Shown here piece by piece: positions 1 through 64,000 of a stretch of DNA of 64,000 bases. The notes beneath the pieces are model-generated. The model did no database searches, was not told the DNA's origin, and saw nothing but the letters and a program-made list of their open reading frames with translations. Where the stretch lies: the NCBI GenBank assembly GCA_036517395.1, contig DATDWN010000013.1, positions 2,191-66,190 of the forward strand. Reading direction: 5' to 3'. How positions within the stretch are numbered: the first letter of the stretch is position 1; each line of letters begins with the position of its first letter. The DNA is from Minisyncoccota bacterium. Lineage in GTDB: Bacteria; Patescibacteriota; Minisyncoccia; Phycocordibacterales; DATDWN01. The position numbers and the translations under genes were made by a program.

Positions 1-1
1 T

Positions 2-736
2 GATGCCACAAAAGCAAGTCTGGATTCACTCAATCTAGGTTCGTACGTACTTACTCCATCAGGAAATTTAAATTATATTTTGAAAACTCGAGACATAACT
101 CCGGCCGAGAAAACCACTATTTTGGGGGCTCTTTCAATGGATCCGGCAAATCTCGCCAAGGAAGAACAGTTCAACACTCTCGGACCTGTTGTCGGAACAC
201 AGCTCAAAAATAAAGCTCTTCTGGCCATCGCTATAGTTATCATCTGCATCGTGCTTTTTATAACCTTTGCTTTTCGCAAAGTATCTACACCTGTGGCTTC
301 TTGGAAATATGGTCTGGCCACAATCATCGCTTTGGCTCATGACGTCATAATTCCAACCGGAGTTTTCGTCACTTGGAGTCATTTTTATGGAGGTCAGATT
401 GATCTGCTTTTCGTCACCGCCCTTCTTGCCATACTCGGTTACTCTGTTCACGATACTATCGTCGTTTTCGATAGAGTGCGCGAGAACTTACGAGTCGATT
501 CGAAAGGCAAAGAAACATTTTCTGAAACAGTAGGCAAGTCAGTTACCCAGACCTTCGGCCGTTCAATAAACACATCCTTGACCATCTTCCTCGCCCTTGC
601 CGCTTTGTATTTCATCGGCGGAGAATCCACCCGCGACTTTGCCTTCGTTCTCCTCGTTGGTGTTATTGTTGGAACATACTCATCAATCTTCGTCGCCTCA
701 CCGCTTCTTGTTACTCTTGAAAAATTACAGAAGTAA
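2..736 (+). CDS. secF: Protein-export membrane protein SecF, C-terminal part; the gene starts upstream of the window
   Basis: The open frame has no stop from nt 2. The translation (…TILGALSMDPANLAKEEQF…DTIVVFDRVRENL…) is typical of the SecD/SecF C-terminal domain with TM helices. Confidence 0.75.
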   Translation, partial: DATKASLDSLNLGSYVLTPSGNLNYILKTRDITPAEKTTILGALSMDPANLAKEEQFNTLGPVVGTQLKNKALLAIAIVIICIVLFITFAFRKVSTPVASWKYGLATIIALAHDVIIPTGVFVTWSHFYGGQIDLLFVTALLAILGYSVHDTIVVFDRVRENLRVDSKGKETFSETVGKSVTQTFGRSINTSLTIFLALAALYFIGGESTRDFAFVLLVGVIVGTYSSIFVASPLLVTLEKLQK

Positions 737-782
737 ACTTCCAAATTTGGCCATTTCTCATGTTGGATTTTATCTAAATTGT

Positions 783-811
783 GAAAGTTTTTGAATTCAC
801 TTGACACTATA
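783..811 (+). promoter_or_regulatory. Sigma70-like promoter (TTGACA-17/18-TATAGT)
   Basis: ttgacactatatagggtattgtgctatagt is read directly; it sits downstream of the secF stop codon. Confidence 0.3.
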
Positions 812-943
812 TAGGGTATTGTGCTATAGTTAGAAACGGGACAGCATCCTCTGAGGGAACGGCGACGAACAGTAACAAACCCCGCCCGGGTGGGCCAAGA
901 GGCTCACCACCGCGGCGGGTTTTCTTGTTGTAAAAATTTCTAC

Positions 944-974
944 TATCACTTGGCGGCTTAGCCGCCAAGTGATA
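944..974. repeat. REP-like perfect palindrome (14-bp stem, loop TTA) upstream of the RAYT gene
   Basis: tatcacttggcggcTTAgccgccaagtgata; the same arm recurs at 1415-1438 and a variant at 1640-1676. Confidence 0.7.
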
Positions 975-984
975 TGATTTAGGT

Positions 985-1617
985 ATGAGAAAGATAGAAT
1001 TTGGGATTGATGAAGTTTATCATGTCTTTAACCGAGGAGTCGATAAGAGAAAAATTTTTTCAAACAAAAAAGATCTCGATAGGTTTTTTGAAAGCATGAT
1101 CGCTTTTAATTCAATCAAACCTATTGGTAGTTTATTTGAACAAGGTTTTCAAAAGGAAGAAATCAAAAAACCACTTGTTGATATTATTTCTTATAACCTC
1201 TTACCTAACCATTTTCATCTTATTTTAAGAGAAATCAGGGAGGGAGGAATAAGTGAATTTCTTAAAAGACTTACCGGTGGCTATACTTGGTATTTTAACA
1301 ATAAAAATAAAAGATCCGGTTCGTTGTTTCAGGGACCTTTTAAAGCTAAACATATAGATTCAAATGAGTATCTACTGCATGTTAGTGTTTATGTAAATTT
1401 AAATGACAAAATACCACTTGGCGGCTTAGCCGCCAAGTCGGGAGATTTAACAAAATCTAGTTGGAAAGAATATTTAGGCGATAATAAGGAAAGTGTTTGT
1501 AAGAAAGATATTATTTTAGAGCAGTTTAAAAACATAGCAGATTATAAAGAATTTGCCCTATCATCTTTAGATGATATAAAGTTAAACAAAGAAGAGTATA
1601 AAGATTTGGAGGAATGA
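985..1617 (+). CDS. Y1 HUH tyrosine transposase, REP-associated (RAYT / IS200-like TnpA family)
   Basis: HUH motif HFHLIL and catalytic-Tyr region LLHVSVYVNLN resemble the RAYT motif HVDYIYINP. The N-terminal YHVFNRG…RKIF also fits. The gene is flanked by REP palindromes. Confidence 0.65.
   Translation: MRKIEFGIDEVYHVFNRGVDKRKIFSNKKDLDRFFESMIAFNSIKPIGSLFEQGFQKEEIKKPLVDIISYNLLPNHFHLILREIREGGISEFLKRLTGGYTWYFNNKNKRSGSLFQGPFKAKHIDSNEYLLHVSVYVNLNDKIPLGGLAAKSGDLTKSSWKEYLGDNKESVCKKDIILEQFKNIADYKEFALSSLDDIKLNKEEYKDLEE
1415..1438. repeat. REP palindrome copy inside the RAYT coding sequence, in frame (encodes PLGGLAAKS)
   Basis: cacttggcggcttagccgccaagt is identical to the arm of the 944-974 palindrome. 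Confidence 0.6.
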
Positions 1618-1639
1618 GCAGTTCACCAGACCACTCACA

Positions 1640-1676
1640 GTGACTCACTTAGCGGTGGCACCGCCAAGTGAGTCAC
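1640..1676. repeat. REP-like palindrome downstream of the RAYT gene (variant sequence)
   Basis: gtgactcacttagcggtg/gcaccgccaagtgagtcac; the arms are complementary with one mismatch. Confidence 0.6.
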
Positions 1677-1683
1677 ATAGTAG

Positions 1684-1751
1684 GAACCTACTCATTAATC
1701 TTCGTCGCTTCACCGCTTTTAGTAACACTTGAAAAATTGCAGAAGAAAGGC
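1684..1751 (+). repeat. Diverged direct duplicate of the last ~66 nt of secF (compare 670-739)
   Basis: ggaacctactcattaatcttcgtcgcttcaccgcttttagtaacacttgaaaaattgcagaag matches ggaacatactcatcaatcttcgtcgcctcaccgcttcttgttactcttgaaaaattacagaag. The differences are mostly synonymous. Confidence 0.7.
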
Positions 1752-1790
1752 TAAACTCTCATTTAGAGTATTGTTCAGAAGAGGTGACTC

Positions 1791-1982
1791 ATGGTGATTC
1801 GATCGGACTCCGCCATTGACGAGATCGAAAAGGTCTTTAGATGGCGAATAGACGCACAAGAGCGCTGGTCAAGAGACGGTTGGGGTCCTCGAGGACAGCA
1901 CGAAATACAGAGGGAGCTGGACGCGGAAGGGTTCGAGAGGATTCGGAAGCTCCTTCGCCAGCACGGATCCCTACGGGTCTGA
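1791..1982 (+). CDS. Hypothetical 63-aa protein inside a GC-rich island (~1790-2035)
   Basis: The ORF lies in a local ~60% GC segment. A hairpin plus T-run (cgacgcaagg…ccctgcgtcggtgggtttttt) follows it. Coding status is uncertain. Confidence 0.25.
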   Translation: MVIRSDSAIDEIEKVFRWRIDAQERWSRDGWGPRGQHEIQRELDAEGFERIRKLLRQHGSLRV

Positions 1983-2047
1983 TGACCCCTCGACGCAAGG
2001 CCAAGGAACCCTGCGTCGGTGGGTTTTTTGGTATAAAATTGTTGCTT

Positions 2048-2076
2048 GACTTGCATTTGAAAATGACTATACTGTA
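2048..2076 (+). promoter_or_regulatory. Sigma70-like promoter (TTGACT-17-TATACT) upstream of the rRNA leader
   Basis: ttgacttgcatttgaaaatgactatact. Confidence 0.4.
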
Positions 2077-2116
2077 CAGGTGCTCTGAAAGGAGCATTTT
2101 ATGTTCGTTGACATTC

Positions 2117-2251
2117 ATCCGCACACCAAGTTTGCCATTGCTTTTTATGTCCTGCCAACATGTTTACCTAGATGTGAATTATGGTAGTGATATTAAACAA
2201 TGGTGCTATTTTTTTGAAAAAGCAAGACGATGGCAAACTTGGTGTGCGGAT
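2117..2251 (+). repeat. Inverted-repeat element family 1, copy 1 (22-bp perfect arms, 91-nt spacer) in the rRNA leader; no coding sequence downstream
   Basis: atccgcacaccaagtttgccat … atggcaaacttggtgtgcggat. Confidence 0.8.
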
Positions 2252-2471
2252 AAAAATGAATTAAAGTCCAAGCGTCACAATAAGCGCTTGGCAGAACGTA
2301 TTTATTCCGCCTCAACGGCGGACCCGCCGAGGAGGCGGGGTGCAAGAAACCAAAAGTTTCTTAAATATGATTCCGGAAAAAATCAATAAAAACATATAAA
2401 AGAATTCATCTGTCACGCAAGCCAGCATAAAAATAAATTTGTAAATAACCACATTTTTTACTCCGACAAGT

Positions 2472-2514
2472 GAGGAGCGCATGGGAGAGTAATCTCTCAC
2501 ACAGCGTCCGAGCG
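2472..2514 (+). ncRNA. Conserved structured motif family 2, copy A (GAGGAGCGC–hairpin with TAAT loop–CAGCGTCCGAGCG)
   Basis: A second copy at 8890-8932 keeps the flanks, while the hairpin stem sequence differs in a compensatory way. Confidence 0.4.
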
Positions 2515-2756
2515 CCGTCGAAGCAAAGAATGCGAATAGCATTCTTTATTTTGTTCCGTTCATTATAAGATTTGATCAATTTTTTATAAAGGGTCAGCAA
2601 AGCGAGTCTGAAAAATTTATTTTTCAGACGAGCGCGCGCCCCCTTTATATCAAAGATACCAATCTTTGATAAGAGTTTGATCCTAGCTCAGGATGAACGC
2701 TGGCGGTGTGGATAAGGCATGCAAGTCAAGGGGGCGCATCACATTGAGTACAATGT

Positions 2757-2880
2757 GAATTTAAAATTTTTACTTTAAAATTTAAAAATAATGACTAAAT
2801 GTTTTAATTTTAAAAATTAATTCATTAAAAATTAAGTTTAAATTCTAAATTCTAAATTAAAAATTCGCATCGCGCGCAGC
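2757..2880 (+). other. AT-rich expansion segment / intervening sequence at the tip of 16S helix 6 (V1)
   Basis: It is bracketed by the complementary ggcgcatcac … gtgatgcgtcacc. The content is low-complexity (aaatt/taaaa). Confidence 0.5.
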
Positions 2881-3274
2881 GTGATGCGTCACCGGCGAAC
2901 GAGGTAGTAACACGTGGGTACATACCCTGAAGTCAGGAATAACCAGTCGAAAGATTGGATAATACTTGATGTGATCTTCGGATCAAAGTCGCAAGACGCT
3001 TTAGGAATGGCCTGCGAAGTATCAGCTAGTTGGTAGTGTAATGGACTACCAAGGCTATGACGCTTAGGGGGAGTGAGAGCTTGGCCCCCACCGATGAGAC
3101 TGAGACACGGCTCATACACCTACGGGTGGCCGCAGCCGAGAATATTCGACAATGGACGAAAGTCTGATCGAGCGACACCGCGTGATGGATGAAGACCCTA
3201 GGGTCGTAAACATCTTTTATGAGGGAGAAAGTTTATTGATAGTACCTCACGAATAAGGGGTTTCAAAACTCGTG

Positions 3275-4220
3275 AAATGTGGGTTAAGCACCCACTTCCA
3301 TTTGAAACTTAAAAATTCGTAATTACCGTGCGCGACTTAGGGCCGTGAGGTTCTAAGCAAATTCGGCTTATATGCTGGAAATCTGTAAAGACTGCGCCAA
3401 ACACTTTTAAAAAAAGTGCGAGGTCCTTGACAGACAATCAGCAGGGAAGTCGGTATAATTAAGTAGTGAGTTTAACAAACAGACAAAAGGAAATAATAGT
3501 AGGCACTTTGTTGGGTGACGGATACTTGGAACATGATGGTTTCAAGGCGAGTAGATTGCAGATAAAGCAATGTGATCGCAAAAAAGATTATGTTTTTTGG
3601 CTCTATAACGAGCTGAAAAATTTAGTCAGAACTCCACTCAAACAAAGGAAAGATAACCAGCAATGGTATTTCAGCACCAGATCTCTAGTAGAGTTGGATT
3701 TTTTTAGAAGTCTTTTCTACGGATTTGGGAAAAAAGCTGTACCATCTATTATAAAAGAATTACCATTTTCTTCTCTTAGTCTTGCAGTCTGGTTTATGGA
3801 TGATGGGTCGTTGGATTATAGAGTAAAATACCATTACTCCTTTTCCTTCAGCACTGATTCATTCAATGAGCCAGATGTAAAACTTTTGACAGAATTATTA
3901 TTTGAAAAGTTTGATATAAAATCAAACATTCAGATGGTGGTTTCTCGAGGAAAGAAATATGTAAGACTGTATGTCGGTAAAGACGGAAGAGATAATTTTC
4001 TCTCTGTCGTAAGGCCTCATATTTTGTCCTGTTTTGATTACAAACTACCTCCGATTATAATTGACCCCTCAGAGACTGATCTTGAGAAAGTGAAGACTTT
4101 CAACACAGTGAGATAGAGAGATTTTTTTAAATCTTCTATAAGACGCCGAACCCCTTCCAAATGTAAATTTGTCAGGGTGATGATATAGTCCAATCCTCTT
4201 AGTGATAGGAGAAAAGAAGG
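3275..4220 (+). mobile_element. Group I intron in 16S rRNA (insertion near E. coli position ~515, just 5' of CCAGCAGCCGCGGTAATAC) carrying a homing-endonuclease ORF
   Basis: It interrupts a universally conserved 16S region. A P7/S-element-like gatgatatagtcc lies near the 3' end. The boundaries are approximate (±15 nt). Confidence 0.65.
3466..4116 (+). CDS. LAGLIDADG homing endonuclease (two-motif, single-chain) encoded within the group I intron
   Basis: The two LAGLIDADG motifs are GTLLGDGYLE and LAVWFMDDGS. Confidence 0.8.
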   Translation: MSLTNRQKEIIVGTLLGDGYLEHDGFKASRLQIKQCDRKKDYVFWLYNELKNLVRTPLKQRKDNQQWYFSTRSLVELDFFRSLFYGFGKKAVPSIIKELPFSSLSLAVWFMDDGSLDYRVKYHYSFSFSTDSFNEPDVKLLTELLFEKFDIKSNIQMVVSRGKKYVRLYVGKDGRDNFLSVVRPHILSCFDYKLPPIIIDPSETDLEKVKTFNTVR

Positions 4221-4857
4221 CCAGCAGAAGCGGTAATACGAGTACCCCGAGCGTTATCCGGAATTATTGGGCGTAAAGGGTGTGTAGGTGGTAGTGTTAG
4301 TCATTTGTTAAAACCCGAGGCTTAACCTCGGATCCGCGAATGATACGGCACAACTAGAGGATGGCAGGGATGTATGGAACTCATGGAGTAGGGGTGAAAT
4401 CCGTTGATATCATGGGGAACACCGAAAGCGAAGGCATTACATTGGGCCACTCCTGACACTGAAACACGAAAGCGTGGGTAGCGAATGGGATTAGATACCC
4501 CAGTAGTCCACGCCCTAAACGATGACAACTAGCTTTTCGGAGTATCGACCCTCTGAGAGGCGTAGCTAACGCGTTAAGTTGTCCGCCTGGGTAGTACGAC
4601 CGCAAGGTTAAAACTCAAAGGAATAGACGGGGACTTGCACAAGCAGAGGATTATGTGGTTTAATTCGATGGCAAACGAAGAACCTTACCAAGATTTGAAA
4701 CCCAACTGAAGACAGAGAGAAATTTTTGTTGTCCCACAAGGACAGTTGGGCAGGTGATTCATGGCCGTCGTCAGTTCGTGATTTGAATTGTTCCCTTAAG
4801 TGGGGTAACGAACGCAACCCTCGTTGTCTGTTACACGTATCAGGCGAGACTGCCCAG

Positions 4858-4990
4858 CTTTTTGTCCGGTAGGACATAAAGCTGAATAAAGAATAACGAA
4901 TATTGAATAAAGAATGAATGCAGAATACAAACTGTATTAAATCATTATTCATAATTCACGATTCATTATTCTCTTTTTGTTCGCTAGCGA
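4858..4990 (+). other. AT-rich expansion segment in the 16S hairpin equivalent to E. coli ~1160-1175 (cccagcTTTTTGT…ACAAAAAgctggg)
   Basis: Conserved 16S sequence flanks it on both sides (gactgcccagc … gctgggaggaaggcg). It contains three copies of GAATAAAGAA. Confidence 0.45.
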
Positions 4991-5792
4991 ACAAAAAGCT
5001 GGGAGGAAGGCGAGGATGACGCCAGGTCAGCATGTCCCTTTGATATCTTGGGCTACACACATAATACAATGGCGACTACAACGCGTTGCGACGCCGTAAG
5101 GCTGAGCCAATCGTAATAAAAGTCGCCCCAGTTCAGATTGGGGGCTGAAACTCGACCCCATGAAGTTGGATTTGCTAGTAATCGCGGGTCAGCTATACCG
5201 CGGTGAATACGTTCTCAAGTCTTGTACTCACCGCCCGTCAACTCAGGGGAGTTGGGAGTACCCGAAGTCCTGCATATGCAGGCCCACGGTAAACTCAATG
5301 ACAAAGAGTAAGTCGTAACAAGGCACGGCTAGGGGAACCTGGTCGTGGAATAATTCAATTTGAAATACTTTTCGCTTTGCGAAAGGAAAGTCATATCAAT
5401 CGCAAGAAAGATATGAATGTGTGTCGATTCCAGCCCCAGTTCTGAAACTAAATCTATAATGTCACGGAGTTTATAGTAGGTATAAACTTTGATAACAAAA
5501 ATAATATTGGTATCAGAACTGGAGCTGGAGGACAATGATTGTCTCGTCCTAAAACAATCTGACACTTGGAAAGACAGGAATGAACGGAACAAAATAAAGA
5601 ATGATATACCATCGTGTGGGACACGATGAAGTTGAAAGTTAAAAGTCCATAAAGTTTGTAAAGTAAATGTAACCACAAAAATACCGCTATAATAGGCGGT
5701 ATTTTTGATGCCGAAGTCCTGTACTGAGCTTTGCTCTGGTGCGGGATTGACTTTATACTGGGAAGTGTTATATAATAATAGACGGAGGAAAC

Positions 5793-6062
5793 ATGAATCG
5801 ATTTCGACAAGAAACTGGCCAGTCGGTTCCAAGACTGGTCGTCGTTATCGTTGGACTCGTTCTGGTCTATCTGGCGCTCAGCGCGTCAGAAGGGCCAGGA
5901 CAGGATCCTGTGCCGACTGCTTTGCAGTTGGCGGTGGTTTTCCTGGGCGCCGATGTGGCGCTCATGGCGTGGTTTCGCCTCGATCAGCGCGTTGCGCGCT
6001 GGTGGCGGGGGATGACTCGACCGGACAACCCATATCGGTCGAAGATCATCACACCCAGATGA
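5793..6062 (+). CDS. Hypothetical small membrane protein (two predicted TM helices) in a GC-rich island within the 16S–tRNA-Ile spacer
   Basis: A strong SD (ggaggaaacATG) precedes the ATG. The GC content is >60% against ~38% background. There are no recognisable motifs. Confidence 0.35.
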   Translation: MNRFRQETGQSVPRLVVVIVGLVLVYLALSASEGPGQDPVPTALQLAVVFLGADVALMAWFRLDQRVARWWRGMTRPDNPYRSKIITPR

Positions 6063-6232
6063 CAGCGAGAACCGACGGTTTCAGGAGGGCGACACGCAGA
6101 CAGCCAATGCGTGCCGCCCTTTTTCATTTGTGAAAAATGATTTTTTCTGCTATATTTTTTTAGTTAAATGCGCATGTAGTGAGGTTGGGGTGGGACCCAG
6201 CCGCAAGATCGGAGCGTGACGGCGCGAGGTGG

Positions 6233-6270
6233 GGTCACAGGTATTTTTCACCAGAAAAATACCTGTGACC
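6233..6270. repeat. Perfect 16-bp hairpin (ggtcacaggtattttt/aaaaatacctgtgacc); contains a GGGTCACA motif
   Basis: Read directly. It is followed by a tRNA-like D-arm fragment (agttggtagagca) that does not fold into a full tRNA. Confidence 0.5.
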
Positions 6271-6355
6271 AGTTGGTAGAGCAGTCGACCGACTCCTTAC
6301 AGGAGCTGTACACCTTTTGGATCTTTTTCAGAAGAATAAAATTAATTTGCTTTGT

Positions 6356-6428
6356 GCGCGTGTAGCTCAGTTGGTAGAGCACTCGACTGATACTCGTGGG
6401 GTCCATGGTTCGAATCCATGCACGCGCA
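6356..6428 (+). tRNA. tRNA-Ile (anticodon GAT)
   Basis: Manual cloverleaf: acceptor gcgcgtg/cacgcgc, D-arm gctc-agttggta-gagc, anticodon loop cTGATAc, T-arm catgg-ttcgaat-ccatg. It occupies the canonical position after the 16S. Confidence 0.8.
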
Positions 6429-6497
6429 CAAAGCACGGTAGTCTATTCTTTTGAAAAAGATCTCGAAAGGTCTTGCGAAAGTGTCTCACACTTTCTC

Positions 6498-6534
6498 ACT
6501 CGTGGGGTCCATGGTTCGAATCCATGCACGCGCA
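6498..6534 (+). repeat. Exact 37-nt direct duplicate of the tRNA-Ile 3' end (anticodon-stem 3' side through acceptor)
   Basis: actcgtggggtccatggttcgaatccatgcacgcgca is identical to 6392-6428. Confidence 0.8.
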
Positions 6535-6941
6535 CTTTGAGCAGAATTTGATATAATATAAAATAAAACATCATGATAAATCGCAAATCCACATTTTTCC
6601 TTGGTATTTTTATTTTTCTCATACCTTTTTTGGGCTTACCTAGTTCTTGGAAAACAGCCTTGGTTGTTATTTGTGGTTTGATTCTAGTTTTCCTCTCGGT
6701 AAAAGTTATCCTACCAAGGAAAACTATCGCCAATAGAAGTAGGATGAAAAAAGAAAGATCAATACCCGTCTTTGTTGAAAGCTTGCCAACATATTCGATT
6801 GATAACTCGGAAACAAAAGAAACCCAGCCGGAGATAGAAATAAAATAGCATGTCCGGTAGTAGAAGTTGACATTGCGCCAAAGGCGCATAAAACAGCAAA
6901 AATAATAGATATGATAAAGCTGAAATTAACAACTTATAAAT

Positions 6942-8258
6942 TTGAAATGGCGTCTTGCTTCTAAAGCAATGCTGTTTTCTACTACTGGGATGGTTAAACG
7001 CATTCTTAATAAACATGGCGACATAGTATTTCTATGTCTGGTTATTGTGTGTGTGGTACTGATTCTATTTTTGTTGCCAAGGATTCTCAGTAGTCACTAT
7101 TTTTCTACAGCGGATGAAAAGGCTGTCTCTACCACAACTGCTAAAAAAATTATTTTTATACCTTCCTATGTTTCTACGCCAGAGCCAGTCAAGGGTATAT
7201 ATATGACAAGTTGGGTGGCTGGCACTCCGAGTTTACGGGCAGGACTAGTAAAGCTTATAGACGAGACAGAATTAAACACCCTTGTTATAGATATAAAGGA
7301 TTATAGTGGCAAGATTGTTTTTCCAATCGAGGATAATCCGAAGTTGAAAGATCATGGTTCAGAGGAGGTTAGAGTAAAAGACTTACAGGATTTCATAGAG
7401 ACGCTTCACAAAAAGCAGGTTTATGTTATAGGTCGTATTGCTGTTTTCCAAGACGAATATTTTGTAAAGCATCGACCAGACTTGGCTGTAAAAAATAAAT
7501 CAGGGACGGCAGTCTGGAAAGACAGAAAAGGCATTTCTTGGATTGACCCAGCATCTCGTGAATATTGGGAGTATATCATCCTACTTACAAAAGAGTCTCG
7601 CAAAATCGGTTTTGATGAGATCAACTTTGACTATATTCGTTTTCCATCTGATGGAAATATGCAGGATATATCGTTTCCTCATAGCTCGACAACATCAAAG
7701 GCTATAGTTTTGAAAGAATTTTTTCAGTATTTACAGCACCAACTGATTCTCCCTATGTCCGACATAGGGGACATAGGGGACATAGGGGAGTCGAGATTAA
7801 AAATATCAGCGGATTTGTTTGGCATGACAACAACCGCTGTAGACGATATGGGCATAGGTCAGCTTTTAGAAAACACCTTGCCTTATTTTGACTATGTCAT
7901 GCCCATGGTTTATCCATCTCACTATCCGCCGACCTTTGACGGTTTCAAGGATCCTGAAGCGCATCCCTATGAGATAGTATACTTTGCCATGAAATCGGCT
8001 GTGACTAGGGCGGAAGCTCTGGCCAGTACGACCCCAGTAGTAGACGGAGATACCGTCACTACGGGGCAGGCTGGACAAAGCGTGGTTGATTATAAAAACA
8101 AGCTACGCCCATGGCTTCAGGATTTTGGTTTGAAAATGGATTATGGTCCTGCGGAAGTAAAAGCCCAGATAAAAGCAACGAACGATGTGGGTTTGTCGTC
8201 GTGGGTACTTTGGTCGGCTTCAAACAAATATACTCAATCTGCTTTGAAAGCAGATTAA
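6942..8258 (+). CDS. Putative TIM-barrel glycoside-hydrolase-like protein (DUF4015-like) with an N-terminal TM anchor
   Basis: Motifs …KGIYMTSW… and GFDEINFDYIRFP. It contains a 9-nt ×3 in-frame tandem repeat (DIG×3) at 7757-7785. Confidence 0.35.
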   Translation: MKWRLASKAMLFSTTGMVKRILNKHGDIVFLCLVIVCVVLILFLLPRILSSHYFSTADEKAVSTTTAKKIIFIPSYVSTPEPVKGIYMTSWVAGTPSLRAGLVKLIDETELNTLVIDIKDYSGKIVFPIEDNPKLKDHGSEEVRVKDLQDFIETLHKKQVYVIGRIAVFQDEYFVKHRPDLAVKNKSGTAVWKDRKGISWIDPASREYWEYIILLTKESRKIGFDEINFDYIRFPSDGNMQDISFPHSSTTSKAIVLKEFFQYLQHQLILPMSDIGDIGDIGESRLKISADLFGMTTTAVDDMGIGQLLENTLPYFDYVMPMVYPSHYPPTFDGFKDPEAHPYEIVYFAMKSAVTRAEALASTTPVVDGDTVTTGQAGQSVVDYKNKLRPWLQDFGLKMDYGPAEVKAQIKATNDVGLSSWVLWSASNKYTQSALKAD

Positions 8259-8407
8259 TTTAGACTTTAGACTTTAAAATTTTTAAATTAAGTTTAAATT
8301 ATAAATTTTAAATTAAAAATTGAGAGTGTTGACAGAGCCACTTATCATTTAATTCATCTTGTTGTATAATACAAAGCGATTATTAATTAAAAGTTTATTC
8401 CATAATC

Positions 8408-8869
8408 ATGTCTCAAAAATTTAAAAAGGGTTTCACCCCAGTACCAGAGCGAAGCTCGGTACGGGGTTTCACGCTTATCGAGTTACTTGTGGTTATTGCC
8501 ATCATAGGTATTTTATCTTCCATTGTTTTAGCATCACTTAACTCCGCCAGAGATAAAGCAGGGAATGCTGCTATAAAGGAAGATTTGCACGGACTTCGCA
8601 GTCAGGCGGAAATTTCTTATGACAACAACAATAATAATTATAGTACAGTCTGCGCCAACCAAAATGTTATAAATGCCATAAACAATGCTTTAATAGCGGG
8701 TAGCGATACTGGGACAGTGGCAACAAGATGCAACAATAGCGCAACCGCATGGGCAGCCAATGTAAAGTTGAAGACGGTTGAAGGTACTAGTAATTACTGG
8801 TGTGTGGATAGTACTGGAGTAGGAAAGGGGGAGGCTAATGAACTCGGTGGAGCAACCGTTTGTAGTTAA
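8408..8869 (+). CDS. Type IV pilin / pseudopilin with a class III signal peptide. The leader is extended by a 36-nt in-frame palindromic insertion.
   Basis: The prepilin motif is …KKGF|TLIELLVVIAIIGIL…, interrupted as KKGF-TPVPERSSVRGF-TLIEL. Confidence 0.7.
   Translation: MSQKFKKGFTPVPERSSVRGFTLIELLVVIAIIGILSSIVLASLNSARDKAGNAAIKEDLHGLRSQAEISYDNNNNNYSTVCANQNVINAINNALIAGSDTGTVATRCNNSATAWAANVKLKTVEGTSNYWCVDSTGVGKGEANELGGATVCS
8436..8466. repeat. Family-3 palindromic hairpin element (cccagtaccagagc-GAA-gctcggtacgggg) inserted in the pilin leader and flanked by a 9-bp direct repeat (gggtttcac)
   Basis: Related copies lie at 43452-43482 and 56655-56685. The core AGAGC-GAA-GCTC is shared with 40788-40815 and 55369-55394. 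Confidence 0.7.
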
Positions 8870-8889
8870 TATTTTTATCTGCGACGAGA

Positions 8890-8932
8890 GAGGAGCGCGT
8901 GAATGTGTAATCACATTCACAGCGTCCGAACG
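8890..8932 (+). ncRNA. Conserved structured motif family 2, copy B; followed by GC-rich nested hairpins at 8940-8998
   Basis: gaggagcgcgtgaatgtgtaatcacattcacagcgtccgaacg. The 9-bp perfect hairpin gtgaatgtg-taat-cacattcac replaces the gggagag-taat-ctctcac hairpin of copy A. Confidence 0.4.
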
Positions 8933-9084
8933 AGGAGTAGCAATGGTAAAACCCCGCCCCTCTGGGGCGGAACAGGGGTCCAGGGCTTGCCCTGGGGTTT
9001 CATACCATTGATAGACTAAATCTGAACAAAATAAACCCTATTGTTAGAGTTTATTTTGTTTTTATTGTATAATGCAGTGAAATT

Positions 9085-10932
9085 ATGGATCCCAATGCCA
9101 TCACATATTTTGCTGAGACGGACGCCAGGAATAAGAAGATAAAATTTGGCATAAAGGCCAAGGATCGCTTGAAGCACGTCTACGTAATAGGCAAGACGGG
9201 TATGGGCAAATCGACCCTCCTCGAGAACATGGCTATTCAGGATATTCAGAACGGAAACGGCATAGCCTTCGTCGACCCTCACGGAGGAACAGCTGAGAAA
9301 CTGCTCGATTATGTTCCAGAAAGCCGCGTAAAAGATGTGCTTTATTTTGCCCCGTTTGATTTGGAGTACCCCATATCTTTTAACCTCATCGAGGACATTG
9401 GGGCTGACAAAAGACACCTTGTGGTAAATGGCCTGATGTCCACATTTGAGAAAATCTGGGTCGACGCTTGGTCGGCTCGTATGGCATATATTTTGAACAA
9501 CTCGCTTCTGGCTCTTCTGGAATATCCCGGATCGACACTCCTCGGCGTCAACCGAATGCTCTCTGATAAAGACTATAGGAAAAAAGTGGTGGACAATGTC
9601 AAAGATCCATCGGTAAAATCCTTCTGGGTGGATGAGTTTGCAAAATATACTGAGAGATTTGCCGCAGAGGCAACTCCGGCTATTCAAAACAAAGTAGGAC
9701 AGTTCACCTCGAACCCTCTCGTTCGAAATATAATAGGTCAGCCGAAATCATCTTTTGACTTGCGCGAGATAATGGATAAGAAAAAGATTCTCATCGTCAA
9801 TCTCTCCAAAGGTCGCGTTGGTGAGGGCAATGCAAACCTCATCGGTTCGATGCTCATAACCAAAATATATCTAGCAGCTATGTCGCGCGCGGATTCCTCC
9901 GAGTCACAGCTGGCCAACCTGCCAAACTTTTATCTCTATGTGGACGAGTTCCAGTCTTTCGCAAACAAATCATTTGCCGATATTTTGTCCGAGGCCAGAA
10001 AATACAAACTGAACTTGACTATTGCTCACCAATACATAGAGCAGATGGAAGAAGAAGTGAGAGACGCTGTTTTTGGTAACGTCGGTACGATGATTACTTT
10101 CCGAGTCGGTGCTTTTGATTCTGAAGTTTTGGAGAAAGAGTTTGCGCCGACTTTTGAAGCGGTGGATCTGGTTGGTTTGGGTTTCGCTCAGGTTTATTTG
10201 AAGCTTATGATAGACGGTGTTTCTTCCCAGCCTTTCTCAGCCACTACCTTGGGTCCTATTGCAAAGCCAGATATTAGCTTCAAGGATGCTGTTATCACAT
10301 CATCTCGTGAGCAGTTTGGCCATCCTCGGGCGCAGGTGGAAAAGGAAATAGTGGATTGGCATGATTTGGGTACTGCAAGAGAAGTTAGGGACGGAAGTGC
10401 AGGGAGACCAAGGCCCGCCCTCCCTCCCGAGGAGGGAGTAGGCGGGGATAATCAAAATGTAAAACAGGTGGGAGAAAGACCGGAAGTACAGTTCAGAAAC
10501 GAAGTACAAAAAGAAGATCCTGAGGCCACCAAAAAAGCTTTCATGCAAGCTGCAGAGGAGTTGCGCAAAAAGGAGGGTGAGGAGAGACAGTCCCAGCACC
10601 GGAGTGTCCCAGCTAGCAGAGCCGCAGTACCAGAGCAGAGCTTGATACACGGCAAGCAGTACGATATGAGGCAGGAAAGGCTAAAAGATAATTTCAATAA
10701 ATCAGGAAACACTGTTTCTCTCTCAAGCCTGAAATCAGACAAGGACAAAAAAAATCCAACAAGAGAAAATATGTCCAGTTTAAAGGCGGCCCTTTCTAGT
10801 GTTATAAGTAAACCAAGAGAAAATCCTCAGAAGACGGAAATACAAACCAAATACAAGCCACAACCGCGACAATCAGAAAAGGTCTCCACAAAAGAAGTGC
10901 CAGAAGATGTCCTGCGCAATTTACTGAAATGA
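9085..10932 (+). CDS. P-loop ATPase of the TraD/VirD4 type-IV coupling protein-like (TrwB_AAD_bind / DUF87) family with a disordered charged C-terminal tail
   Basis: Walker A VIGKTGMGKST, Walker B LYVDEFQ, and a TIAHQ motif. Confidence 0.45.
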   Translation: MDPNAITYFAETDARNKKIKFGIKAKDRLKHVYVIGKTGMGKSTLLENMAIQDIQNGNGIAFVDPHGGTAEKLLDYVPESRVKDVLYFAPFDLEYPISFNLIEDIGADKRHLVVNGLMSTFEKIWVDAWSARMAYILNNSLLALLEYPGSTLLGVNRMLSDKDYRKKVVDNVKDPSVKSFWVDEFAKYTERFAAEATPAIQNKVGQFTSNPLVRNIIGQPKSSFDLREIMDKKKILIVNLSKGRVGEGNANLIGSMLITKIYLAAMSRADSSESQLANLPNFYLYVDEFQSFANKSFADILSEARKYKLNLTIAHQYIEQMEEEVRDAVFGNVGTMITFRVGAFDSEVLEKEFAPTFEAVDLVGLGFAQVYLKLMIDGVSSQPFSATTLGPIAKPDISFKDAVITSSREQFGHPRAQVEKEIVDWHDLGTAREVRDGSAGRPRPALPPEEGVGGDNQNVKQVGERPEVQFRNEVQKEDPEATKKAFMQAAEELRKKEGEERQSQHRSVPASRAAVPEQSLIHGKQYDMRQERLKDNFNKSGNTVSLSSLKSDKDKKNPTRENMSSLKAALSSVISKPRENPQKTEIQTKYKPQPRQSEKVSTKEVPEDVLRNLLK

Positions 10933-12125
10933 AGAAGATTCTTATTTTTTCTACAGCTTACTATCCTTTTGTTGGAGGCGCAGAAGTGGCAGTTAAAGAA
11001 ATTACCGACAGACTTGGGTCTCCTTCGATGAACTCAGGACAAGTAGATTTTGAGTTTGATTTGATAACGGCCAGATTAAGAAAAGATTTACCTGACCTTG
11101 AGAAAATCGGTGCTGTAAATGTTTATAGGATTGGGTCTGGAAAACCAACATTGGATAAACTACTACTCCCATTTCGTGGGGCTTTAAAAGCTTGGCAATT
11201 GAACAAAAAACAAAATTATTTCTGCTTTTGGGCCATTATGGCTTCGTTCAGTAGTGGGGCGGGGTATATCTGTAACATCCTAAGATTTATCTCTGGTAAG
11301 AACAAGATACCAATAGTTTTATCTCTACAAGAAGGCGATTCTGAAAATTATTTGAAGTATAAATGGGGTGGACTGGTAGCTCTATCATGGCGATTGTCGC
11401 TCTGGCAAACGGACCATCTGACCGCCTTAAGTAACTTTTTATTGAAGCGAGCCGAGAAAAATGGTTACAAAGGTGAAACCACTCTTGTTCCAAACGGAGT
11501 TGATATTCCTTTTTTCTCACAGATAATAAAAGAAGAGACGAAACAAGAACTACGAAATCGCTCGGGTAAAAAAACGGGGGATATTTTTTTGGTTACATCT
11601 GGCAGATTAACGCAAAAAAATGCAGTAGACAGCATCATTTCTTCTCTAACTCATTTAACAGAAAATATTTCTCTCATAATTATAGGCAAGGGAACTGATG
11701 GTAAATTGGATGAAGGTTCACAACTACAAAAACAAGCTCGTGATTTAGGATTAGCAAATAGAGTAAAATTTTTGGGCTTCCTACCTCACGTAGATATGCC
11801 AAAGTATCTTTCTGTCTGCGATATATTTATTCGCCCCAGTCGTTCGGAGGGTTTTGGTAATTCCTTTATTGAAGCCATGGCGGCTAGACTTCCAGTTATT
11901 GCCACACCAGTTGGTGGTATTCCAGACTTTATAGATGACAAAGAAACGGGAGTTTTTTGTTCACCGGATAATCCGCAAAGCATTGCTCAGGCTGTAAAGC
12001 TGATTTTGGAGGATGGTACCCTCCGAGAGAGAATTATAGAAAAAGCCTACGCTCGTGTTGTAGAGCGTTATAGCTGGGATCATGTGGTCCAGGAGATGAA
12101 GGCTGTTTTTGACAAAATGACCTAA
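10929..12125 (+). CDS. Glycosyltransferase family 4
   Basis: GT4 C-terminal signature …FIRPSRSEGFGNSFIEAMAARLPVIATPVGGIPDFI…. Confidence 0.7.
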   Translation: MKKILIFSTAYYPFVGGAEVAVKEITDRLGSPSMNSGQVDFEFDLITARLRKDLPDLEKIGAVNVYRIGSGKPTLDKLLLPFRGALKAWQLNKKQNYFCFWAIMASFSSGAGYICNILRFISGKNKIPIVLSLQEGDSENYLKYKWGGLVALSWRLSLWQTDHLTALSNFLLKRAEKNGYKGETTLVPNGVDIPFFSQIIKEETKQELRNRSGKKTGDIFLVTSGRLTQKNAVDSIISSLTHLTENISLIIIGKGTDGKLDEGSQLQKQARDLGLANRVKFLGFLPHVDMPKYLSVCDIFIRPSRSEGFGNSFIEAMAARLPVIATPVGGIPDFIDDKETGVFCSPDNPQSIAQAVKLILEDGTLRERIIEKAYARVVERYSWDHVVQEMKAVFDKMT

Positions 12126-12146
12126 AAATCTAGAATACACATTGTT

Positions 12147-13151
12147 ATGAAAATCTTTATTATTACAAGTATATATCCACCAGAAATAGGCGGTCCCGCC
12201 GAATATGCCAAGAATCTGGAAGAAGTCTGGCACAATGATGGCAACAGGGTTTCAGTAAAAATTTTTGGCAGGTTTAAGAAATTTCCTTGGGGAATACGTC
12301 ACATCATATTTTTCTTCTATATCCTACCAGCTGTTTCCTCCGCTGATTGTATTTTCGCCTTGGATGCATTTAGTACGGGGGTGGTCCTTGTTGCTTCGAA
12401 ACTCTTTTCTAAGAAAGTGGTTTTTCGTACTGGTGGTGATGTGTTGTGGGAACTCTATGTTAAAAGAACGGGGGATATGGTTACGCTTCCCGACTTTTAC
12501 AAAACACGATTGGACAAATTGTCTGCCAAAGAAAACATAATATTTGGCCTGATGAAGTGGACACTAAAAAATCTTTCCGGTGTGATATGGAGTACAAAAT
12601 GGCAGAGAGATATTTTTATGGAACCCTATGGGCTTCAAAAACAAAAGCATTTTATTGTGGAGAATTATTACGGTCTTAAAGTTCTTCCTCTCCCGCCTCA
12701 AGAAAAAAATTTTGTGGCTTCTGGTCGCAATCACAAGCTTAAAAATATAGAAGCCTTAAAGCGAGTTTTTGAGGATTCAACCGTAAAACAGTTAGGTGCC
12801 ATTTTGGACATCAAGGCAGTTCCACCTTCGGAGTTTTTGGAGAAAATAAGAAATTCATATGCCGTGCTCGTTGCTTCTCTATCTGAAATTAGCCCAAACA
12901 CGATTATTTCAGCAATCAGTGCCGGTAAGCCTTTTATCGTGACAAAAGAGAATGGTCTGTATGAGCGAATCAAGGATGTGGCTTTGTTCGTCGACCCCAA
13001 AAATCCAGAGGATATAAAAGCAAAAATTTTGTGGCTATGTAACCCAGAGAATTATGAAATCCAAAAGGAAAAACTAAGTTCTTGGGATTTTGTCCATAGC
13101 TGGGAGGATATCGCTCGAGAGTATTTGGAAGTTCAGGCTTCAATAAAATAA
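12147..13151 (+). CDS. Glycosyltransferase (GT4-like)
   Basis: N-terminus MKIFIITSIYPPEIGGPAEY typical of GT4. It lies in the glycan cluster. Confidence 0.5.
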   Translation: MKIFIITSIYPPEIGGPAEYAKNLEEVWHNDGNRVSVKIFGRFKKFPWGIRHIIFFFYILPAVSSADCIFALDAFSTGVVLVASKLFSKKVVFRTGGDVLWELYVKRTGDMVTLPDFYKTRLDKLSAKENIIFGLMKWTLKNLSGVIWSTKWQRDIFMEPYGLQKQKHFIVENYYGLKVLPLPPQEKNFVASGRNHKLKNIEALKRVFEDSTVKQLGAILDIKAVPPSEFLEKIRNSYAVLVASLSEISPNTIISAISAGKPFIVTKENGLYERIKDVALFVDPKNPEDIKAKILWLCNPENYEIQKEKLSSWDFVHSWEDIAREYLEVQASIK

Positions 13152-13158
13152 TTTCAAT

Positions 13159-14301
13159 ATGAAAGTCATATCCATCGGCACAGACAGAAAAGTTTTTGAA
13201 GAAGAAAGCCAAGTTTTTGGAAGGAACGTGGAGTATGCTTCTAAAATGGATGAGTTGCATATCGTGGTTTTTACTCTAAAAAGAGAGGGATTGACTGCAA
13301 AGAAGATAGGTAACCTTTATTTATACCCTACAAACTCTTTTTCGGAGTGGCTGTATGTATGGGATGCGTTAAGACTTTCTAAAAATTTGATTTCTCAAAG
13401 GGGACTTTTAAAAAACACTGTTATTTCGACTCAGGATCCCTTTCAGTGCGGATTTGTCGGAGTTAAACTTGCCAAAAGATTTCACTTACCGCTACAAGTT
13501 CAGGTTCACACGGATTTTCTCAGTCCTTATTTTTCAAAATCTTTTTTCAATAAAGTGAGAAAAATAATTGCTTCATACGTCATACCTAGGGCCAGCTCTC
13601 TTCGTGTTGTGGGTGATATGATAAAAAATTCCATAGAGAAAAAATTTTCCAACCTAAAAATTCCCATTAATGTTTTACCTATATTTTTTGATGTGGAGAA
13701 AATGGCTCACTTGTCAACCTCGCAGGTTGACAAGTCGTTAAATTTCCCTCAGCTCAAGTTCACTGTTTTAATGGCTAGTCGTTTAACCAAGGAAAAAAGA
13801 ATTGATGTGGCTCTGTGTGCCTTCAAAAAAGTGCTAGAGAGTTTTCCCTATGCTGGGCTTGTTATTGCCGGAAGCGGTCCGGAAGAAAATAATTTGAAAA
13901 ATCTGACAAAAGAGTTGGGTTTAACTTCCGCTGTTGTTTTTCTGGGTTGGCGAGACGATTTGCTGTCTCTATATAAAAGCGCAAATGTTTTTCTGCTTAC
14001 ATCGGAGTATGAAGGATATGGGATGGTTTTGGTAGAAGCGGCACTTTCCAGTTGTCCTATCATTACGACCAATGTTGGAATTGCTCAAAGTGGTATTTTT
14101 GTAAACGGCGTGAATTCTTTTGTTTGTCCCGTGGGAGATGTAGATGCCATTGCTCGGGCTATCCTAGAGCTTATAACAGACAATGCAAAGAGAGAGTTGT
14201 TCAAATGGAAAATGCAGGATAGTATTAAAGAGAAGATGATTTCCAAGGAAGAATATATGGCTAGTTATATAGCTTTATTGCAAAATTTACTCAGAAAATG
14301 A
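13159..14301 (+). CDS. Glycosyltransferase family 4
   Basis: …LLTSEYEGYGMVLVEAALSSCPIITTNVG…. Confidence 0.65.
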   Translation: MKVISIGTDRKVFEEESQVFGRNVEYASKMDELHIVVFTLKREGLTAKKIGNLYLYPTNSFSEWLYVWDALRLSKNLISQRGLLKNTVISTQDPFQCGFVGVKLAKRFHLPLQVQVHTDFLSPYFSKSFFNKVRKIIASYVIPRASSLRVVGDMIKNSIEKKFSNLKIPINVLPIFFDVEKMAHLSTSQVDKSLNFPQLKFTVLMASRLTKEKRIDVALCAFKKVLESFPYAGLVIAGSGPEENNLKNLTKELGLTSAVVFLGWRDDLLSLYKSANVFLLTSEYEGYGMVLVEAALSSCPIITTNVGIAQSGIFVNGVNSFVCPVGDVDAIARAILELITDNAKRELFKWKMQDSIKEKMISKEEYMASYIALLQNLLRK

Positions 14302-14747
14302 TGGAATATATAAATAATCTTATTTATTACTTTACCAAGCACGTTGTAGTGCGCTACGTTATATCTGGAAGTTTGGCGGGACTAACTACAATACTTGTCC
14401 TCTATATCTTAAACGGTTTCTTAGGTTGGTACTATCTCCTGTCGTCTGTTTTGGCCTATCTCTCGGGTTTCGTTATAAGTTTTTCTCTGCAAAAATTTTG
14501 GACATTTCGAAGTCATGGGGAGGCAACTTCCAAGCAACTGTTCATGTATCTAGGGTCTTCTCTTTTTGGTTTGGTTTTAAATACAATGCTAATGTACATT
14601 TTTGTTGAGCACTTGTTTGTCTCCCTTCCTGTAGTTCTCAAGTTCAGGGTGCTTATTTCTGAATTTGTGGTTGGGCTTTTGGTGGCTTGTGTCACGTTTT
14701 TTATTTCGCGCAATATTATTTTCAAGTATAAAAAACCATCATTATGA
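14298..14747 (+). CDS. GtrA-family polysaccharide-synthesis membrane protein
   Basis: 149 aa with 4 TM helices and a GtrA-like pattern. Translationally coupled to flanking GT genes. Confidence 0.5.
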   Translation: MMEYINNLIYYFTKHVVVRYVISGSLAGLTTILVLYILNGFLGWYYLLSSVLAYLSGFVISFSLQKFWTFRSHGEATSKQLFMYLGSSLFGLVLNTMLMYIFVEHLFVSLPVVLKFRVLISEFVVGLLVACVTFFISRNIIFKYKKPSL

Positions 14748-15766
14748 GACTTCTTATTTTTACACAAAAAGTTGATAGAAACGATTCGGTTCTAGGCTTT
14801 TTTCATAACTGGATAATTGAAATAGCAAAAAAAGTAGAAGAAGTTCAAATTATATGTTTAGAAAAGGGTGAATTCGATTTTCCAAAAAATGCGAAGGTTT
14901 ATTCCTTAGGAAAAGAAAAAGGAGTTTCTAAACTCCGTCGTATAATTAATTTGTATAAGTATTTGTGGATTATCCGAGGGTCGTACGATAAAGTTTTTGT
15001 TCATATGAATGAAGAGTACGTTTGGCTTCTTGGTCTTTACTGGAGAATTATTGGAGTGCCAGTTTATATGTGGAGAAATCATCCCAGAGGGGCATTTCTC
15101 ACTCGCGTTGCTGTTCTTTTTTCTACGAAAGTGTTTTGCACATCCACCTCTTCTTTTACAGCCAGATTTAAAAAAACGGCTATTATGCCTGCCGGCATAG
15201 ATACAAAAATATTTAGGGTGGTTGATGGAGTAGTGAGAAAAAAATACTCAATCTGTATGATTGGTCGCATAAGTCCTGTAAAACACATAGAGCTTGGACT
15301 AGAAGCGTTTGGCAGACTGGTTGCTTCAGGATCTCAAGCCTCTCTTAATATTATCGGTTCGACTGTGGAAAGAGATATTGAGTACTACGACAAACTAAAG
15401 GAATATGTTTTAGAGCATAATTTGTCCAATAGCATCAGTTTTACATCCGCGGTTACCCCTGACAAATTAGCGGAAATCTATAGTAGCTATGAAATATGTC
15501 TCAACCTGACAGAATCGGGCTCTTTTGATAAAACTATCGTCGAGGCGACTGCTTGTGGTTGTATTCCTTTAGTTTCAAATACATCTTTGCGGAGTCTTCT
15601 GCCAGAAGCTTGTATTACAGAAGCAACGTCAGAAGAAATTGCTAAATCCATAGAAAGACTTCTTGATGCTCACAGCCAGATGGAAACAGTAGAAAAGCTA
15701 AAGCCTTTTGTAGAGTCCCAGAGCTTAGATTTGCTAGTCAAGAGACTATTTGAAGAGATGGCATAA
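14744..15766 (+). CDS. Glycosyltransferase (GT1/GT4-like)
   Basis: Rossmann-like GT-B pattern. Overlapping start/stop with neighbours. Confidence 0.45.
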   Translation: MRLLIFTQKVDRNDSVLGFFHNWIIEIAKKVEEVQIICLEKGEFDFPKNAKVYSLGKEKGVSKLRRIINLYKYLWIIRGSYDKVFVHMNEEYVWLLGLYWRIIGVPVYMWRNHPRGAFLTRVAVLFSTKVFCTSTSSFTARFKKTAIMPAGIDTKIFRVVDGVVRKKYSICMIGRISPVKHIELGLEAFGRLVASGSQASLNIIGSTVERDIEYYDKLKEYVLEHNLSNSISFTSAVTPDKLAEIYSSYEICLNLTESGSFDKTIVEATACGCIPLVSNTSLRSLLPEACITEATSEEIAKSIERLLDAHSQMETVEKLKPFVESQSLDLLVKRLFEEMA

Positions 15767-15808
15767 TGGACTTTTTCTGGGCTCAAAAATAGTGTATAGT
15801 GGTATATT

Positions 15809-16756
15809 ATGAATTCCAATACAGAGCTATCTATCGTGGTACCTCTTTTCAATGAAGAAGAAGTTCTGCCTTTGCTTTTATCTGAATTAAGCAAAGTTTG
15901 CGATTCTACAAAAAAAAGCTACGAGATAGTTCTAATTGATGATGGCTCACGCGACAAGACTTGGAGACTTATGCAAGAAGCTTCAGAAAGAAATTCAAAA
16001 ATAAAAGCTGTAAAGTTTTCTCGAAACTTTGGCCATCAGTCTGCTTTCGGCGCAGGTATAAATCTTGCCTCGGGTGACATGGTTATTACTATGGATGGTG
16101 ACTTGCAACATCCTCCACATCTAATTCCGGAGTTTATTAAAAGAGCAGAAGCGGGGAATGACATTGTCATAGGAGAAAGAACCAAAAACGAGCAGAACTC
16201 TCCTTTACGAGAAATAACTGGTACTCTTTTCTACAAATTTTTAAGCGCCATTACAAATCTGGAATTCAAAAATGTTTCTGACTTTGCTCTGTACAAAAGA
16301 TCCGTGGTAGAAACTCTGAAAAGTATGCCGGAAAAGGAGCGATTTCTACGAGGTATGGTTCAATGGGTTGGCTATAAAAAATCCTACGTTCCTTATGTGG
16401 TCGAAAGTCGAAAAGCGGGGAGCGCTAAATACACAGCTAAAAAGTTGTTTGGTCTTATTATGAGCGGTGTAACATCTTTCTCCGCTTTTCCTTTGCGTTT
16501 GGCTTTTTGGGTCGGTTCTTTCGTTTTCGCTTTTAGTATCGTATTTTCCGGATATGTAGTCTGGGACCACTATGCAAATCCAAGTCCATTTCTTGCTGGT
16601 TGGGCTACGCTCGTCATACTGGTTTTGTTTTTTGGCAGTATCCAACTGATAGTTCTTGGTATCGTCGGCGAATATTTGTATAAAATGTTCAATGAAGTGA
16701 AAGGAAGGCCTCCTTATATAGTTTCGGAAACTCGGAATATTAATGATTCCAAATAA
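15809..16756 (+). CDS. GT2 glycosyltransferase, polyprenyl-phosphate sugar transferase type (DPM1/ArnC-like), with C-terminal TM helices
   Basis: LSIVVPLFNEEEVLP…VLIDDGSRD…DGDLQHPP. Confidence 0.7.
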   Translation: MNSNTELSIVVPLFNEEEVLPLLLSELSKVCDSTKKSYEIVLIDDGSRDKTWRLMQEASERNSKIKAVKFSRNFGHQSAFGAGINLASGDMVITMDGDLQHPPHLIPEFIKRAEAGNDIVIGERTKNEQNSPLREITGTLFYKFLSAITNLEFKNVSDFALYKRSVVETLKSMPEKERFLRGMVQWVGYKKSYVPYVVESRKAGSAKYTAKKLFGLIMSGVTSFSAFPLRLAFWVGSFVFAFSIVFSGYVVWDHYANPSPFLAGWATLVILVLFFGSIQLIVLGIVGEYLYKMFNEVKGRPPYIVSETRNINDSK

Positions 16757-17519
16757 TTTATTTATTGTGGCGGATGACTTGGGACTCCACCCATCTCTCA
16801 ATGACGGGATAGTTTTTCTTCTTAAAAATGGCAACATATCTGGCGTCTCTTTAATGCCCAATGGAGAAGCTTTCCAAGACGCCATAGAAAAACTAAAAAC
16901 ACTGGAAAACCCATTAATCGGAGTCCATTTTGTTTTGGTTGAGGAGAAGGCCACTGCTCTGGAAAGACTTTGGAAAAACCATAAAACTTTTTTTCTAAAA
17001 TATATTTTTGGGCTTGTGAAACTGACAGACGTAGAAAAAGAGCTAAGAGTTCAGATGGAAGTCTGTAAACGAGCTGGTGTAAAAATCTCTTTTATAAACA
17101 GCCATCAACATCTACATCTTCTACCAAAAATTATGGACATAGTTGTAAATCTAGCAAAAGAAAATAATATAGATTATATTCGCACCGTTTCCGAGCCATT
17201 TACTATGAAGGGTGGACTGTTTCGAGGATTGGAGTCCCTGTTTTTATCGTTTCTTTCTGCTAAAGCTCGGAGAAAAATAAAAAAAGCTGGGCTCAAAACA
17301 AACGATATTTTCATTGGATTTTTAGGAGCAAGTAATTTACAAAAACAAGACATTGATTTGGCAAATAGTTTGGCAGAAAAATATCCAGAAAAAAATGTAG
17401 AACTAGGTTGTCACCCCGGATTTGAAAACCCTAACCTTATAGAAAAATACAAACAATGGGGGAGATATAATTGGCAAAATGAACTGGAATTACTAAAAAG
17501 AACACAAAACAATGGTTAG
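16743..17519 (+). CDS. YdjC/ChbG-family carbohydrate deacetylase
   Basis: N-terminal FIVADDLGLHPSLNDGIV…GVSLM. Confidence 0.6.
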   Translation: MIPNNLFIVADDLGLHPSLNDGIVFLLKNGNISGVSLMPNGEAFQDAIEKLKTLENPLIGVHFVLVEEKATALERLWKNHKTFFLKYIFGLVKLTDVEKELRVQMEVCKRAGVKISFINSHQHLHLLPKIMDIVVNLAKENNIDYIRTVSEPFTMKGGLFRGLESLFLSFLSAKARRKIKKAGLKTNDIFIGFLGASNLQKQDIDLANSLAEKYPEKNVELGCHPGFENPNLIEKYKQWGRYNWQNELELLKRTQNNG

Positions 17520-18255
17520 CGGAAAAAAAGTTATTGTGGTTATGCCGGCCTATAATGCCCAAAAGACGGTAAAAATAACGCTGGATGCTATTCCTCGGGA
17601 ATTTGTGGACGATGTTATCCTTGTTGATGATGCAAGTAAAGACAGCACGGTAGAAGTGGCTCGAGGCCTAGGGCTTAAAACATTTGTTCATCAAAAAAAT
17701 CTCGGTTACGGCGGTAATCAGAAAACTTGCTACCAAGAGGCTCTGAAACTAGGGGCTGATATTGCTGTTATGGTTCATCCGGATTTTCAATATGATCCTG
17801 TCTTCATTCCGGAAATGGTGCAGCTTTTGGCGAATGATAAAGGAGATGCCGTTTTTGGCTCTCGGATGAAGATTAAAGCTAACGCTTTGAAAGGGGGGAT
17901 GCCTTATTGGAAGTTTGTTGCCAATATATTTTTAACTATGATAGAAAATATTATTCTGGACAATCATCTAACAGAGTATCATTCCGGATTTCGAGCTTAT
18001 AATAAAAAAGTGATGCAACTGCCGCTCAACCTAAATTCCGATAACTTCGTCTTTGATACAGAGATCATTGTTCAGATGAAAATAGCTGGTCTCCGGATAA
18101 AGGAAATTCCCATATCAACTAAATATTTTCCCGAAGCCTCCCAGATTCGTTTATGGAAGAGTATTGAATATGGTCTGTCGATACTAAATGTTATGAGAAA
18201 GTATATATTTTGGAAATATGGGATAAGAAGTTACAAACAGTTTGAAATTAATTAG
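17512..18255 (+). CDS. GT2 glycosyltransferase
   Basis: VVMPAYNAQKTVK…VDDASKDST. Confidence 0.65.
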   Translation: MVSGKKVIVVMPAYNAQKTVKITLDAIPREFVDDVILVDDASKDSTVEVARGLGLKTFVHQKNLGYGGNQKTCYQEALKLGADIAVMVHPDFQYDPVFIPEMVQLLANDKGDAVFGSRMKIKANALKGGMPYWKFVANIFLTMIENIILDNHLTEYHSGFRAYNKKVMQLPLNLNSDNFVFDTEIIVQMKIAGLRIKEIPISTKYFPEASQIRLWKSIEYGLSILNVMRKYIFWKYGIRSYKQFEIN

Positions 18256-19354
18256 AATTGAAATGACAATAAAAGAATTTGTTTTAAAAAATAAATATCA
18301 GTTGATAATTTTATTATGCGGAATTCTTGCGATTTTTGTTTCCTTTTTCTATATAGGATATAGTTCAGAGCTTGGCAGTGATGCCACTGAATTCAAACAA
18401 GCCTCTGAATTTTTGTCTTCCGGAAGCGTAGTTTCGCCTCAAATATTAATAAATAGAGTTTTAACTTCGCCCTTGTTTCTTCGGGCCTCGCTCTTGGTAG
18501 ATCTTTTTACGAAAGACATAAGAGTTAGTTTTTCTATAGTTAATGTTCTCTTTTATTTGATGCTTATAATAGCTTTTTACCATTTAGTTTTGGAAATCTA
18601 CAAAGAGGAGAAAGTGGCGCTTATTTCCACGCTTTTGGTTGTTTTTAATTATTATGTGATAGATCCCGGTAATGCTCATTTGGCCGACATGTCTGGCTGG
18701 TTTTTTCTTATAATCTCGACTTATTTTGCCGTTAAATATTTTAATACTCCAAATAAGAAATTTTATTTTTTATCAATATTATTTTCAGCCATAGGAGTTT
18801 TATTTAAAGAGTACGGCGGATTGGCCATTATTAATCTTGGGCTTCTGATTATTTTGTCGGATTTTTCTTGGAGAGAAAAGATTAAACAAGTTATAGTTGC
18901 GAGTTTGCTATTTATAATTCCACTCCTCGGATGGCATATTTTTGCTTATTTTAAATATCACATTACATATTTTGATAAATTTAAATATGTCGAAGCTATT
19001 TCTTCTGCGCCAGGGTATCAAAGTAAAAGCTTGATCATTTTTATAAAAATCTTAGGATGGCTATTTTCCGTTGGCTGGATTGCATTTCTGTACGGTTTTT
19101 GGAAAGAAATTGAAATAAAAAATAAAAATAGACTGAAGATTGTGATTGCTTGTTTTCCTGCAACAATGACATTTCTTATTTGGCCGGCGATCACTGAAAG
19201 ACTGGCGGTTATTTTGCTGTTTTGGCTTGCTCTGATAGCGGGTTTTGGTCTATCAAAAATTAGATGGTACGTCCTCTATCCATTTTTACTGACTTATATT
19301 TGGTTTAATTGCAATATAAAGATTTTGATAGCCATGATTAATCTGCCTTTCTAG
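18242..19354 (+). CDS. Polytopic membrane protein (possible GT-C-like glycosyltransferase)
   Basis: About 10 hydrophobic segments; no decisive motif. Confidence 0.3.
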   Translation: MKLIRIEMTIKEFVLKNKYQLIILLCGILAIFVSFFYIGYSSELGSDATEFKQASEFLSSGSVVSPQILINRVLTSPLFLRASLLVDLFTKDIRVSFSIVNVLFYLMLIIAFYHLVLEIYKEEKVALISTLLVVFNYYVIDPGNAHLADMSGWFFLIISTYFAVKYFNTPNKKFYFLSILFSAIGVLFKEYGGLAIINLGLLIILSDFSWREKIKQVIVASLLFIIPLLGWHIFAYFKYHITYFDKFKYVEAISSAPGYQSKSLIIFIKILGWLFSVGWIAFLYGFWKEIEIKNKNRLKIVIACFPATMTFLIWPAITERLAVILLFWLALIAGFGLSKIRWYVLYPFLLTYIWFNCNIKILIAMINLPF

Positions 19355-20325
19355 ATCAAGTTGTATTTAACAAGCAAGTCAAAGTAGGGAATTTTGTTTC
19401 TTATCTGATCCAGCACAATACTATATTTACTTATGGCCGTTTCTTTGAGCTCCGGAAATTTGTTTTTCAAATCTTCAACCATAAAGTCTCTTATAGCCCA
19501 CATAATGTCTCTCTCTTTTTGATTTGCCGGCGTGTAAACGTCTTCAACCAATCCTATGTCAACCGAGAAAAATTTTCCTGTAGCCAAAAGTTTACTAGCC
19601 TCACCTTGGTCCACAGAAAATGACAGGAAATTCTGTTGAGACAAGTCAATATAAACACGGCTTCTCTTCTGTCTTATGGTAAATATATGATGGAGGTTGT
19701 AGGGGTTAAGTCCAATAGTCTCCAGAGCTTTCTTGAAGTCACCCCTTTCTGCTTTATCCACCAACTTGAGGAGAGGAGCCATGTCATCTCTGGTTGCATT
19801 TTTCTGGCTCAAAACGTTTGTCTCTACTTTGAATTTCAGCTCTGTTCGCAAGTCGAACTGTCCCATAGGCGTAGCTTTTACTTGTACCAGTTCGCGCCCA
19901 CTTTTCGGGTCTTCAGCATTTGTTGTGTTTATCCTAGAGCGGTATCTCGCACTGTTCTGGGATTTATCAAGGTCTAGATTTGAGGTATCGTAGTATTCAT
20001 CTGTAAACTCGCTTACGTCCATTTTGTTTTCTCCTGTTATGTTTAGGTCCGGAAATCTCTGTTTCATCAAATCCATATGATCAATATAAGTGTCACGCAA
20101 GTATTGATAAACTTTATCAGCTTGTTTCTGAGGAATAGAAAGAGTTATTTGGCTATCCACTCTTGCCGCGTTTATTCCATAGCCGGCTGCGTGGGTATTC
20201 TGGTTAAATCCAAAAGTCTCTTCGACTAAGACATTTTTTCGCTCTGGATATGGTTTAACTCCCAGAATATAAAGAAAAGAGAGCGTGATAACAATTAGTA
20301 AAATGGCGACAGCAGAGGATTTCAT
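19351..20325 (-). CDS. Hypothetical protein with an N-terminal TM anchor, possibly CYTH/VTC-like
   Basis: EYYDT…ARYRSR resembles the DDYYDT…KLRVRIYD of the neighbouring VTC-like protein. Confidence 0.3.
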   Translation of the reverse strand: MKSSAVAILLIVITLSFLYILGVKPYPERKNVLVEETFGFNQNTHAAGYGINAARVDSQITLSIPQKQADKVYQYLRDTYIDHMDLMKQRFPDLNITGENKMDVSEFTDEYYDTSNLDLDKSQNSARYRSRINTTNAEDPKSGRELVQVKATPMGQFDLRTELKFKVETNVLSQKNATRDDMAPLLKLVDKAERGDFKKALETIGLNPYNLHHIFTIRQKRSRVYIDLSQQNFLSFSVDQGEASKLLATGKFFSVDIGLVEDVYTPANQKERDIMWAIRDFMVEDLKNKFPELKETAISKYSIVLDQIRNKIPYFDLLVKYNLI

Positions 20326-20405
20326 GTCGTCTAAATTATACAGAATGAAGGCTTTATGTCTATGTTCCAGCCTTATTGATTAAATGAGATTTTGGTCTAT
20401 AATGG

Positions 20406-21716
20406 TTGCTGTTTATGAAAAAAGATCTATCAAAGCGTCCACTCTATGTACTAGGGGCTATTTTTCTAGTTGGCGCTATCTTGGCTACAAGCCTTGTCAT
20501 TGTCGCCATGCGGGATTACAGTCTACGTCTTCGGCTTCTCCATAATCCAGCCATCCAATATTTTAAGCATTCATATAACTCGTTTCGTAAGCTTTCCGAT
20601 ATAGTATTTCTACCTTATCTTTTTGCAGAGTCGAACCTGCCGGTGTATGACCTAAATGTTTCTGTAAATAACACCATGAGCATGAACGAAGCTCTATCAC
20701 CCGATCCTATTTCAGGGAGGATGACCGATGATAACGCCCCCTACGTCAAGGCTCTTTTTGAAGACAAATCGATTGGTTTTGTAGATACCATCGATTTGAG
20801 ATACCGCGGACAGGAGGCTAACCACTGGAACAGCCTCCAGAAGTCTTATCGTATAAGATTTGACGATAAAAATTTATGGGGTGGGAAGCGTCTAGTCAAT
20901 TTTATAATTCCTTATGACAGGTTTTACTATATAGAGCCTATGAATATGTATAGAGCAAAGAAGTTTGGTCTTATCGATGTACCGATGAAGTTTGTTAGAC
21001 TAAATCTCAATGGCACAGACAATGGTGTTTATCTGATGTTTGAGCAGTGGTCGCCGGAATTTTTGGAGAAGAAAGGCTTGCCTCAAGGAAAAATATTCTC
21101 CCTTGCTGACGGAGTTTACCACGCCACGAAACTTTCCGACTACGTTAATACATTCGACGAAAAAGGTGATGTAAAAAAAGAGGAACTAGCTGAACTTTTT
21201 TTTCTCCGAGACAAATCCGATGTCAGCACTTTCAAAAGGAAATTACCTCAGATCATGGATATGGATAAATTGTACCACTGGAACATACTCAATATTCTGG
21301 CCAGAAGCAATCACCAGAACGAGGCCGACAATCTTCTTTTGTACTGGAATGATGTTACTCTAAAATTTGAGATGATTCCGTGGGATATAGAGATATATCC
21401 TCCAGAGAATCCTTACACCGATTCCGTTTCTCTTCTTATGAAAAGAGTTTTGTCGATTCCGGAATTTCGGGCAAGACGGGACGAGCTCTTGAGGCAATAT
21501 ATAGAAAATCCCAAGAATTTGGAGGATGACCTAGCTTTTTATGATAAGCTAGAGAAAGAAACCAAGATCGATTTTCTGAAAGATAACAGTAAGCTTCAGA
21601 CGGATTTCACTTATCTCTCTAACATAAAAAAATACAGGCGCTTTGTCGCTCTCGATTTCGAGAAGGCTAAGGAAATACTCTCTTTGCCAAAAGACTATTA
21701 TGGAGATGGACACTAA
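20406..21716 (+). CDS. CotH-family protein (atypical kinase fold), N-terminal TM anchor
   Basis: WNSLQKSYRIRFDDKNLWGG matches the conserved CotH KKSYRI/KF block. Neighbouring genes form the usual VTC–DUF4956 pairing. Confidence 0.5.
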   Translation: MLFMKKDLSKRPLYVLGAIFLVGAILATSLVIVAMRDYSLRLRLLHNPAIQYFKHSYNSFRKLSDIVFLPYLFAESNLPVYDLNVSVNNTMSMNEALSPDPISGRMTDDNAPYVKALFEDKSIGFVDTIDLRYRGQEANHWNSLQKSYRIRFDDKNLWGGKRLVNFIIPYDRFYYIEPMNMYRAKKFGLIDVPMKFVRLNLNGTDNGVYLMFEQWSPEFLEKKGLPQGKIFSLADGVYHATKLSDYVNTFDEKGDVKKEELAELFFLRDKSDVSTFKRKLPQIMDMDKLYHWNILNILARSNHQNEADNLLLYWNDVTLKFEMIPWDIEIYPPENPYTDSVSLLMKRVLSIPEFRARRDELLRQYIENPKNLEDDLAFYDKLEKETKIDFLKDNSKLQTDFTYLSNIKKYRRFVALDFEKAKEILSLPKDYYGDGH

Positions 21717-22470
21717 AGCACAAAATAAAAAAGAGGACAAGAAAGAAGAAGAATTTGCCCGTCTGGAATTTAAATATGTTCTCGATCCACTTATTTACAT
21801 GCAGGTGAGGAGCTTCATTGAATCCATAGGTTTGGAACATGATAGGTCTGTATTGGGCGGACTATACACAGTCACTAGCATATACTTCGACACTATCGGA
21901 TTGGACGACTACTATGACACCGCTGGGGGATTTTTAGATAGAAAAAAACTGCGCGTCAGAATCTATGACCGTGAGTTTGATAGCAAGAAAGAAATCCATT
22001 TTGAAGTCAAGAACAAACACGATATGTTTATTTTGAAAGACAGGGTGACTGTTGTGGGAAAAGAATGGCAGGATCTTCTGCGTGGAGACTTCAGAAAATT
22101 CTCGAAAGTCTTTGACGGCTTTATCTTAAGCGAAGGCAGAACACCAACCGTTATTGTTCGTTATGAAAGAGAGGCTTACGATTCTTGGTTTCATGGGCGA
22201 GTTCGTCTTACTTTCGATAGGAAGATAGAGGCCATACGACCGGATTCCCTTGTCCATATAGACGAGTTATGGTACGATGTAAATCCGGTATACGAAGAAT
22301 ACGCCAACGAATACACCTCTTCCCCTACGGTTTTGGAGATAAAGTTCGGGGACAAACTTCCGTGGTGGTTTTCTTTCATGGTCAGGAAGTTTGACTTACA
22401 GCGCAGCGTTTTTTCAAAATATTCGAGATCGATTGATGCCCTTTATAAGCACGACCCGCTCCCAAGATAA
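21700..22470 (+). CDS. VTC-domain (CYTH-like, polyphosphate-polymerase-type) protein
   Basis: FKYVLDP…IYFDT…YYDT…KLRVRIYD…EVKNKH. The likely start is an internal ATG within the end of the CotH ORF. Confidence 0.45.
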   Translation: MEMDTKAQNKKEDKKEEEFARLEFKYVLDPLIYMQVRSFIESIGLEHDRSVLGGLYTVTSIYFDTIGLDDYYDTAGGFLDRKKLRVRIYDREFDSKKEIHFEVKNKHDMFILKDRVTVVGKEWQDLLRGDFRKFSKVFDGFILSEGRTPTVIVRYEREAYDSWFHGRVRLTFDRKIEAIRPDSLVHIDELWYDVNPVYEEYANEYTSSPTVLEIKFGDKLPWWFSFMVRKFDLQRSVFSKYSRSIDALYKHDPLPR

Positions 22471-22497
22471 TTACAAAAATAAAAAAATATAGAGAAT

Positions 22498-23184
22498 ATG
22501 ACTAACCCATTGGATTTTTACAATTTTACTGGCACAGAATTTTCAGCCGCTCTGGTCGTGTTTAACTTAGGATTATCGTTTCTTCTCCAACTTGTTATAG
22601 TCTGGGTCTATAAAAAAACTCATCGCGGACTTTCCCATTCCCAATCTTTTCTTTTTACTCTGGTCATCATAGGAGTTCTTGGCACGGTTGTTCTTATGGT
22701 TGTCCGAAATAACTTGGTTGGCGCCTTCGCTCTCCTTGGCGCTTTTTCATTAATCCGTTTTCGAACAATTGTTAAAGAAACTCGAGATGTGGCTTTCGTC
22801 TTTTTTGCTCTGGCTATGGGGGTTGCTGTAGGAACAAACAACTACTCTATTGCTCTCATTGCAACCTTCTGTATTTCGGCCATGATACTCTCTCTTTCCA
22901 AATACGGCTTTGGTCTTATAAACAAAGAGGGCAGTCTGGGATATGTTCTGACTATGGAAACCAGCCGAGAGTTTTCGGCGGAGGCCATGAAAGAAAAGCT
23001 GTCATCCTATTCCATTTCCGAGATGCTCCATTCAAAATATAAACAAGGTGTCGGAGGGCACTACGCCTTCTCTGTCCATTTCAGGGATTCCTCCGGCTTA
23101 AATAAACTTTCTGAAGATTTGAAGAAAACTTCAGGCATTGAACATTTTGAGTTCATAACCTCAAAAAATAGTGTTGAGTATTAA
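22498..23184 (+). CDS. DUF4956-like multi-TM membrane protein (typical CotH/VTC partner)
   Basis: 4-5 TM helices plus a cytoplasmic C-terminal domain; gene context. Confidence 0.4.
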   Translation: MTNPLDFYNFTGTEFSAALVVFNLGLSFLLQLVIVWVYKKTHRGLSHSQSFLFTLVIIGVLGTVVLMVVRNNLVGAFALLGAFSLIRFRTIVKETRDVAFVFFALAMGVAVGTNNYSIALIATFCISAMILSLSKYGFGLINKEGSLGYVLTMETSREFSAEAMKEKLSSYSISEMLHSKYKQGVGGHYAFSVHFRDSSGLNKLSEDLKKTSGIEHFEFITSKNSVEY

Positions 23185-23186
23185 TC

Positions 23187-24884
23187 TTGATTACGATGCA
23201 ACAGGTCAAAGATTTTTTTGCTAAAAAGGAATGGTTTTTTGTTGCTTGTCTTGTTCTGGTCTTCATACTGATTCGCCTCTCTGGAGTTCATTTGCCTCTA
23301 CATCAAGATGAGTATAAATGGCCTATTGTGGTCAATCCAGCCAACACAAGTGGCATATCTATTCCTCATCCGCCGCTTTCCGAGTTTATCTATCGTATGG
23401 CGGGGGAAATTGTCGGATTCAACGTTAATTTTCGGTTCGTCCCGCTGTTTTTTGGATCAATAAATCTGATTCTTTTGTTTTATCTGGTTAAAAGTTTGTT
23501 TGGCAAAAAAGAGGCTGTGGTGGCGTCTTTGATTTGGATTTTCTCTTATTTTTCTGTTCTGGCTTCTCTTATGGTGGATACGGACGGGGAGATTTTGCCT
23601 TTCTTTTTTCTGCTTTCACTTATCGCTTATTACAAAACCCGCATCTCTACGGGCAGAAAACTGTACATATGGATGGCTCTGCTCGTTATTTTCTGCATCC
23701 TCGGATTTATGGTCAAGGTTAGTTTCATCATTGCTATTGGAGCTATTGTAGCTGACTTTTTGTGGGACAGGAGAAAAAATATAACCAAAAAAGAGGCTCT
23801 GAAATATATAGGTTTCGGAGTTTTAGCTATTATCGCTCTGGCTATACTTTTAGCCGCTGCTCATTTCGCTTTCTCTTTTTTTGATTTGTCTAAGGCTCTT
23901 GTTTACTGGGAGCACTTTATCATAAGCAAGCGGGATTGGTTTCAGATATTTATACAGTGTGTTAAGGCTTTGCTCTACTCCTCTCCGTTTTTAGTTCTCC
24001 TTCCGTTTTTTGGTGAAAAAGAGGATTTTTCAAAGGTCAGGGTATTTGTCTTCTTTCTTATTTTGGCCTTTATTTTTTACATAGTATTGTTTGACTTCTC
24101 CATAGGGGCCTTGGACAGATATTTTCAGCTTCTTATACTGCCACTATCTGTTTTCTCTTCCATAATCATAGTTAAATCTTTTGAACCCAAACCCGCTCGA
24201 GCAAAAGAGTTTTTGCTTCTGGGCTCTGCTGTTGCTCTAATTTTTATTTTACTTCAATCCTTACCTCATTTTGTTCCTGCTCTCCACCCAAAATCCGAAT
24301 GGATAAGTCGAGTGATTAGTCTCCGGTGGAACTTCGTCTATCCTTTTTCCGGCGGTTCTGGCCCTTTAGGATTTTATGTTTCCTTTTTGTTTATGGCACT
24401 CTCTTGGATTGTCACGTTTTGCTCTCTTGTCCTTGCCAAAATAAAACCAAACTATAAAACTCTTTCAATTATGTTTCTTATTCCTATTGGTGTTGCTTAC
24501 AACGGCATTTTTATTGAGGAATATTTAGTTGGTCTGTGGAATGGTCATGCTCCGACTTTGGTTACTCACGCAGTAGAATTTATTAAAAATGACTCAGATA
24601 TAAAATTTGTCACGGTTTACAACGACAATGGTGGCAACGAGATTATGGACATCGGCAAGTATCGAAAGCGACTTTATTTTGATCCCAAACTCAATCAGCA
24701 GAAAAAAGTTAGAAGTTTTAATGAATTCAAAGAGTATTATTTTGTCTTGGATGTGCCCAGACTTGATCCAACCAGTTTCTACCAAAAGTATTTTGACTCT
24801 TGCCAAATAGTCTATAGTGAAGTTGATAAAAAAATGACTTCTATTATTTATGATTGCAGATCTGCTCCAGATATAAGTCTCTAA
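23187..24884 (+). CDS. GT-C-fold glycosyltransferase (ArnT/PMT-like)
   Basis: A polytopic N-terminal domain with an HQDEY(KW) loop motif, and a large soluble C-terminal domain. Confidence 0.4.
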   Translation: MITMQQVKDFFAKKEWFFVACLVLVFILIRLSGVHLPLHQDEYKWPIVVNPANTSGISIPHPPLSEFIYRMAGEIVGFNVNFRFVPLFFGSINLILLFYLVKSLFGKKEAVVASLIWIFSYFSVLASLMVDTDGEILPFFFLLSLIAYYKTRISTGRKLYIWMALLVIFCILGFMVKVSFIIAIGAIVADFLWDRRKNITKKEALKYIGFGVLAIIALAILLAAAHFAFSFFDLSKALVYWEHFIISKRDWFQIFIQCVKALLYSSPFLVLLPFFGEKEDFSKVRVFVFFLILAFIFYIVLFDFSIGALDRYFQLLILPLSVFSSIIIVKSFEPKPARAKEFLLLGSAVALIFILLQSLPHFVPALHPKSEWISRVISLRWNFVYPFSGGSGPLGFYVSFLFMALSWIVTFCSLVLAKIKPNYKTLSIMFLIPIGVAYNGIFIEEYLVGLWNGHAPTLVTHAVEFIKNDSDIKFVTVYNDNGGNEIMDIGKYRKRLYFDPKLNQQKKVRSFNEFKEYYFVLDVPRLDPTSFYQKYFDSCQIVYSEVDKKMTSIIYDCRSAPDISL

Positions 24885-24950
24885 ATAGGGAATTCCAAGC
24901 CGGTTTCTTTTTGCTTTTTTCGTGTTAATATGACCAGATGCAAAGAATTT

Positions 24951-25087
24951 ATCCGCACACCAACATTGCCATTGTTCTGCTTTTTCAATAATTACTCTGA
25001 TAGATTTTGATAAAACATGACAGAAACAAATAATATGGGTATTTCCGAGCAGAACATAAAAAGAGATGGCAATGTTGGTGTGCGGAT
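24951..25087 (+). repeat. Inverted-repeat element family 1, copy 2 (91-nt spacer). The downstream arm spans the start region of the GT4 gene.
   Basis: atccgcacaccaacattgccattg … atggcaatgttggtgtgcggat. An internal TTGATA-18-TAATAT promoter-like sequence is present. Confidence 0.8.
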
Positions 25088-26204
25088 AAAAATTCTCTTT
25101 ATTATAGGCAATTTGGACGTCGGGGGAGCGGAAAAGCTTATAATCAATCAGGTTAAAAACATAGATAAAAACAAGTTTGTACCTCACTTGTGTACACTGT
25201 TTCCTTATGGAGACAATAATTATTCCGAGGTTTGGAAGGAACTCTCAGATATTCCATATCACAGATTTAATTTCAAAGGCCCGTATGATGTTTTTAGCTG
25301 GATAAAAGTGTGGTCTATTTTACGTAAGGAAAAATTTGATATATTCTGTTGCCACTTGTTTGAGTCGAACTTTATTATTCGAATACTAAATCTTTTTGTA
25401 GGCAGAAAACCAGTTTTCATTTTTGAACATAATGTTTATTTTAAAAAACAATGGTGGAAGATTTTAGCAGACAAGATATTGGCCAAGAAAACATCCAAAA
25501 TATTTGTCGATTCTCACGCTATTTTAAACTTTACTTCGGATCAGGAAAATATAGACAAGGATAAATTTGCAATCCTGCCCTATCCTATCGAACTATTGGG
25601 AGATAAGACTTTTGATTTGGCTAAAATAAAACATGATCTTGGATTACCCGACAATGCTTTTATCATCGGAACGGTAGCCCGTTTCGTTGAGCAGAAAGGC
25701 CTACCATATTTTATACAAGCTGCCGCTAAAATTTTGGAAAAAACCAAGCGTGAAGATATTTATTTTCTCCTTGTTGGCTACGGCAAAATGGAGCTAGATT
25801 TACGCATGATGGTGGATGACCTAAAAATAAATTCTCGATTACTCATTAGTCCTCCGAAAGACATAAAAGAAATTTTGCCTATTTTTGATATATTTGTTGT
25901 TCCATCTTTGTGGGAAGGTCAGCCAATCGCCATGTTGGAAGCCATGGCCTCAGGTCGCTCGGTTGTGGCAACAAAAGTCGGCGGTATTCCTGAAATATTG
26001 ATTGATGGGAAAAACGGTTTACTCTCGGAGCCGAAAGATCCCAATTCATTAGCCAAGGCTATTACTAAAATGTTGGAAGACGAGAAACTGCGAGTACGAG
26101 TTGGTATAGAGGCCAAAGGCACAGCTCACAACTATAGTATGCCAATCTATATAAACAAACTAGAGAAATATTTTCTCGATGCATATAATGAAAACGAAAA
26201 TTAA
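25017..26204 (+). CDS. Glycosyltransferase family 4. The true start is probably the GTG at 25080, giving MRIKILFIIGNLDVGGAEK.
   Basis: GT4 motifs FVVPSLWEGQPIAMLEAMASGRSVVATKVGGIPE. Confidence 0.7.
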   Translation: MTETNNMGISEQNIKRDGNVGVRIKILFIIGNLDVGGAEKLIINQVKNIDKNKFVPHLCTLFPYGDNNYSEVWKELSDIPYHRFNFKGPYDVFSWIKVWSILRKEKFDIFCCHLFESNFIIRILNLFVGRKPVFIFEHNVYFKKQWWKILADKILAKKTSKIFVDSHAILNFTSDQENIDKDKFAILPYPIELLGDKTFDLAKIKHDLGLPDNAFIIGTVARFVEQKGLPYFIQAAAKILEKTKREDIYFLLVGYGKMELDLRMMVDDLKINSRLLISPPKDIKEILPIFDIFVVPSLWEGQPIAMLEAMASGRSVVATKVGGIPEILIDGKNGLLSEPKDPNSLAKAITKMLEDEKLRVRVGIEAKGTAHNYSMPIYINKLEKYFLDAYNENEN

Positions 26205-26964
26205 ACAAGAAGCTATAAAATATTTTACTTCTCACTATCCTCTGGCCAGTCAAAAGGAAATAGACAAACAAGTCGAAGATTGGGAAAATAAATCTCGCTC
26301 AGCTGAAAGTCTACTTAAGTTTTTTGAAGAAAGGGTCGGTTTTGTGCGGGGCAAAAAAGTAATGGACGTTGGTTTTGGTAGTGGGGGAATATCCATGGCT
26401 TTTGCCAAGGCCGGAGCTATTGTTTCTGGTGTAGACGTTGATCCAGAGTTAAAAGATATAGCTGAAAGATTATTTTTAGCTGAGAATATTCAGGCTGATT
26501 TCAAAATATATGATGGTAGAAGTTTTCCTTACCCTGACAACTTTTTCAACTACGTTGTTTCTTCAAGCGTCTTGGAACACGTCAGTTTTCCTCTAGATGT
26601 GCTTAAAGAAATTTTGAGGGTACTGAAACCTCGAGGCAGAGTATTTCTTTCCCTTCCAAATAAATATTATCCTAAAGAAACTCATACCCTGGCTTATTTT
26701 GTAAGTTACATGCCAAGGGGCTGGGCAAATTTGTACCTGAGACTTTTAAAAAGAAGTCCTTTGGAAGACGACAATCTTCATTTTTACAGTTATTTTGATA
26801 TTGTCAAAATGCTCAATAAGACGGGTTATAAATATGAAATTTTATATAAAGAACTAGGCAAGGGTCTGGGTGTAAAGAAAACTTTGATTTTAATCCTAAA
26901 GTGGCTTAATATTCATTACACTGCATTTTTGAAACAGCTCATATTCATAATCGAGAAAAGCTAA
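26179..26964 (+). CDS. Class I SAM-dependent methyltransferase
   Basis: VMDVGFGSGGISMAFAKAGA…VDVDPE. Confidence 0.6.
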   Translation: MHIMKTKIKQEAIKYFTSHYPLASQKEIDKQVEDWENKSRSAESLLKFFEERVGFVRGKKVMDVGFGSGGISMAFAKAGAIVSGVDVDPELKDIAERLFLAENIQADFKIYDGRSFPYPDNFFNYVVSSSVLEHVSFPLDVLKEILRVLKPRGRVFLSLPNKYYPKETHTLAYFVSYMPRGWANLYLRLLKRSPLEDDNLHFYSYFDIVKMLNKTGYKYEILYKELGKGLGVKKTLILILKWLNIHYTAFLKQLIFIIEKS

Positions 26965-26971
26965 AACTATC

Positions 26972-28159
26972 ATGACAAAAAAAATGAAAGACAAAAATAA
27001 AGAGGACTACATTGTTTTCGGCACTCCCGCCATAGGAGAGGAGGAAATCGAGGAAGTGGTTAAAACTCTTCGCTCGGGCTGGCTTGGAACAGGACCAAAA
27101 GTGGCCAAGTTTGAAGAAATGATATGCCAGTTGACCGGAGCAAAATATGCCATGGCCGTGAACTCTTGTACCGCCGCTTTACACTTATCCCTTGTTGCTT
27201 CAGGTGTGGGCAAGGGTGATGAAGTTATAACTACCCCCCTGACTTTTTGTGCCACCGCCAACTCCATTATCCATTGCGGAGCCACTCCGGTTTTTGTCGA
27301 TGTTGATATGAAAACCATGAATATTGATGAAGACAGAATAGAAAAAGCCATCACAAAAAAGACCCGAGCTATTATGCCGGTTGATTTATTGGGTAGACCA
27401 GCTGATTTAGACAAGATTATGAAAATAGCCAAAAAGCACAATCTTCTGGTTATTGAAGACGCGGCTCATGCTATAGGAGCAGAATACAAGGGTAGGAAAA
27501 TTGGAAGCATTGCTGACCTGACCTGTCTCAGTTTTTATGTTACTAAGAACATTATGACAGGTGAAGGTGGCATGGTTTTGACTGACAATAAAGAATATGC
27601 CGATAAAATAAAAATACTGGCTCTTCATGGCATGTCCAAAGATGCATGGAAAAGATTTTCTGACGACGGCTACAGACACTATGAGGTGGTTTATCCAGGG
27701 TTTAAATACAATATGATGGACATCCAAGCCTCGCTGGGAATTCACCAACTGAAAAAGATAGATGAGTATGACAAAAAAAGAAAGTTGATTTGGGATTTTT
27801 ATAACAGAAAATTGAAGAATTTGCCAATAGGTCTGCCAAGTTACAAATGTAAAGATATAAAACACGTTATGCATCTATACACGGTTTTGGTTGATGAGCA
27901 AAAATCAGGAATATCCAGAGATAAGTTCATGCAAGAGCTTCATGTCCGCGGTATAGGAACCGGAGTGCACTATAATCCAGTTCATTTACACAAATATTAT
28001 CGCGATACCTATGGTTACAAAATCGGTGATTATCCAAACGCGGAATATATTGGTGCAAGGACTGTTTCTCTGCCGCTTTCGGCAAAACTTACAATGGACG
28101 AAGCAAAAAGAGTTGTTAAGGCGGTCAAGGAAGTGCTGGGAAGAAAAAAATCTAAATAA
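26972..28159 (+). CDS. DegT/DnrJ/EryC1/StrS-family PLP-dependent sugar aminotransferase
   Basis: Characteristic blocks LLVIEDAAHAIGA…GDIGC/LSFYVTKNIMTGEGG. Confidence 0.7.
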   Translation: MTKKMKDKNKEDYIVFGTPAIGEEEIEEVVKTLRSGWLGTGPKVAKFEEMICQLTGAKYAMAVNSCTAALHLSLVASGVGKGDEVITTPLTFCATANSIIHCGATPVFVDVDMKTMNIDEDRIEKAITKKTRAIMPVDLLGRPADLDKIMKIAKKHNLLVIEDAAHAIGAEYKGRKIGSIADLTCLSFYVTKNIMTGEGGMVLTDNKEYADKIKILALHGMSKDAWKRFSDDGYRHYEVVYPGFKYNMMDIQASLGIHQLKKIDEYDKKRKLIWDFYNRKLKNLPIGLPSYKCKDIKHVMHLYTVLVDEQKSGISRDKFMQELHVRGIGTGVHYNPVHLHKYYRDTYGYKIGDYPNAEYIGARTVSLPLSAKLTMDEAKRVVKAVKEVLGRKKSK

Positions 28160-28180
28160 AGATTATGCAGAAGAAAATAA

Positions 28181-28316
28181 ATCCGCACACCAACTTTGTC
28201 ATTGTTCTGTTTTTTCAAACTAGTATTTTCGTTTTTTGAATATCACTCCCAAAATAGATTCGTATATAACATATGTTTCAGAACACAAAAAATCATGACA
28301 AAGTTGGTGTGCGGAT
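28181..28316 (+). repeat. Inverted-repeat element family 1, copy 3 (90-nt spacer)
   Basis: atccgcacaccaactttgtcattg … atgacaaagttggtgtgcggat. Confidence 0.8.
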
Positions 28317-30381
28317 AAAAGTTGCTTTGATGAGTTACGCTATGGATAATCGTATAGCAAAAGGCACTGCTTTGTATACGCGTAAACTACTGGAGGGTCT
28401 TTTGGAAGATGATAGTTTTGAGTTCTATTTAGTTCATTATGAAAAGACGAATGACCCGCTTTATACGAAAGCCCATGAAATCATAATGCCAAAAGTCAGG
28501 CTTCCTTATGCTTCAAAATTTGTGTCACAACTTCTGTTTTTCTGGAAGTACAGAAATGATGGCTTTGACATCATACATTGGTTTCAGCCCAGACTTTACC
28601 CGTTTTATTCATTTGCACCGGCAAAAAAAATAATCGTTACCATGCATGGCGCGGGGGACATAACCGCTCCAACAGCCTTTGTTTTTTCCCGTTTCGTTTT
28701 TAATCTTGTCTTGAAGTATTTTCATAGACAAGTGACCGTCGCTATTGTGGACTCGGAATCCGCCAAATCTGAAGTGGTAAAGCATTACGGTTTTTATCCA
28801 AACAATGTGAAAAGCATTTATTTGGGCGGGGGCGAAAACTACGTTCCAATGGCAAAAGATGAGGCACGAGAAATCGTTTCTCATAAGTATAAAATTCAGG
28901 GATCCTACGTACTCAATATCTCCAGACTTCAACCTCATAAAAATGTTTGCAGATTGATAGAGGCCTATAGTCTTCTGAGAAAAAACAATAAAGATATAAA
29001 AGAAAAGCTTGTCATCGTGGGAAAACCAGTCAATTCTCATCCTGAAGAATATAAAACAGCCAAAGCCTCACAATTTTCAAATGATATTCTGTTTATTGAC
29101 TATGTTGATTCGGAGGATTTGAACGCTGTTTATTCGGCTGCCGAAGTTTTTGTCTTTCCTTCTCTTTCCGAGGGTTTTGGCCTTCCGGTTTTAGAAGCCA
29201 TGGCTAGTGGAGCGCCGGTTGTTACATCAAATATAGATTCAATGCCGGAAATAGGCGGGGATGCGGTAATCACGACTGACCCCTATGATATTTTGGCCTT
29301 ATCTGTATCTATGAAAAAAGTTTTGGACGACTCCAGTCTTAAAGAAAAAATGATAGAATCAGGTCTAGAGCGGACAAAACACTTTAGCTGGAAAAAAATG
29401 GCAGAAGAGACCAAAGATTTATACAAGCAGGATTATTCTAGGTGTTATTTTTGCGAATCGTTTTCAGATGCTCCCATTATTGAAACTCATGTAAGTGACG
29501 CAGTCGAATACTCACTTCACCATTGTCAAAAGTGTGGGGTGGAGTATTGGACTCCTTTCAAAAATCCCGGAGCAGAGTGGTATGAAAAAGATTTACGTTA
29601 TGCAAGTAGAAATATTGATCCGGAAATAGAACCGAACTGGCATCAAAAGAAAACAATTAATTTTCTTGGCCCAAGGATGGGCAGACTTCTTGACGTGGCT
29701 TGTGGCGCTGGAACATTTCTCTACTGGGCCAGAAAAAAAGGTTGGGGTGTTTCTGGGATAGATTTTGATAGAGACGCCATCCGCACCGCCAAAGAAGTAT
29801 TTAAACTTGATAATGTCTATGACGTCGATTTAACCCAATACATAAAAGATCATCCAGAATCCAAGTTTGATTTGGTTTCACTCTTTGATATTTTCGAGCA
29901 CATAGATAATCACAAAGAATTTCTGCGTGAAGTCGGTGCTGTGCTTTTGCCAAAGGGCTATATAGCCATAAGTTCGCCATACCGATATGGGGCAAGATGG
30001 CTAATGGGAGATGATTTTCCTCCTCGACATTTGACTAGATGGGATCGTAGATCGATTACAAGATATTTGGATGAGCAAGGGTTTAAAGTGGTTTATATAA
30101 AAAGAATGTCCGAGGGGGTCGGTTTTTTGGTTACCAAACTACGTCGAAAATATGGTAAGTATTTTTCTATGAACCTTATAGGAAAAATGAAAAGCAAAGC
30201 TCGAAAGGAAGGCAAGATTGACCTAGATAGTCCAGAGGAAAAAAATATTTCAAGAGTGCACAAATTGGCTCGGGTTAAGGACTGGCTCGTATTCGGGCTT
30301 CCAGCGGTGTTTCTCTGGCTTGGTTTATTTTTTAGTCAAAAATGCTATATTACTCTTTTCGTCATAGCTCAAAAGAAATGA
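28273..30381 (+). CDS. Fused GT4 glycosyltransferase plus C-terminal class I SAM methyltransferase. The probable GTG start at 28309 gives MRIKVALM….
   Basis: GT4 motif FVFPSLSEGFGLPVLEAMASGAPVVTSN. Methyltransferase motif LLDVACGAGTF…GIDFD. Confidence 0.65.
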   Translation: MFQNTKNHDKVGVRIKVALMSYAMDNRIAKGTALYTRKLLEGLLEDDSFEFYLVHYEKTNDPLYTKAHEIIMPKVRLPYASKFVSQLLFFWKYRNDGFDIIHWFQPRLYPFYSFAPAKKIIVTMHGAGDITAPTAFVFSRFVFNLVLKYFHRQVTVAIVDSESAKSEVVKHYGFYPNNVKSIYLGGGENYVPMAKDEAREIVSHKYKIQGSYVLNISRLQPHKNVCRLIEAYSLLRKNNKDIKEKLVIVGKPVNSHPEEYKTAKASQFSNDILFIDYVDSEDLNAVYSAAEVFVFPSLSEGFGLPVLEAMASGAPVVTSNIDSMPEIGGDAVITTDPYDILALSVSMKKVLDDSSLKEKMIESGLERTKHFSWKKMAEETKDLYKQDYSRCYFCESFSDAPIIETHVSDAVEYSLHHCQKCGVEYWTPFKNPGAEWYEKDLRYASRNIDPEIEPNWHQKKTINFLGPRMGRLLDVACGAGTFLYWARKKGWGVSGIDFDRDAIRTAKEVFKLDNVYDVDLTQYIKDHPESKFDLVSLFDIFEHIDNHKEFLREVGAVLLPKGYIAISSPYRYGARWLMGDDFPPRHLTRWDRRSITRYLDEQGFKVVYIKRMSEGVGFLVTKLRRKYGKYFSMNLIGKMKSKARKEGKIDLDSPEEKNISRVHKLARVKDWLVFGLPAVFLWLGLFFSQKCYITLFVIAQKK

Positions 30382-30387
30382 AAATAA

Positions 30388-30525
30388 ATCTGCATACCAA
30401 TTTTGCCATTGTTCTGATTTTTCAAAAAGAAATATATAAGTTAATCGATATACTGCTATGAAATTAAATTAAAGATAAATTATGAAAGAAGAACAAAAAA
30501 TCGATGGCAAATTTGGTGTGCGGAT
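30388..30525 (+). repeat. Inverted-repeat element family 1, copy 4 (92-nt spacer)
   Basis: atctgcataccaattttgccattg … atggcaaatttggtgtgcggat. Confidence 0.8.
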
Positions 30526-31645
30526 AAAGTATATTACAAATGTTCGAATTCCCACTGGACGAGCTCATGGTTACGCTATTATGAAGATGTGTTCTGAGTT
30601 TGCCAAGGCGGGTGTAGATGTGGAGATGTTTGTTCCAAGCAAGGGTAATAATGAAAATAAAAAAGATCCGTTTGAATTCTATGGTTTGGAAAGAAACTTC
30701 AAAATAAACAAAGTGAAGAGTTTTGATTTGTTGGGTAGAACACTTAAGTTTGGAAGATTGTTTTATTGGTTGGATATCGTCTCTTTTCTTCTGGCCCTTA
30801 AATTCAAATTGAGATTCGATTCTGGAGATATCATTTATACACGAGATTTTCTAATTTCTTTATTTTTGCCAAAGGCGGCATTGGTGGTTTTGGAGTTGCA
30901 TCACATTCCATTAAATCTTTTCTTATTCAGTAGAGCCCTAAAAAATGTTGCTTTGTTGGTAGTCCTAAACAGCTATTTAAAAGAGGATTTAATCAAGCTG
31001 GGAGTCAGCCCTACAAAGATCTTTGTCTCACCGAGCGGTGTTGATTTGCAAGACTTCGTTCCCAACAAGGCTCAAGACGAAGCCAAAAAACAACTAAACC
31101 TTTCTCAGTATAAAAAAATAGTTTTGTATATAGGGCAATTTTATCCATGGAAAGGGGTTGATACTCTGGCAGATTCTGCGCGGTTACTACCAGATAAATC
31201 TTTCATATTTGCTGGAGGTGTTGAACCGGAACTCAGTAAGTTCATTGGGAAATACGCTCAAACGGAAAATATTATTATAACTTCATTTGTAAATCGCTCT
31301 CTTGTTTCTATGTATATGGCTTCGGCCGATGTTTTGGTTATACCCAACTCCGCCAAAGAAAAAATCTCTTCACACTACACGTCCCCCATGAAGCTTTTTG
31401 AGTATATGGCAGCCAAAAAACCGATCATAGCTTCAGACCTGCCTTCAATCAGGGAAATATTAACCGAAAATGAATGTGTCTTTGCTGAGCCGGATAATCC
31501 AGAATCTTTCGCTAAAGCTATAGAGAAAGTCCTAAACGACGAAGACTTGGCCCTGAGGATTGCCACCAATGCCTTCAATAAAGTAGGAGAGTACGCTTGG
31601 GACAAAAAAGCAAAAAATATATTAAATCAAATCTCTAGTCTATAA
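30482..31645 (+). CDS. Glycosyltransferase family 4. The probable GTG start at 30518 gives MRIKYITN….
   Basis: YIGQFYPWKGVD…VIPNSAKEKISSHYTSPMKLFEYMAAKKPIIASDLPSIRE. Confidence 0.65.
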   Translation: MKEEQKIDGKFGVRIKYITNVRIPTGRAHGYAIMKMCSEFAKAGVDVEMFVPSKGNNENKKDPFEFYGLERNFKINKVKSFDLLGRTLKFGRLFYWLDIVSFLLALKFKLRFDSGDIIYTRDFLISLFLPKAALVVLELHHIPLNLFLFSRALKNVALLVVLNSYLKEDLIKLGVSPTKIFVSPSGVDLQDFVPNKAQDEAKKQLNLSQYKKIVLYIGQFYPWKGVDTLADSARLLPDKSFIFAGGVEPELSKFIGKYAQTENIIITSFVNRSLVSMYMASADVLVIPNSAKEKISSHYTSPMKLFEYMAAKKPIIASDLPSIREILTENECVFAEPDNPESFAKAIEKVLNDEDLALRIATNAFNKVGEYAWDKKAKNILNQISSL

Positions 31646-31657
31646 AAAGAATAAAAA

Positions 31658-32965
31658 ATGATTTTTTCTGATACAAAAGAAAGTTATAACGCGGAAGCAA
31701 GGCGAATCCTGGATCTGTTGAAAAGGGATTTTCGACTTCCTGATGGCGCTCTTTGTCTCGAGAAAGTGGGGGATCAAACCTCTCCACACCATATCTTTCC
31801 CGACCTCGGCGATTTCTTGCCATTTTTTCTTTATTTTGGCGAAGAATCGTTTATTGATGAGCAGATAAGTTTATTTAAGAAAACTTTGATGGATGGAGTT
31901 TTAATTTCTGAGTTTCCATCTTTTGGATTTTCAAGTTTGGCCAAATCTTATGAGTATTCGGACCTGCTTTTTGGTCTGTTTGATTACAATTCTTTCAAAA
32001 ATAATTCCGAGAGTACGGAACTACTATTGAAATCCGCGAAAACGGCTATAAAAATATTTCGCTTTGATGGCAGGATAAAATCTTTTTGGTTTTCAAAACT
32101 TAAAATTGGTTTGCCCATAATGGACACGCGTGATGGAACTTTTGTAGAGTTTTATGTTGATATGTATAAAGTGACAGGAGATGAACGGTATATACAAGTT
32201 GCCCATAACATCTATGACAATTTGATTAGCTCCTCTTTTTATAAACAAAACAGATTATTTGCTACGTTTGATGGGCCGATTTGGGTTCGTTTCTTATTTT
32301 TAATATTGAAAATAAGAAAACACATGGAAGCAAATATCTGTAAAAATAACACAAACAGTCTTTTTGGCATGTTTTCTCTGTATTCATTGACCAAAGATAA
32401 AAAAATTCTCCAAACTATTGAGCAAACTGTAGATTCAATAAAAGAAAAGGCTATAGTCGGTGGGGGAGTTTCGGGAGTTTATTCCAAAGTAAACTCGACC
32501 AGCGTCGCTTCTCTCACTGCCTCTTTTGCCATGATAGATTTTCTGTGTGATTTGTATAATGAAGTCGGTCAGAATAAATATTTAGAATTAGCCGAAGGGA
32601 TTGCAAACTATTGGATTGAGCTTCAGGGGACAACAGGGCTGTTTCCTTTTTCAGGCTCTGTCAAAGATTCCTTTTTTGATTCCGAAACCGATATGACCGT
32701 GGCTTTGCTCAAGCTTTATGAGTTAACTTCAAAAGTCGAGTACAAAGAAGCGGCAGATAAATGTTTCAATGGTATAATGCAGTACCATTCGACTCGCGAT
32801 TTCGTACTGGCGGTAAATATAGACACGGGTGAAGTGATAAATACCGCCCAAAGAACAAAGTTCCTAGCTCTTTTCTTGAAGCTTTTGATTTTGAAAATCG
32901 AAATTCTGGATGGAAAGAAAATATACGAAGATAAAAGGCTTTGGAGTTTGTTAAAAGATAGATAA
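31658..32965 (+). CDS. Hypothetical protein (435 aa)
   Basis: Intact ORF in operon context; no motif recognised. Confidence 0.3.
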   Translation: MIFSDTKESYNAEARRILDLLKRDFRLPDGALCLEKVGDQTSPHHIFPDLGDFLPFFLYFGEESFIDEQISLFKKTLMDGVLISEFPSFGFSSLAKSYEYSDLLFGLFDYNSFKNNSESTELLLKSAKTAIKIFRFDGRIKSFWFSKLKIGLPIMDTRDGTFVEFYVDMYKVTGDERYIQVAHNIYDNLISSSFYKQNRLFATFDGPIWVRFLFLILKIRKHMEANICKNNTNSLFGMFSLYSLTKDKKILQTIEQTVDSIKEKAIVGGGVSGVYSKVNSTSVASLTASFAMIDFLCDLYNEVGQNKYLELAEGIANYWIELQGTTGLFPFSGSVKDSFFDSETDMTVALLKLYELTSKVEYKEAADKCFNGIMQYHSTRDFVLAVNIDTGEVINTAQRTKFLALFLKLLILKIEILDGKKIYEDKRLWSLLKDR

Positions 32966-32966
32966 A

Positions 32967-34199
32967 ATGGAACTAATAGAAGTATTTAAAAAAAGAAGAA
33001 GCATCAGGGATTACTTGAAAACCCCTGTTCCAAGGGAAATGATTTTGGATCTTTTGGATTCTTCCACACATGCCCCTGTTTCTTGTAATCTGCAATTAAC
33101 ACAATATATTATAGTTGATGACCCAGATTTGCTTTCTAGACTAGCCAAAGAAGTAAGCTATAAATTTAACTATACGCCTTGTTTTATTGTCGTTTTGCAA
33201 GATACGCGGTTTACCGTTGAAAGACTGGCAGGAATTATGAGCGCTGGAATGGCGGTGGAAAATATTCTCCTCCGAGCGGTGGATTTGGGCCTCTCCACTT
33301 GCGCTATGGCCGGTTTTACTCGAGATAATAAAATGAGAAAAATATTATCAATACCGTCTCACATGGATATAATGCTTATAATATGCATTGGCTATCAAAG
33401 TGATAGAGATATATCTTCGGTGCCAAAAATTCCCCTAGAAAAAAGATATTCAATAAACACATATGGCAATCTAACCACTCTAAACGAATCAGCAAATCTA
33501 TCTGACCACAGCATCCAAGACATAATAGAGTATAGGAGCAGAATCGCTCCGGTCTACCTCGATCGTTTTAGATTGAACAGTTACAACAATATTTATTATG
33601 AAGAAGTTTTTGATTTTTTCTCCAAAAGTATTCTCTCTATAGCAAAAGGACTGACCATACTTGATCTCATAAGTTACGATGGGGTGTTTTTGAAGTTATT
33701 GTGTGAAAACAATATAAATAACCATCACAAAATAATCTCCTCTGACTATTTGGAAAACAACTTAAGATTTTTTAAGGATAAGTTTAAGATTGAAAGGCTT
33801 CAAATCAATAATCAAAATGAGCTTGCTGGGGAGAAAAATTCTTTTGATGTTGTATCTTTTGTATTTCAAGCTTCTTTTACTCCAAACTTAGAAGTTTTAA
33901 TTGAAAACTCTTCAAACGCATTAAAGTCTGGTGGCACGTTCTTTATTACTTCTGTTCACGAGTCCCTCTATAGAAAATTTGGCCGAAGTATTAAAAATTT
34001 ATATAAGAAAGTAATTCTGCGTAAGACAATAAATATATACGAAAATAACCCTTTTTATAAAATAGGACCAAATAGCGGTCTTTCGAGAAAAGATATCATC
34101 GAGTTATGCCAAAAACATCATTTATCTTTGGCCAAAAACTTGCACATTAAAAAGTCTAATGGAGTAACAATAGGTATGTATGTGTTCAAGAAACATTAG
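32967..34199 (+). CDS. Nitroreductase-domain protein fused to a C-terminal methyltransferase-like domain
   Basis: N-terminus LIEVFKKRRSIRDYLKTPVPREMILDLLD…APVSCNLQ has the nitroreductase fold signature. Confidence 0.4.
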   Translation: MELIEVFKKRRSIRDYLKTPVPREMILDLLDSSTHAPVSCNLQLTQYIIVDDPDLLSRLAKEVSYKFNYTPCFIVVLQDTRFTVERLAGIMSAGMAVENILLRAVDLGLSTCAMAGFTRDNKMRKILSIPSHMDIMLIICIGYQSDRDISSVPKIPLEKRYSINTYGNLTTLNESANLSDHSIQDIIEYRSRIAPVYLDRFRLNSYNNIYYEEVFDFFSKSILSIAKGLTILDLISYDGVFLKLLCENNINNHHKIISSDYLENNLRFFKDKFKIERLQINNQNELAGEKNSFDVVSFVFQASFTPNLEVLIENSSNALKSGGTFFITSVHESLYRKFGRSIKNLYKKVILRKTINIYENNPFYKIGPNSGLSRKDIIELCQKHHLSLAKNLHIKKSNGVTIGMYVFKKH

Positions 34200-34215
34200 C
34201 TTTATCAAATAAAAG

Positions 34216-35469
34216 CTAGTTTTTTCTCGAAATGATTTTTGCGCCAACGCTGAGAAAAACAAGACGATTTATAAGTCGAGCAATAACTGCTCCCCAAAGA
34301 CCCCAAATATATATAAATGGCAAAAGGATTATTATTCCTATTACATTGCCGTAGAGATTGTATTTGTAAACTCCCACTCTATCCTTCTGGGATTCCAATA
34401 TAGTGGCGATAAAGCCCGCTATAATCACAGGAATCAATGACAGGGCCAACACCTGAGAGTATCTTATTGAGGCTAGATATTTTGGGAAAAACATATTGAA
34501 AAATAATGGAGCAAGTAAAATATATATAAAAACTATAACGCCGGTCACCAGGCCGAGTATTTTTACTTTAGCCCAAATGGTTTTCTTGATCTCCTCACCC
34601 GTCTTGTTTGCAAATTTTGGAAACGCCAATGAATTAATATTTTTCATTAAGCCCTTGATCTGGTCTGTCGGAGCGGTAGCCAAGGCATAAATGGCCAAAT
34701 CGGCGGCGCCGACATAGTGGAAGACCAATATCTTATCGAGTTCTCCCATTATTAAGGTCATTATATAAATGCCGCTGAGGTTTTTGCCGTACTTAATCGC
34801 TTCCGGATCAACGTTGTCATTATCCACATAGACCTTTTTTGTCCTGTGCAGAAAAAATATATTAGGAAGAGTAATAGATACAAAATAGGTCAAAATTATT
34901 AGATATAGATTTTTAGTTAAATAAATTACTGCAATTATTGATACTAAAGCGATACATTTTTTTATAATATTGTATCTGGTTTGAACTCCAAATAGTTGTT
35001 TACCAGCAAGAAATGAGTCATACATGTCGAAGCTTTCGGTGAAAGGGACAAACACCGCTGCCACAGAAAAGGAGATGGCTAGTAGCATATTACCCTGCAT
35101 AAAATAATACAGAGCAATACCAAAAGAGGTCAAAGTTCCAAGAGCACCCCATTTAATTTTTGTTCTCACTCCCACATTGAGAGTTCCATCAAAGCCACGT
35201 GCCACTGATTGAGTAATGGCTGAATCCATACCGGAAAGTGTGCTAATAAGAACCAGGGAATTGATCGAAAGAATGAATTTGTAGACTCCGAATATTTCGG
35301 GGGCCAAGAGGTTGGCAAAAGCCACAGAGGCCAGAAAGGCTGATCCTGTAGCCACGAACTGTCCCAGAAGAAGCCAAAACCCGCCCTTGGCGAGATAGGT
35401 CATGTCGGTTTTGGTATGGCCCTCAAGCCATTTTAAGACCTTTAAAACGGCATTTTTTAGCCAGTTCAT
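34216..35469 (-). CDS. Wzx-like polysaccharide flippase (MOP superfamily)
   Basis: About 12 TM helices and a polysaccharide-biosynthesis-protein pattern. Confidence 0.55.
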   Translation of the reverse strand: MNWLKNAVLKVLKWLEGHTKTDMTYLAKGGFWLLLGQFVATGSAFLASVAFANLLAPEIFGVYKFILSINSLVLISTLSGMDSAITQSVARGFDGTLNVGVRTKIKWGALGTLTSFGIALYYFMQGNMLLAISFSVAAVFVPFTESFDMYDSFLAGKQLFGVQTRYNIIKKCIALVSIIAVIYLTKNLYLIILTYFVSITLPNIFFLHRTKKVYVDNDNVDPEAIKYGKNLSGIYIMTLIMGELDKILVFHYVGAADLAIYALATAPTDQIKGLMKNINSLAFPKFANKTGEEIKKTIWAKVKILGLVTGVIVFIYILLAPLFFNMFFPKYLASIRYSQVLALSLIPVIIAGFIATILESQKDRVGVYKYNLYGNVIGIIILLPFIYIWGLWGAVIARLINRLVFLSVGAKIISRKN

Positions 35470-35561
35470 AGTTTCATAATATTACTTTATTTTAGACTTT
35501 CTTACTAGCATCCATTTTACTGATTTGTTATACTACATCCGCACACTAACTCTTATTAAAC

Positions 35562-37799
35562 ATGCAAAATACAAAAAATATTATCAAATACCTGATTCTG
35601 GGTGGCATATTTATCACTCCATTTATCGCTTTTATCGTTCCGCAGGGTATGTTCTTTCCGTTTATCACTGGCAAGGGTTTTGTCTTCAGGATTTTGGTTG
35701 AAATCATATTTGGTCTCTACGTTGTCTTGGCTTTTATGGACAGGGGATACAGGCCAAAACTTTCTTGGATTACAAAATCAGTTTTGATTTTCACTCTGGC
35801 TATACTCGTCGCTGATCTTCTCGGTGTCAGTCCATATAAAAGTATTTGGAGCAACTATGAGCGCATGGAGGGTTTTGTGCTCCTTATTCATTTGGTTATG
35901 TTTTATATTGTTCTGTCTTCCGTATTCAAAACAAAAGAAAAATGGCATCAGCTTTGGAACACATCAATAATCGCCAGCGTCATAATGTCCGTCTATGCTC
36001 TTTTCCAGTTGGCCGGTAAAATTGCTATTAACCAAGGAGGTGTTCGAGTGGATGCCACTTTTGGTAACTCATCATACCTTGCTATCTATTTGGTTTTCCA
36101 TATTTTTCTCTGTATATACATGATGGTTCAAGAGACTAAAGAGAAATGGTATAAATGGGTGTACGGTTCTATCACTGTTCTGGAAATCATAATACTGTAT
36201 TACACCGCTACCCGTGGCGCCATACTGGGTCTCATCGGTGGACTTTTGTTGACTGGTATTCTTTTAGTTTTTACATCTGCCGAAGGCTCTGACGGCAAGG
36301 CGCAAGCTACGACAGGAGGCGAAGCCGAAAATAAAAGTTTGCGTAAGACCGGGTTTTGGTTTTCTGGAGTTGTTGTTGCTCTGGTCTTGGGTTTTATTCT
36401 TTTCCACAACAGTTCGTTTGTTAAAAAAAGTCCGGTCTTATCTCGCTTCTCGACTTTGGGCATCTCCGAATTTCAAACTCAGGGAAGATATTTCGTTTGG
36501 CCGATGGCCGTTAAAGGGGTAGCTGAGCGACCAATATTTGGTTGGGGACAAGAGAATTTTAACTTCGTATTTAATAAAAACTATAACCCAGGAATGTTCG
36601 GTCAGGAGGAGTGGTTCGACAGAACCCACGATTTGGTTCTGGACTGGCTTATCGCTGGGGGCGTAGTCGGTCTCCTGACCTATCTCGGTATACTGGTCTT
36701 CTTGTTTTATTATATTTGGCGAAGGCAAAGTGTGCTTAAACTTGCCGAAAAAAGTATTCTAACTGGCATGATTTTTGCTTACATCTTTCATAATATATTC
36801 GTTTTTGATAACCTCATAAGTTACATCATTTTCTTCTCTCTTTTATCTTATGTGCATTCTTCTAGTGTCAGCCAGACAGAAATGAGTAGCAAGTTTTACG
36901 ACAAAGTTTTTTCTGCTGAAGTCACAAGCTATATCGTAGTTCCAATAGTCGGTGTTTTGTCTCTTGGTATGATTTATTTTGTAAACGTTCCAGCCCTTTT
37001 AGCCAACAGAACACTAATACAGGCTATAACCCCGCAAAAAGAGGGTGGTGTTGAAAAAAATCTTGCGTTATTCAAACAGGTCTTCGATTACAATTCGTTT
37101 GGTTCGAGTGAAATTCTGGAACAACTTGTTCAAATAACCGAACAAGTTTACGCCACGCCTCAAGGACAAATACCAGACAACATCAAGCAGCAGTTTTTTG
37201 ATTTTACAAAACTGAAACTTGAGGAAAAAGTGAAGCAATCACCTCATGACGCTAGGTATCTGGTTTTCGCCGGCTCCTTCTTTAACCGTTTCGGACAATA
37301 TGATGAGGCTATCAAATACCTCGATCGTGCCCTGACAGAGTCGCCAAACAAACAATCTATCTATTTTGAACTCGGTTCATCTTATTTAGGCAAGGGAGAC
37401 AAGACAAAAATGTTTGAGTTGTTCAAGACAGCCTATGAATTGAAACCGACCGAACTTGAGTCACAAGTTGTCTATACCATAGGGGCCATTTATACAAACA
37501 ACGCCGCAGTTCTAAACGAAATGTCCCCCAAAATACCCCAGGAGACGATTATCTATGACAACCGGTTTGTGCAGACTTACAGTAACATAGGCGATTGGAA
37601 TAGTGTCATTGCGATTCTAAATGTTCGTCTACAAAAAGATCCGAAAAATTTGCAGAATCAGTACACTTTGGCTTCAGCATATGTAAATATTGGCCAAAAA
37701 GATAAAGCCATCAGCATAATCCGCGCCATGATAGCACAGGAGCCAAGCTTCAAAGATCAGGGAGAAGCTTATATAAAGCAAATACAAACAGGAAAATAA
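35562..37799 (+). CDS. O-antigen ligase/Wzy-like polymerase domain fused to C-terminal TPR repeats
   Basis: A polytopic N-terminal half, then TPR-like repeats (…AIKYLDRALTESPNKQSIYFELGSSYLGKGD…). A solo family-1 half-site ATCCGCACACTAA sits 13 nt upstream of the ATG (35537-35549). Confidence 0.5.
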   Translation: MQNTKNIIKYLILGGIFITPFIAFIVPQGMFFPFITGKGFVFRILVEIIFGLYVVLAFMDRGYRPKLSWITKSVLIFTLAILVADLLGVSPYKSIWSNYERMEGFVLLIHLVMFYIVLSSVFKTKEKWHQLWNTSIIASVIMSVYALFQLAGKIAINQGGVRVDATFGNSSYLAIYLVFHIFLCIYMMVQETKEKWYKWVYGSITVLEIIILYYTATRGAILGLIGGLLLTGILLVFTSAEGSDGKAQATTGGEAENKSLRKTGFWFSGVVVALVLGFILFHNSSFVKKSPVLSRFSTLGISEFQTQGRYFVWPMAVKGVAERPIFGWGQENFNFVFNKNYNPGMFGQEEWFDRTHDLVLDWLIAGGVVGLLTYLGILVFLFYYIWRRQSVLKLAEKSILTGMIFAYIFHNIFVFDNLISYIIFFSLLSYVHSSSVSQTEMSSKFYDKVFSAEVTSYIVVPIVGVLSLGMIYFVNVPALLANRTLIQAITPQKEGGVEKNLALFKQVFDYNSFGSSEILEQLVQITEQVYATPQGQIPDNIKQQFFDFTKLKLEEKVKQSPHDARYLVFAGSFFNRFGQYDEAIKYLDRALTESPNKQSIYFELGSSYLGKGDKTKMFELFKTAYELKPTELESQVVYTIGAIYTNNAAVLNEMSPKIPQETIIYDNRFVQTYSNIGDWNSVIAILNVRLQKDPKNLQNQYTLASAYVNIGQKDKAISIIRAMIAQEPSFKDQGEAYIKQIQTGK

Positions 37800-37878
37800 T
37801 TTTGAGGCCCATTGACAGAATATATAGATCAATATATAATAAACCTCGGAAGGATAAAACGGGTGGCGTGCGCCATCC

Positions 37879-38643
37879 ATGTTGTTTAACAGAAAGAGGG
37901 ACAGAATGTCTTCAAAAAAGACACGACAGAACTCGACCGACAAGAAGCCGACGTTGGAGATGCTCATCGACCTCACTCGTGTTGTCATGGGCGTCCTCGC
38001 GCGACTTTCGTTCGAGAAGGTTAACGTCCTCCTCGGCAACAAGACACTTCTCAGCAAGAAGCTGGAGAAGGTCTTTGAGATCGCGGCGGATCCGTTCGCT
38101 GCCGTACGCACCGAGTGGGAGAAGTTCTACCTCGACCACTGCAACATCGTCGTCGACTTCTCGGAAGTGACGATTCCTACAAAGCCGAGCGAGGGCTCAT
38201 GGCGGCTCATCTTCGTCTCGCAGGGTCTGACCATGAACGTCATACTCGCAGTGATGCGAGCGAAGTTCAAGGCATGGGTCTATGCCGAGGACTTGGACGG
38301 CAATGTGCCTACCAATACCCGCACGAGCGTCCAGAGCTACGCCAAGTGGGTACGCGACGGTGTTGAGCCAGACGAGGAATACCTCGGCAAGACTACTCGC
38401 GACGCAGACATGACGGGAACCATCGGCATGACGCTCCTCGAGCGTCTCGTGCTTGGGGTCAAGCATTTCGTCGAGACAGGGAAGCATCTCGACATCAAAG
38501 GCTGGACCATCTGCACGGGTTCTCGTTACTCGGACGGCAGCGTGCCGTTCGTGTACTGGGGCCCGAGCACGGCCGAGGTCAAGGTGAACTGGTGCAGCGT
38601 CGGCAGCTCGAATCCGACGTGCGGTCTCCGTCAGGCAGTGTGA
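37879..38643 (+). CDS. DGR target (variable) protein. The C-terminal ~39 aa are encoded by the VR. The gene is GC-rich (~56%). An alternative start at 37906 has an SD.
   Basis: The last 116 nt match the downstream TR, differing only at TR adenines. The C-terminus …VNWCSVGSSNPTCGLRQAV resembles the C-type-lectin-fold VR ends of DGR targets. Confidence 0.7.
   Translation: MLFNRKRDRMSSKKTRQNSTDKKPTLEMLIDLTRVVMGVLARLSFEKVNVLLGNKTLLSKKLEKVFEIAADPFAAVRTEWEKFYLDHCNIVVDFSEVTIPTKPSEGSWRLIFVSQGLTMNVILAVMRAKFKAWVYAEDLDGNVPTNTRTSVQSYAKWVRDGVEPDEEYLGKTTRDADMTGTIGMTLLERLVLGVKHFVETGKHLDIKGWTICTGSRYSDGSVPFVYWGPSTAEVKVNWCSVGSSNPTCGLRQAV
38519..38634 (+). repeat. DGR variable repeat (VR)
   Basis: 116-nt alignment to 38934-39049. 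All 14 mismatches have A in the TR. Confidence 0.8.
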
Positions 38644-38651
38644 TTTTCTCT

Positions 38652-38697
38652 TGTTCTCTTTTCACTTTTACCCTGCATTCGTGCAACCTTTTTCTTG
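38652..38697 (+). other. 18-bp RNA-type hairpin directly 3' of the VR, with three G·U wobbles, so strand-specific
   Basis: ccctgcattcgtgcaacc-tttttctt-ggttgcgcgggtgcaggg. Confidence 0.5.
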
Positions 38698-38933
38698 GTT
38701 GCGCGGGTGCAGGGTAATTTCGTATACTAAACATGGCTGTTAAGCTAGTCAGTGTCTATTTTACAAAAATAATATTGATGGTAGTTTGCCAAACATAAAA
38801 CTGCTTGTGAGTGTTTATGCATAGATGATTACAAGTGTGATGATGCAACACAGTGCCTGAGACATCAGGGTATAACACAGAGACTTTGGAAACAGAGAAT
38901 CGGTGAAATGGAAGAATGCTCACAAAAAAGACT

Positions 38934-39049
38934 GTTCTCGTAACTCGGACGGCAACGTGCCGATCGTGTACTGGAACCCGAACACGGCCAAGGTCAAGGT
39001 GAACTGGTACAGCGTCGACAACTCGAATCCGACGAACGGTCTCCGTCAG
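38934..39049 (+). repeat. DGR template repeat (TR), rich in AAC codons
   Basis: It is non-coding in the VR frame. 14 adenines correspond to non-A bases in the VR. Confidence 0.8.
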
Positions 39050-39072
39050 AAGTTTTAGCAAAGAATCTCGAT

Positions 39073-39360
39073 CTAGGTCGGGATTTTTTGTTGTTCCATA
39101 TATTTTATCCATTGATTTGTCATCTTCGATGTTTCTATGACAAGCCCTTCTATTCTTATGTACGCTTTCTCCTCGATGATTTTCAGTTCATGTTCCATGC
39201 GGACAAAATTCTTTAGGATTTCCAAAAGTATTCGAGCCTTTTCTAAAGTTTCCAGCTTATTATTTTTGTGAGAGTAGTAAGCTTTTATAAGCAAGTACAT
39301 TATTTCTTGGGCCGTCCCTTCGATGTATGCATGAATTCCAAGTTTGTCAGATTTCGGCAA
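39073..39360 (-). CDS. Avd-like small helical accessory protein of the DGR (four-helix-bundle family), divergently oriented to the RT
   Basis: 95 aa, predicted all-helical and charged. It sits between the TR and the RT. The assignment rests on position and composition. Confidence 0.4.
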   Translation of the reverse strand: MPKSDKLGIHAYIEGTAQEIMYLLIKAYYSHKNNKLETLEKARILLEILKNFVRMEHELKIIEEKAYIRIEGLVIETSKMTNQWIKYMEQQKIPT

Positions 39361-39434
39361 TTTCTTTCCTGTCTGGTATATGACAATGTATACTTGTTTA
39401 ATACTATGAATAATAGAAATATCGCTGTTGTTGC

Positions 39435-39443
39435 GGGGGGGGG
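39435..39443. repeat. Homopolymeric G9 tract in the avd–RT divergent intergenic region
   Basis: ttgcgggggggggagc. Confidence 0.6.
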
Positions 39444-39458
39444 AGCACTATTGGAAAT

Positions 39459-40457
39459 TTGTTTCATAATATTGTCAGTCTATCAAATTTGCTCCACGCA
39501 TGGGAAGAGTTCAAAAGAGGAAAGTCAAAGAAAAAAGATGTCGCTCTCTTTGAGCTTAATCTCGAGGATAATATTTTTGAGTTACACAGAAGCCTAGTCT
39601 CTAAAGCATATCAGCACACGGAGTATGAGGCTTTTTATATTAGTGATCCAAAACTAAGGAATATACACAAGGCATCTGTGCGTGATCGTGTTGTTCATCA
39701 AGCTGTATATAGAATTTTGTGCCAGATTTTTGATAAACATTTTATATATGATTCTTACTCATCGCGAAAATCGCGGGGAACACATTTGGGTGTAAGGCGT
39801 TCTTATAAGGCTTGTCGTAAAGTAAGTAAAAATTGGAGAAGAAAAATCTACATACTGAAATGCGATGTCAGAAAATTCTTTGATTCAATGGATCACTCTA
39901 TTCTGCGTGTTCTTATTGAGAAAAAAGTATTATGTTTGGAGACAATGAGGCTGGTCGATTTGGTTTTGGAGAGTTTCAAGAAAGAAACGGGAAAGGGTCT
40001 GCCACTAGGCAATGTTACAAGCCAACTTTTTGCCAATATTTACCTCGATCAATTTGACCAGTTTGTGAAGCATGGCCTTAAAATGAGGTATTATTTCAGA
40101 TATTGCGACGATTTTATTATTATTTCTGAAAATAAACAGTTTTTATCTGAACTTGTGGATAAGATTAAAATATTTCTGGATCAAAATCTGCTACTCAAAC
40201 TTCATCCTGATAAAGTTGAGATCAGAAGCATGAGGCAGGGAATAGATTTTCTCGGTTATGTGTGTCTGCCGAACATGATTGTATTGAGGACCAAGACAAA
40301 AAAAAGAATTATAAAAAAGATAAAGATAATGTTTGGAAAATTAAAAGCGGGAGAGATTTCACTTACCACATTCAAAAACACTCTAATGTCTTATCTAGGC
40401 GTCGTATCTCACTGTTGTAGTAGGGAAATAGAATTTTACATAAAACGCTTTTTATAA
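39459..40457 (+). CDS. Reverse transcriptase, DGR type
   Basis: RT motif 4 reads LPLGNVTSQLFANIYL (the SQ variant typical of DGR RTs). Motif 5 reads RYCDDFII (YxDD). It is adjacent to the TR/VR pair. Confidence 0.8.
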   Translation: MFHNIVSLSNLLHAWEEFKRGKSKKKDVALFELNLEDNIFELHRSLVSKAYQHTEYEAFYISDPKLRNIHKASVRDRVVHQAVYRILCQIFDKHFIYDSYSSRKSRGTHLGVRRSYKACRKVSKNWRRKIYILKCDVRKFFDSMDHSILRVLIEKKVLCLETMRLVDLVLESFKKETGKGLPLGNVTSQLFANIYLDQFDQFVKHGLKMRYYFRYCDDFIIISENKQFLSELVDKIKIFLDQNLLLKLHPDKVEIRSMRQGIDFLGYVCLPNMIVLRTKTKKRIIKKIKIMFGKLKAGEISLTTFKNTLMSYLGVVSHCCSREIEFYIKRFL

Positions 40458-40542
40458 AAAGTTATCCACACTTTTTATAAAAATCCAACTTGATTTTATT
40501 TTTTTGTACTATAATTAACGCAGGTCGGAAACAAAAAAATAA

Positions 40543-40681
40543 ATCCGCACACCAACTTTGATCTCGTTGCATTTGTCTCAAAGTTTAGTTGTACATCTTG
40601 AATTTAGATATAACTTCTAAATTTTGTTTGACTGTTTATGTGGCAACAGGGAGACAAGACCAAAGTTGGTGTTCGGATAAA
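40543..40681 (+). repeat. Inverted-repeat element family 1, copy 5 (100-nt spacer; arms extended by gcaacagggagac)
   Basis: atccgcacaccaactttg…ctcgttgc … gcaacagggagacaagaccaaagttggtgttcggataaa. Confidence 0.7.
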
Positions 40682-40744
40682 GTATACTTTATTAAAAAAT
40701 AATTTAGTTGAATACTTGTCACAGAGTAGTCAACAATAAATATC

Positions 40745-40786
40745 ATGGCAGCAAAAAAGAAGAAGAAAGCAAAGAAGCGAGCATAG
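40745..40786 (+). CDS. Mini-ORF encoding MAAKKKKKAKKRA, between two family-1 elements
   Basis: An ATG…TAG read directly. Coding status is unproven. Confidence 0.15.
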   Translation: MAAKKKKKAKKRA

Positions 40787-40855
40787 TCCCGTAGTAGAGC
40801 GAAGCTCACTACAGGATTGCATCTCTGCTTTTCTAAAAAATCAATTTGATTTTTC

Positions 40856-40879
40856 AAAAATCCGCACGTGCGGATTTTT
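40856..40879. repeat. Perfect palindrome AAAAATCCGCAC|GTGCGGATTTTT, made of two abutting family-1 core half-sites
   Basis: Read directly. Confidence 0.8.
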
Positions 40880-40885
40880 GTTTTT

Positions 40886-41020
40886 ATCCGCACACTAATT
40901 TTGGCATCGTCTCCCTGTTGCTATATAGAGGGGCTGCAAAAGTATCAGATTGTATCTAAATGTGGCTGTATATCTAGAATTTGAGACTAGATGCAACTAT
41001 GCCAAATTTAGTGTGCGGAT
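40886..41020 (+). repeat. Inverted-repeat element family 1, copy 6 (91-nt spacer), 40 nt upstream of secA
   Basis: atccgcacactaattttggcat…gtctccctgttgc … atgccaaatttagtgtgcggat. Confidence 0.8.
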
Positions 41021-41060
41021 GAATGTTAAAATCAGCATTTTATGCTAAAATGAGTCACAT

Positions 41061-43592
41061 ATGGCAATTTTAGATAAGCTATTCGGCTCAGAATCCTCAA
41101 GGACTTTGAAGGAAATACAGCCCCTAGTTGATAAAATTAACGCTCTGGAGAGCGGTATTTCCGTGCTGTCTGATGCAGAACTGAAAGCTAAAACCCCTGA
41201 ATTCAAAAAACGTCTCGTACAAGGTGAGACCTTGGATGATTTATTGCCTGAGGCCTTTGCTGTAGTGCGCGAGGCCAGTAAGAGATGTCACGACGAGAGA
41301 CATTTCGATGTTCAACTTATGGGTGGCATCGTTTTACATCATGGAAGTATTGCCGAAATGCGAACAGGAGAAGGAAAAACTCTTATTGCTACTTTGCCGG
41401 CCTATCTTAACTCTCTTGCTGGACTCGGTATTCATGTGGTTACAGTAAACGATTATCTTTCACGTCGTGACGCGGTTTGGATGGGAGAGATTTATGATTT
41501 TCTTGGAGTTTCTGTTGGAGTAATAAACAACGCCGAATCTTTTATATATGACCCAACACATAAAGAGCTAGATGAAAAAAGAGACGAAGTAGCTTCTTTC
41601 AAAGTTGTGACAGAGTTTCTTCGTCCGTGCACAAGACGCGAGGCTTATCACGCCGATATAACATATGGAACGAACAATGAATACGGTTTTGATTATTTGA
41701 GGGATAACATCGAGTATGAAGAAAAAAATCTGCGTCAGAGAGAACCAAATTACGCTATTGTTGACGAGGTCGACTCTATTCTTATTGACGAGGCTCGTAC
41801 ACCTCTCATTATTTCTACGCCGACAATTGATTCTGACGAGATGTACAAAAAATTTGCCGATATATCGTCAAAACTGGAGACGGGTGAACATTATGCTGTT
41901 GATGAAAAGTTCAAAACAATATCGCTCACTGATTCTGGCATCACCAAAGCCGAGGAACTTCTCGGTGTTGAAAATATATACACCGAAAAAGGTATAAAAT
42001 ACGTGCATCATCTGGAAACAGCCGTTCGTGCGACGGCCCTTTTTCACAAAGACAAAGACTATGTGGTCAAGGATGGTGAGGTGGTGATAGTTGATGAGTT
42101 CACCGGCCGCTTGCAACCAGGAAGACGATGGTCAGAGGGCTTGCATCAGGCCATAGAAGCCAAAGAACACGTGGTAATCCAGAAGGAATCCAGAACTTTT
42201 GCTTCTATAACATTTCAGAACTATTTTCGGCTTTACAAAAAGCTTTCGGGCATGACTGGAACTGCGGTTACTTCATCGGAAGAGTTTTATAAAGTTTACG
42301 GTCTTCATGTTATTTCCATACCGACAAACAAACCAAATGCAAGGACTGATCGCAATGATCTTATTTTTCAAACAGAGTCGGGTAAGTTCAAGGCTATAAG
42401 CAAAGAAGTTAAAGAAAGACATGAAAAAGGCCAACCAGTTCTCATCGGTACGGTATCGATTGAGAAAAACGAGATGCTTTCAGAATATTTAAAAGCTGAG
42501 GGCATACCTCATGAAATTTTGAACGCTAAAAACCATGGAAGAGAGGCGGAAATTCTAGCTCAAGCGGGAAAACCAAAGTCTGTAACAGTTGCTACAAACA
42601 TGGCTGGTCGAGGAATTGATATAAAACTGGGAGGAAATCCCGGGTCGCTCGAGGCATATGAGGAGGTCAAATCAAAAGGCGGGCTTTTTGTTCTAGGTAC
42701 CGAGCGTCATGATGCGAGGCGTATAGACAATCAGCTCCGAGGTCGCTCCGGTAGACAGGGCGATTCCGGCGAGACGCAGTTTTTCGTTTCTCTGGATGAC
42801 CATTTGATGCGAGTTTTTGGCGGGGACTCCATAAAAAACATGATGGGTAAGCTCGGCATTGGGGAAGATGAGGCCATTGAAAACAAAATGATTACGCGGT
42901 CGCTCGAAAGCGCACAAGAGAAAATCGAAGGTTTCAACTTTGACGCACGAAAACATGTTTTGGAGTTTGACGATGTCCTGAATTTTCAGAGAAAGATTTT
43001 TTACGGCAGAAGAAGAGAAATTCTTCTGGGTAATGTCGAGATTGTTAAAAACTACATCAGAGAATTGTTGGTGGATGTAGATGAAAAAGAAAGGGAAGCA
43101 ATAGAAAAAAAACTCGAAAACAAAGACCCGCAGTATAGCGAGGCTTTGCGTCGAGTCATTCTACAAGTGATGGATATGTTTTGGGTTGAGCATTTGGAAG
43201 TGATGGATTATATGCGCTCTTCTGTTAACCTTCGCGCCTACGGTCAGAGAGACCCGCTTGTTGAATACAAACGCGAAGGACTGTCGCTTTTCAAAAATAT
43301 GGAAATTTCCATCGGCCAAGAAATTTTGAAACTTATTCCCCAAATAGTGCCTGAGATTAAGTTATCCAATGAACAGGTTAAGTTTGTGGAAGGAATGGAA
43401 GGAGCAAGTGCCCCAATTTCTCTTTCCACACCAAAAACTCCAGATGGACACCCCAGTACCAGAGCAAAGCTCGGTACGGGGCAAGGAAAAATTGGTCGTA
43501 ACGATCCCTGCTTCTGTGGAAGCGGTAAAAAGTTCAAAAAATGTGGGGAATTGAAAACCGAGGAACATCAGAAGATGATGAAAAATAAGTAG
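41061..43592 (+). CDS. secA: Preprotein translocase ATPase SecA
   Basis: …AEMRTGEGKTLIATLPAYLNSL…, DEAD-like motor motifs, and a C-terminal zinc finger KIGRNDPCFCGSGKKFKKCGE. Confidence 0.9.
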   Translation: MAILDKLFGSESSRTLKEIQPLVDKINALESGISVLSDAELKAKTPEFKKRLVQGETLDDLLPEAFAVVREASKRCHDERHFDVQLMGGIVLHHGSIAEMRTGEGKTLIATLPAYLNSLAGLGIHVVTVNDYLSRRDAVWMGEIYDFLGVSVGVINNAESFIYDPTHKELDEKRDEVASFKVVTEFLRPCTRREAYHADITYGTNNEYGFDYLRDNIEYEEKNLRQREPNYAIVDEVDSILIDEARTPLIISTPTIDSDEMYKKFADISSKLETGEHYAVDEKFKTISLTDSGITKAEELLGVENIYTEKGIKYVHHLETAVRATALFHKDKDYVVKDGEVVIVDEFTGRLQPGRRWSEGLHQAIEAKEHVVIQKESRTFASITFQNYFRLYKKLSGMTGTAVTSSEEFYKVYGLHVISIPTNKPNARTDRNDLIFQTESGKFKAISKEVKERHEKGQPVLIGTVSIEKNEMLSEYLKAEGIPHEILNAKNHGREAEILAQAGKPKSVTVATNMAGRGIDIKLGGNPGSLEAYEEVKSKGGLFVLGTERHDARRIDNQLRGRSGRQGDSGETQFFVSLDDHLMRVFGGDSIKNMMGKLGIGEDEAIENKMITRSLESAQEKIEGFNFDARKHVLEFDDVLNFQRKIFYGRRREILLGNVEIVKNYIRELLVDVDEKEREAIEKKLENKDPQYSEALRRVILQVMDMFWVEHLEVMDYMRSSVNLRAYGQRDPLVEYKREGLSLFKNMEISIGQEILKLIPQIVPEIKLSNEQVKFVEGMEGASAPISLSTPKTPDGHPSTRAKLGTGQGKIGRNDPCFCGSGKKFKKCGELKTEEHQKMMKNK
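43452..43482. repeat. Family-3 palindromic hairpin element inside the secA coding sequence, in frame (encodes …STRAKLGTGQ…)
   Basis: ccccagtaccagagcaaagctcggtacgggg. It lies in the linker preceding the zinc-finger tail. Confidence 0.6.
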
Positions 43593-43687
43593 ATTTAAGT
43601 GACAGAATAAAATTTATTGACACAGAACTTAAAATATCATAGAGTTAGGAAGGACATCAAACCCATAAATAAAGACTGGAGGCAGGG

Positions 43688-44257
43688 ATGGGACAGATAA
43701 TGTTCACCCTGCCGGCCGGCAGGGAGTTTGAGAGAACGTTTTTCGGTCTTCCCGTGAGCTGGGTTCCTTCCTACTGGGCTCCACGACTTGGGTTTGATGC
43801 TGCTATCCAGCAGGTCATCCAAGACAACTGGGCTCAGTTCGCTGAGGCTCAAAGGTTGGGGGCCTCGTACGTGCACAACCCGATTGAGCCCGAGATGGGC
43901 AGGACGCCGGATGTCTGGAGCATGGTAAAGGGGTATCTTCCAGAAGAGGTTGATGGCCGAAACCCGCCACTTGGCCTTTACGTGGCACTTGGTAGTTCCC
44001 TCGACCTGCACTATGGGGTCGATGCTTTCTTCTGGTGGGATGGTTGCTGTGCAACAGTTGACCTCTCTCTTCAGGAGAAGACCAAGGGGGCTCAGAATCC
44101 CAAGATGGTCCTTCATGCAGATATGCTGATTGGGCTGTCGATTTTACGCCGTGGTGGTCTAAACTGGTTCGGACGACGCATGGCCAGACTATTGATACAC
44201 CGACGGGAAGTGCTCGTCGGGACAGGAAGTAGGATTGGCAAAGTTCGTTGGGTGTGA
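43688..44257 (+). CDS. Hypothetical protein encoded on a GC-rich island (~57% GC) with its own TTGACA-17-TAGAGT promoter and strong SD
   Basis: Composition contrasts with flanking genes. SD ggaggcagggATG. A terminal hairpin lies at 44257-44295. Confidence 0.4.
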   Translation: MGQIMFTLPAGREFERTFFGLPVSWVPSYWAPRLGFDAAIQQVIQDNWAQFAEAQRLGASYVHNPIEPEMGRTPDVWSMVKGYLPEEVDGRNPPLGLYVALGSSLDLHYGVDAFFWWDGCCATVDLSLQEKTKGAQNPKMVLHADMLIGLSILRRGGLNWFGRRMARLLIHRREVLVGTGSRIGKVRWV

Positions 44258-44336
44258 TCCGGGCAGACTTAAACCGTCTGGCCCGGATTTCCGTATTAGC
44301 TGGAACTCGTCTTTATTTTGTGGTATTCTTTTTCAT

Positions 44337-44732
44337 ATGAAAAAATACATTTATATTTTAATAAGTCTACTTGTTCTTGCTGGAGTCGTTTGGCTTATTA
44401 TGACGCCGGGGAAGCCAAGTAAACTGGATGATTTTGCAAAATGTTTGAAAGATAAAGGAGCAATATTTTACGGAGCGTTTTGGTGTCCGCATTGCCAAGC
44501 TCAAAAAGCTCGTTTCGGAAAGTCGGCACAGTACTTGCCATATGTTGAGTGTTCAACTCCTGATTCCCAAGGACAGTTGCAGGTTTGTAAAGACGCCGGG
44601 ATTACAACATATCCAACATGGCAGTTTGGAACGACAACGGATTCGACGGGCTCACCGCAGATCGATCGTCTAACTGGTGAGGTGGAGCTTTCGGAACTTG
44701 CAGAGAAAACCAGTTGCGTTTTGCCTAAATAG
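44337..44732 (+). CDS. Thioredoxin-fold thiol-disulfide oxidoreductase (DsbA/BdbD-like) with an N-terminal TM anchor
   Basis: FYGAFWCPHCQAQK (CxxC). It is paired with a DsbB-like gene. Confidence 0.55.
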   Translation: MKKYIYILISLLVLAGVVWLIMTPGKPSKLDDFAKCLKDKGAIFYGAFWCPHCQAQKARFGKSAQYLPYVECSTPDSQGQLQVCKDAGITTYPTWQFGTTTDSTGSPQIDRLTGEVELSELAEKTSCVLPK

Positions 44733-44776
44733 TTTAATAAGTTCGACAAGATAAATAAGTTAAATAAGGAAATTCA

Positions 44777-45343
44777 ATGATTCAATTTGTTCAAACAAAT
44801 GCCACGCCGATTATCGGGACTTTGACACTTTTGTCGAATATTATATTTGTTGTGGTTCTTCTCGCCATAGTAGTTCACTCCGGCTCTCGGGCAAAGTTTT
44901 ATGCTTTTGTTCACAAATATATTCTTGAGTTGCTTTTCTGGGGTGTGATGTCGGCTGTGGTTGGCAGTTTGGTTTACTCGGATATTGTCGGCTTTCCTCC
45001 TTGTGATTTGTGTTGGTGGCAGAGGATTTTTATGTATCCACAAGTCATAATCCTTCTCGTGGCCATGATTAGGCGCGACAAAAGCGTTATTGATTATCTT
45101 GTTCCTCTCTCGGTTCTTGGCGCTCTAGTCGCTCTTTTTCAGTCATTTGTTCAATGGGGATTTTCTTTTGGTCTTGCCGGTGGTTGCGCGGCTGCCGGAG
45201 GAGAATGCGCCAAAGTATTCTTTACCCAGTATTCCTATATCACCATACCCTTCATGTCATTCACGGTTTTCTTATATATAATCGCTTTGAAATTTGTTTA
45301 CTACCACAAAGAAAGACATATAAAAAGAGGGAATAATGGATAA
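44777..45343 (+). CDS. Disulfide bond formation protein B (DsbB/BdbC family)
   Basis: PPCDLCWWQRIFMYP plus a second Cys pair GGCAAAGGEC. Confidence 0.6.
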   Translation: MIQFVQTNATPIIGTLTLLSNIIFVVVLLAIVVHSGSRAKFYAFVHKYILELLFWGVMSAVVGSLVYSDIVGFPPCDLCWWQRIFMYPQVIILLVAMIRRDKSVIDYLVPLSVLGALVALFQSFVQWGFSFGLAGGCAAAGGECAKVFFTQYSYITIPFMSFTVFLYIIALKFVYYHKERHIKRGNNG

Positions 45344-46232
45344 TGATAATAAGACCAGGATAGTTACACATAGCTCTGGATTTCACACAGATGATGTTTT
45401 TGCCGTAGCCACATTACTTCTGGTAGTAGGAGAAGAAAAAGAAGTCGAGATTATTCGCTCCCGTGAAAAAGAGGTTCATAAAACTGCTGATTATGTAGTT
45501 GATACTGGAAATGAATATGATCCAGATAGAAACCGTTTTGATCATCATCAAGAAGGAGGGGCAGGCAAGAGAGAAAATGGTGTGCCTTATGCTTCCTTTG
45601 GTCTTGTCTGGAAGAAATTTGGCCAGGAATTGACTGGGAGTAAAAAGGGGTTGGAAATGATTGATCAAATGATAGTACAGCCGATAGATGCAGGTGATAA
45701 TGGACTGAGATTCCTCCAGACCACAATTCCAAATCTCTATCCTTTTGACATAGGAAGACTTGTATTTCTTTTTGCTCCAACATGGAAAGAGGAAACTAGC
45801 ATCGACGAGGTGTTTATTAAACTTGTCTCATATGCCAAAGTAATCATTTCACGCCTTATTGTTTCAGTGAAAGATGACATAGAAGCTGAAAAACTTGTGT
45901 TGGATTGTTATAATACCGCTCCGGACAAGAGACTTATTTTATTAAATGAGAGATATCCTTGGGAGGAAGTTTTATCACAGTTTCCTCTACCGCTTTTTGT
46001 TGTTTATAAAAATCAGCAGGGTCAGTGGTCAATAAAGACAATACGTGATGATATGTTTTCATATGAACCAAGAAAAAAACTACCCGAAAGCTGGGCCGGT
46101 AAAAGAATGGAAGAATTAGAAAAAGTCACAGGGGTTAAAGATGCGGTGTTTTGCCACAATGCCCGCTTTATGGCGGTGGCTAAAACAAAAGAGGCAGTAT
46201 TGAAACTAGCTGAAATAGCCCTCAACTCCTAA
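45336..46232 (+). CDS. MYG1/UPF0160-family metal-dependent hydrolase
   Basis: N-terminal VTHSSGFHTDDVFAV. Confidence 0.55.
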   Translation: MDNDNKTRIVTHSSGFHTDDVFAVATLLLVVGEEKEVEIIRSREKEVHKTADYVVDTGNEYDPDRNRFDHHQEGGAGKRENGVPYASFGLVWKKFGQELTGSKKGLEMIDQMIVQPIDAGDNGLRFLQTTIPNLYPFDIGRLVFLFAPTWKEETSIDEVFIKLVSYAKVIISRLIVSVKDDIEAEKLVLDCYNTAPDKRLILLNERYPWEEVLSQFPLPLFVVYKNQQGQWSIKTIRDDMFSYEPRKKLPESWAGKRMEELEKVTGVKDAVFCHNARFMAVAKTKEAVLKLAEIALNS

Positions 46233-46482
46233 CTTTTCCACACAGCGTGAGATCTGTTGACACTAAGTGTCAGCAGATTAGGAGAATAAGCCGGGGAGGT
46301 AGAGAACCACCATACTTATTATCATAAGTACACAGATGATGGTCCATACCACTTGGAGTTTCTTTTTGTTCTTTTTCTGGAATAACATGATAAGATAGTA
46401 GAAAGTGTGAAAGAAGAAAGTAAAAAGTGAAAACATTTGAATAAACTTTCACACTTTATACTTTTAACTTTCAAACTTAATC

Positions 46483-46860
46483 ATGATTGATTTTCAGCAA
46501 AAACGCAAGATTCGTTCTGTGGCTTACCATCGCGTCACTTTAGGAATACTTTTTATTTTGGTTTTGATTTTTGCTCACTCGGTTTGGAAAGTTTATCAGA
46601 AAAAACGCGAGAGCGAAAATATGAAAAACATATCTCTGAAAGCGACGGAGGAACTGAGGCGACGAGATCAGGACCTCAAGTTAAAGATTGATAGATTGGG
46701 GACTGAAGCTGGGGTTGAGGAGGAGATTAGGTCCAAGTTTAACGTAGTAAAGAGTGACGAAAACATGGTTGTTGTGGTTGAAGATCAAAGTCAAACAGAG
46801 GCGACTTCTAGTTCACAAGCCACTTTTTGGCAGAAAATCTGGGATTTTCTTGTGAGGTGA
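46483..46860 (+). CDS. FtsB/DivIC-like septum formation initiator (single TM plus coiled coil)
   Basis: TM anchor, coiled-coil segment, and C-terminal EEEIRSKFNVVKSDENMVVV. Confidence 0.45.
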   Translation: MIDFQQKRKIRSVAYHRVTLGILFILVLIFAHSVWKVYQKKRESENMKNISLKATEELRRRDQDLKLKIDRLGTEAGVEEEIRSKFNVVKSDENMVVVVEDQSQTEATSSSQATFWQKIWDFLVR

Positions 46861-46905
46861 AGTCTGGTATACTTGTTTGAAATATAAATAAAAAATAACA
46901 ACAAT

Positions 46906-47145
46906 ATGAACAAAAAAGTAACAATATATTCAACGCCAACATGTCATTTTTGCAACATGGCAAAAGATTATTTCAAGGAAAACAATGTAGAGTACACGGC
47001 TTTTGACGTCTCGGTCGATCAGGATAAGAGGAAGGAAATGATGGAAAAATCAGGCCAGCTTGGCGTGCCTGTCATTATCATAGGCGACAAAATTATCATA
47101 GGTTTCAATAAACCAAAAATTGCAGAGCTTTTGGATATAAAGTAG
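46906..47145 (+). CDS. Glutaredoxin-like protein (NrdH/YruB type)
   Basis: IYSTPTCHFCNMAKDYF…GVPVIIIG. Confidence 0.6.
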   Translation: MNKKVTIYSTPTCHFCNMAKDYFKENNVEYTAFDVSVDQDKRKEMMEKSGQLGVPVIIIGDKIIIGFNKPKIAELLDIK

Positions 47146-47233
47146 AAATATTTGAACGCTAGTACAAGGTGAGACCTTGTACTGTTAAGGATGTTTCTCG
47201 GAGATATAATTCAGAAAGTTCCGAAAATAAGTT

Positions 47234-47305
47234 GCCGTCGTAGCTCAACGGATAGAGCAAATTCGTCCTAAGAATGAGATAGAGGTTCAATTCCTCTCGA
47301 TGGCA
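47234..47305 (+). tRNA. tRNA-Arg (anticodon CCT)
   Basis: Manual fold: acceptor gccgtcg/cgatggc, anticodon loop gtCCTaa, T-arm agagg-ttcaatt-cctct. Confidence 0.7.
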
Positions 47306-47340
47306 CACAATTTTGATTTTTTGAGCAAATTTGCTACTAT

Positions 47341-47622
47341 ATGCCTATGTCACCAGAGGAAAGAGAACTTTTACAGAAAAGCGTTGCCTTAGCCGAGGAA
47401 AACAATAATATTCTTCGTTCGATAAAGCGGGGGATGCGATGGGCAAGGATTATGAGTTACATATACTGGTTCTTTATTATCGGGTCGGCAGTTGGGGCTT
47501 ACTATATAATCCAGCCATACCTAGAGCAGCTTATGTATGCATACAGCGGAGCAAAAAGTTCCATCGGTGACGGAAGCGGTTTCCAAGCCGTACTTAATAG
47601 TTTGAAACAGGTTAGTAAATAA
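47341..47622 (+). CDS. Hypothetical small membrane protein
   Basis: ORF lying between two tRNA genes, with one TM helix. Confidence 0.3.
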   Translation: MPMSPEERELLQKSVALAEENNNILRSIKRGMRWARIMSYIYWFFIIGSAVGAYYIIQPYLEQLMYAYSGAKSSIGDGSGFQAVLNSLKQVSK

Positions 47623-47626
47623 ACAT

Positions 47627-47703
47627 GCCGAGGTAGCTCAGTTGGTAGTAGCGCTTCCCTGAAGAGGAAGATGTCGCCAGTTCGACTCTGGCCCTCGGCA
47701 CCA
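47627..47703 (+). tRNA. tRNA-Phe (anticodon GAA), CCA encoded
   Basis: Acceptor gccgagg/cctcggc, anticodon stem cttcc/ggaag with loop ctGAAga, T-arm gccag-ttcgact-ctggc. Confidence 0.75.
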
Positions 47704-47711
47704 AAATAGGT

Positions 47712-48182
47712 TTATCCCTTTACCCTAAGTTTCGTCTGTCTATTTTTATCAATTTTTGGCAATCGTAAAATAAGAAGGCCGTGTTTTTCTATGGCGTCCG
47801 CCTCATCAACCTGTACTTCGGCAGGAAGCATAATAGTTCGTGAAAATGTGCCCCAGTAGAGTTCTTGGTGGAAATAGTCCTCATCTTTGACAAATCTTTC
47901 CGTCTCGCGTTTGCCTTTTATCGTGACCATGTCGCGGGTGATAGATATGTCGAGGTCTTCAGGCTTTACTCCGGCCACCATGCTTTTTATAACTATTTCC
48001 GTCGGTGTTTGGTAGAGGTCAACTGTAAGCTCTCCATCCTCGCTTTCATCATCAAACCAAGCCTCGCCATTGTTGTCTCCCCTGATGGGTATTTTTTTGC
48101 TACTAACAATTTCCGACTCAGCTTCTTCGTCCATTTTCATACTGCCGGTTAGTTTTTCAAAAAATGATCTATTGTCTTTCAT
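47712..48182 (-). CDS. Hsp20/alpha-crystallin family small heat-shock protein
   Basis: Alpha-crystallin domain pattern …GELTVDLYQTPTEIVIK…LPKIDK. Confidence 0.6.
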   Translation of the reverse strand: MKDNRSFFEKLTGSMKMDEEAESEIVSSKKIPIRGDNNGEAWFDDESEDGELTVDLYQTPTEIVIKSMVAGVKPEDLDISITRDMVTIKGKRETERFVKDEDYFHQELYWGTFSRTIMLPAEVQVDEADAIEKHGLLILRLPKIDKNRQTKLRVKG

Positions 48183-48882
48183 AAGTGTTTTGATTTATAT
48201 TTTTTATTTTTTCAAACATTAAAAGTATGGCTACAATTCCGACCCAGACCACACCAAATGTAAGAAAAATGTTTTTTTCTGCACTGTTAATTATAAGTAA
48301 ATTGAAGCCAGTATGCAACACGATAGCAACGATAACTCCAGCAATAGTGTAAAATACTTTATCAACATGCGATTTATAGAAAGCTAGAGCCATATATACA
48401 CCTATGGTGGCGGACGACATGATGTGGAGAAGTGACGCACCTACAAATCGCAGGTTTCCAGAGACGATGGTGTCAACCAGATTTCCGGCGTGAATTGATG
48501 GTATGAGAAAGAGTGCATTTTCAAAGGTGACAAAACCGAGGGCCGACACTATGAGGTAAATCATGTCGTCTACTGGCTCATCCGCCACTTTTTTGTTTCG
48601 TAGGGCGATAAAATATACAAATGCAAACTTAGCGGTCTCTTCTATGGTTGCCCACAGGATAAATGACAACAAATGCGGGTCTGGTTGATAGTTATAAACA
48701 AGCTTTTCGAGCGGTAAAACTACTAGGACCGCTAACATACCACCGAGGAAAGATAGAGTAATCATTTTTGCCGGTTCTGGGTGGCTATCTTCTTTCAGCC
48801 AGAACCACATCCATATCAGGGCTGGAATAAGCCCAAGAATAAAAGCTAGGATGAAAGGATAGTTTTGAAGGAAAGATAGCAT
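48169..48882 (-). CDS. PrsW-family intramembrane metalloprotease
   Basis: Conserved EExxK (WATIEETAKF) and FxxxH (…HIMSSA…) motifs. Confidence 0.5.
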   Translation of the reverse strand: MLSFLQNYPFILAFILGLIPALIWMWFWLKEDSHPEPAKMITLSFLGGMLAVLVVLPLEKLVYNYQPDPHLLSFILWATIEETAKFAFVYFIALRNKKVADEPVDDMIYLIVSALGFVTFENALFLIPSIHAGNLVDTIVSGNLRFVGASLLHIMSSATIGVYMALAFYKSHVDKVFYTIAGVIVAIVLHTGFNLLIINSAEKNIFLTFGVVWVGIVAILLMFEKIKNINQNTYERQ

Positions 48883-48940
48883 AATTTTTAATTTAAACTT
48901 TAAAATTTAGACTTAATTTTAAATTATTAAATTCTAAATT

Positions 48941-51100
48941 TTAAATTGTTGGCTCAGGCCACTCTTCGATCATGAGAAGAGTTTTCTTATCCATATTTTG
49001 CCAAATTTCTTCCGTGATAAATGGCATGAATGGATGTAAAGCTCTGAGAGTAGCGTCTAGGGTCTGAAGTAAAAATTGCTTACGTCGACTCTTCTCTTCC
49101 TCCGTGCCTCTTTGGAAGATTGTTTTGCTTTCTTCTATTATTTTATCCGCGAGAGTGTGCCAGACATAATGATACAATTTTTCGGCGGCAAGATAAAAAC
49201 GAAAATTGTCCATATCTTTTGTAACATCCTCAAGCACGGCTCGTCTTTCGGCTCTGAGTGTTTCGTCAAATTCGTTCCTCTCCGGAAAACCATTTTCCAT
49301 ACTTTCCCCCTCTGTATTTTCCAGGATAAACCTCGTAATGTTCCAGATTTTATTGGCGAAGTTTTTATAGGCCTTAATTTTGTCTTCTGAGAGGGCGAGT
49401 GAAGTTCCTGGTGTATTTCCTATAACCAGTGCCATACGCAGAGCATCTGTACCAAATTTCTCCGTGAGTATCATAGGATCGATAACATTTCCCTTGCTTT
49501 TGCTCATCTTTAGTCCTTTGCCATCTAAAACAAGCCCATGAAGATAAACGTTTTTGAATGGCACCTTCCCCGTGATATACAGTCCGAGCATAATCATGCG
49601 TGTCACCCAGAAGAAAATAATTTCTCCAGCCGTTTCCATGACATCCGTTGGATAAAAAGTTTTGAAGTCTTCGTGATCTGGAAACCCCAGTGTTGCAAAA
49701 GGCCATTGTCCTGATGAAAACCATGTATCAAATGTGTCATTGTCTTGGGCCACCCCTCCTCCACATTTGTCGCATTTCGATATTTTATTTTCCAAATCTA
49801 CCATACCGTGACTGCACTGGGTGCATATTTTAGCTGGAATAGGAATGCCCCAGACTATTTGCCTAGATATATTCCAATCCATAATATTTTGTAGCCAGTG
49901 AGTGGTTATTTTCTTATAGTGATCTGGTATATATACGATCTCATCATTCTCTATTTTTTCCAATGCTTTCTCCGCCAGTGGCTTCATTTTTACAAACCAC
50001 TGACTTTTTATCTGGGGCTCAATGATTGTTCCGCATTTATAGCAGGTTCGGACAACGTGCTTGTAGTTCTCGTCTATCTTTTCCACTAAACCTTTTTTTT
50101 GCAATTTTTCTAGTATCAAAGGTCTAGCTTTTTTGATGTGCTGACCAGCAAACTCTCCGGCAATGGGTAACAGTTTACCCTGTTCATCTATTATCTGCTC
50201 CTTGTCTAGATGATGTCTCTCGGCTATTTCAAAGTCAGCCGTGTCGTGCCAAGGAGTGATAGTCATAACTCCAGTACCGAACTCCATATCAACAGCCGAG
50301 TCTTTTATAATGGTCGCCTCAACAGGCCCATTTATCCATTCGAGGTTTATTTTTTGGCCATCTTTATAATCAGCGTATCTTTTATCGTCAGGATGCATGA
50401 CCACATATTTATCGCCAAATTTTGTTTCAGGTCTGGAAGTGGCTATAGTGAAAGGTCCGTATTTGAGGTAGTAGAAACTATCAGTTCGTTCCTCGTCTTT
50501 GATTTCTAGATCAGAAAAAGAGGTTTGATGTTTTGTACACCACGAGACAATTCTCGATCCTCTATATACCAAATCATCGTCATACAGTTTTTTGAATGTT
50601 TGATAAACGGTTTGTATGATGTCTGGATCAAGTGTAAATTTTTCTCGAGACCAGTCACATGACGCCCCCATTTTCCTTATTTGCGATTTTATGTTACGAG
50701 AATTGTTTAGTGTGAAGTCCAGTATCTCTTTGTAAAGTTGTTTTGGTTCGATTTCAAATCTAGTTCGACCTTCTTTCTCTAGTTGTTTTTCGTACACAAC
50801 TTGGGTTTCAAATCCCGCATGGTCTAGACCGGGGAGCCATAGAGTTTTGAATCCTTGCATCCTTTTATATCGAATCATTATGTCCTCTATAGTCATAACA
50901 AGTCCATGACCGGCATGAAGTGAGCCGTTGGCATTTGTCGGTGGCATTATTAGTGTAAAGGGTTTAGCATTAGGGTCAGTATTCTTGTCGGGATTGAAAA
51001 AACCGCTTTCCTCCCAGATTTTGTAGATCCTTTCCTCTGTTTCTTGGGGCTTATATGGGGATAAGAAAATTTCCTTCATCCCGTTAGAGTTTTTGATCAT
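48941..51100 (-). CDS. valS: Valine--tRNA ligase (short form without the C-terminal coiled coil)
   Basis: PFTLIMPPTNANGSLHAGHGL (HIGH region, ValRS type) and KMSKSKGNVIDP. Confidence 0.75.
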   Translation of the reverse strand: MIKNSNGMKEIFLSPYKPQETEERIYKIWEESGFFNPDKNTDPNAKPFTLIMPPTNANGSLHAGHGLVMTIEDIMIRYKRMQGFKTLWLPGLDHAGFETQVVYEKQLEKEGRTRFEIEPKQLYKEILDFTLNNSRNIKSQIRKMGASCDWSREKFTLDPDIIQTVYQTFKKLYDDDLVYRGSRIVSWCTKHQTSFSDLEIKDEERTDSFYYLKYGPFTIATSRPETKFGDKYVVMHPDDKRYADYKDGQKINLEWINGPVEATIIKDSAVDMEFGTGVMTITPWHDTADFEIAERHHLDKEQIIDEQGKLLPIAGEFAGQHIKKARPLILEKLQKKGLVEKIDENYKHVVRTCYKCGTIIEPQIKSQWFVKMKPLAEKALEKIENDEIVYIPDHYKKITTHWLQNIMDWNISRQIVWGIPIPAKICTQCSHGMVDLENKISKCDKCGGGVAQDNDTFDTWFSSGQWPFATLGFPDHEDFKTFYPTDVMETAGEIIFFWVTRMIMLGLYITGKVPFKNVYLHGLVLDGKGLKMSKSKGNVIDPMILTEKFGTDALRMALVIGNTPGTSLALSEDKIKAYKNFANKIWNITRFILENTEGESMENGFPERNEFDETLRAERRAVLEDVTKDMDNFRFYLAAEKLYHYVWHTLADKIIEESKTIFQRGTEEEKSRRKQFLLQTLDATLRALHPFMPFITEEIWQNMDKKTLLMIEEWPEPTI

Positions 51101-51480
51101 TTATTTGAAGTTAAATTTACTTGTGCAAGAATAATGTATTTTATCCACAGGCGTTAGGAAGTAAAACTCTAACGGGATTCATTTCTTTATATTATCACAC
51201 CCAAACTTTGTGAGGTAGTTGTTGACAGTAGCAATAATTTGACAAAACAAAGTATCTTAAGGACATGTCTTTTATATACTACATATTATGTCCTTGATAA
51301 TTACTTCCCGAAATAGACATGTTTTGTAGGCTATAAATTTTATATAAAAAACTTTTTTTGATGTAAAGGACATGAATCTAAAGAATGGCTATAAACAAGG
51401 ATATTTCTGATATTAGTATTTTCCTCGACTATTGACACTTTTGTAATCGAAGTGTATCCTTTTCGGCATAATAAATATCT

Positions 51481-54400
51481 ATGAAAACAGGCGTAAATAA
51501 ATTAATACACATGAAGCATTTAGCTTTATTTACAGCCATATTCATGGCCACTTTTTTTGGTTTGGTGATTACCACAACCCACGCATTTAATGATCCACCC
51601 AATTTGAGAGCGAATGTAGTTTTCTCGTTTGAAGAGGTAAGTGGATACAACCCTAATTTAACCATACCACAGCAGGGTAATAAAATTATTCATTATGTTG
51701 TCCATGCCAATAACCTTGGACCGGGCTCAGTTACAGTTAAAAAAGAGGGATCAACGAATCCAATTTCTGGTTGGCAGGCTACTGGAGAGGGTAATGCTGA
51801 AGAGCTTGTAACCGTCGGCGGCAAAACGGTTTACCAAGAAGGAGAGTCTGGCGTTACGGATTTTTACTATGATACTGCCCAAAGAAGTTGTGGAAGAGTA
51901 CAAATTGATATCGGATTTAAAGATACAGAAAATACTGCAGATAGATTAGCTGGTGATCAAATGGTTACTGGTATTGTAATTAATTATGGTGTTGATTGTA
52001 GCACCCTTCCCCAAGGATATCTGGATGGTGCAAGCTGTACTCATATTGGTGGTTGGTCTATAGATTTTGATACACCAAATTCTTTTGTTAATATTGAAAT
52101 ATACAGAAATGGTCCATTTGGAACTGGAACATTATCTACAACAACATCAGCATATCACTTTCGTTCAGATATTAATTCCATCTACAATTTAGGTAATCAT
52201 GCTTTTGGCATTACTACCCCATCAGATTTTCTAGATGGTAATTCTCACAGCGTCTATGCCTATGGCATTGATACACAAACTGGTGCACGTGTGCTTCTAA
52301 GCCCATCATCTACGACAACACCTCTAGTAATATCTTGTCCAAACACTCCAGTTTCTCCAACAGTAGATCTCAAGGCTAACGGTTCAGATGGACCAATCAC
52401 TATTCCATCTGGCACTTCTGCTACACTAAGCTGGATATCTCAAAATGCTACATCATGTGCTCTATTCATTAACAACATCAATACTGGTTGGACAGGGACA
52501 TCACAATCAGACGTACAGACAGGTAACATCACTATCGCAACGAGCACCTACCGTGTTGATTGTACTGGTTCAGGTGGTAATGCTTCTGATACTGTGGTTA
52601 TTTATACTCAGACTTCTCCTGCCGCATCTGCTAATCTTTCTGTTTTAAAGACAGCAGACAAGGCTACAGCAAATGTCCTTGACACTCTGACATACACAAT
52701 CATCGTAGCAAACGCTGGCCCAGACAATGCTACAGGAGCATTCGTTACAGATATTTTATCTAATAAACTAAACTTTGTTTCAGCTTCATCTTCTGTGGGG
52801 AGTTTTTCTACTACAACAGGACAGTGGACGATAGGTAATTTAAATAATAATTCTTCTGCAACATTAACCATAGTTTCAACAATCAAGGCTGGAAATGAAG
52901 GACAGGTGATTACAAATACAGCCACTACCACAGCTAATCAAAACGATTCTAACACAGGTGATAACACTTCTACTGTAACAACTACGGTTAATGGTATTCC
53001 AGTAAATGGCAAGATAACTTTCTGTTTGATTCTTTCCGATATAAATAATGTTATTGCCACTACGTCTTCTGATTTACCAGCTGGTATTTTCTCTCTAGAT
53101 CTAAATACATCAACAACTTCAGGTAGTACGGTTCAGACAAAAACATGGAATACACCTACATTTTCACCAAACAAAAAAATAATTCTAGGAGTAAATGATG
53201 CTGATTGTGTAACGTTCAGTAATCTTCCACTCGGCACTTATTATTATTCACAAATGACAGTAAACGGAGCGCTTTGGCTTGTACCTAGATACAATGATCA
53301 AAATACATCATCTGTAAATAATATTTTTGATTTCTTCATATATAGTCCTGAGCTTTTCAATGCTAGTAGCACAGATGATGCCGGTAGAAACTTGAATTCA
53401 GACGGTCAAATTATATTAGCAGCGGGGGACATGGACAAAACTTTAGTTGTCCTTGAGAAAGATGACCCAGGCACTTCATGTCCGGCGCCGCAAATAACAT
53501 CTCTGCTTAGCGCAAGTGGTGTCGTGGGTTCTCCATTTACTTATACATTTACAGCGTCATCAACGACTGCAGTGACTTACTCTGCTAGTGGTCTTCCTCC
53601 AGGATTAACTTTCTCTACCACAACTCACATTATCACGGGAACGCCTACTACTGTCGGCACGTATAATGTGTCACTGGGCGCTGTCAACACCTGTATAGGT
53701 GGTATAGACATAAAGACATTGGTTATTACTATCACCACTCCGGGTGGAGGTGGTTCGCCAAACGCTAATCTGATTGTCTCAAAGACAGTAGACAAAGCTT
53801 CAGCTAATGTCCTTGATACTCTTACATACACAATCACCCTCAAAAATAATGGTCCAGACGCGGCTACAGGCGTAATTATCACGGACATTTTGTCTGGTAA
53901 GTTAGAATTTGTTTCTGCAACTTCTACTCTGGGAAGCTATGCCACAAGTACGGGCATATGGAGCGTGGGGAATTTGGCTAACGGCGCTTCAGCTACCACA
54001 ACTATTGTGGCTAAAATAAAGGCTGGTAACGAAGGTCAAACAATAGCCAACAGCGCTGTTGGTTCTGCCACACAGGCCGACTCTAATCCTAATGACAATA
54101 CGTCTAGCGTAAGTACCAGCGTAAATACTCCAGGTTGTACATCAAACTGTGGCGGTGGTGGTTGTGCCAGCAATTGTGGAGGGGGTGGATACAGCCCGAA
54201 CTCGAACTTGGCAATCTCAAAGACATCTGACAAATCGACTGCAAAAGTTGGTGACAACATAACGTTCTTGATTACGGTAATAAACAATGGTCCAGACAAT
54301 GCCACTGCGGTTAACGTAAACGAAGCTATTCCCGCAGGATTAAACTTTGTTTCAGCTACAACTACGAAGGGTACATATGTTCCGGCTACAGGTCTATGGG

Positions 54401-55284
54401 TCATTGGTGATTTGAATACATCTTCATCCACTACCCTCATTATCCGTGGTACTGTAAAGGACGGTTATCAAGGACAAACTATAAGCAATATGGTTACAGT
54501 CTACGCTTCACAAAATGATCCTGTGCCTAGTAATAACACGGCAAGAGTGGATGTGCCTGTAACGGGAACAACCACAGCGACAACACCAACAGTGCCGAAC
54601 GGCTGTTACTACCTACTTGATTATCTTAGAGCAGATTTTAATAACAATCCGGTTGAAGTAAGGAAGCTTCAAGTTTTCCTTCGTGATTTGGAAGGATTCA
54701 GTACCGTTCAAATAACTGGCGTGTATGATGATCAGACCATTGTGGCTTTGGACGCATTCCAATCAAGATACGCATCTGATATTCTCACACCATGGGGACA
54801 CACAGCTCCTACTTCTTACACATATATTTTGACTAAGAAAAAAGTAAACGAGATTTATTGTAAAATAGCTTTCCCTGTAAACGCCCAACAGCAAATAGAA
54901 ATAGACACATACAGAAACTTCCTACTTGGTTTGAGAAACGCTGGAATTATTCCACCGACGACTTCAGAAAATAATGTAAGCAACACATCAAACAATACCA
55001 ACGAAACAACGACACCAAGTGTTCTTCTAAATAACCAAGTCGGTATAGGGACTACTACACCCGTTACGCTGGTTAGCGCAACTACAACACCTGGTATAGT
55101 CTCACGATTTACGGCAAACGTGGTGTTTGCATGGGACAAAATAACTGGCGGACTTGATTGGTGTGGTTGGTTGAATATTCTACTTCTTATAATAATTGGC
55201 ATTATTTCCTACCTATGGTATAGAGAATGGGACAGGAATAGAAAAATTGAGGCTATCAACAAAGAAATCGATCTAAACAAATAA
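51481..55284 (+). CDS. Very large secreted/cell-surface protein with a signal peptide, three DUF11 repeats, a putative Ig-like domain, a peptidoglycan-binding domain and a C-terminal TM anchor
   Basis: Repeated LDTLTYTI…NNGPD…ATG…VTDIL blocks. GLPPGLTFS…ITGTP (putative Ig). LRADFNNNPVEVRKLQVFL (PG_binding_1-like). Confidence 0.6.
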   Translation: MKTGVNKLIHMKHLALFTAIFMATFFGLVITTTHAFNDPPNLRANVVFSFEEVSGYNPNLTIPQQGNKIIHYVVHANNLGPGSVTVKKEGSTNPISGWQATGEGNAEELVTVGGKTVYQEGESGVTDFYYDTAQRSCGRVQIDIGFKDTENTADRLAGDQMVTGIVINYGVDCSTLPQGYLDGASCTHIGGWSIDFDTPNSFVNIEIYRNGPFGTGTLSTTTSAYHFRSDINSIYNLGNHAFGITTPSDFLDGNSHSVYAYGIDTQTGARVLLSPSSTTTPLVISCPNTPVSPTVDLKANGSDGPITIPSGTSATLSWISQNATSCALFINNINTGWTGTSQSDVQTGNITIATSTYRVDCTGSGGNASDTVVIYTQTSPAASANLSVLKTADKATANVLDTLTYTIIVANAGPDNATGAFVTDILSNKLNFVSASSSVGSFSTTTGQWTIGNLNNNSSATLTIVSTIKAGNEGQVITNTATTTANQNDSNTGDNTSTVTTTVNGIPVNGKITFCLILSDINNVIATTSSDLPAGIFSLDLNTSTTSGSTVQTKTWNTPTFSPNKKIILGVNDADCVTFSNLPLGTYYYSQMTVNGALWLVPRYNDQNTSSVNNIFDFFIYSPELFNASSTDDAGRNLNSDGQIILAAGDMDKTLVVLEKDDPGTSCPAPQITSLLSASGVVGSPFTYTFTASSTTAVTYSASGLPPGLTFSTTTHIITGTPTTVGTYNVSLGAVNTCIGGIDIKTLVITITTPGGGGSPNANLIVSKTVDKASANVLDTLTYTITLKNNGPDAATGVIITDILSGKLEFVSATSTLGSYATSTGIWSVGNLANGASATTTIVAKIKAGNEGQTIANSAVGSATQADSNPNDNTSSVSTSVNTPGCTSNCGGGGCASNCGGGGYSPNSNLAISKTSDKSTAKVGDNITFLITVINNGPDNATAVNVNEAIPAGLNFVSATTTKGTYVPATGLWVIGDLNTSSSTTLIIRGTVKDGYQGQTISNMVTVYASQNDPVPSNNTARVDVPVTGTTTATTPTVPNGCYYLLDYLRADFNNNPVEVRKLQVFLRDLEGFSTVQITGVYDDQTIVALDAFQSRYASDILTPWGHTAPTSYTYILTKKKVNEIYCKIAFPVNAQQQIEIDTYRNFLLGLRNAGIIPPTTSENNVSNTSNNTNETTTPSVLLNNQVGIGTTTPVTLVSATTTPGIVSRFTANVVFAWDKITGGLDWCGWLNILLLIIIGIISYLWYREWDRNRKIEAINKEIDLNK

Positions 55285-55368
55285 AAGAAAGAAGCCACAT
55301 TGTGTGGCCCCTTTCTTTTGTGTACTTCCAATACTATATACTAGCATACTGTGCTTTTTATTTCAACC

Positions 55369-55394
55369 ACGTAGTAGAGCATAGCTCACTACAT
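55369..55394. repeat. Family-3-related hairpin (gtagtagagc-ATA-gctcactac) overlapping the tsaD stop codon
   Basis: The arms are the same as at 40788-40815, where the loop is GAA. Confidence 0.5.
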
Positions 55395-56615
55395 GGCTAG
55401 TTTTAGGTTACCACTAGCGATTATTTTTGTCTGTTTGTCCAGTATTTTAGGGTTTAGTATTACGTTTAAATATGTTGCGGCCGCTATCATGAGCGAGTTA
55501 TCTGTGGCTAGAGAGTTGGTGGGTATTTTTAATATTAAATCCGAGAATTTGTCCGCAAGTTTAGTAAAGGCTTGTCTGATTTTTTTATTTGCTATCACAC
55601 CGCCTGCTACGATGAGTGTTTTTGCTCCTGTTCTTTCCAATGCCTCATTTGTTTTCTTCAGTAGCACATCTACAACGGCATCCTCAAACTCTCTGGCCAG
55701 ATCAGCTTTCTCATCTATCGTCATCTTGCTATGATCCTTGCTGAATTTATCTCGAATATAATAAAGCACAGCAGTTTTCAGTCCGGAAAAAGAAAAATTG
55801 CTATCACCGGAGTGTATCATTGGTCTGGGAAGTCTGGCTATGTTTGGAAGGTTGTTTTCTCTGGCGAATTCTGCCAATCGTGATATCTCAGGGCCGCCGG
55901 GGTAGGGAAGACCCATCATTCTAGCCACTTTATCAAAAGCTTCGCCCACCGCGTCATCAAGAGTTTGCCCCATTACTTCATATTCTCCCCACCCCTTCAT
56001 ACTGACTAGCTCAGTATGTCCACCAGAAATAAGTAGTGCTAAAGCGGGGAACCGTATTGTATTGGTTTTTTTTGAAAATTGAAAATTGAAAATTGAAAAT
56101 TCTTCTGTTTTGCAAATCAAAACAGAAGCGATATGTCCTTCCATATGATTTATTGGCACAACAGGAATGTCCCATAGTTTACCCAAAGCTTCCGCGCAAC
56201 TTATACCCACCCACAGAGCGGGGGCAAGTCCAGGACCCGATGTCACTCCAATCACATCTATCTTCGGCTTTTCTATGTTTTTTAAAGCAGATATTAGCCC
56301 TTCAAACAACCCATCCTCTCTAGAAACAATATATTTTATTTCTTGCCACTTCTCCTCGCCGTAGCTCGGCGAAGTCGGATTTTCAGCATACATCTCCGCT
56401 TGCTTCAATACGTTCATAAGAAGTGGAGGCAGGTTTTTGCCATGCTCTCTTTTTGCAAGCATCGGATAGACTCCGCCGTATTCTCTGTGTGTGTTTACTT
56501 GTGAGAAAAGAGAATTCCCGAGTATTTTGAAAACAGGGGATTCTGTTCCACCCTCTGCTTCTACAATACTAACAGCCGTTTCATCGCAACTCGTTTCAAT
56601 CGAAAGTATTTTCAT
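55389..56615 (-). CDS. tsaD: tRNA N6-adenosine threonylcarbamoyltransferase TsaD (Kae1/TsaD family), with an internal insertion containing a (GAAAATT)x4 repeat
   Basis: MKILSIETSCDETAVSIV…, …LISGGHTELV…. Confidence 0.75.
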   Translation of the reverse strand: MKILSIETSCDETAVSIVEAEGGTESPVFKILGNSLFSQVNTHREYGGVYPMLAKREHGKNLPPLLMNVLKQAEMYAENPTSPSYGEEKWQEIKYIVSREDGLFEGLISALKNIEKPKIDVIGVTSGPGLAPALWVGISCAEALGKLWDIPVVPINHMEGHIASVLICKTEEFSIFNFQFSKKTNTIRFPALALLISGGHTELVSMKGWGEYEVMGQTLDDAVGEAFDKVARMMGLPYPGGPEISRLAEFARENNLPNIARLPRPMIHSGDSNFSFSGLKTAVLYYIRDKFSKDHSKMTIDEKADLAREFEDAVVDVLLKKTNEALERTGAKTLIVAGGVIANKKIRQAFTKLADKFSDLILKIPTNSLATDNSLMIAAATYLNVILNPKILDKQTKIIASGNLKLAM

Positions 56616-56654
56616 AATTTTATATACTCAGAAAATTAAACATATCACTTCTCG

Positions 56655-56685
56655 CCCCGTACCGAGCTTTGCTCTGGTACTGGGG
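56655..56685. repeat. Family-3 palindromic hairpin element just upstream of the tsaD start, in opposite orientation
   Basis: ccccgtaccgagctttgctctggtactgggg. Confidence 0.7.
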
Positions 56686-56724
56686 TCATCACAACTTGTC
56701 TCAATGCTTAAGATTTTCATTCCT
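56686..56724 (-). repeat. Diverged duplicate of the tsaD 5' end (encodes MKILSIETSCDD) upstream of the hairpin element
   Basis: atgaaaatcttaagcattgagacaagttgtgatgac matches the tsaD start atgaaaatactttcgattgaaacgagttgcgatgaa. Nearly all differences are synonymous. Confidence 0.6.
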
Positions 56725-56791
56725 TTAACTTAGCAAAAATATTTCCAATTTACCAACAATTTCATATCTTACGATATATCGCAAGATATGA

Positions 56792-57345
56792 TTATAGGCT
56801 GTAGATTATTAATCTTTTTCCACGCCCAGAATTATTTTTAGACAGTTCAATTATCTCTGTTGGTTTCCGATTTTTATCCTCAAAATCACATGAAACAATC
56901 CTTGTGCCGCTTCTACATTTTTTTTCTAAAACAGGCATGAGCTTTTCCATTACCTTTGGGTAAAGATATGTAAATATATGAGTTGCATTAGCGATGTCAG
57001 TTTTGAAAATATCTTCTCTTCTGATTTCTATGTTCTTGTTTTTTCGCGTTTTGAATCGGGCCAGTAGATAGGGGATAAAGGCAATCTCAATGCCGACAGC
57101 TTTTATATTTGGATATTTTTCTACGGCAGATTTCAAAACTCGCCCATCACCACAACCAAGGTCATACAATACGCTGTCTTCGTTTAATTTCAGACTTTCA
57201 ATAATTTTGTCCTCAATTTCTCTAGGTATTGGCACAAATGGTGCGTCCGCTGTGAATATAGAGATAATCTGAGCCAAAAAGAAAAGTAATACGAAAAGCA
57301 AGACAACCAGACAAACACACAAAAGAAAAAAGTTTAAAACCATCA
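56792..57345 (-). CDS. Class I SAM-dependent methyltransferase with an N-terminal TM anchor. The start is trimmed to avoid tRNA-Val.
   Basis: VLYDLGCGDGRVLKSAVEKYPNIKAVGIEI. Confidence 0.5.
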
Positions 57346-57347
57346 TT

Positions 57348-57421
57348 GTGCGCGATGCAAGATTTGAACTTGCCGCCTTCTCAACGTCAATGAGACGCTC
57401 TACCAAATGAGCTAATCGCGC
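57348..57421 (-). tRNA. tRNA-Val (anticodon GAC)
   Basis: Reverse-complement fold: acceptor gcgcgat/atcgcgc, D-arm gctc-atttggta-gagc, anticodon stem tctca/tgaga with loop ttGACgt. The T-loop is one nt longer than canonical by my count. Confidence 0.65.
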
Positions 57422-57533
57422 ATGGATTTAAGTTAGCATATTTTTGCTTTTTAGACAAAAAGTGATATAGTTTTCCTGTGCTTTTGGCTAAACCCCTCTG
57501 GGGTCGCCCGAACTTTGCAAAGCAAAGTTTTAG

Positions 57534-57605
57534 GGCCCTATCGTCTATCGGTTAGGACAACTGGTTTTCAATCAGTTAAGCGCGGTTCGACTCCGCGTAG
57601 GGTCA
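57534..57605 (+). tRNA. tRNA-Glu (anticodon TTC)
   Basis: Acceptor ggcccta/tagggtc (one G·U), anticodon stem actgg/tcagt with loop ttTTCaa, T-arm cgcgg-ttcgact-ccgcg. Confidence 0.7.
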
Positions 57606-57645
57606 CAAAAATTAAATTAATGCATTATTTAATTTTTGTGACCCT
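57599..57645. repeat. Perfect ~46-nt palindrome starting inside the tRNA-Glu 3' end (gggtcacaaaaattaaattaatgcattatttaatttttgtgaccc)
   Basis: Read directly. A further GCGTAAGGGTCACA copy lies at 57720-57735. Confidence 0.7.
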
Positions 57646-57746
57646 GCGCCAGGAAGGGGTCGGGAGACCTGTTTGGTTTCCCGTGGAGGAAGGATTGGGA
57701 AAACCGTGGGTTTCCCAGTGCGTAAGGGTCACACACGTAACATTTT

Positions 57747-58355
57747 ATGGATAACAAACCAGTTATTGCTATTGATATTGACGACGTGCTTTCTTCTAGC
57801 GCCGCCGGTTTTGTGGAATGGAGCAATGGTAAATATGGCACTCATCTTAAGCCAGAAGACTACCAAGAACATTGGGCCGAAATGTGGAAGCTTGATTTAG
57901 AGGAGACTTTTAAAAGAGCTAATGAATTTCATGAGTCGAATATTGTAAACGCCTATAGCACAGTTGATGGTGCTCTAGAAGTATTAAATAAACTTAAAAC
58001 TCGTTTCACCCTTATCCTCGTTACGAGTCGTAGAGTATCGCTGAAGCAGGCAACTCTGGAATGGATAAATCTTCATTATCCAGGCATTTTTACGGATTGT
58101 TCCTTTGCTGGTTTCTTTGATGCTGATAAACCCGATCTCAACCATTTAAAATTGACTAAAGCGACCCTTGCACAAAGTCTCAAGGCCGATTACTTAATTG
58201 ACGACCAACTTAAGCATATTGAAGCTGCGGCTGATATTGGAATAACTGGTCTTCTTTTTGGAGAATACTCGTGGAATAAAAAAGATGTTCTCCCTAAGAG
58301 TATAGTTCGAGCAAACAACTGGTCAGAAGTTCTACACTACTTTGAATCTCAGTAA
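57747..58355 (+). CDS. HAD-superfamily 5'(3')-deoxyribonucleotidase (NT5C family)
   Basis: VIAIDIDDVL…, LILVTSR…. Confidence 0.55.
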   Translation: MDNKPVIAIDIDDVLSSSAAGFVEWSNGKYGTHLKPEDYQEHWAEMWKLDLEETFKRANEFHESNIVNAYSTVDGALEVLNKLKTRFTLILVTSRRVSLKQATLEWINLHYPGIFTDCSFAGFFDADKPDLNHLKLTKATLAQSLKADYLIDDQLKHIEAAADIGITGLLFGEYSWNKKDVLPKSIVRANNWSEVLHYFESQ

Positions 58356-58407
58356 TTTGTGACTGATTTTTATATACACAAAACGCTTGACATCCGATGC
58401 GAAATGG

Positions 58408-58436
58408 AATACAATACTGTTGTGGTTTTAGGGAAG
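58408..58436 (+). promoter_or_regulatory. Near-consensus sigma70 promoter (TTGACA-17-TACAAT) driving a non-coding ~180-nt transcript
   Basis: ttgacatccgatgcgaaatggaatacaat. Confidence 0.5.
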
Positions 58437-58439
58437 GTC

Positions 58440-58615
58440 TTGTGTGTTTCGGGACGACGGCATTCGCTCTCCCCCAACACACACCCTTTCCTTCACCCAC
58501 GCAGTTCTTTCGGTCACACTTGCTTCGGCAATCTGTGACAACCCCGGTATCGATGTTCGATACCCCAATTTACAAAAGCTCTCCCTTCGGGTCGAGAGCT
58601 TTTCTGCATTATGCC
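58440..58615 (+). ncRNA. Candidate small structured RNA of unknown class
   Basis: No ORF. Several hairpins: gtgtgtt…aacacac, gtcacacttgc-TTCG-gcaa..tgtgac, ggtatcga-tgt-tcgatacc. It ends in a UUCG-loop hairpin plus T-run (gctctcccttcgggtcgagagcttttct). Confidence 0.4.
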
Positions 58616-59548
58616 CTACCTCGTATGCATTTCAACGTAGATATCTTCCAAGGCTTTGACTGCGTCTCCCGAGGCGATGTTGTTTTGGTGGTATAGTCCG
58701 TCAGTACAGTCTCCAGCGGCCCAGATTCCTGCAACTTTTGTTTTCTGGTTTCTAGGATCAACTGGGATTTGACCAATCTGGTTTAACTCCAGTACATTTT
58801 TTGCAAAGTATGTTGTAGGAATAAGTCCGATTTCTACAAAAATTCCTAGAGTCTCTATTTCATGATTTTCTTTTGTAGTTGTGTCTTGCCAAACTAAACC
58901 TGTAACAAACTGACCACCTTTTATCTCCACAGGCACGGCATTTATAATTATTTTAAAATTTGGGTTTTGTTTCAGTTTGGCCACTGTTATCTCATCTGCC
59001 CGAAGGTTTTCACTTCGGTTAAGTAGAGTCACGCTTTTACAATAGGCCAGAAGCTGAGCAGCTGTCTCAAAAGCAGCGTTACCCCCGCCAATAACCACAA
59101 CATCTTGACCGGCGAAAAGCGGTCCGTCGCATGAGGCGCAGTATGTAAGGCCTTTGTTATCAAACTCTTTTGCTCCCACAACATCCAGTTTTCGGCGAGT
59201 TGAACCCGTAGCAATAAGTATATTTTTTGTTTGGTATTCTCCCTTCTCTGTAACAACAACAAAACCACCATTTGGGAGCTCGGCTCCCAAATGCTTTATA
59301 TCTTGAACAGATTCTTCTTTTATTTCGACTGTGTCTCTGGCATATGCAGACAAATGTTTTTTGAAGTTGTCGGCCAACTCTTGCCCTGATATTTTTATCG
59401 TACCAATCCAGTTTTCTATACCTTCTGAAACAATACTTTGACCACCGAATTCAGGTGCAATCAAAAGTGTTTTTAGCTTTTTTCTCGCAGCATAAACACC
59501 AGCCGAGACACCAGCTGGTCCACCACCGATAATGATGAGATCATGCAT
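58616..59548 (-). CDS. trxB: Thioredoxin reductase
   Basis: N-terminal FAD motif DLIIIGGGPAGVSAGVYAARKK, redox centre CASCDG, NAD(P) motif VVVIGGGNAAFE. Confidence 0.75.
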   Translation of the reverse strand: MHDLIIIGGGPAGVSAGVYAARKKLKTLLIAPEFGGQSIVSEGIENWIGTIKISGQELADNFKKHLSAYARDTVEIKEESVQDIKHLGAELPNGGFVVVTEKGEYQTKNILIATGSTRRKLDVVGAKEFDNKGLTYCASCDGPLFAGQDVVVIGGGNAAFETAAQLLAYCKSVTLLNRSENLRADEITVAKLKQNPNFKIIINAVPVEIKGGQFVTGLVWQDTTTKENHEIETLGIFVEIGLIPTTYFAKNVLELNQIGQIPVDPRNQKTKVAGIWAAGDCTDGLYHQNNIASGDAVKALEDIYVEMHTR

Positions 59549-59560
59549 GTGAATAATGAA

Positions 59561-59950
59561 TTATGATTTATGAATAATGAATGATTTGGAAGTTTTAATA
59601 AGGCCCTGTAGTAGTCTCTGGCTTGTTACAAGTTTTTCCATTACTCTTTCAAAATCTTTACTAATATATCCTAAATCCTTAGATAATAAAAGTTGATTTT
59701 TCACTTCCGTTAGCGATCCATGAGCTAGATAATAGAATTGAACCTTTTCTCTATAGGACTGTCTTCCAAAACCTTCAGCAATATTTGATGTGATTGAAAC
59801 ACTAGCTCTTTGTATCTGTGACGTTAGTCCGAATCTTTCAAAAGCAGGAAATTTATTAGAAATCTTATAAATATCAAGAACTAGCTCGTGACTAAATTTC
59901 CAAGCATTGAGATCAGTAAAGTCCCTGATCTTTCCCGAACCATTATTCAT
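59561..59950 (-). CDS. Four-helix-bundle protein (23S rRNA intervening-sequence protein family, which is also the Avd fold)
   Basis: …WKFSHELVLDIYKISNKFP…GLTSQIQRASVSITSNIAEGFGRQS…. Confidence 0.65.
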   Translation of the reverse strand: MNNGSGKIRDFTDLNAWKFSHELVLDIYKISNKFPAFERFGLTSQIQRASVSITSNIAEGFGRQSYREKVQFYYLAHGSLTEVKNQLLLSKDLGYISKDFERVMEKLVTSQRLLQGLIKTSKSFIIHKS

Positions 59951-59968
59951 AATTCATTATTCTAACAT

Positions 59969-61120
59969 CTATTTTAGTTTACTTCTCCTCAAAAACGCCG
60001 GTACCGCGCCCCACTCGTCATCATCTGCCACTTCCGGCACTTTTACTTCTGAAGCTTTTGGTTGAACAGGTATGGAGTTAAATATTTTTCCCTTCTCCTC
60101 TGTTACTACTTCATCTTTTTTATTTGATGCCTGTGTAGATTGGAAAAGAGTTTTCTTGTTAAAGTTTTCTGGGAAGTTCGAAGCGATGACAGTTATTCTA
60201 ACCTCGCCTTTTTTCAACTTCTCGTCCTTTACAGTTCCGAAAATAATTCTTGCGTTCGGATCTACCGACTCGGTTATTATTTTTGCCGCATCTTGAATCT
60301 CAAACATTCCCAAGTCATCTCCTCCAGCAATCGAGAACAAAACTCCCTTGGCCCCGTTTATTGAAACCTCCAAAAGAGGCGAGTTTATAGCCATTTTAGC
60401 CGCTTCCTCGGCTCTCTTTTCACCAGTTGCTGTGCCTATGCCCATAAGAGCCGTACCGGCGTTTTCCATGATGGCTTTTATATCAGCAAAGTCTATGTTT
60501 ATAATTCCTGGGGTCGTAATCAAATCAGAGATGCCTTCAACAGCTGATTTCAAAACATCATCGCAAGTTGCAAAAGCGCTTTTTGCTGTTGTCTCTTTTG
60601 TAATACTTGAAAGCAGTCTGTCGTTAGGTATTACAATGATCGCATCAACTGCCAGTCGAAGCTCGTCGAGCCCTGCTTCTGCCAATTTCATTCTCTGCTG
60701 TCCTTCAAAGAAAAATGGTTTTGTTACAACCGCTACAGTCAGAGCACCCATCTCTCTGGAAATTCTAGCTATGATTGGAGCAGCTCCTGTTCCCGTACCG
60801 CCACCAAGTCCGCAAGTTATGAAAACCATGTCCGCACCCTTTATCGCTTCTTGTATTTCTTCTTTAGTTTCTTCCACGGCTCGTTTACCAAGCTCTGGGT
60901 TCATGCCAGCTCCTAAACCATGAGTCAAGTTTTTACCAATGTGTATTTTTCTTTTGGATAGGGAATGATGAAGGTCTTGAGAATCCGTATTAATGGCGAT
61001 AAAATCAACCCCCCTAACTTTGGAATTTATCATATGGTTTAAGGCGTTTTTGCCAGAGCCACCGACTCCTAGGACCTTGATTCGGGCGAATGCTTCTACG
61101 TCTGGTTTTATTTGTGGCAT
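59969..61120 (-). CDS. ftsZ: Cell division GTPase FtsZ
   Basis: GVGGSGKNA…, GGGTGTGAAPIIA tubulin signature. Confidence 0.9.
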   Translation of the reverse strand: MPQIKPDVEAFARIKVLGVGGSGKNALNHMINSKVRGVDFIAINTDSQDLHHSLSKRKIHIGKNLTHGLGAGMNPELGKRAVEETKEEIQEAIKGADMVFITCGLGGGTGTGAAPIIARISREMGALTVAVVTKPFFFEGQQRMKLAEAGLDELRLAVDAIIVIPNDRLLSSITKETTAKSAFATCDDVLKSAVEGISDLITTPGIINIDFADIKAIMENAGTALMGIGTATGEKRAEEAAKMAINSPLLEVSINGAKGVLFSIAGGDDLGMFEIQDAAKIITESVDPNARIIFGTVKDEKLKKGEVRITVIASNFPENFNKKTLFQSTQASNKKDEVVTEEKGKIFNSIPVQPKASEVKVPEVADDDEWGAVPAFLRRSKLK

Positions 61121-61310
61121 GTTTTTTAAGAGTTTCTAATTAAAATTCTAAATTAGTTGTAGCCACATACTATCATAACCGTCAAAAATAAAAACAATTG
61201 ACTACCTTAGAGATTTATGTCAGAAAACGGCTTAAAATAAAGCTATTTTATGGCTAAAACATTTTTGTTTAAACAAAAATGTTCGCCCGAACTTTTGCTT
61301 TACAAAAGTT

Positions 61311-62519
61311 TTAGGGTAAAAACTTTTGTATCCATTCTGAAATTTTTCCGCCAGCTTTTTTCATCCTGTTGCCCAGTCCCATGTTTATTTTTTCTTCAGT
61401 TGAAAGTCCAAGCATGCACAAACCATAGGCCACGGCCCAAGTCGAGTCTTTTATATTATTTTTGCCAGCCTGAGTTGACTGTCCGTTTATTGCTCCAAGT
61501 CTTGATGGCAGTTTCAAGGCTACCTTGGCCAACTCTTCTATCGTTCCGATACCACTACCTCCTCCTGTAATAAATATTCCAGCTGGCAATAAGCCGTTCC
61601 TGCCGATTTTTTTTAAATGATTCTCAATAAGCTCAAACATGTCGTAAATTCTGGCGCTGATTATTTCCTCAAGCTTTTTTTTTGAAAAAGAGCCGGAACC
61701 GAAACTGCCGATTTTCAGGTTCTCCGCTTCTTCTAAGGGGATTTTCAATCCTAGGGCTATATCATTGGTTATATCTGCGCCTCCGATAGGGAAAACCTCG
61801 AGGGAAATAGGAATATTGTTTTCAAAAACAACAATAGATATGGTTTCAGCACCGATGTTGGCCAGAACGCAACCGGCCATTTTTTGTTGTTTGGAAAGTA
61901 TTACAAAAGAAGCGGCGATAGGAGAGGCCATGGCATCAATGACATCAATACCGGCTTTCTCCACTGCCTCCAGCATGTCGTTCAAGTGTCCCTCGAGACA
62001 TGTCACAAAAAGCATTTTGACCTCGAGCTTGGTGCCCTTCATGTCTATAGGGCTTTTTGCCAAGACCGGTTTGCCGTCGATTTTGTATGAAAGAGGAATT
62101 GGGTGAAGTATTTTTCTGTTTTGAATTAGGGTGGCTGGTAAAGTTTCTTCACAGACTTGCGATAATTTTTCAATATCCAATTCTGTCACTTGTGAGTCTG
62201 CTCGAGCGATGATAGTACTTGCTGTACCCGTTACAGCTCCGAGACCTATGCCTCCGACAGCAACGAAAGCTTTGTGGATTTTCACACCACTGACTTTTTC
62301 AGCCATCTTTACCGCCACTTCAATACTTTCAGTTATGTCACCGCTGTTTATGATATAACCATGTCGAAGACCTTTTGATTCCGTCAGCCCCGTGCCAATA
62401 ATACGGCTTATTTGCTTACCATTTTCTCTAACGAGCTCTGCCACTACCACTTTGACCTGGTATGTTCCGATATCTATTCCGACTGCAATATTTCTGGACA
62501 TTTGAGAGATAATTTTCAA
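61311..62519 (-). CDS. ftsA: Cell division protein FtsA
   Basis: Actin-like ATPase pattern …VGIDIGTYQVKVVVAE…; directly upstream of ftsZ. Confidence 0.8.
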   Translation of the reverse strand: MKIISQMSRNIAVGIDIGTYQVKVVVAELVRENGKQISRIIGTGLTESKGLRHGYIINSGDITESIEVAVKMAEKVSGVKIHKAFVAVGGIGLGAVTGTASTIIARADSQVTELDIEKLSQVCEETLPATLIQNRKILHPIPLSYKIDGKPVLAKSPIDMKGTKLEVKMLFVTCLEGHLNDMLEAVEKAGIDVIDAMASPIAASFVILSKQQKMAGCVLANIGAETISIVVFENNIPISLEVFPIGGADITNDIALGLKIPLEEAENLKIGSFGSGSFSKKKLEEIISARIYDMFELIENHLKKIGRNGLLPAGIFITGGGSGIGTIEELAKVALKLPSRLGAINGQSTQAGKNNIKDSTWAVAYGLCMLGLSTEEKINMGLGNRMKKAGGKISEWIQKFLP

Positions 62520-62641
62520 TTATCAATTTTACAATTTACAATAAATTTCCAATGTTTCAATGTTTGAAAATTAATTCATTGAAAATTCAATGCCTGCCTG
62601 CGGTAGGCAGGAAAATTGAGAACTGTAAATTGAAAATTAGA

Positions 62642-62998
62642 TTAGACGCCGAATTGCTTACGCAATTTGGTTTCTAATCTCTCCATTGTACTACCATGCT
62701 CCATTCCTTTCAAATGGAGACATCCGTGGATAAATAGAAAGCCCTCCTCTTTTTGTGCCAAGCTCGGCGTTATGAAAATCTCTCCGGCATTTTTATCTAG
62801 CGAGAAACTTAAAACATTCGTAGGTTTATCTTTGCCACGATATTTGAGATTTAGCTCACCAGACTTTTTCTCTCCAATAAACACCAGAGAGAGTGAGTAG
62901 CCTTTTCCCAACACTTCATTTTTTATTTTTGCAAAAGACACAGGGGGAACAACATTACGAGTGGTATTTATTAAGCTGAATTTTTCTTCATTATTCAT
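62642..62998 (-). CDS. ybeY: rRNA maturation endoribonuclease YbeY
   Basis: HGCLHLKGMEH metal-binding motif; …NVLSFSLD…. Confidence 0.6.
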   Translation of the reverse strand: MNNEEKFSLINTTRNVVPPVSFAKIKNEVLGKGYSLSLVFIGEKKSGELNLKYRGKDKPTNVLSFSLDKNAGEIFITPSLAQKEEGFLFIHGCLHLKGMEHGSTMERLETKLRKQFGV

Positions 62999-63099
62999 TC
63001 AGATATAAGCTGATCGTGGAGTTGATTTAAGATTTAGGATTTATGAATGATGATTGGTATTTTGCATTATTCTTAAATCTTGAATCGTAAATCTTATAT

Positions 63100-63351
63100 C
63101 TATTTTTTGCCTCCTCTAGGTGTGTATTCACTCATTTTGCCTAGTTTTATCAGTTCAGCTACTTCTTCTCGTCTTTTCAGCACTTTTAAGGTCTTTTTCT
63201 GCTTTACGTATGGAGAAAGTTTACGTGTTGAGTATCGAATTGATCTGACACGAGGCAAAACACCAGAGCCCTGAACTCTTTTGGTGAATCGTCTTATGAG
63301 GTTAACGTTGTTTTCGTTGCCCGTTTTTACCACTTCTGCGTTTACTGACAT
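63100..63351 (-). CDS. rpsU: Ribosomal protein bS21
   Basis: …LIRRFTKRVQGSGVLPRVRS…, small and basic. Confidence 0.55.
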   Translation of the reverse strand: MSVNAEVVKTGNENNVNLIRRFTKRVQGSGVLPRVRSIRYSTRKLSPYVKQKKTLKVLKRREEVAELIKLGKMSEYTPRGGKK

Positions 63352-63551
63352 GTGCGGTATTTTATCACAACAAGCATTTTATTTCAACTCCAAGAAACAC
63401 CCGTAGGTGAAGATACAAAATCTCGTCGAGGCAAAATCTTTTTAGAGACTTTCGCAGGCTGACGAGCCGAGAACGAGACAAAATCTCAACAGAGATTTAT
63501 GTCGTGCTCTAAAAAGGTTTTGGTGAGAAAGAGGTTTTGTATCTAGGGGTT

Positions 63552-64000
63552 TTACTTAAGTTTCTTCAAAAACTCCGCTAGTTCAGAAAGAGCAATAGTT
63601 TCCTGCTCTCTGTTTGCGATACTTCTCACTATCATGCTGTTTTCCACCGCCTCTTTTTGTCCCATGACCAAAACATGCGTGGCCTTCATATATTCCGCTC
63701 CCGAGAGTTGTCCTGTGATTTTGTCTTTTGTTATGGAGTGGTAGACCGGAATTTTATGTTTGCGCAACATTTCAACTATATTTAAAGCTTTCAGTTTGGC
63801 CGTGGAACCGAGTTGTACTAGGTAAAACCTCGGTTTTTTTATTTTATGTATAGCAACTTTCTTCGACATGGATGGATTTTTCCTGACTGAAATAGTTACT
63901 CCCACCGTCGGTATTTCTCTTTTGCCTCCGATTTTTTTAGCTAGGTGATTGTATCTGTAACCGAAAGCCAAAAGCTCGTCACCGGATCTAATTTCGAATA
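63552..64000 (-). CDS. Class II aminoacyl-tRNA synthetase (HisRS/ThrRS-like), C-terminal anticodon-binding domain; the gene continues beyond the window
   Basis: …ATHVLVMGQKEAVENSMIVRSIANREQETIALSEL… is typical of the HGPT anticodon-binding domain. The N-terminal part lies outside the window. Confidence 0.4.
   Translation of the reverse strand, partial: FEIRSGDELLAFGYRYNHLAKKIGGKREIPTVGVTISVRKNPSMSKKVAIHKIKKPRFYLVQLGSTAKLKALNIVEMLRKHKIPVYHSITKDKITGQLSGAEYMKATHVLVMGQKEAVENSMIVRSIANREQETIALSELAEFLKKLK

Follow-up and report, generated by a model that had tools for sequence, protein, structure and literature searches.

A covarying hairpin repeat family of Patescibacteria/CPR genomes, with copies in a 16S rRNA leader and behind a pilin gene

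Why should a short piece of a 16S rRNA leader reappear behind a pilin gene, with the same hairpin but other letters in its stem? Both pieces lie in the window analysed here, a 64,000-nt stretch of contig DATDWN010000013.1 from a Minisyncoccota bacterium. The first-pass annotation had described a ~45-nt motif occurring twice, with stems that are completely different yet base-paired, and had suggested a structured RNA or protein-binding site. A pattern scan bears out two similar hairpin-bearing copies at these positions: GAGGAGCGC-N21-CAGCGTCCGA has exactly two matches in the window, 2472-2511 (copy 1) and 8890-8929 (copy 2), both on the + strand, and it matched in 0/100 shuffles. Both copies lie where described, and the homology is longer than ~45 nt. 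The copies align over 62 nt (2453-2514 against 8871-8932) at 76% identity, and this homology takes in an upstream T-rich stretch and CGAC. The homologous segments, 2454-2527 and 8871-8945, both on the + strand, adopt the same irregular hairpin fold, with folding z-scores of -2.4 and -3.9 for the two hairpins.

The geometry of the two hairpins is identical, running through GGA, a bulged G, CGC, RTG, N6, TAAT, N6', CAC, a bulged A, GCG and TCC. Both stems are indeed paired, but the whole stem does not differ: because GTG/CAC is common to both copies, the difference is confined to the inner 6 bp. Three of these six pairs show double compensatory changes between copies 1 and 2, and one changes from a mismatch to a pair.

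Both window copies are members of one previously undescribed, CPR-wide hairpin repeat family. The genome-wide and cross-genome search that the first-pass annotation had proposed, carried out with a pattern scan and a covariance model, yielded over 150 copies from Patescibacteria/CPR genomes and metagenomes. The scan of species-representative genomes contributed 31 CPR copies, which stood among chance matches in GC-rich genomes, and 120 metagenomic loci gave 127 covariance-model matches. The family has so far been found only in Patescibacteria/CPR, where its carriers range over Saccharibacteria, Paceibacterota and Microgenomates-type lineages. Rfam 15 in gathering mode returned only rRNA and tRNA for the window and only rRNA, tRNA and group I introns for the CPR loci; in E-value mode, the matches of copy 2 and of one canonical copy stayed at noise level (10-24 bits). 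Searches of the literature, for the motif sequence and for repeats in CPR bacteria, returned no match. A viral origin was rejected: the strict pattern is absent from IMG/VR, and a blastn search of 50,697 phage records gave no match. A loose pattern has only four matches, all hairpin-less and in GC-rich contigs.

The earlier proposal that structure is kept rather than sequence holds across the family, as does the covariation on which it was to be checked. Paired cells make up 92.8% of the alignment and 93.7% of a larger one, against 79% in shuffles and 26-44% for slid registers, and double changes occur in 13/23 pairs and, in the larger alignment, in 22/23. Additional copies therefore exist and keep their pairing, and the lack of either, which the first-pass annotation had named as counter-evidence, was not seen. 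Diverged copies replace CGC/GCG by CAT/ATG or CAA/TTG. In the larger alignment, the ratio of G.U to A.C pairs is 84:19, so one strand is the folding strand; covariance-model scores are 70-93 bits on the sense strand and 11-17 bits on the antisense strand. These data show that the structure is selected on one strand only. The folded strand could act either as RNA or as single-stranded DNA.

The units are modular and non-autonomous, with sizes from ~75 to 330 nt. They consist of a TTTAYT box, a long irregular hairpin 1, an A-rich/T-rich second hairpin that may bear extra GC-rich branches, and a closing YTTTAT(T). Hairpin 1 spans ~60 nt; at its foot are TTTAYT and a covarying basal stem, P1, which is mostly TTCGAC/GTCGAA. 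Then comes an internal loop with GAGCGA on both arms, in which two tandem G.A pairs would flank two Watson-Crick pairs. In the middle part, the stems are GGA/TCC and CGC/GCG, interrupted by a single bulged G and a single bulged A; GTG/CAC comes next, and the cap is a 6-bp stem that is free to vary. We rejected a K-turn as the internal loop, there being no register with a 3-nt bulge beside G.A/A.G and a Watson-Crick C-stem; covariation at 17-63 and 18-62 supports a symmetric loop.

The 16S gene starts at 2673, and copy 1 stops 159 nt short of it, in good agreement with the ~150 nt reported earlier. A 16S promoter, TTGACT-16-TATACT, was found at 2046-2073 (+ strand) by a promoter scan, and copy 1 therefore lies inside the leader transcript. 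Its T-rich 5' junction (TTTTTTACT, 2454-2462, + strand) is the TTTAYT box of the family, as judged from the upstream logo. Hairpin 1 occupies 2463-2521 on the + strand (fold; covariance model R1, 77.9 bits, E 3e-23) and is built from P1 CCGAC/GTCG, the internal loop AAGTGA / GAGCGCC, then GGA-G-CGC-ATG, and a cap with the variable stem GGAGAG/CTCTCA and the loop TAAT. This upper stem is identical to that of the L072/L158 copies in other genomes. Hairpin 2 (AAAGAATGC/GCATTCTTT), followed by ATTTTGTTCC, lies at 2525-2557 (+ strand) and matches the intrinsic-terminator pattern of a hairpin and then a T-run at 2525-2547; its position, inside the 16S leader and 5' of the processing-stem arm, is incompatible with efficient termination.

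The 3' half of hairpin 2 is also the start of that arm. Complementarity places the 5' arm of the 16S processing stem at 2536-2564, overlapping the 3' end of copy 1, and the 3' arm at 5579-5607, both on the + strand; the arms are 29 nt long and 97% complementary. The sequence of the 3' arm also stands after the 16S of the relative L011, and the core of the 5' arm, TTTTGTTCCGTTC, is conserved in the L013 leader. The leader further contains a module resembling the second domain (2586-2655, + strand), in which AAAGGG ... CCCCCTTTAT encloses GCAAAGCGAG and a hairpin. It matches R1 weakly, with 16.5 bits at 2580-2651, and is a gap in the alignment with L013. Copy 1 itself is missing from the homologous L013 16S leader, in which the stem arm and the promoter, together with the GTAC.GGTGCT that follows it, are conserved.

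E. coli carries boxB-boxA-boxC just 5' of its 16S processing-stem arm. Copy 1 has the same position relative to the arm in the window, and the T-rich ends of the element, C.CUUUAUU, resemble the boxA core CUCUUUA. Copy 1 might thus be an rRNA antitermination (boxB-boxA-like) signal, with the other copies being the same signal elsewhere, but we consider this very improbable. A better boxA candidate (GGTGCTCTGAAA / GGTGCTTTAAAA) directly follows the conserved promoter in the window and in L013, whose leader is without the element, and most copies are found outside rRNA operons, randomly oriented.

Copy 2 begins 2 nt past the pilin stop codon at 8867-8869, directly after the pilin gene as had been stated. 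Its T-rich 5' junction (TATTTTTAT, 8870-8878, + strand), directly 3' of the stop, was recognized from the upstream logo and from the empty site in L011, which retains one TTTTAT. Hairpin 1 follows at 8879-8940 (+ strand; fold; R1 70.4 bits, E 1e-20), with a degenerate P1, the internal loop GAGAGA / GAACGAG, the variable stem AATGTG/CACATT and the loop TAAT; its upper stem is identical to that of the copy at L073:1613-1686. The GC-rich cluster of three hairpins reported 3' of copy 2 is present at 8941-9011 (+ strand; fold, z -6.5), but it is a single branched second domain, in which one outer stem (CAATGGTA/TACCATTG) bears two GC hairpins, CCCCGCCCC-tct-GGGGCGG and CCAGGGC-ttg-CCCTGG. A homologous domain follows the L101 copy, with a compensatorily changed outer stem (AAAGGGT/ACCCTTT). 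Copy 2 is without a T-run.

The host terminator of the pilin gene, an AT-rich hairpin with a T-run at 9026-9064 (+ strand; fold), is conserved in the element-less L011. The whole of 8879-9013 is absent at the syntenic L011 site, where the pilin terminator and the next promoter are conserved. Judging from this alignment, the pilin terminator is not part of the element, and copy 2 and its branched domain are inserted between the pilin stop codon and that terminator. The element hairpin is found at contig ends in 7/10 pilin-locus assemblies. A hypervariable stem at the pilin locus was considered and rejected, because what differs in L003 and L009 sits at contig ends and has the look of sequencing error.

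The two window copies belong to two of four pairs of filled and empty sites (copy 2/L011, copy 1/L013, L153/L174 and L135/L228). Compared with the empty L174, L153 has 80 nt after CTTATT, ending in CTTATT; compared with the empty L228, L135 has 77 nt after AACTAC, ending in GCTTAC. The metagenome Ga0210057 holds nine near-identical composite copies with at least six different flanks, bounded directly after TTTACT and directly after ...GTAGTTTACT. Head-to-tail tandem copies occur in L098, L124, L137 and L214. The upstream logo of 122 copies shows TTTATT at -15..-10, with its A at 96%, and is flat beyond -18. The left junctions are all TTTATT/TTTACT/CTAC; the right end reads TTAY(T) as well, and the TTTAYT motif may be either an end of the element or a duplicated target. 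At the 3' end of the family, the closing sequence is YTTTAT. Terminal inverted repeats are absent, the left ends (TCGACGAGCG..., GGCCGTCCAG...) showing no complementarity to the right ends (...AATACCC, ...CGGGGTAG). The 40 nt upstream of the copies fold better than those at control TTTATT sites (-7.7 vs -4.8 kcal/mol, p 9e-7), and insertion is shown to favor, in many cases, T-tracts behind terminator-like hairpins. A skew-proxy test for the strand bias that lagging-strand targeting would produce gave 36/57 (p 0.06), which does not demonstrate such a bias.

Relative to genes, 17 copies are sense, 24 antisense, 24 convergent and 15 divergent, and one lies antisense between atpH and atpA, inside the operon. 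No promoter signal was seen at a fixed distance from the copies. An independent sRNA gene was rejected for this reason, and because reading TTTATT as a -10 box would remove the covarying P1 strand. The random orientation, the lack of a promoter and the antisense atpH/atpA copy together indicate that the copies are neither cis-regulatory RNAs nor sRNA genes, and we count this in favor of mobility. The earlier suggestion, a structured RNA or a protein-binding site, holds in part: copy 1 does belong to the 16S leader transcript. The family as a whole is a dispersed repeat, as evidenced by insertion polymorphisms, TTTAYT junctions, tandems, random gene orientation and the lack of promoters of its own.

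The neighborhoods of the copies consist of housekeeping genes, and the 120 neighboring ORFs show no enrichment of transposases, integrases or reverse transcriptases. In L193, the element lies between two unrelated small ORFs. The window has a Y1_Tnp gene (985-1617), flanked by hairpins of its own (CACTTGGCGG...CCGCCAAGTG); a link to it was rejected, because these hairpins differ from the element and Y1_Tnp homologues are close to 4 loci only. No tnpA-bearing parent element with matching hairpins was found near the loci examined.

Could the units be tiny cassettes, and hairpin 1 a folded integron attC-type site on which a tyrosine recombinase acts at the TTTAYT core? The architecture is attC-like, with P1, a 6/7-nt internal loop, a stem with one bulge per arm and a variable cap; the structure is strand-specific in both, and both keep structure over sequence, with two stems around an unpaired centre, extrahelical bases and a variable end. 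Direct repeats of the core stand at both unit ends, tandem units share a single core between them, and some P1 3' strands read GTTGAAA or GTTGGAA, near GTTRRRY. Most copies nevertheless depart from the R-box consensus RYYYAAC/GTTRRRY, their P1 covaries freely, and their bulges are on opposite arms. The element lacks the consensus boxes, and true cassettes are much larger than its units. Housekeeping genes surround its dispersed copies, no gene-cassette array or integrase adjoins any of them, and we regard an attC-type site as very unlikely.

The rRNA operons raise a more serious alternative, in which hairpin 1 is primarily a functional RNA, the binding or cleavage site of a conserved CPR protein, and mobility or duplication merely spread it. 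The partner would be a processing enzyme, for example an RNase III-like one, or a protein that recognizes tandem G.A pairs, and the role would be to mark transcript ends, stabilize mRNAs or aid rRNA maturation. All rRNA-operon copies (5/5) are sense; those of the window, L061 and L220 precede the 16S gene, and those of L072/L158 and L194 sit between 23S and 5S. About 6 of ~130 distinct copies adjoin rRNA genes, an estimated several-fold excess over the expectation from several hundred intergenic regions. The orthologous L158/L194 spacer copy is nearly identical, although the adjacent 5S has diverged. Copy 1 directly adjoins the 16S processing stem, and its hairpin 2 uses a strand that the processing stem also needs, so that the two compete. 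Features of the element that are common in RNA include G.U pairs, tandem G.A pairs, CUUG-type loops and a hairpin with a U-run. From one CPR class to another the core is kept, and upper stems differ within one genome. Against these observations stand the random orientation to flanking genes, with antisense copies in operons, the lack of promoters of their own, and the close relatives that do without the element in the same 16S leader (L013) and behind the same pilin gene (L011); the L188 23S-5S spacer is also without it. Mimicry of a protein site, or origin as an rRNA fragment, was rejected, as the element shows no similarity to 16S or 23S or to any rRNA helix that would suggest such mimicry. 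Overall, we hold a primarily functional RNA to be possible, with odds that are clearly against it.

Our preferred explanation, to which we give roughly even chances, is a new CPR-wide, non-autonomous, single-strand hairpin element that is moved in trans by a putative enzyme. The data show units inserted at TTTAYT sites, often in the T-tract that follows a terminator-like hairpin, and in either orientation relative to genes. The conserved lower two-thirds of hairpin 1 may form the handle for a trans-acting enzyme specific for single strands, whose likely substrate would be folded single-stranded DNA, as for IS200/IS605 ends and REP sequences, with TTTAYT as the point of cutting and joining. Either T-rich end can pair with the A-rich segment that follows hairpin 1, and this segment may serve as a guide. 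In the window, on this reading, one unit entered the 16S leader immediately 5' of the processing-stem arm and the other the interval between the pilin stop codon and the terminator, and both are therefore co-transcribed as passenger RNA structures. Some observations sit less well with a mobile element, among them the housekeeping neighborhoods with no enrichment of mobile-element genes, the sense-only copies of the rRNA operons and the 23S-5S spacer copy that is better conserved than its adjacent 5S. Upper stems also differ within one genome while the same types recur across phyla, which recently amplified selfish repeats would not usually show. The nearly invariant core seen across lineages, which is partly an artefact of exact-pattern ascertainment, could also reflect a host function, and besides mobility the element might have a role at the RNA level.

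Among known systems, class C group II introns choose sites directly 3' of the stem-loops and T-tracts of intrinsic terminators. The likeness is one of target choice only: the element is without intron domains or reverse transcriptase and is 10- to 20-fold smaller. Correia/NEMIS, ERIC, RUP and BOX repeats are likewise small, interspersed, intergenic, found in either orientation and a source of hairpins in mRNAs, but they are MITEs with terminal inverted repeats and the target duplications of DDE transposases, whereas the element has no inverted termini. The element shares with IS200/IS605 ends and their derivatives without a transposase the absence of inverted termini, a subterminal hairpin, a strand-specific structure, a short specific left-junction sequence (TTAC in IS608; TTAY/TTTAYT here) with a similar right-end sequence, and an internal segment that can pair with the ends, as in the guide principle (PMC6006769). 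It differs in having one dominant hairpin rather than two similar ones at left and right, no cognate tnpA-carrying parent was found, and the skew proxy did not demonstrate a lagging-strand bias.

REP-type sequences are short, extragenic, non-autonomous hairpin repeats, mostly behind genes or near terminators and often co-transcribed (PMC3733652, PMC6006769). The REP/BIME/REPIN-RAYT systems resemble the element in these first respects, and both are thought to be recognized as single-stranded hairpins (PMC3733652, PMC6006769). The element has no GTAG or CGTC tag, however, and its ~60-nt hairpin is about twice as long as the REP palindrome (20-40 nt) and has conserved internal loops and bulges. 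It clusters head-to-tail, while REP dimers are head-to-head or tail-to-tail (PMC3733652), and it is conserved across phylum-level CPR lineages, while REPs are species-specific (PMC6006769). It also does not flank the window Y1 gene, which has its own inverted hairpins. TIGR-Tas arrays have unpaired, variable dual spacers, box C/D motifs and an adjacent Nop-domain tas gene (PMC12045711); such an array was rejected, as the variable part of the element is base-paired, its loops are conserved and its neighbors include no tas-type gene.

More tentatively, the hairpin can be given a wider meaning, with the chances clearly against it. It may be the recognition module of an undescribed CPR-wide single-strand transposition/recombination system, one that would use a single hairpin and a TTTAYT target, prefer sites behind terminators and have an enzyme that is not encoded by the element. 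Alternatively, it may be a CPR-wide RNA domain that a conserved protein binds or cuts and that was recruited into rRNA leaders and spacers.

The genomes of CPR bacteria are tiny and contain little non-coding DNA, and to our knowledge there is hardly any information on their repeats, mobile DNA and non-coding RNAs. Here is a strongly covarying structure that is found from Saccharibacteria to Paceibacterota and repeatedly inside rRNA operons. It poses a practical problem, as its hairpin breaks short-read assemblies and spawns false ORF calls, and a covariance model is ready for the annotation of CPR genomes. The element offers a handle on a putative single-strand enzyme activity in CPR bacteria, and on the ways in which structures inserted into their rRNA leaders are tolerated or put to use. 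If true, either of the two wider readings would mean a new class of structured nucleic-acid element specific to reduced CPR genomes.

The window comes from a member of the Paceibacterota (Parcubacteria, CPR): the protein encoded at 9085-10929 matches an NCBI ‘Candidatus Paceibacterota’ entry exactly, and the 16S rRNA gene (2673-5360) holds a LAGLIDADG-containing insertion. Within it, the pattern GAGGAGCGC-N21-CAGCGTCCGA is found in two places on the + strand, 2472 and 8890, and in none of 100 shuffles. These occurrences mark two copies of a hairpin-forming repeat, one in the 16S leader (copy 1, 2454-2527) and one behind the pilin gene (copy 2, 8871-8945); a covariance-model scan detected no others in the window. 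Their likeness also takes in a T-rich box and CGAC further upstream (76% identity over 62 nt), and both adopt the same irregular fold, hairpin 1, with GGA/TCC, a bulged G, CGC/GCG and a bulged A on the opposite arm, topped by RTG/CAC, a variable stem of six pairs and a TAAT loop. Within this variable stem, three pairs carry double compensatory changes, which bears out the first-pass annotation of a twin motif with a compensatory hairpin. Its description of the stems as completely different holds for the inner six pairs; the remainder of the stem is common to both copies.

The genome-wide and cross-genome search with a covariance model that the same annotation called for has yielded further copies, at least 97 distinct ones in metagenome loci. 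When one genome per species was scanned for the exact pattern, at least 115 loci came up, the majority of which lie in GC-rich genomes, lack the hairpin and are therefore taken as chance matches. Among the matches listed, 31 in low-GC loci have the same extended architecture, and their lineage, where recorded, is always Patescibacteria (Paceibacterota, Saccharibacteria, Nomura-, Taylor- and Roizmanbacteria). A stricter pattern gave at least 120 metagenome loci, in the first 100 of which a model built from the 31 genome copies found 127 copies, 97 of them distinct. The element was absent from viral collections: the strict pattern had no match in IMG/VR, the loose pattern only four in viral collections, all hairpin-less on GC-rich contigs, and blastn against phage records none.

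Pairing is maintained throughout the family. Standard pairs occupy 92.8% of paired cells in the 31-copy alignment and 93.7% in that of the 97 distinct copies, compared with 79.5% and 79.3% in column shuffles and 26-44% and 27-42% with slid registers; double changes are found in 13 and 22 of the 23 pairs, respectively. The invariance of the core columns in both alignments is partly by construction, because the search pattern fixed them. In diverged copies found by the covariance model, CGC/GCG is replaced by CAT/ATG or CAA/TTG, so this stem is also structural. The internal loop carries GAGCGA on each arm, a direct rather than an inverted repeat, and there is covariation at its two central positions (17-63 and 18-62); we infer two tandem G.A pairs that enclose two Watson-Crick pairs. 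G.U pairs outnumber A.C pairs by 84 to 19, and covariance-model scores are 70-93 bits on the sense strand versus 11-17 bits on the antisense strand; the selected form is therefore a single strand, either RNA or single-stranded DNA.

Filled and empty sites were found for both window copies. In the closest relative that shares the gene order DUF4015, pilin, ATPase, the latter two genes are 55 nt apart; this spacer retains the AT-rich terminator as well as the TGTATAAT promoter but lacks the equivalent of window 8879-9013, and two more relatives also lack the copy 2 segment. For copy 1, the retrieved locus L013 (L numbers denote loci from other genomes or metagenomes) has a complete 16S, the promoter of the window (2046-2073, TTGACT-16-TATACT, then GTAC.GGTGCT) and the same leader arm, TTTTGTTCCGTTC, without the element. 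Elsewhere, L153 has an 80-nt insert behind CTTATT, terminating in CTTATT, where L174 is empty. A 77-nt hairpin-1 module, starting behind AACTAC and terminating in GCTTAC, is present in L135 and absent in L228, inside a larger composite repeat of ~330 nt in metagenome Ga0210057 (L135, L152, L228 and related loci). Hairpin 1 is one of the interchangeable hairpin modules of this composite, which starts with GGCCGTCCAGAATGCC and ends with GGGGTAGTTTACT. Among its nine near-identical copies, six have left flanks that differ right up to the TTTACT that adjoins GGCCGTCC, and right flanks diverge directly past GTAGTTTACT. One composite precisely without the hairpin-1 module shows that small elements nest within each other. 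It is close to certain that both window copies belong to a mobile, non-autonomous CPR repeat family.

One in two copies sits at the edge of its contig, and at the pilin locus 7 of 10 assemblies terminate in the hairpin region (L003-L010; window 8840-9010), inside or just past the hairpin. Two assemblies show C runs and scattered substitutions; such irregularities appear to reflect failed sequencing or assembly of the hairpin and GC-rich cluster, not strain variation.

The conserved region starts sharply at TTTATT, 5-6 nt 5' of the basal stem, a box whose A is conserved at 96%. The logo is flat farther upstream, which rules out a promoter at a fixed distance. Head-to-tail tandem copies have one T-box in common. 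The 40 nt upstream of the box average -7.7 kcal/mol versus -4.8 at control TTTATT sites (p 9e-7), with 33% of cases and 8.5% of controls at -10 kcal/mol or lower; the element therefore often sits directly behind a terminator-like hairpin. Behind hairpin 1, an A-rich segment (CAAAG, CTATAG and similar) and a T-rich one whose end reads YTTTAT(T) pair to form hairpin 2, which is either minimal or encloses one to three GC-rich hairpins with CTTG or TCT loops, often with AATACC in front. What had been noted as a three-hairpin cluster after copy 2 is the branched form of hairpin 2: it is alignable with the domain behind the L101 copy, with compensatory changes in the outer stem (CAATGGT/ACCATTG in the window, AAAGGGT/ACCCTTT in L101). 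Terminal inverted repeats are lacking. The 57-aa ORF across copy 2 (8838-9011; also called in L001) and the 182-aa ORF across the leader repeats (1841-2389) are almost certainly spurious.

Besides copy 1, there are sense copies ahead of 16S (L061, L220) and within the 23S-5S spacer (L072/L158, L194), and one copy past 5S has the opposite orientation (L188/L223/L226). Window 2536-2564 and 5579-5607 are 97% complementary and evidently form the 16S processing stem, whose 3' arm is conserved in L011. Since its 5' arm starts within hairpin 2 of copy 1, the copy is part of the leader transcript, hairpin 2 and the long-range stem compete for the same strand, and the copy's T-run cannot terminate efficiently there. 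Between L158 and L194, the orthologous spacer copies are almost identical whereas the adjoining 5S has diverged, which leaves room for a role at the RNA level. That the element is a functional RNA module, for instance for processing, stability or protein binding, that was spread around is the main rival to the enzyme-based reading given below; it is possible but the less likely of the two. Against a role as RNA, L013 and L188 lack the element in the 16S leader and 23S-5S spacer, respectively, and a better boxA candidate lies directly behind the conserved 16S promoter. Next to that candidate, a nut-like antiterminator is very improbable.

The window leader also contains a separate hairpin element (2114-2254) with 25-nt inverted termini, TTCATCCGCACACCAAGTTTGCCAT and ATGGCAAACTTGGTGTGCGGATAAA, missing from the L013 leader and with a relative in the L072/L158 23S-5S spacer. 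An ORF start at 2102 (MFVDIHPH) was rejected as a gene, being conserved leader sequence. AT-rich repeats (AAATTAAGTTTAAATT.TAAATT.TAAATTAAAAATT) in direct and inverted arrangement occupy 2753-2865, in the first 16S insertion region, and 8255-8321, upstream of the pilin promoter. Further downstream, an exact 38-nt duplicate of the tRNA-Ile 3' half (6392-6429) follows at 6498-6535, 106 nt downstream; with a degenerate tRNA-like fragment at 6270-6292, this looks like integration scars at the tRNA gene. Two small ORFs of 63 and 89 aa (1791-1982, 5793-6062) occupy islands of 58-60% GC in a ~40% GC genome, and each comes with a Shine-Dalgarno sequence and a terminator-like hairpin. One of them is placed between 16S and tRNA-Ile; a different small ORF takes that position in L011.

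Copies are randomly oriented with respect to the ORFs on either side: 17 lie in sense between co-directional genes, 24 are antisense, 24 convergent and 15 divergent. One copy is antisense between atpH and atpA. By a replication-strand proxy, 36 of 57 copies are on the G-rich strand (p 0.06). GC skew in the window itself is positive from 1 to ~48 kb and negative past that, possibly reflecting a replication terminus or origin, or a gene-orientation switch. Neighbors are housekeeping genes, and mobile-element genes are not enriched. Y1_Tnp was rejected as a partner, its homologues being near only four loci and not linked to the element. The window's own IS200-like/RAYT-like Y1_Tnp gene (985-1617) lies between inverted copies of another palindrome, CACTTGGCGGCttaGCCGCCAAGTG (940-1690), with CTACTAT/ATAGTAG tails and a third copy inside the gene (1414-1440), a REPtron-like arrangement unrelated to the hairpin element. 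Around this segment the secF 3' end is duplicated (665-736 and 1677-1748; 72 nt, 85% identity), suggesting a ~1 kb insertion at the end of secF.

Rfam gave no match, even at permissive thresholds, and the element fails each of the defining tests of Rfam families, REP/RAYT, DDE-type MITEs, attC sites and TIGR arrays; attC-like recombination is improbable. We see about an even chance that a trans-acting enzyme would recognize the folded single strand, presumably DNA, and join it at TTTAYT, with the A-rich segment perhaps serving as a guide. Such a mechanism would be most like that of IS200/IS605 ends and REP sequences. The element itself shows only part of the features that define the IS200/IS605 group. 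The element is an interspersed hairpin repeat, of which we found no description in the searchable literature. It stands apart in being conserved across phyla, in having one long hairpin with tandem G.A pairs and a TTTAYT junction, in its modular nesting and in settling repeatedly in rRNA operons.

Follow-up and report, generated by a model that had tools for sequence, protein, structure and literature searches.

The small hairpins scattered through this genome are probably copies of a non-autonomous, selfish palindromic mobile element that is widespread in the ultra-small Patescibacteria. The core of this explanation, that they are a recently inserted mobile palindromic element, is very likely to be correct; that they move as single-stranded hairpins is put forward only tentatively and may well be wrong. 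Throughout, the window is the whole 64,000-nucleotide stretch of the contig that was analysed. Aligned sequences indicate that the hairpins are inserted at seven or eight places in the genome and are not ancestral, because the corresponding sites are empty in relatives: those in the genes for a pilin, SecA, a DUF4015 protein and a TraG-like protein, that at 40788, and both flanks of tsaD. By the same comparison, the copies entered the host lineage after its split from the nearest sampled relatives. A covariance model (R1) finds seven significant copies and one degenerate copy in the 64-kb window and no significant match in the nearest relatives, of which 58 kb, for the most part syntenic, were scanned; this argues for a lineage-specific burst.

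Anatomy and copies of the element

The unit is GC-rich, about 31-39 nt long, and follows the pattern (A)CCCC-A-GTAnn-A-GAGC-nnA-GCTC-nnTAC-GGGG, usually with a short tail, CA(A/G)G(C), after the GGGG. It folds into a 13-bp stem, from whose 5' arm two conserved adenines bulge out, and a loop of 3 nt whose last base is A; bulges and loop make the element asymmetric, and so its orientation is defined. Canonical copies fold at -14 to -21 kcal/mol each (z = -4 to -6). The motif GTASYAGAGCNNNGCTC matches 7 times in the window against 0.43 expected, a count reached in 0/100 shuffles, and AGAGCNNNGCTC matches 6 times against 0.23 expected. An earlier sequence-only reading had listed five hairpins sharing an AGAGC core with covarying outer stems; all five are present at their coordinates, and the pairing that it described also holds in a large external sample. 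Three members lie beyond those five (8030-8072, 10620-10658 and the weak 5718-5745). The copies, with their R1 scores, are:

8434..8472 (hairpin 8436-8466), plus strand: canonical, in the type IV pilin gene; 54.7 bits, E = 2e-11
43449..43487 (hairpin 43452-43482), plus strand: canonical, in secA, with a CAAGG tail; 63.9 bits
56649..56687 (hairpin 56655-56685), minus strand: canonical, upstream of tsaD, identical to the secA copy; 60.1 bits
55364..55402 (hairpin 55369-55394), plus strand: GTAGT-stem, between convergent genes; 42.2 bits
40784..40822 (hairpin 40788-40815), plus strand: GTAGT-stem, upstream of secA; 41.2 bits
8030..8072, plus strand: variant CCCCAGTAGTA-GACGGAGATACCGTC-ACTACGGGGCAGGC, in the DUF4015 gene; 40.1 bits
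10620..10658, plus strand: degenerate, nested subtype (CCGCA...ACGG outer stem), in the TraG/VirD4-like gene; 33.3 bits
5718..5745, minus strand: weak decayed copy; 13.9 bits, E = 0.31

The copies at 8436, 43452 and 56655 are 97-100% identical to one another, in surroundings whose genes are 66-84% identical to those of a relative. Hairpins 8436-8466 and 43452-43482 differ solely in the first loop base (GAA vs AAA), and 56655-56685 matches the secA copy exactly on the opposite strand; hairpins 40788-40815 and 55369-55394 share the covarying GTAGT/ACTAC stem. The GTAGT-stem copy 40784-40822 follows immediately on the stop codon of a conserved 13-codon open reading frame upstream of secA, and is absent in two relatives (L102 and L103). 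The decayed copy at 5718-5745 has on one side a terminator that follows the 16S rRNA gene and on the other a small, GC-rich open reading frame; its folding energy is -18.1 kcal/mol for the plus strand and -6.5 kcal/mol for the minus strand.

Insertions within genes

Copies landed mostly between genes, but also within genes where 12-20 extra codons are tolerated: in a cleaved pilin leader, in the SecA linker and, for the DUF4015 and TraG-like proteins, in loops that vary. All six frames of the commonest variant are free of stop codons, and the inserts within genes are always a multiple of three in length. They would simply be translated, the extra pilin residues being removed together with the leader. 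The two hosts with canonical copies are:

8408..8869, plus strand: type IV pilin or pseudopilin (Pfam PF07963, N_methyl motif at residues 16-41)
41061..43592, plus strand: secA (Pfam SecA domains, SEC-C motif at residues 813-828)

In the pilin gene the copy lies in frame between the leader and the mature N-terminus. The insert is exactly 36 nt, matching a gap of that length in the genes of three relatives, and contributes 12 extra codons (TPVPERSSVRGF). A 9-bp target duplication, gggtttcac (GGGTTTCAC), stands at 8428-8436 and 8464-8472, was verified against the empty sites and leaves an insert of 27 nt (8437-8463) when subtracted; it also restores the G|F site at which the prepilin is cleaved. 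Among 120 pilin homologues, 119 are without this insert, 141-aa homologues without the 12 residues among them, and judged by the leader lengths of the 120 the insert turns a leader of about 8 residues into one of 20. The repeat, the in-frame codons and the longer prepilin leader had all been read correctly from the sequence, as had the position of the secA copy, in frame in the linker ahead of the SEC-C zinc finger. There it encodes HPSTRAKLGTGQG; the insert is again exactly 36 nt, is missing in L102 and in 118/120 SecA homologues, and has no target duplication, or one of 3 bp at most. The comparison of orthologues proposed at that time thus finds both 36-nt inserts absent from the closest relatives and from nearly all homologues.

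The DUF4015 gene (6942-8258) carries a 60-nt in-frame insert (about 8036-8095) to which the variant copy 8030-8072 belongs; the outer stem and tail of this copy are as in canonical copies and its inner stem-loop is different. This insert is missing in L095 and L099 at both DNA and protein level, and has no evident target duplication. In the TraG/VirD4-like gene (9085-10932), the 10620-10658 copy sits inside an in-frame insert of about 37 codons that is absent in L095 and L096. The exact insert-bearing pilin recurs on 11 contigs and the insert-bearing SecA on 9 (NCBI, JGI, ENA), so the inserts are not an assembly artefact.

Two copies flanking tsaD

The gene tsaD is bracketed by two copies, as the sequence-only reading had noticed, and both sites are empty in relatives. 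One copy adjoins a duplicated segment of about 55 nt:

55389..56615, minus strand: tsaD (Pfam PF00814, homologues)
56686..56740, minus strand: copy A of the duplicated tsaD 5' end (alignments with L225 and L226)

The 55369-55394 hairpin lies between tsaD and a convergent gene for a 1267-aa surface protein. An arm of the 55364-55402 copy supplies the TAG stop of tsaD, adding two residues (AM); in L225 the two genes are 3 nt apart and the hairpin is missing, as is the hairpin 56655-56685 upstream of tsaD. The duplicated segment comprises the upstream region and the first 11 tsaD codons (MKILSIETSCD). Copy A is cut off by the adjoining hairpin 56655-56685, and copy B (about 56581-56635) is the working tsaD start. 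Both encode the same 11 residues, yet share only 26/35 coding bases (74%, by hand count of the alignment) next to a pristine hairpin, so the duplication may be a product of recombination rather than of transposition.

Distribution across the Patescibacteria

Searches for further copies find the family across many classes: the exact GTACC variant occurs at 94 genome loci, nearly all of them from Patescibacteria, and in metagenomes more than 119 loci match a pattern with free stem positions. The literature searched yielded no account of elements of this sort in Patescibacteria, in keeping with the earlier remark that palindromic-element families are unmapped there. The free stem positions are Watson-Crick paired in 113/122 metagenome copies, with five stem variants recurring, and stem columns are paired in 98% of cells against 28-40% when the partner columns are slid. 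Covariation of this kind indicates that pairing in the stem is under selection.

About two thirds of the copies are intergenic, an excess if the carrier genomes are, as we presume, mostly coding; one third to one fifth lie inside open reading frames, in all six frames. Tandem intergenic regions hold 40 sense and 39 antisense copies, coding sequences 35 and 25, and convergent gaps are not enriched (18/119 copies against a baseline of 194/1390 gene pairs). Mostly intergenic placement, the lack of an orientation bias and the lack of enrichment in convergent gaps argue for a selfish rather than a functional element. In four loci (L040, L042, L046, L081) copies are nested, the inner copy sitting after the first loop base of the outer. 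Clean flanking duplications of at least 8 bp accompany 6/210 copies against 0.4 expected. Several apparent duplications in other genomes fall within arrays of short tandem words and may not be genuine. A few copies elsewhere show further clean duplications of 7-11 bp.

Mechanism and alternative explanations

The form in which the element is recognised, and moved in trans, would be a folded hairpin of single-stranded DNA, since bulges and pairing are conserved where the stem sequence at two positions is not, and since nesting occurs at a fixed point in the loop. The leading candidate mover would be a transposase of the single-strand (HUH/Y1) type, with its gene elsewhere; neither a mobilising enzyme nor a longer autonomous element with hairpin ends turned up in 1.6 Mb of carrier loci. 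Target duplications differ from site to site: the pilin gene has one of 9 bp, secA none or one of at most 3 bp, tsaD one of about 55 nt, and at the DUF4015 gene none is evident. Such variability fits no canonical transposase.

A more specific version, in which the hairpins are REPs that the RAYT-like Y1 transposase encoded at 985-1617 cuts out and pastes in as single strands of DNA, is distinctly unlikely. A Y1_Tnp protein is indeed encoded there (Pfam E = 1e-5), with a weak match to REP-associated tyrosine transposases, and its gene is single-copy and syntenic in a relative, RAYTs being usually single-copy genes; nesting targeted to loops would also suit a single-strand enzyme. However, the protein scores 21.5 bits as a RAYT, where the cut-off is 80, and a different palindrome, CACTTGGCGG..CCGCCAAGTG, stands on either side of the gene and also interrupts it in frame; this palindrome is kept with the Y1 gene in L095, where 20 kb contain no AGAGC hairpin. 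A Y1 homologue lies within the 8-kb stretch at only 2/94 hairpin genome loci, adjacent to a hairpin in neither. Nor does the target duplication in the pilin gene resemble Y1 transposition, which produces none. The partnership that the sequence-only reading had suggested is thus not supported by score, palindrome or linkage, and this Y1 gene is probably not the mover. In REP/REPIN and RAYT systems (PMC3733652, PMC3116915, PMC2817692) a RAYT-like gene with flanking palindromes likewise occurs, and REPs are 20-40-bp, GC-rich, imperfect, bulged palindromes, dispersed in many copies, mostly outside genes and now and then within them (PMC3733652), as the hairpins are. As defined in PMC3733652, REPs bear an unpaired 5' GTAG/CGTC tag, whereas GTAG/GTAC is base-paired inside the hairpin stem; REPINs are inverted pairs, whereas the copies here are single, with no inverted pairs seen. 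The hairpins further differ from REPs in favouring neither the 3' ends of genes nor convergent gaps, in a local RAYT-like gene that bears another palindrome and in at least one insertion with a target duplication. The exact conservation of their 19-nt core across distant classes, which REP-like elements do not usually show, counts against the main explanation as well.

It is unlikely that the arms are the terminal inverted repeats of a DDE-type transposon shrunk to a hairpin and moved by a staggered-cut transposase, although the clean 9-bp duplication of the pilin copy and a few others of 7-11 bp would suit it. A second family with true terminal repeats (CCGCACACCAA...) has copies of about 150 nt in the window, versions of 72 nt that other species carry in frame at this exact pilin site, with a duplication of about 8 bp, and mini-hairpin versions of roughly 30 nt in L134 and L200, so elements in these genomes do collapse into hairpins; its termini also resemble those of the hairpins (CCGCA-CACCA vs CCGCA-G-TACCA). 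The two conserved single-base bulges, however, make the arms differ, which would put double-stranded binding sites out of register, while duplication length varies (0 to 11 nt and about 55 nt), nested loop insertions lack duplications and the 1.6 Mb of carrier loci yielded no autonomous partner with split ends. Rather improbable, too, is templated insertion without a transposase, by which a reverse transcriptase, or a polymerase switching templates, would copy a hairpin-ended RNA or DNA into breaks or forks, with one sharp end, one ragged end and duplications of variable length to be expected. The 5' boundary is sharp ((A)CCCCA) and the 3' tail is anything between absent and about 19 nt long, duplications likewise span 0 to about 55 nt (in L048 part of a tRNA, about 21 nt, is duplicated), host DNA supplies outer stem bases as microhomology at the pilin and DUF4015 junctions, and a reverse transcriptase lies 330 nt from copy 40788. 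That enzyme, however, is part of a diversity-generating retroelement, a specialised system whose TR/VR differences are adenine-specific, and among the other carrier loci only L036 yielded a homologue of it, at about 3 kb from the hairpin; no RNA source is apparent, the spacer copy at 5718 being degenerate and behind a terminator, and the conservation of one hairpin sequence across classes is left unaccounted for. An immobile hairpin held by selection for a host function (terminator, RNA stability, processing or protein binding) is very improbable and already largely refuted by these comparisons: strong conservation of core and bulged adenines across classes, T-runs behind some copies elsewhere (e.g. 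L005) and the convergent position of copy 55364 speak for it, but copies are missing at orthologous sites in relatives, occupy coding sequences in all six frames, are randomly oriented to transcription with no preference for 3' ends and, in the window, lack T-runs and any Rfam match at gathering score.

Relation to known elements

As a mobile palindromic element, the family behaves like selfish elements of the REP or Rickettsia-palindromic-element kind. Rickettsia palindromic elements (RPE), reportedly described by Ogata et al. in 2000, had been named as a likeness by the sequence-only reading, aptly as to behaviour. Both are selfish palindromes inserted in frame into genes, essential ones included, where they are tolerated as peptide segments; both occupy intergenic as well as genic sites in the reduced genomes of host-dependent bacteria, and neither has a known mobilising enzyme. 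RPE are, however, about 100-150 bp long against 31-39 bp, are unrelated in sequence and are confined to one genus, whereas the hairpin core is near-identical across many Patescibacteria classes. We know of no description of loop nesting or variable target duplications in RPE.

Bacterial MITEs such as Correia/NEMIS, RUP and ERIC (reviewed in PMC10969869 and PMC3184786) resemble the hairpins in being non-autonomous, with inverted-repeat ends, occasional target duplications, in-frame landing and presence/absence polymorphism. The hairpins are far smaller, with arms 3 nt apart and two conserved bulges, their duplications are inconstant in length and no parent insertion sequence was found in the 1.6 Mb of carrier loci; the CCGCACACCAA family, a true MITE, coexists with them in the window and uses the same pilin site. 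Nested hairpins also recall another kind of element in landing at a fixed loop position. IS1397 and ISKpn1 are IS3-family insertion sequences with their own transposase that target REP loops; in the nested hairpins, unlike these full insertion sequences, the inserting unit is another tiny hairpin.

Hairpin anatomy and copies in the window

Five small palindromes sharing an AGAGC core had been picked out by the sequence-only reading, and all five are present, together with three further members that it had not listed.

AGAGC hairpin copies in the window (coordinates; description)
5718-5745; weak member (E = 0.31 with the covariance model R1)
8030-8072; outer stem and tail shared, inner stem-loop different
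8436-8466; identical to 43452-43482 but for the first loop base (GAA)
10620-10658; degenerate member
40788-40815; same centre, AGAGC-nnA-GCTC, with stem GTAGT/ACTAC in place of GTACC/GGTAC
43452-43482; identical to 8436-8466 but for the first loop base (AAA)
55369-55394; same centre and GTAGT/ACTAC stem as 40788-40815
56655-56685; exact reverse complement of the copy in secA

The hairpin, CCCC-A-GTAnn-A-GAGC-loop-GCTC-nnTAC-GGGG, is 31 nt long; its stem has 13 bp and two single-adenine bulges, both in the 5' arm, and closes on a loop of 3 nt. Canonical copies fold at -14 to -21 kcal/mol each (z = -4 to -6), and the shared motif occurs seven times in the window against an expectation of 0.43. 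A covariance model of the family (R1), built from 70 external and window copies, returns seven significant matches of 33-64 bits and the weak eighth at 5718, a density of 7-8 copies in 64 kb. For each copy one orientation scores far above the other, and the element is therefore asymmetric. By our own reading of the sequence, the GTACC variant is without a stop codon in all six frames. At gathering score no hairpin of the window, nor of the external loci L127, L179 and L148, is matched by an Rfam family.

Insertion into intact genes

That the copies were inserted, as had been proposed, rather than being ancestral is borne out by syntenic contigs from the nearest sampled relatives, whose proteins are 84-86% identical and whose genes are 66-84% identical at the DNA level: the orthologous sites lack the hairpin in the pilin, secA, DUF4015 and TraG-like genes, at 40788 and on both flanks of tsaD, and R1 finds zero matches over 58 kb of the relatives' DNA. 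In the pilin gene, three relatives align without gaps to the window gene but for a single gap of 36 nt; the window junction reads AAAAA-GGGTTTCAC-(27 nt)-GGGTTTCAC-GCTT where the relatives have AAAAAAGG(T/C)TTCAC(G/T)(C/T)T. Pilin leaders are 4-12 residues long in 101 of 120 homologues, and TPVPERSSVRGF is found solely in the window protein. A single 36-nt gap likewise separates secA of the relative contig L102 from that of the window. In 118 of 120 SecA homologues TPDGE is joined directly to KIGRNDPC, and the remaining two carry an insert at one shared point: the window protein (HPSTRAKLGTGQG) and P0138 (HPSSRAQHATGQG), a homologue with an overall identity of 79%.

The DUF4015 gene contains an in-frame insert of 60 nt with the variant hairpin (8030-8072) at its start, and the TraG/VirD4-like gene two in-frame inserts, one with the degenerate copy (10620-10658) and the other with an unrelated GC-rich hairpin. 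Outside the window, comparison of L027 with L220, the sole empty allele found among loci selected for hairpins, reveals a 42-nt in-frame insert in a long ORF. The in-gene inserts are thus all multiples of three (36, 36 and 60 nt in the window, 42 nt in L027). Between genes, the copy at 40788 immediately follows the stop codon that closes a tiny ORF (MAAKKKKKAKKRA), and the relative keeps this ORF without the hairpin. On the 3' side of tsaD, the relative's gene ends 3 nt from its convergent neighbour against a gap of ~100 nt in the window, where the TAG stop and two extra residues come from the hairpin. Upstream, within 56581-56740 (minus strand), ~55 nt of upstream region and the first 11 codons of tsaD (MKILSIETSCD in both) are present twice; the upstream duplicate is truncated, adjoins the hairpin and reads into it to produce a false 30-codon ORF. 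Since the duplicates are merely 74% identical by hand count from the alignment, the event may be recombination rather than a transposition footprint.

Pilin and SecA proteins with the inserts, from a Parcubacteria-type genome and named Candidatus Paceibacterota in the databases, are seen again on 9-11 contigs drawn from three data sources, which excludes an assembly artefact. A reading of the copies as DNA-uptake sequences was rejected, as they are insertions of extra DNA and not motifs written into existing codons. The window copies are recent insertions whose pairing and bulges are conserved; this part of the sequence-only reading, palindromes inserted in frame, stands, and its link to a RAYT is not supported.

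Breadth of the family and conservation of pairing

The 19 specified bases of the GTACC variant are matched exactly at 94 loci in GTDB representative genomes, where by our own estimate chance would yield about four matches in 596 Gb. Nearly all of these loci belong to Patescibacteria and are spread over many classes: Parcubacteria groups, Saccharibacteria, Microgenomates groups, Peregrinibacteria and Doudnabacteria. A few lie in metagenome-assembled genomes (MAGs) labelled otherwise, and two of those (L025 and L031), being without the CCCC/GGGG flanks, look like chance matches. The variant has no match in IMG/VR, and a phage origin was set aside on that search.

Scanning metagenomes with two inner stem positions left free recovered at least 119 loci, and the family's loci in public data number in the hundreds. 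Among the matches listed, the free positions form Watson-Crick pairs in 113 of 122 copies, where chance would give 1 in 16, and the variants comprise GT/AC (61), GC/GC (32), CC/GG (11), CT/AG (4), GA/TC (4) and GG/CC (1). In an alignment of 70 sequences 98% of cells are paired, falling to 28-40% when the partner columns are slid; the invariant columns are fixed by the search patterns and carry no evidence either way. Loops are AAA, GAA, AGA, ATA or GTA, the third base being nearly always A. Conservation extends asymmetrically beyond the palindrome, with A-C before CCCC and C-A-(A/G)-G-(G/C)-C after GGGG; the two bases preceding CCCCA (A in 55 and C in 53 of 92) are attributable to either target or element.

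Distribution, nesting and target duplications

Of the 179 copies that crude gene calls could classify, 119 are intergenic and 60 fall within ORFs; under a stricter test, 21 of 98 are deep within ORFs of at least 150 codons. Copies within ORFs occupy all six reading frames. Orientation relative to genes is random (40 versus 39 in tandem intergenic positions, 35 versus 25 in coding sequence), convergent gaps hold 18 of the 119 intergenic copies against a baseline of 14%, which is no enrichment, and the median spacing (upstream stop, 103 nt; downstream start, 123 nt) reveals no preference for gene 3' ends. The sign of the GC skew changes at ~47000-49000, with a cumulative maximum near 48 kb and a switch of the main gene strand from plus to minus, and this is probably the replication terminus; 6 of 8 window copies take the leading-strand orientation around it, which is not significant.

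Among 225 arm occurrences, 208 are single hairpins, eight have a nearby partner (mostly nested), and nine have a distant partner or none. In nested pairs (for example at L040, L042, L046 and L081) the inner copy, with an outer stem of CCGCA..ACGG and a tail of CAAG or CAAAG, is placed after the first loop base of the outer copy. When the nested unit is read out together with its tail, a normal GAA, AAA or AGA loop is restored without duplication. In the window, the copy at 10620 belongs to this inner type. Distribution, frame use, orientation and nesting do not fit a terminator or regulatory RNA, and in contrast to intrinsic terminators the window copies have no T-run, and across the family orientation is random and many copies lie within coding sequence. 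Their behaviour fits a selfish element filtered by selection.

Target duplications are erratic. That of the pilin copy is 9 bp when checked against empty sites, that of secA at most 3 bp and that at tsaD ~55 nt, with none evident for the DUF4015 insert; at the external locus L048 a partial tRNA 5' duplicate of ~21 nt precedes the hairpin. Across external copies, duplications of at least 8 bp occur in 6 of 210 against 0.4 expected, with a handful at 7-11 bp, several of them in tandem word arrays. A universal target duplication was rejected, the excess being small and in part confounded by intergenic arrays of short words, which often flank hairpins.

Relationship to known mobile palindromes

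As a short (20-40 bp), GC-rich, imperfect palindrome in many dispersed copies, the hairpin resembles REP sequences of the REP/REPIN-RAYT type. PMC3733652 defines a REP by a tetranucleotide tag, GTAG or CGTC, that stays unpaired at one of the palindrome's ends. In contrast, the GTA(G/C) of the hairpin lies inside the stem, paired with (C/G)TAC in 70 of 70 aligned copies, leaving no unpaired tag. Nor do the copies show the inverted pairs or the enrichment downstream of genes and in convergent gaps that characterise REPINs and BIMEs.

A RAYT gene is flanked by the repeat it serves, whereas the RAYT-like Y1 transposase gene at 985-1617, suggested by the sequence-only reading as a possible mobiliser, scores 21.5 bits with the RAYT model (cut-off 80) and is bracketed by a different palindrome, CACTTGGCGG..CCGCCAAGTG, in the window and in the relative's contig L095 alike.

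Copies of the Y1-associated palindrome in the window, all conserved in L095
946-972
1414-1440; in frame inside the gene
1640-1676

The AGAGC hairpin was not found in 20 kb of this relative, and none of the 94 loci has a Y1 gene adjoining it. Partnership is unlikely because the gene's own palindrome is kept with it where AGAGC hairpins are lacking. With the tag paired, the cognate gene's repeat different and no dimers or 3'-end bias, membership of the REP/RAYT family fails.

The proposed likeness to Rickettsia palindromic elements (RPEs) is upheld in that palindromes lie in frame within intact genes (pilin, secA, DUF4015, TraG-like and the L027 ORF), and behaviour recalls both RPEs and the intragenic REPs of PMC3733652. 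Size and host set the two apart, as RPE-1 to RPE-8 are Rickettsia elements of ~100-150 bp and the hairpin is 31-39 nt in Patescibacteria. Its arms are inverted repeats like the ends of a MITE, though with two single-base bulges; MITE membership fails on the varying length of the duplications and on the lack of a parent element in 1.6 Mb of carrier loci. Insertion by IS200/IS605-derived palindrome-associated elements occurs immediately 3' of a specific tetra- or pentanucleotide, with replication strand bias and without target duplication; for the hairpin, the bases before CCCCA may be such a target or part of the element, the strand excess is not significant, and the pilin copy has a duplication. 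The hairpin thus fails the defining tests of the REP/RAYT, RPE and MITE families. Literature searches by sequence and by topic, of incomplete coverage, found no earlier description of such elements in Patescibacteria. What is unusual about it is the minimal size, the conserved bulged adenines, the loop-nesting, the erratic duplications and a core that stays nearly identical in distant classes.

True MITEs form a second mobile family in the window, ~150 nt long, with CCGCACACCAA.. ends and terminal repeats (TTT)ATCCGCACACCAAnTTTGCCAT.

MITE copies in the window
2109-2263
24943-25099
28173-28328
30380-30537
40535-40690
40881-41037

Two copies upstream of secA are missing from L102. In other species (P0031, P0043, P0068 and P0087) in-frame versions of 72 nt, with a duplication of ~8 bp, occupy exactly these G-F-T codons of the pilin gene, and the family is also present at L223:1526-1595 and L224:83-152. 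The arrival of two unrelated elements at these codons points to target preference and tolerance together, tolerance being expected of a leader that is later removed by cleavage; GGnTTyAC in pilin genes would be a target that is either preferred or tolerated.

Possible mechanism and significance

Our preferred, though tentative, explanation is that the folded single strand of the hairpin would be mobilised in trans by some enzyme. Transposition of a collapsed MITE could also leave a bare palindrome, and the second family reduces to mini-hairpins of ~30 nt (L134 and L200), which demonstrates that inverted-repeat elements do shrink in this way in these genomes; it is an unlikely origin, however, given the inconstant duplications and a search of 1.6 Mb of carrier loci in which no hairpin ends split 0.1-4 kb apart bracket a gene, as those of an autonomous parent would. 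Templated or retro-insertion is quite unlikely, although it would accommodate a 5' end that is sharp and a 3' tail that varies from 0 to ~19 nt.

Mobilisation in trans could be extended, as a doubtful possibility, to a new transposition or templated-insertion system specific to Patescibacteria, with the hairpin as its mobile unit. Its trans-acting enzyme would recognise the hairpin in its folded state, with both adenines flipped out, choose single-stranded loops as targets and make widely varying duplications; the near-identical core would reflect frequent horizontal spread among episymbionts or else reliance on some conserved host factor.

The genomes of Patescibacteria are tiny and streamlined, and yet this lineage has recently accepted at least seven selfish hairpin copies, several in essential or surface-exposed genes. 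As a marker for genome change in the very recent past, the family could tell close strains apart in metagenomes. It also provides a natural experiment on the positions at which essential proteins such as SecA, pilins and aminoacyl-tRNA synthetases can take up 12-20 further residues. For annotation it is a warning, in that a gene with an insert can pass for one whose protein has diverged or been extended, and the duplication at the 5' end of tsaD yields a false short ORF. Phylogenetic profiling of the family offers a handle on the mobilising enzyme, which might be a compact hairpin-recognising DNA-insertion activity.

Other features of the locus

AT-rich intergenic arrays of short words occur at 2757-2866, 8256-8322 and 48882-48948 and at many external loci, the word being TTAAATTCTAAATT in the window and CTTTCAA, GACCAAC or CGCAAAA in other genomes; as they often flank hairpins, they confound the detection of target duplications. 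In a Parcubacteria MAG (L028:4900-5620) the hairpin is one arm of a ~110-nt two-hairpin unit closed by a long-range stem and repeated three times beside a tRNA gene, the 3' end of the tRNA being duplicated with each repeat; a small GIY-YIG gene lies next to the array. Relaxed Rfam scans of this locus and of the 16S-tRNA spacer of the window returned noise only.

That spacer, between the 16S rRNA and tRNA-Ile genes, includes a GC-rich, heavily structured stretch (5680-6133) with the look of foreign DNA that has entered the spacer of the rRNA operon; in it are a strong terminator, at 5680-5708, and a small GC-rich ORF (5793-6062, 89 aa), apparently encoding a membrane protein. The 5718 copy was considered as a transcribed master copy and rejected; it is degenerate and downstream of the terminator, and chance could account for the G-T pairs that it has on one strand. 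The 16S rRNA gene itself (2673-5360) is interrupted, with Rfam matches at 2673-3293 and 4068-5360 and an ORF at 3466-4116 between them; the relative's equivalent of this ORF has a faint LAGLIDADG match, which suggests, from sequence, a putative rRNA intron with a homing endonuclease.

The Y1 cassette is flanked, in the window only, by a 72-nt duplicate (665-736 and 1677-1748, 85% identical) that derives from the 3' end of the gene upstream of Y1, itself homologous to the SecD/SecF gene of L095. The unrelated GC-rich hairpin of the TraG/VirD4-like gene (CCCGCCCTCCCTCC-CGA-GGAGGGAGTAGGCGGG, 10414-10446) lies in a separate in-frame insert of ~43 codons that is missing from relatives.

Components of a diversity-generating retroelement (37879-40457)
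37879-38643; ORF with the variable repeat at its 3' end (38519-38634)
38934-39049; template repeat
39459-40457; reverse transcriptase

All mismatches between its 116-nt repeats (about a dozen) fall at template adenines. The cassette appears to be absent from L102, since a Wzy-like gene is followed there by secA after ~250 nt. Just upstream of secA, the tiny lysine-rich ORF at 40746-40787 (MAAKKKKKAKKRA; MATKKKKKKRA at L102:9866-9901) is accompanied by a conserved promoter-like region and a terminator, and may encode a leader peptide or serve a regulatory role.

Follow-up and report, generated by a model that had tools for sequence, protein, structure and literature searches.

The window, that is, the whole 64-kb stretch of DNA analyzed here, carries a genuine diversity-generating retroelement (DGR) of a kind common in tiny groundwater bacteria, and we put a probability of roughly 0.8 on its being a chromosomal DGR of Patescibacteria (Candidatus Paceibacterota), from a CPR-specific lineage, with a slippage-gated mutator and a permuted-RNA mechanism. 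The gene order target-TR-(avd)-RT is that of the published architecture B3, typical of CPR bacteria ('TR-(avd)-RT', 90% of CPR DGRs; Wu et al., 2018, PMC5758913), and as a DGR the element is therefore unremarkable. Out of the ordinary are a G-run in the avd/RT overlap, the apparently permuted TR RNA and a family-wide GC excess of the target. The literature covered, which includes PMC5758913 and PMC8144416, mentions neither an SSR in the avd/RT overlap, nor a structured 5′ leader of the TR, nor a target-specific GC excess.

The genes and repeats of the element are located as follows.

37906..38643, plus strand: target (variable-protein) gene, 245 aa, no Pfam/NCBIfam domain, no obvious signal peptide
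38519..38634, plus strand: VR, coding for the last ~39 target codons, with 12 differences from the TR, each at a TR adenine
38622..38634, plus strand: IMH-like boundary, the invariant GC-rich 3′ end of the VR/TR homology, CGGTCTCCGTCAG
38668..38717: post-VR hairpin, a 21-bp GC-rich inverted repeat with a short T-run, at the position of a DGR post-IMH hairpin
38934..39049, plus strand: TR, with 29 A, every one at codon position 1 or 2 of the VR frame
39073..39467, minus strand: avd; assembled as ORF 39073-39360 (95 aa, TTG start), which lacks helix 1
39406..40457, plus strand: DGR RT; assembled as ORF 39459-40457 (332 aa, TTG start)

The core reading of the earlier note was supported by the tests run, which covered the adenine-specific TR/VR pair, the DGR-type RT, the C-type-lectin fold predicted for the VR and, less firmly, the Avd-like gene. 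The two 116-nt direct repeats were found where they had been placed, at a spacing of 415 nt, while the 14 mismatches counted before became 12 on realignment of 38519-38634 against 38934-39049, or 13 if the alignment is stretched by one base (38635 G / 39050 A). Each of the 12 sets an A of the downstream copy against a G (nine) or a T (three) of the in-gene copy, just as described, and the probability of 12 out of 12 mismatches falling on A by chance is 7.5e-9, given 29 A among 116 TR nt. The mismatches are confined to codon positions 1 and 2, and the TR adenines are distributed 14/15/0 over codon positions 1/2/3; AAC makes up 7 of the 38 TR codons, in line with the AAC-rich character ascribed to the TR. 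The adenine specificity extends to related cassettes, in which 653 of 713 TR/VR mismatches (91.6%; 37 distinct TRs) are at TR adenines. This family-wide pattern and the p-value together rule out a chance repeat. No additional TR-like copy was found anywhere in the window, and a second target or VR in it, including the GC-rich ORF 43688-44257, was rejected for want of a TR-like copy or target similarity.

The VR/TR homology stops at 38634; beyond it the VR continues with G but the TR with A (C vs. A in most relatives). It has an IMH-type end, with 13 identical GC-rich nt followed by divergence, the first divergent base being G or C on the VR side and A on the TR side at all loci. The hairpin reported before is present, but not as an 18-bp structure directly following the VR. 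In detail, its arms are 21 nt long (38668-38688 / 38697-38717) with an 8-nt loop (-20.7 kcal/mol, z = -8.3), and it begins 34 nt past the VR end and so does not directly adjoin the VR, a pyrimidine-rich spacer lying between them. A hairpin of variable sequence occupies the post-VR position in all related cassettes, and the one in the window likely doubles as the target-gene terminator. Near the TR there is a hairpin too, of another kind and at another distance.

The motifs previously ascribed to the RT, LPLGNVTSQLFANIYL and YCDD, were confirmed. Its top PDB match was the Bordetella bRT (8ub7, E 1.8e-39), compared with E 1.1e-19 for the group II intron RT GsI-IIC and ~4e-15 for retron-type RTs, and this ranking rules out a group II intron or retron RT; NCBIfam holds no DGR-RT model, and its group II model scores the RT at 145 against a cutoff of 300. 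In the alignment, LGNVTSQLFANIY of the RT corresponds to bRT IGSLTSQLFANVY, and YCDD to YMDD. The 95-aa minus-strand ORF 39073-39360 was likewise recovered as described. With its frame extended upstream, it matched the Avd model NF033474 over positions 2-104 of 104 (E 4e-12), at a score below the curated cutoff (46 vs. 80 bits), and PF22296 with E 2e-8, also below the cutoff (35 vs. 40 bits). The precomputed Pfam label is bAvd, and the NCBI label is 'four helix bundle protein'.

The target gene more likely starts at ATG 37906, preceded by GAGGG 6 nt upstream, than at ATG 37879, and a 245-aa protein is likewise predicted by the gene callers in other assemblies. The protein is predicted to consist of a helical N-terminal region and a C-terminal C-type-lectin/FGE-like fold, with the in-gene repeat making up the last 39 codons, as proposed. 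Its AF2 model (pLDDT 92.5) matches FGE/C-type-lectin folds, including those of TvpA, Mtd and TaqVP, in agreement with the fold suggested for the VR. Inspection of the target found neither a signal peptide nor a lipobox.

The feature on which the gating of the mutator would depend lies within the overlap of avd and RT.

39435..39443: G9/C9 homopolymer inside the head-to-head avd/RT overlap; two further assemblies have the same element with G10

This is the sole G or C run of at least 7 nt in the window. In 483 kb of related loci, 33 of the 35 G/C runs of at least 8 nt are at the avd/RT overlap, and the remaining two are at contig ends where RT would follow; an SSR in the coding 5′ region is thus found far beyond chance. 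In the G9 allele, avd and RT are both out of frame with their conserved ATGs, and G10 restores both. In detail, the conserved avd ATG (39467-39465) and the conserved RT start ATG 39406 (MNNRNIAVVAGGG...) are in frame solely with a G10 run, the latter giving a 350-aa RT form (P0246). The avd frame is open up to 39441 and, when extended, spans the whole Avd profile, but helix 1 has no canonical start as assembled, and the NCBI pipeline (PGAP) calls a 115-aa Avd from a non-canonical ATT codon. The element had been called complete, a term to be used with caution, as avd and RT are not in frame with the conserved ATGs in the assembled G9 allele. That one change corrects both frames follows from the geometry of the codon-aligned overlap and is not independent evidence. 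Further, the 332-aa RT that begins at TTG 39459 already includes everything homologous to bRT from its residue 11 on, so that G9 may not really switch RT off.

Short-read assembly is prone to errors in homopolymer length, and the run is also where two related contigs end, so the G9/G10 and other length differences might be read as sequencing or assembly artefacts. Such an origin is hardly credible, as G9 occurs in the window and five assemblies (L001-L005) and G10 in two assemblies (L175 and L176) from separate pipelines (ENA MEGAHIT and JGI). Both G10 assemblies contain the same element, with the insertion as the lone indel over 7-9 kb; a frame-changing repeat-length polymorphism thus exists among near-identical genomes. 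An artefact also fits poorly with several 90%-identity clusters in which one RT body is joined to all three upstream frames, and with the additional occurrence of in-frame +3 variants (GGG/GGGG).

In related cassettes the same position is occupied by G8-11, (GA)n or (CGGGA)n, with (CGGGA)x10.6 and (GA)x~9 in other sub-lineages. The variety of repeat types and the length differences at the avd/RT overlap suggest, at the level of sequence comparison, a slippage switch. The run as a general feature of DGRs or of B3 was rejected, as just 3 of 80 viral-contig DGRs have it and some B3 cassettes lack it. Alternatively, slippage on the run might be by RNA polymerase or by the ribosome, since C-runs decoded by tRNA-Pro are prone to frameshifting; every allele would then yield some in-frame Avd and RT, and the run, drifting neutrally in length, would tune expression rather than switch it. 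This is a possible, though unlikely, explanation. It accords with the near-random frame relative to the upstream ATG (nearest ATG in frame for Avd in 7 of 29 cassettes), with runs that are never shorter than 8 nt, and with the fact that near-identical copies are mostly of one length (run length is identical among such copies in four other groups). However, it does not account for the length differences that do exist between near-identical genomes, and (GA)n and 5-nt repeats are classic substrates of DNA slippage but poor ones of ribosomal slippage.

A role of the G-run unrelated to frame, either as a Shine-Dalgarno or 5′-UTR element of RT or as a PPP/GGG peptide, would place the true starts at TTG 39459 and at a non-canonical Avd codon. 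GGAG is found 13 nt before TTG 39459, some relatives have an ATG at the 'MFH' position, and the ATT start called by PGAP would fit as well. Nevertheless we consider such a role very improbable, because AT-rich genomes would mix Pro and Gly codons, yet the runs are pure in 29 of 29 cassettes, and because the GA or CGGGA repeats at the same place encode quite different peptides. In addition, the 'TTG' is CTG in one relative (L009), and the Met/His antisense ATGs are the starts of run-less relatives, which have clean overlapping ATG starts there.

The consensus VR was identical in all nine assemblies, including the two with G10 (consensus sequences only), so the VR variability that the earlier note looked to did not appear and current activity is unproven. 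The divergent VRs among homologues speak for historical diversification only; one member of the target cluster, P0242, has its differences outside the VR and seems to be a read-level call of low quality. An invariant VR would also be expected if the element were a decaying or silenced DGR, in which the frameshift at G9 inactivated avd and truncated RT. With both conserved ATGs out of frame at G9, and with damaged VRs in relatives (L009 has a 1-nt indel and L011 an in-frame stop), decay has points in its favor, but it appears quite unlikely: the avd and RT bodies are stop-free, the G10 alleles of the same element show no other change, and three repeat types occur at one site. Further, avd and RT are 'both out' in 15 of 29 distinct cassettes, all of which keep the Avd helix-1 coding and intact RTs, unexpected for independent decay. 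A slippage switch in the avd/RT overlap is the reading that we hold to be more probable.

The RNA that carries the TR was analyzed over the region between the post-VR hairpin and avd, in which the following elements were recognized.

38723..38728, plus strand: -10 box TATACT directly past the hairpin, with TGTATACT as extended -10 in most relatives; candidate promoter of the TR RNA
38735..38933, plus strand: structured TR RNA leader, conserved
38735-37/38788-90: H1, leader helix
38743-53/38774-86: H2, leader helix
38796-38802 (UAAAACU): H3, primer-like strand, followed by a GC linker at 38803-04
38805-38816: H4, Stop-like strand, pairing with 38914-38925
38880-88/38893-901: H5, leader helix
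39051..39057, plus strand: AGUUUUA, abutting the TR 3′ end and pairing with 38796-38802 (H3); IMH*-side motif GAAGUUUC
39056..39093: post-TR stem-loop with flanking A- and U-tracts and the avd stop codon in its loop

In 31 of 36 loci, a -10 box precedes the TR by 158-242 nt, and mostly by about 190-200 nt. The 41 pairs in the five helices were 94.6% paired, compared with 36-50% for slid partners; double-change cells numbered 280 vs. 41-61 with slid partners, and 0 of 500 shuffles matched the observed values. H1-H4 were also recovered by a single-sequence MFE fold. No Rfam family matched the TR RNA, with only chance miRNA-like matches to a hairpin. On the 3′ side of the TR, ~45 nt ending in the stem-loop and a U-run are followed by antisense avd; a functional spacer of the Bordetella type was not found there, and the stem-loop resembles a bidirectional terminator. 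Both TR flanks have their covarying partners in the 5′ leader, and little lies 3′ of the TR, which points to a permuted variant rather than the Bordetella layout. The ~360-nt TR RNA thus seems to be a circularly permuted form of its Bordetella counterpart, as judged from covariation and predicted folds, and AGUUUUA at 39051..39057 is proposed as the template-strand side of a template:primer duplex. The same permuted layout was seen at two further loci (L095 and L098) by a crude motif search.

The element could then work as follows, with the promoter, RNA ends and priming site being those that we infer. A non-coding RNA of ~360 nt would be transcribed from its own promoter just past the target terminator hairpin and would end at the post-TR stem-loop. 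Leader nucleotides 38796-38802 would form a template:primer-like duplex with the 7 nt that adjoin the TR 3′ end and, after the 2-nt linker, the leader strand 38805-38816 would form a cPRT-Stop-like duplex with the 12 nt that lead up to the TR. The TR would loop out between the duplexes as in the Bordetella RNP, with the primer/Stop segment 5′ of the TR instead of 3′. RT-Avd would cis-prime at the TR 3′ boundary, copy the TR with misincorporation opposite A, and halt at H4. The cDNA would replace the VR, bounded by the GC-rich IMH-like end and helped by the downstream hairpin, so that up to 29 nucleotide positions in about 20 lectin-fold surface codons could be recoded. Full-length Avd and the long RT form would depend on the G-run length, with G10 as 'on' and the G9 of the window as 'off' or strongly reduced, and repeat slippage would thereby gate the mutator.

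The earlier note took the composition of the target as a sign of foreign origin. The contrast itself proved stronger than claimed, as GC and GC3 are 0.57-0.58 and 0.78 for the target but 0.35 and 0.35 for RT and 0.36 and 0.43 for avd. Among 53 long ORFs of the window, GC3 averages 0.387 (sd 0.081), and the next highest value after the target is 0.589. The GC of the TR is 0.58 in a genome of 0.40, and the composition boundaries are sharp. Such values might argue that the target and TR were newly acquired from a GC-rich donor. However, the target is GC-richer than its own locus in 81 of 83 family loci, and target GC3 exceeds RT GC3 in 31 of 31 cassettes (0.63 vs. 0.38). The excess recurs across target proteins that are 33-67% identical. 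Amelioration should have wiped out one ancient transfer, a repeated transfer of the target alone is unparsimonious, and GC3 is uniform along the target gene. A recent acquisition is therefore distinctly improbable, and the GC excess, as far as sequence composition indicates, is a family-wide trait and not a mark of recent foreign origin. Two other sources of the excess were rejected: a gradient from the VR left by conversion tracts, as GC3 is flat along the gene, and A-specific depletion by off-target mutagenesis, as A3 (0.10) and T3 (0.13) are both depleted.

Across the family, the TR is present in 41 of 64 loci with at least 600 nt downstream, and RT is at the same place in 31 of 49 loci with at least 1.5 kb downstream. 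We lean, with some reserve, towards a large Patescibacteria lineage that would combine SSR-gated avd and RT, a circularly permuted RNA and a target GC3 held about 0.25 above the genome. For such a lineage, with G8-11, (GA)n or (CGGGA)n as the repeat, one slippage event would switch both genes, and the primer, Stop and RT-binding elements would lie 5′ of the template.

CPR bacteria have more DGRs than almost any other group, and how DGR mutagenesis is restrained is, to our knowledge, largely unknown. If a slippage repeat does switch Avd and RT, it would be a bet-hedging switch atop a targeted hypermutator and would explain many 'inactive' DGRs in population surveys; run length would be a simple genotype to correlate with VR diversity in existing metagenomes. 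A permuted RNA, if true, would explain how the architecture of ~90% of CPR DGRs works without a 3′ spacer, and would extend the Bordetella RNP mechanism to distant taxa, with testable helices and a candidate site of priming. The GC excess of the target, seen throughout the family, is a signal in composition without an explanation so far, and it could aid in finding DGR targets.

Among known systems, the closest are the DGRs of CPR/DPANN, i.e., B3 (PMC5758913) and the Patescibacteria 'clade 2' (Roux et al., 2021, PMC8144416), with the same gene order, strands and host group, and likewise with a C-terminal VR and targets without recognizable domains or transmembrane segments. The Bordetella phage BPP-1 DGR, with the order mtd-avd-TR-brt (RNP: Handa et al., bioRxiv 10.1101/2023.10.23.563531, PDB 8ub7), shares the RT fold and motifs, an Avd-like protein, the adenine-specific TR-to-VR transfer and the GC-rich IMH end with a downstream hairpin, while avd in the window is on the opposite strand, between TR and RT, and the host is cellular, not a phage. 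In the Bordetella RNA, the primer A56, Stop strand, Thumb Ring and RT-binding stem-loop are 3′ of the TR (10.1101/2023.10.23.563531). The RNA described here would similarly have the primer strand, a 2-nt linker and the Stop strand on one segment, a TR predicted to be looped out between two duplexes, and a stem-loop right 3′ of the TR, at the position of the Avd-binding stem-loop of Bordetella. In contrast, it has no space for a 140-nt 3′ spacer, its primer-/Stop-like segment and hairpins are about 120-140 nt upstream of the TR, and it seems to be transcribed as a unit of its own, with a terminator.

The target shares with TvpA (2y3c), Mtd (1yu0) and TaqVP (5vf4) the same predicted fold over the C-terminal ~115 residues, the VR on the final strands and loops, and a conserved G-x-R close to the C-terminus. 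Identity is just 12-15%, and the target differs in its small size (245 aa) and its novel helical N-terminal part; no Pfam family covers the protein. Finally, the G-run resembles the SSR contingency loci of phase variation in Neisseria, Campylobacter and Haemophilus, and the contingency loci of phages (PMC12633550), in having a homo-, di- or pentanucleotide repeat in the coding 5′ end, length polymorphism and an on/off change of frame. Unlike those loci, it is found in a CPR bacterium and not a pathogen, a single repeat in a codon-aligned head-to-head overlap shifts two divergent genes together, and the function putatively gated is itself a targeted hypermutator.

The variable repeat (VR) at the 3′ end of the target gene and the template repeat (TR) downstream of it were compared base by base. 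The main features of the element are:

37906-38643, plus strand: target gene
38519-38634: VR, 116 nt
38668-38717: hairpin after the VR, 21-nt arms, -20.7 kcal/mol, z -8.3
38934-39049: TR, 116 nt, a direct repeat of the VR, 415 nt apart from it
39073-39360, minus strand: avd ORF
39435-39443: run of nine G (G9)
39459-40457, plus strand: reverse transcriptase (RT) ORF

The two repeats differed at 12 positions rather than at exactly 14 as counted in the earlier note, while the adenine pattern described there was reproduced, with A in the TR at 12 of 12 mismatches and G (nine) or T (three) in the VR. As 29 of the 116 TR bases are A, the probability that all 12 fall on A by chance is 7.5e-9. All 12 lie at codon positions 1 or 2 of the target ORF; the 29 TR adenines are distributed 14/15/0 over codon positions 1/2/3, and AAC makes up 7 of the 38 TR codons. 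The homology ends abruptly at both sides, and its final 13 nt (CGGTCTCCGTCAG) are identical and GC-rich, with G following in the VR (38635) and A in the TR (39050). Immediately past the shared CAG (alignment A4, column 426), all TRs have A, and the VR has C at most loci and G in the window; this fixed difference is of the IMH/IMH* type and directly adjoins the proposed template:primer duplex. No further TR-like copy was found within the 64-kb window. The hairpin previously described as an 18-bp structure directly following the VR is present, but with 21-nt arms and beginning 34 nt past the VR. A 51-aa ORF (38903-39058) contains the TR and ends in NPTNGLRQKF, and the homologous protein P0002 has the identical ending, suggesting that the TR arose by duplication of the 3′ end of the target, or that the TR tail was taken along in homing there.

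Using the target as query, one genome-collection scan and one metagenome scan retrieved 86 related loci. Of the 49 loci whose sequence extends 1.5 kb or more past the target, 31 have an RT on the same strand and at most 2 kb away; of the 64 extending 600 nt or more past it, 41 have a TR-like repeat. For the 37 distinct TRs pooled, start-to-start TR/VR offsets were 342-460 nt (median 401), and 653 of 713 mismatches (91.6%) were at TR adenines. Gene order and strands are as in the window, with avd also on the minus strand, in locus L009, whose RT is 68% identical. The RT ORF matched Pfam RVT_1, and its closest solved relative was the RT of the Bordetella phage diversity-generating retroelement (DGR; 8ub7, E 1.8e-39, residues 4-289 aligned). 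RTs of group II introns (1e-19) and of the retron type (about 4e-15) were far weaker matches. In the alignment with 8ub7, the SQ motif lines up, as do the catalytic aspartates. The A-specific TR/VR pair, the RT ranking and the family-wide pattern confirmed the earlier call of a DGR with a DGR-type RT. The element is flanked by a Wzy_C/TPR membrane protein gene and secA, in a genome labelled Candidatus Paceibacterota by NCBI. Its gene order matches the B3 architecture, TR-(avd)-RT, an arrangement reported for 90% of the DGRs of CPR bacteria and for almost no others (Wu et al., 2018, PMC5758913), and a Patescibacteria-restricted DGR clade is known, whose targets lack recognisable domains and are predicted to have novel C-Lec folds (Roux et al., 2021, PMC8144416). 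Therefore, the DGR itself is of a known, common CPR type.

The avd ORF matched Avd profiles only from profile position 21 on. Its frame is open upstream to 39441, and the match with this extension covers positions 2-104 of 104 (E 4e-12) but stays below the curated cutoffs, consistent with an Avd-like protein as proposed earlier.

The G9 run at this upstream end is the sole G or C run of at least 7 in the window. Runs of G8-G11 occupy the same place in all 32 related cassettes with a TR and an RT (29 distinct; RT identity 46-69%), and 33 of the 35 G or C runs of at least 8 in 483 kb of related loci sit at this spot, the other two being located at the ends of contigs, just where the RT would come next. 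Both genes contain the run. Roughly half of the RT homologues, as called, have their start upstream of the run, which they read as GGG (MNNRNI…GGG…FH.I.S..NL); the Avd frame reads it as PPP, with the conserved helix 1 next. In the run-less B3 relatives L095, L098 and L102, both genes have clean ATG starts in a head-to-head overlap of about 15 nt (RT MRIWH, Avd MPDSH), in which each Met codon is antisense to a His codon of the other gene. This Met/His pairing is kept in the run-bearing lineage, where the overlap is widened to about 60 nt around the run. Because the overlap is codon-aligned, one run length fixes both frames; the equal frame correction of RT and Avd is therefore geometric, and was discarded as independent evidence. 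Two metagenome contigs, L064 (~5258) and L073 (~6381), stop 40-100 nt past the G-run, which is consistent with assembly breakage at a length-heterogeneous homopolymer.

With G9, as in the window, the RT ATG at 39406 (MNNRNIAVVAGGG) and the Avd ATG at 39467 (MKQISNSAPPP) are both out of frame, and a one-base-longer run (G10) restores both. This prediction is borne out by a 350-aa RT form (MNNRNIAVVAGGGSTIGNLFHN…) in the 90%-identity cluster of the RT, present on two contigs from different pipelines. Over 7 kb, an additional G in the run is all that sets L176 apart from the window; over 9 kb, L175 has this G and one substitution. In these G10 alleles Avd is also in frame and reads MKQISNSAPPPRNNSDISIIH…. 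In other 90%-identity clusters one RT body is joined to all three upstream frames (for example MNNRNVKNCVGGGG…, MSKIASGGG…, MRRGGG…), and some members differ by one Gly only. Sub-lineages without the G-run carry (CGGGA)x10.6 (L177) or (GA)x~9 (L178) at the same position, within both coding regions. The presence of three different slippage-prone repeats at a single position, combined with varying repeat lengths in near-identical genomes, is the signature of a contingency locus. Among the 29 distinct cassettes, both genes are out of frame in 15, both in frame in 7, only RT in frame in 6 and only Avd in 1; this near-random distribution, and the identical run length in four groups of near-identical copies, would also fit slippage acting in transcription or translation instead of in DNA, which is a live alternative. 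Our preferred reading is that the polymorphic repeat probably co-gates avd and RT, the window carrying an out-of-frame allele. The 332-aa RT starting at TTG 39459 already covers the region homologous to the Bordetella phage RT, and therefore Avd, which loses helix 1, would be the component most clearly gated. In the literature searched, no paper was found that connects DGRs with phase variation, homopolymers or simple-sequence repeats.

The RT protein of the window is encoded in at least eight other assemblies. L001, L002, L004 and L005, all spanning the VR, and L003 were 100% identical to the window across VR and TR, and L175 and L176 share its VR. The population variability of the VR that the earlier note proposed as a check was thus not seen at the consensus level among the assemblies compared (L001-L005, L175 and L176 vs. 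the window), and the 12 TR differences and the very different VRs of homologues show past diversification only. On contig CAVSGX010000007.1, one DGR has two targets about 10 kb apart (L009, 6611-6734; L011, ~6600-6717). In the adjacent VR (L009), an indel of 1 nt compared with the TR frameshifts the C-terminus, and the remote VR (L011) has an in-frame stop; both look like costs of mutagenic homing.

GC content is 0.58 in the target and the TR, 0.38 in the VR-TR spacer, 0.36 in avd and 0.35 in RT, and the target GC3 of 0.78 compares with a mean of 0.387 (sd 0.081) and a runner-up of 0.589 among the 53 window ORFs of at least 120 aa. The target is therefore compositionally distinct, as noticed earlier, but a recent foreign origin was not supported. 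In 81 of 83 family loci, GC was higher in the target than in the remainder of the locus (mean +0.095, Wilcoxon p 4e-15), and non-VR target GC3 exceeded that of the adjacent RT in all 31 cassettes (0.63 vs. 0.38); the GC excess is a family-wide trait. Between 30-codon bins along the gene, target GC3 hardly changes (0.60-0.67), and the edges are sharp, which, with the family-wide excess, opposes a recent foreign origin and also conversion tracts spreading from the VR. A3 and T3 are both depleted, which argues against A-specific erosion. A second GC3 outlier, a 189-aa ORF directly after secA (43688-44257; GC 0.55, GC3 0.59), had no Pfam or NCBIfam match and no relation to the DGR target or TR.

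Elsewhere in the window, the 16S rRNA gene (2673-5360) is in two pieces, 2673-3293 (model positions 9-546) and 4068-5360 (the remainder), and the insertion holds a LAGLIDADG homing-endonuclease ORF (3466-4116; PF03161, E 4e-31). CPR rRNA genes typically carry such insertions. Just upstream of the rRNA gene, a very AT-rich ORF (985-1617; GC3 0.25) weakly matched an IS200-like Y1 transposase (PF01797, 26 bits vs. a cutoff of 23). The RT-secA intergenic region (600 nt) contains, at 40536-41037, four copies of a ~25-45-nt element with core ATCCGCACAC.. (40536-40572, 40637-40681, 40869-40927 and 40991-41037), whose alternating orientations create long inverted repeats; it had no Rfam match, and may represent either a structured leader of secA or a mobile repeat of small size.

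Aligned by their VR and TR ends, the loci show a constant layout. On the VR 3′ side, a pyrimidine-rich spacer leads into a GC-rich hairpin that has a T-run. An extended -10 box TGTATACT comes next and, after 7-10 nt, a conserved GGCUGUUAAGCUAG; the -10 box precedes the TR by 158-242 nt, in most cases by about 190-200 nt. On the TR 3′ side, GAAGUUU(C/U) is followed by a sequence-variable stem-loop with a U-run, in or beside which the avd stop codon lies. The corresponding elements in the window are:

38723-38728: -10 box TATACT of a putative promoter
38805-38816 with 38914-38925: helix H4, a leader strand pairing the 12 nt that border the TR on its 5′ side
38796-38802 with 39051-39057: helix H3, the adjacent leader strand, 2 nt from that of H4, pairing the 7 nt immediately downstream of the TR

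An RNA alignment was built from the 31 units having this layout, and in its consensus fold 32 of 45 predicted pairs stay paired through changes on both sides. The 41 pairs in five helices (H1-H5) were 94.6% paired, vs. 36-50% when partners were slid by 1-3 columns as a control, with 280 vs. 41-61 double-change cells and a covariation score of 0.63 vs. about 0.13; none of 500 shuffles reached the observed values. H1-H4 were also recovered in the minimum free energy fold of the window itself, and no Rfam family matched the RNA. These results demonstrate that the TR RNA structure is supported by covariation, while the promoter, the RNA ends (predicted near 38735 and 39095), the priming nucleotide (predicted at U38802 or G38803) and the functional equivalence to Bordetella elements are putative.

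In the Bordetella RNP, three elements share one spacer segment: the primer strand (Sp47-56), which pairs TR118-129 next to the initiating G117; a linker of 2 nt; and the cPRT-Stop strand (Sp59-70), whose partner is the sequence that immediately precedes the TR. Between these two duplexes the TR forms a loop. The Avd-binding stem-loop (Sp3-33) comes right after the TR, and beyond the Stop strand lie a short stem-loop, then the Thumb Ring and finally the RT-binding stem-loop (Handa et al., bioRxiv 10.1101/2023.10.23.563531). The present RNA has this connectivity in common, but, unlike in Bordetella, its primer/Stop segment and the subsequent hairpins are located 5′ of the TR. Since cutting the Bordetella RNA between the Avd-binding stem-loop and the primer strand and joining its ends gives the present order, the present RNA is apparently a circular permutation of the Bordetella RNA. 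A crude motif search found the permuted layout also in the run-less B3 cassettes L095 and L098. The analysis by Handa et al. was restricted to 40 nt on the upstream and 100 nt on the downstream side of each TR, so a partner 120-140 nt upstream was not visible to them. Such a permutation would account for how B3 cassettes work without a 3′ spacer.
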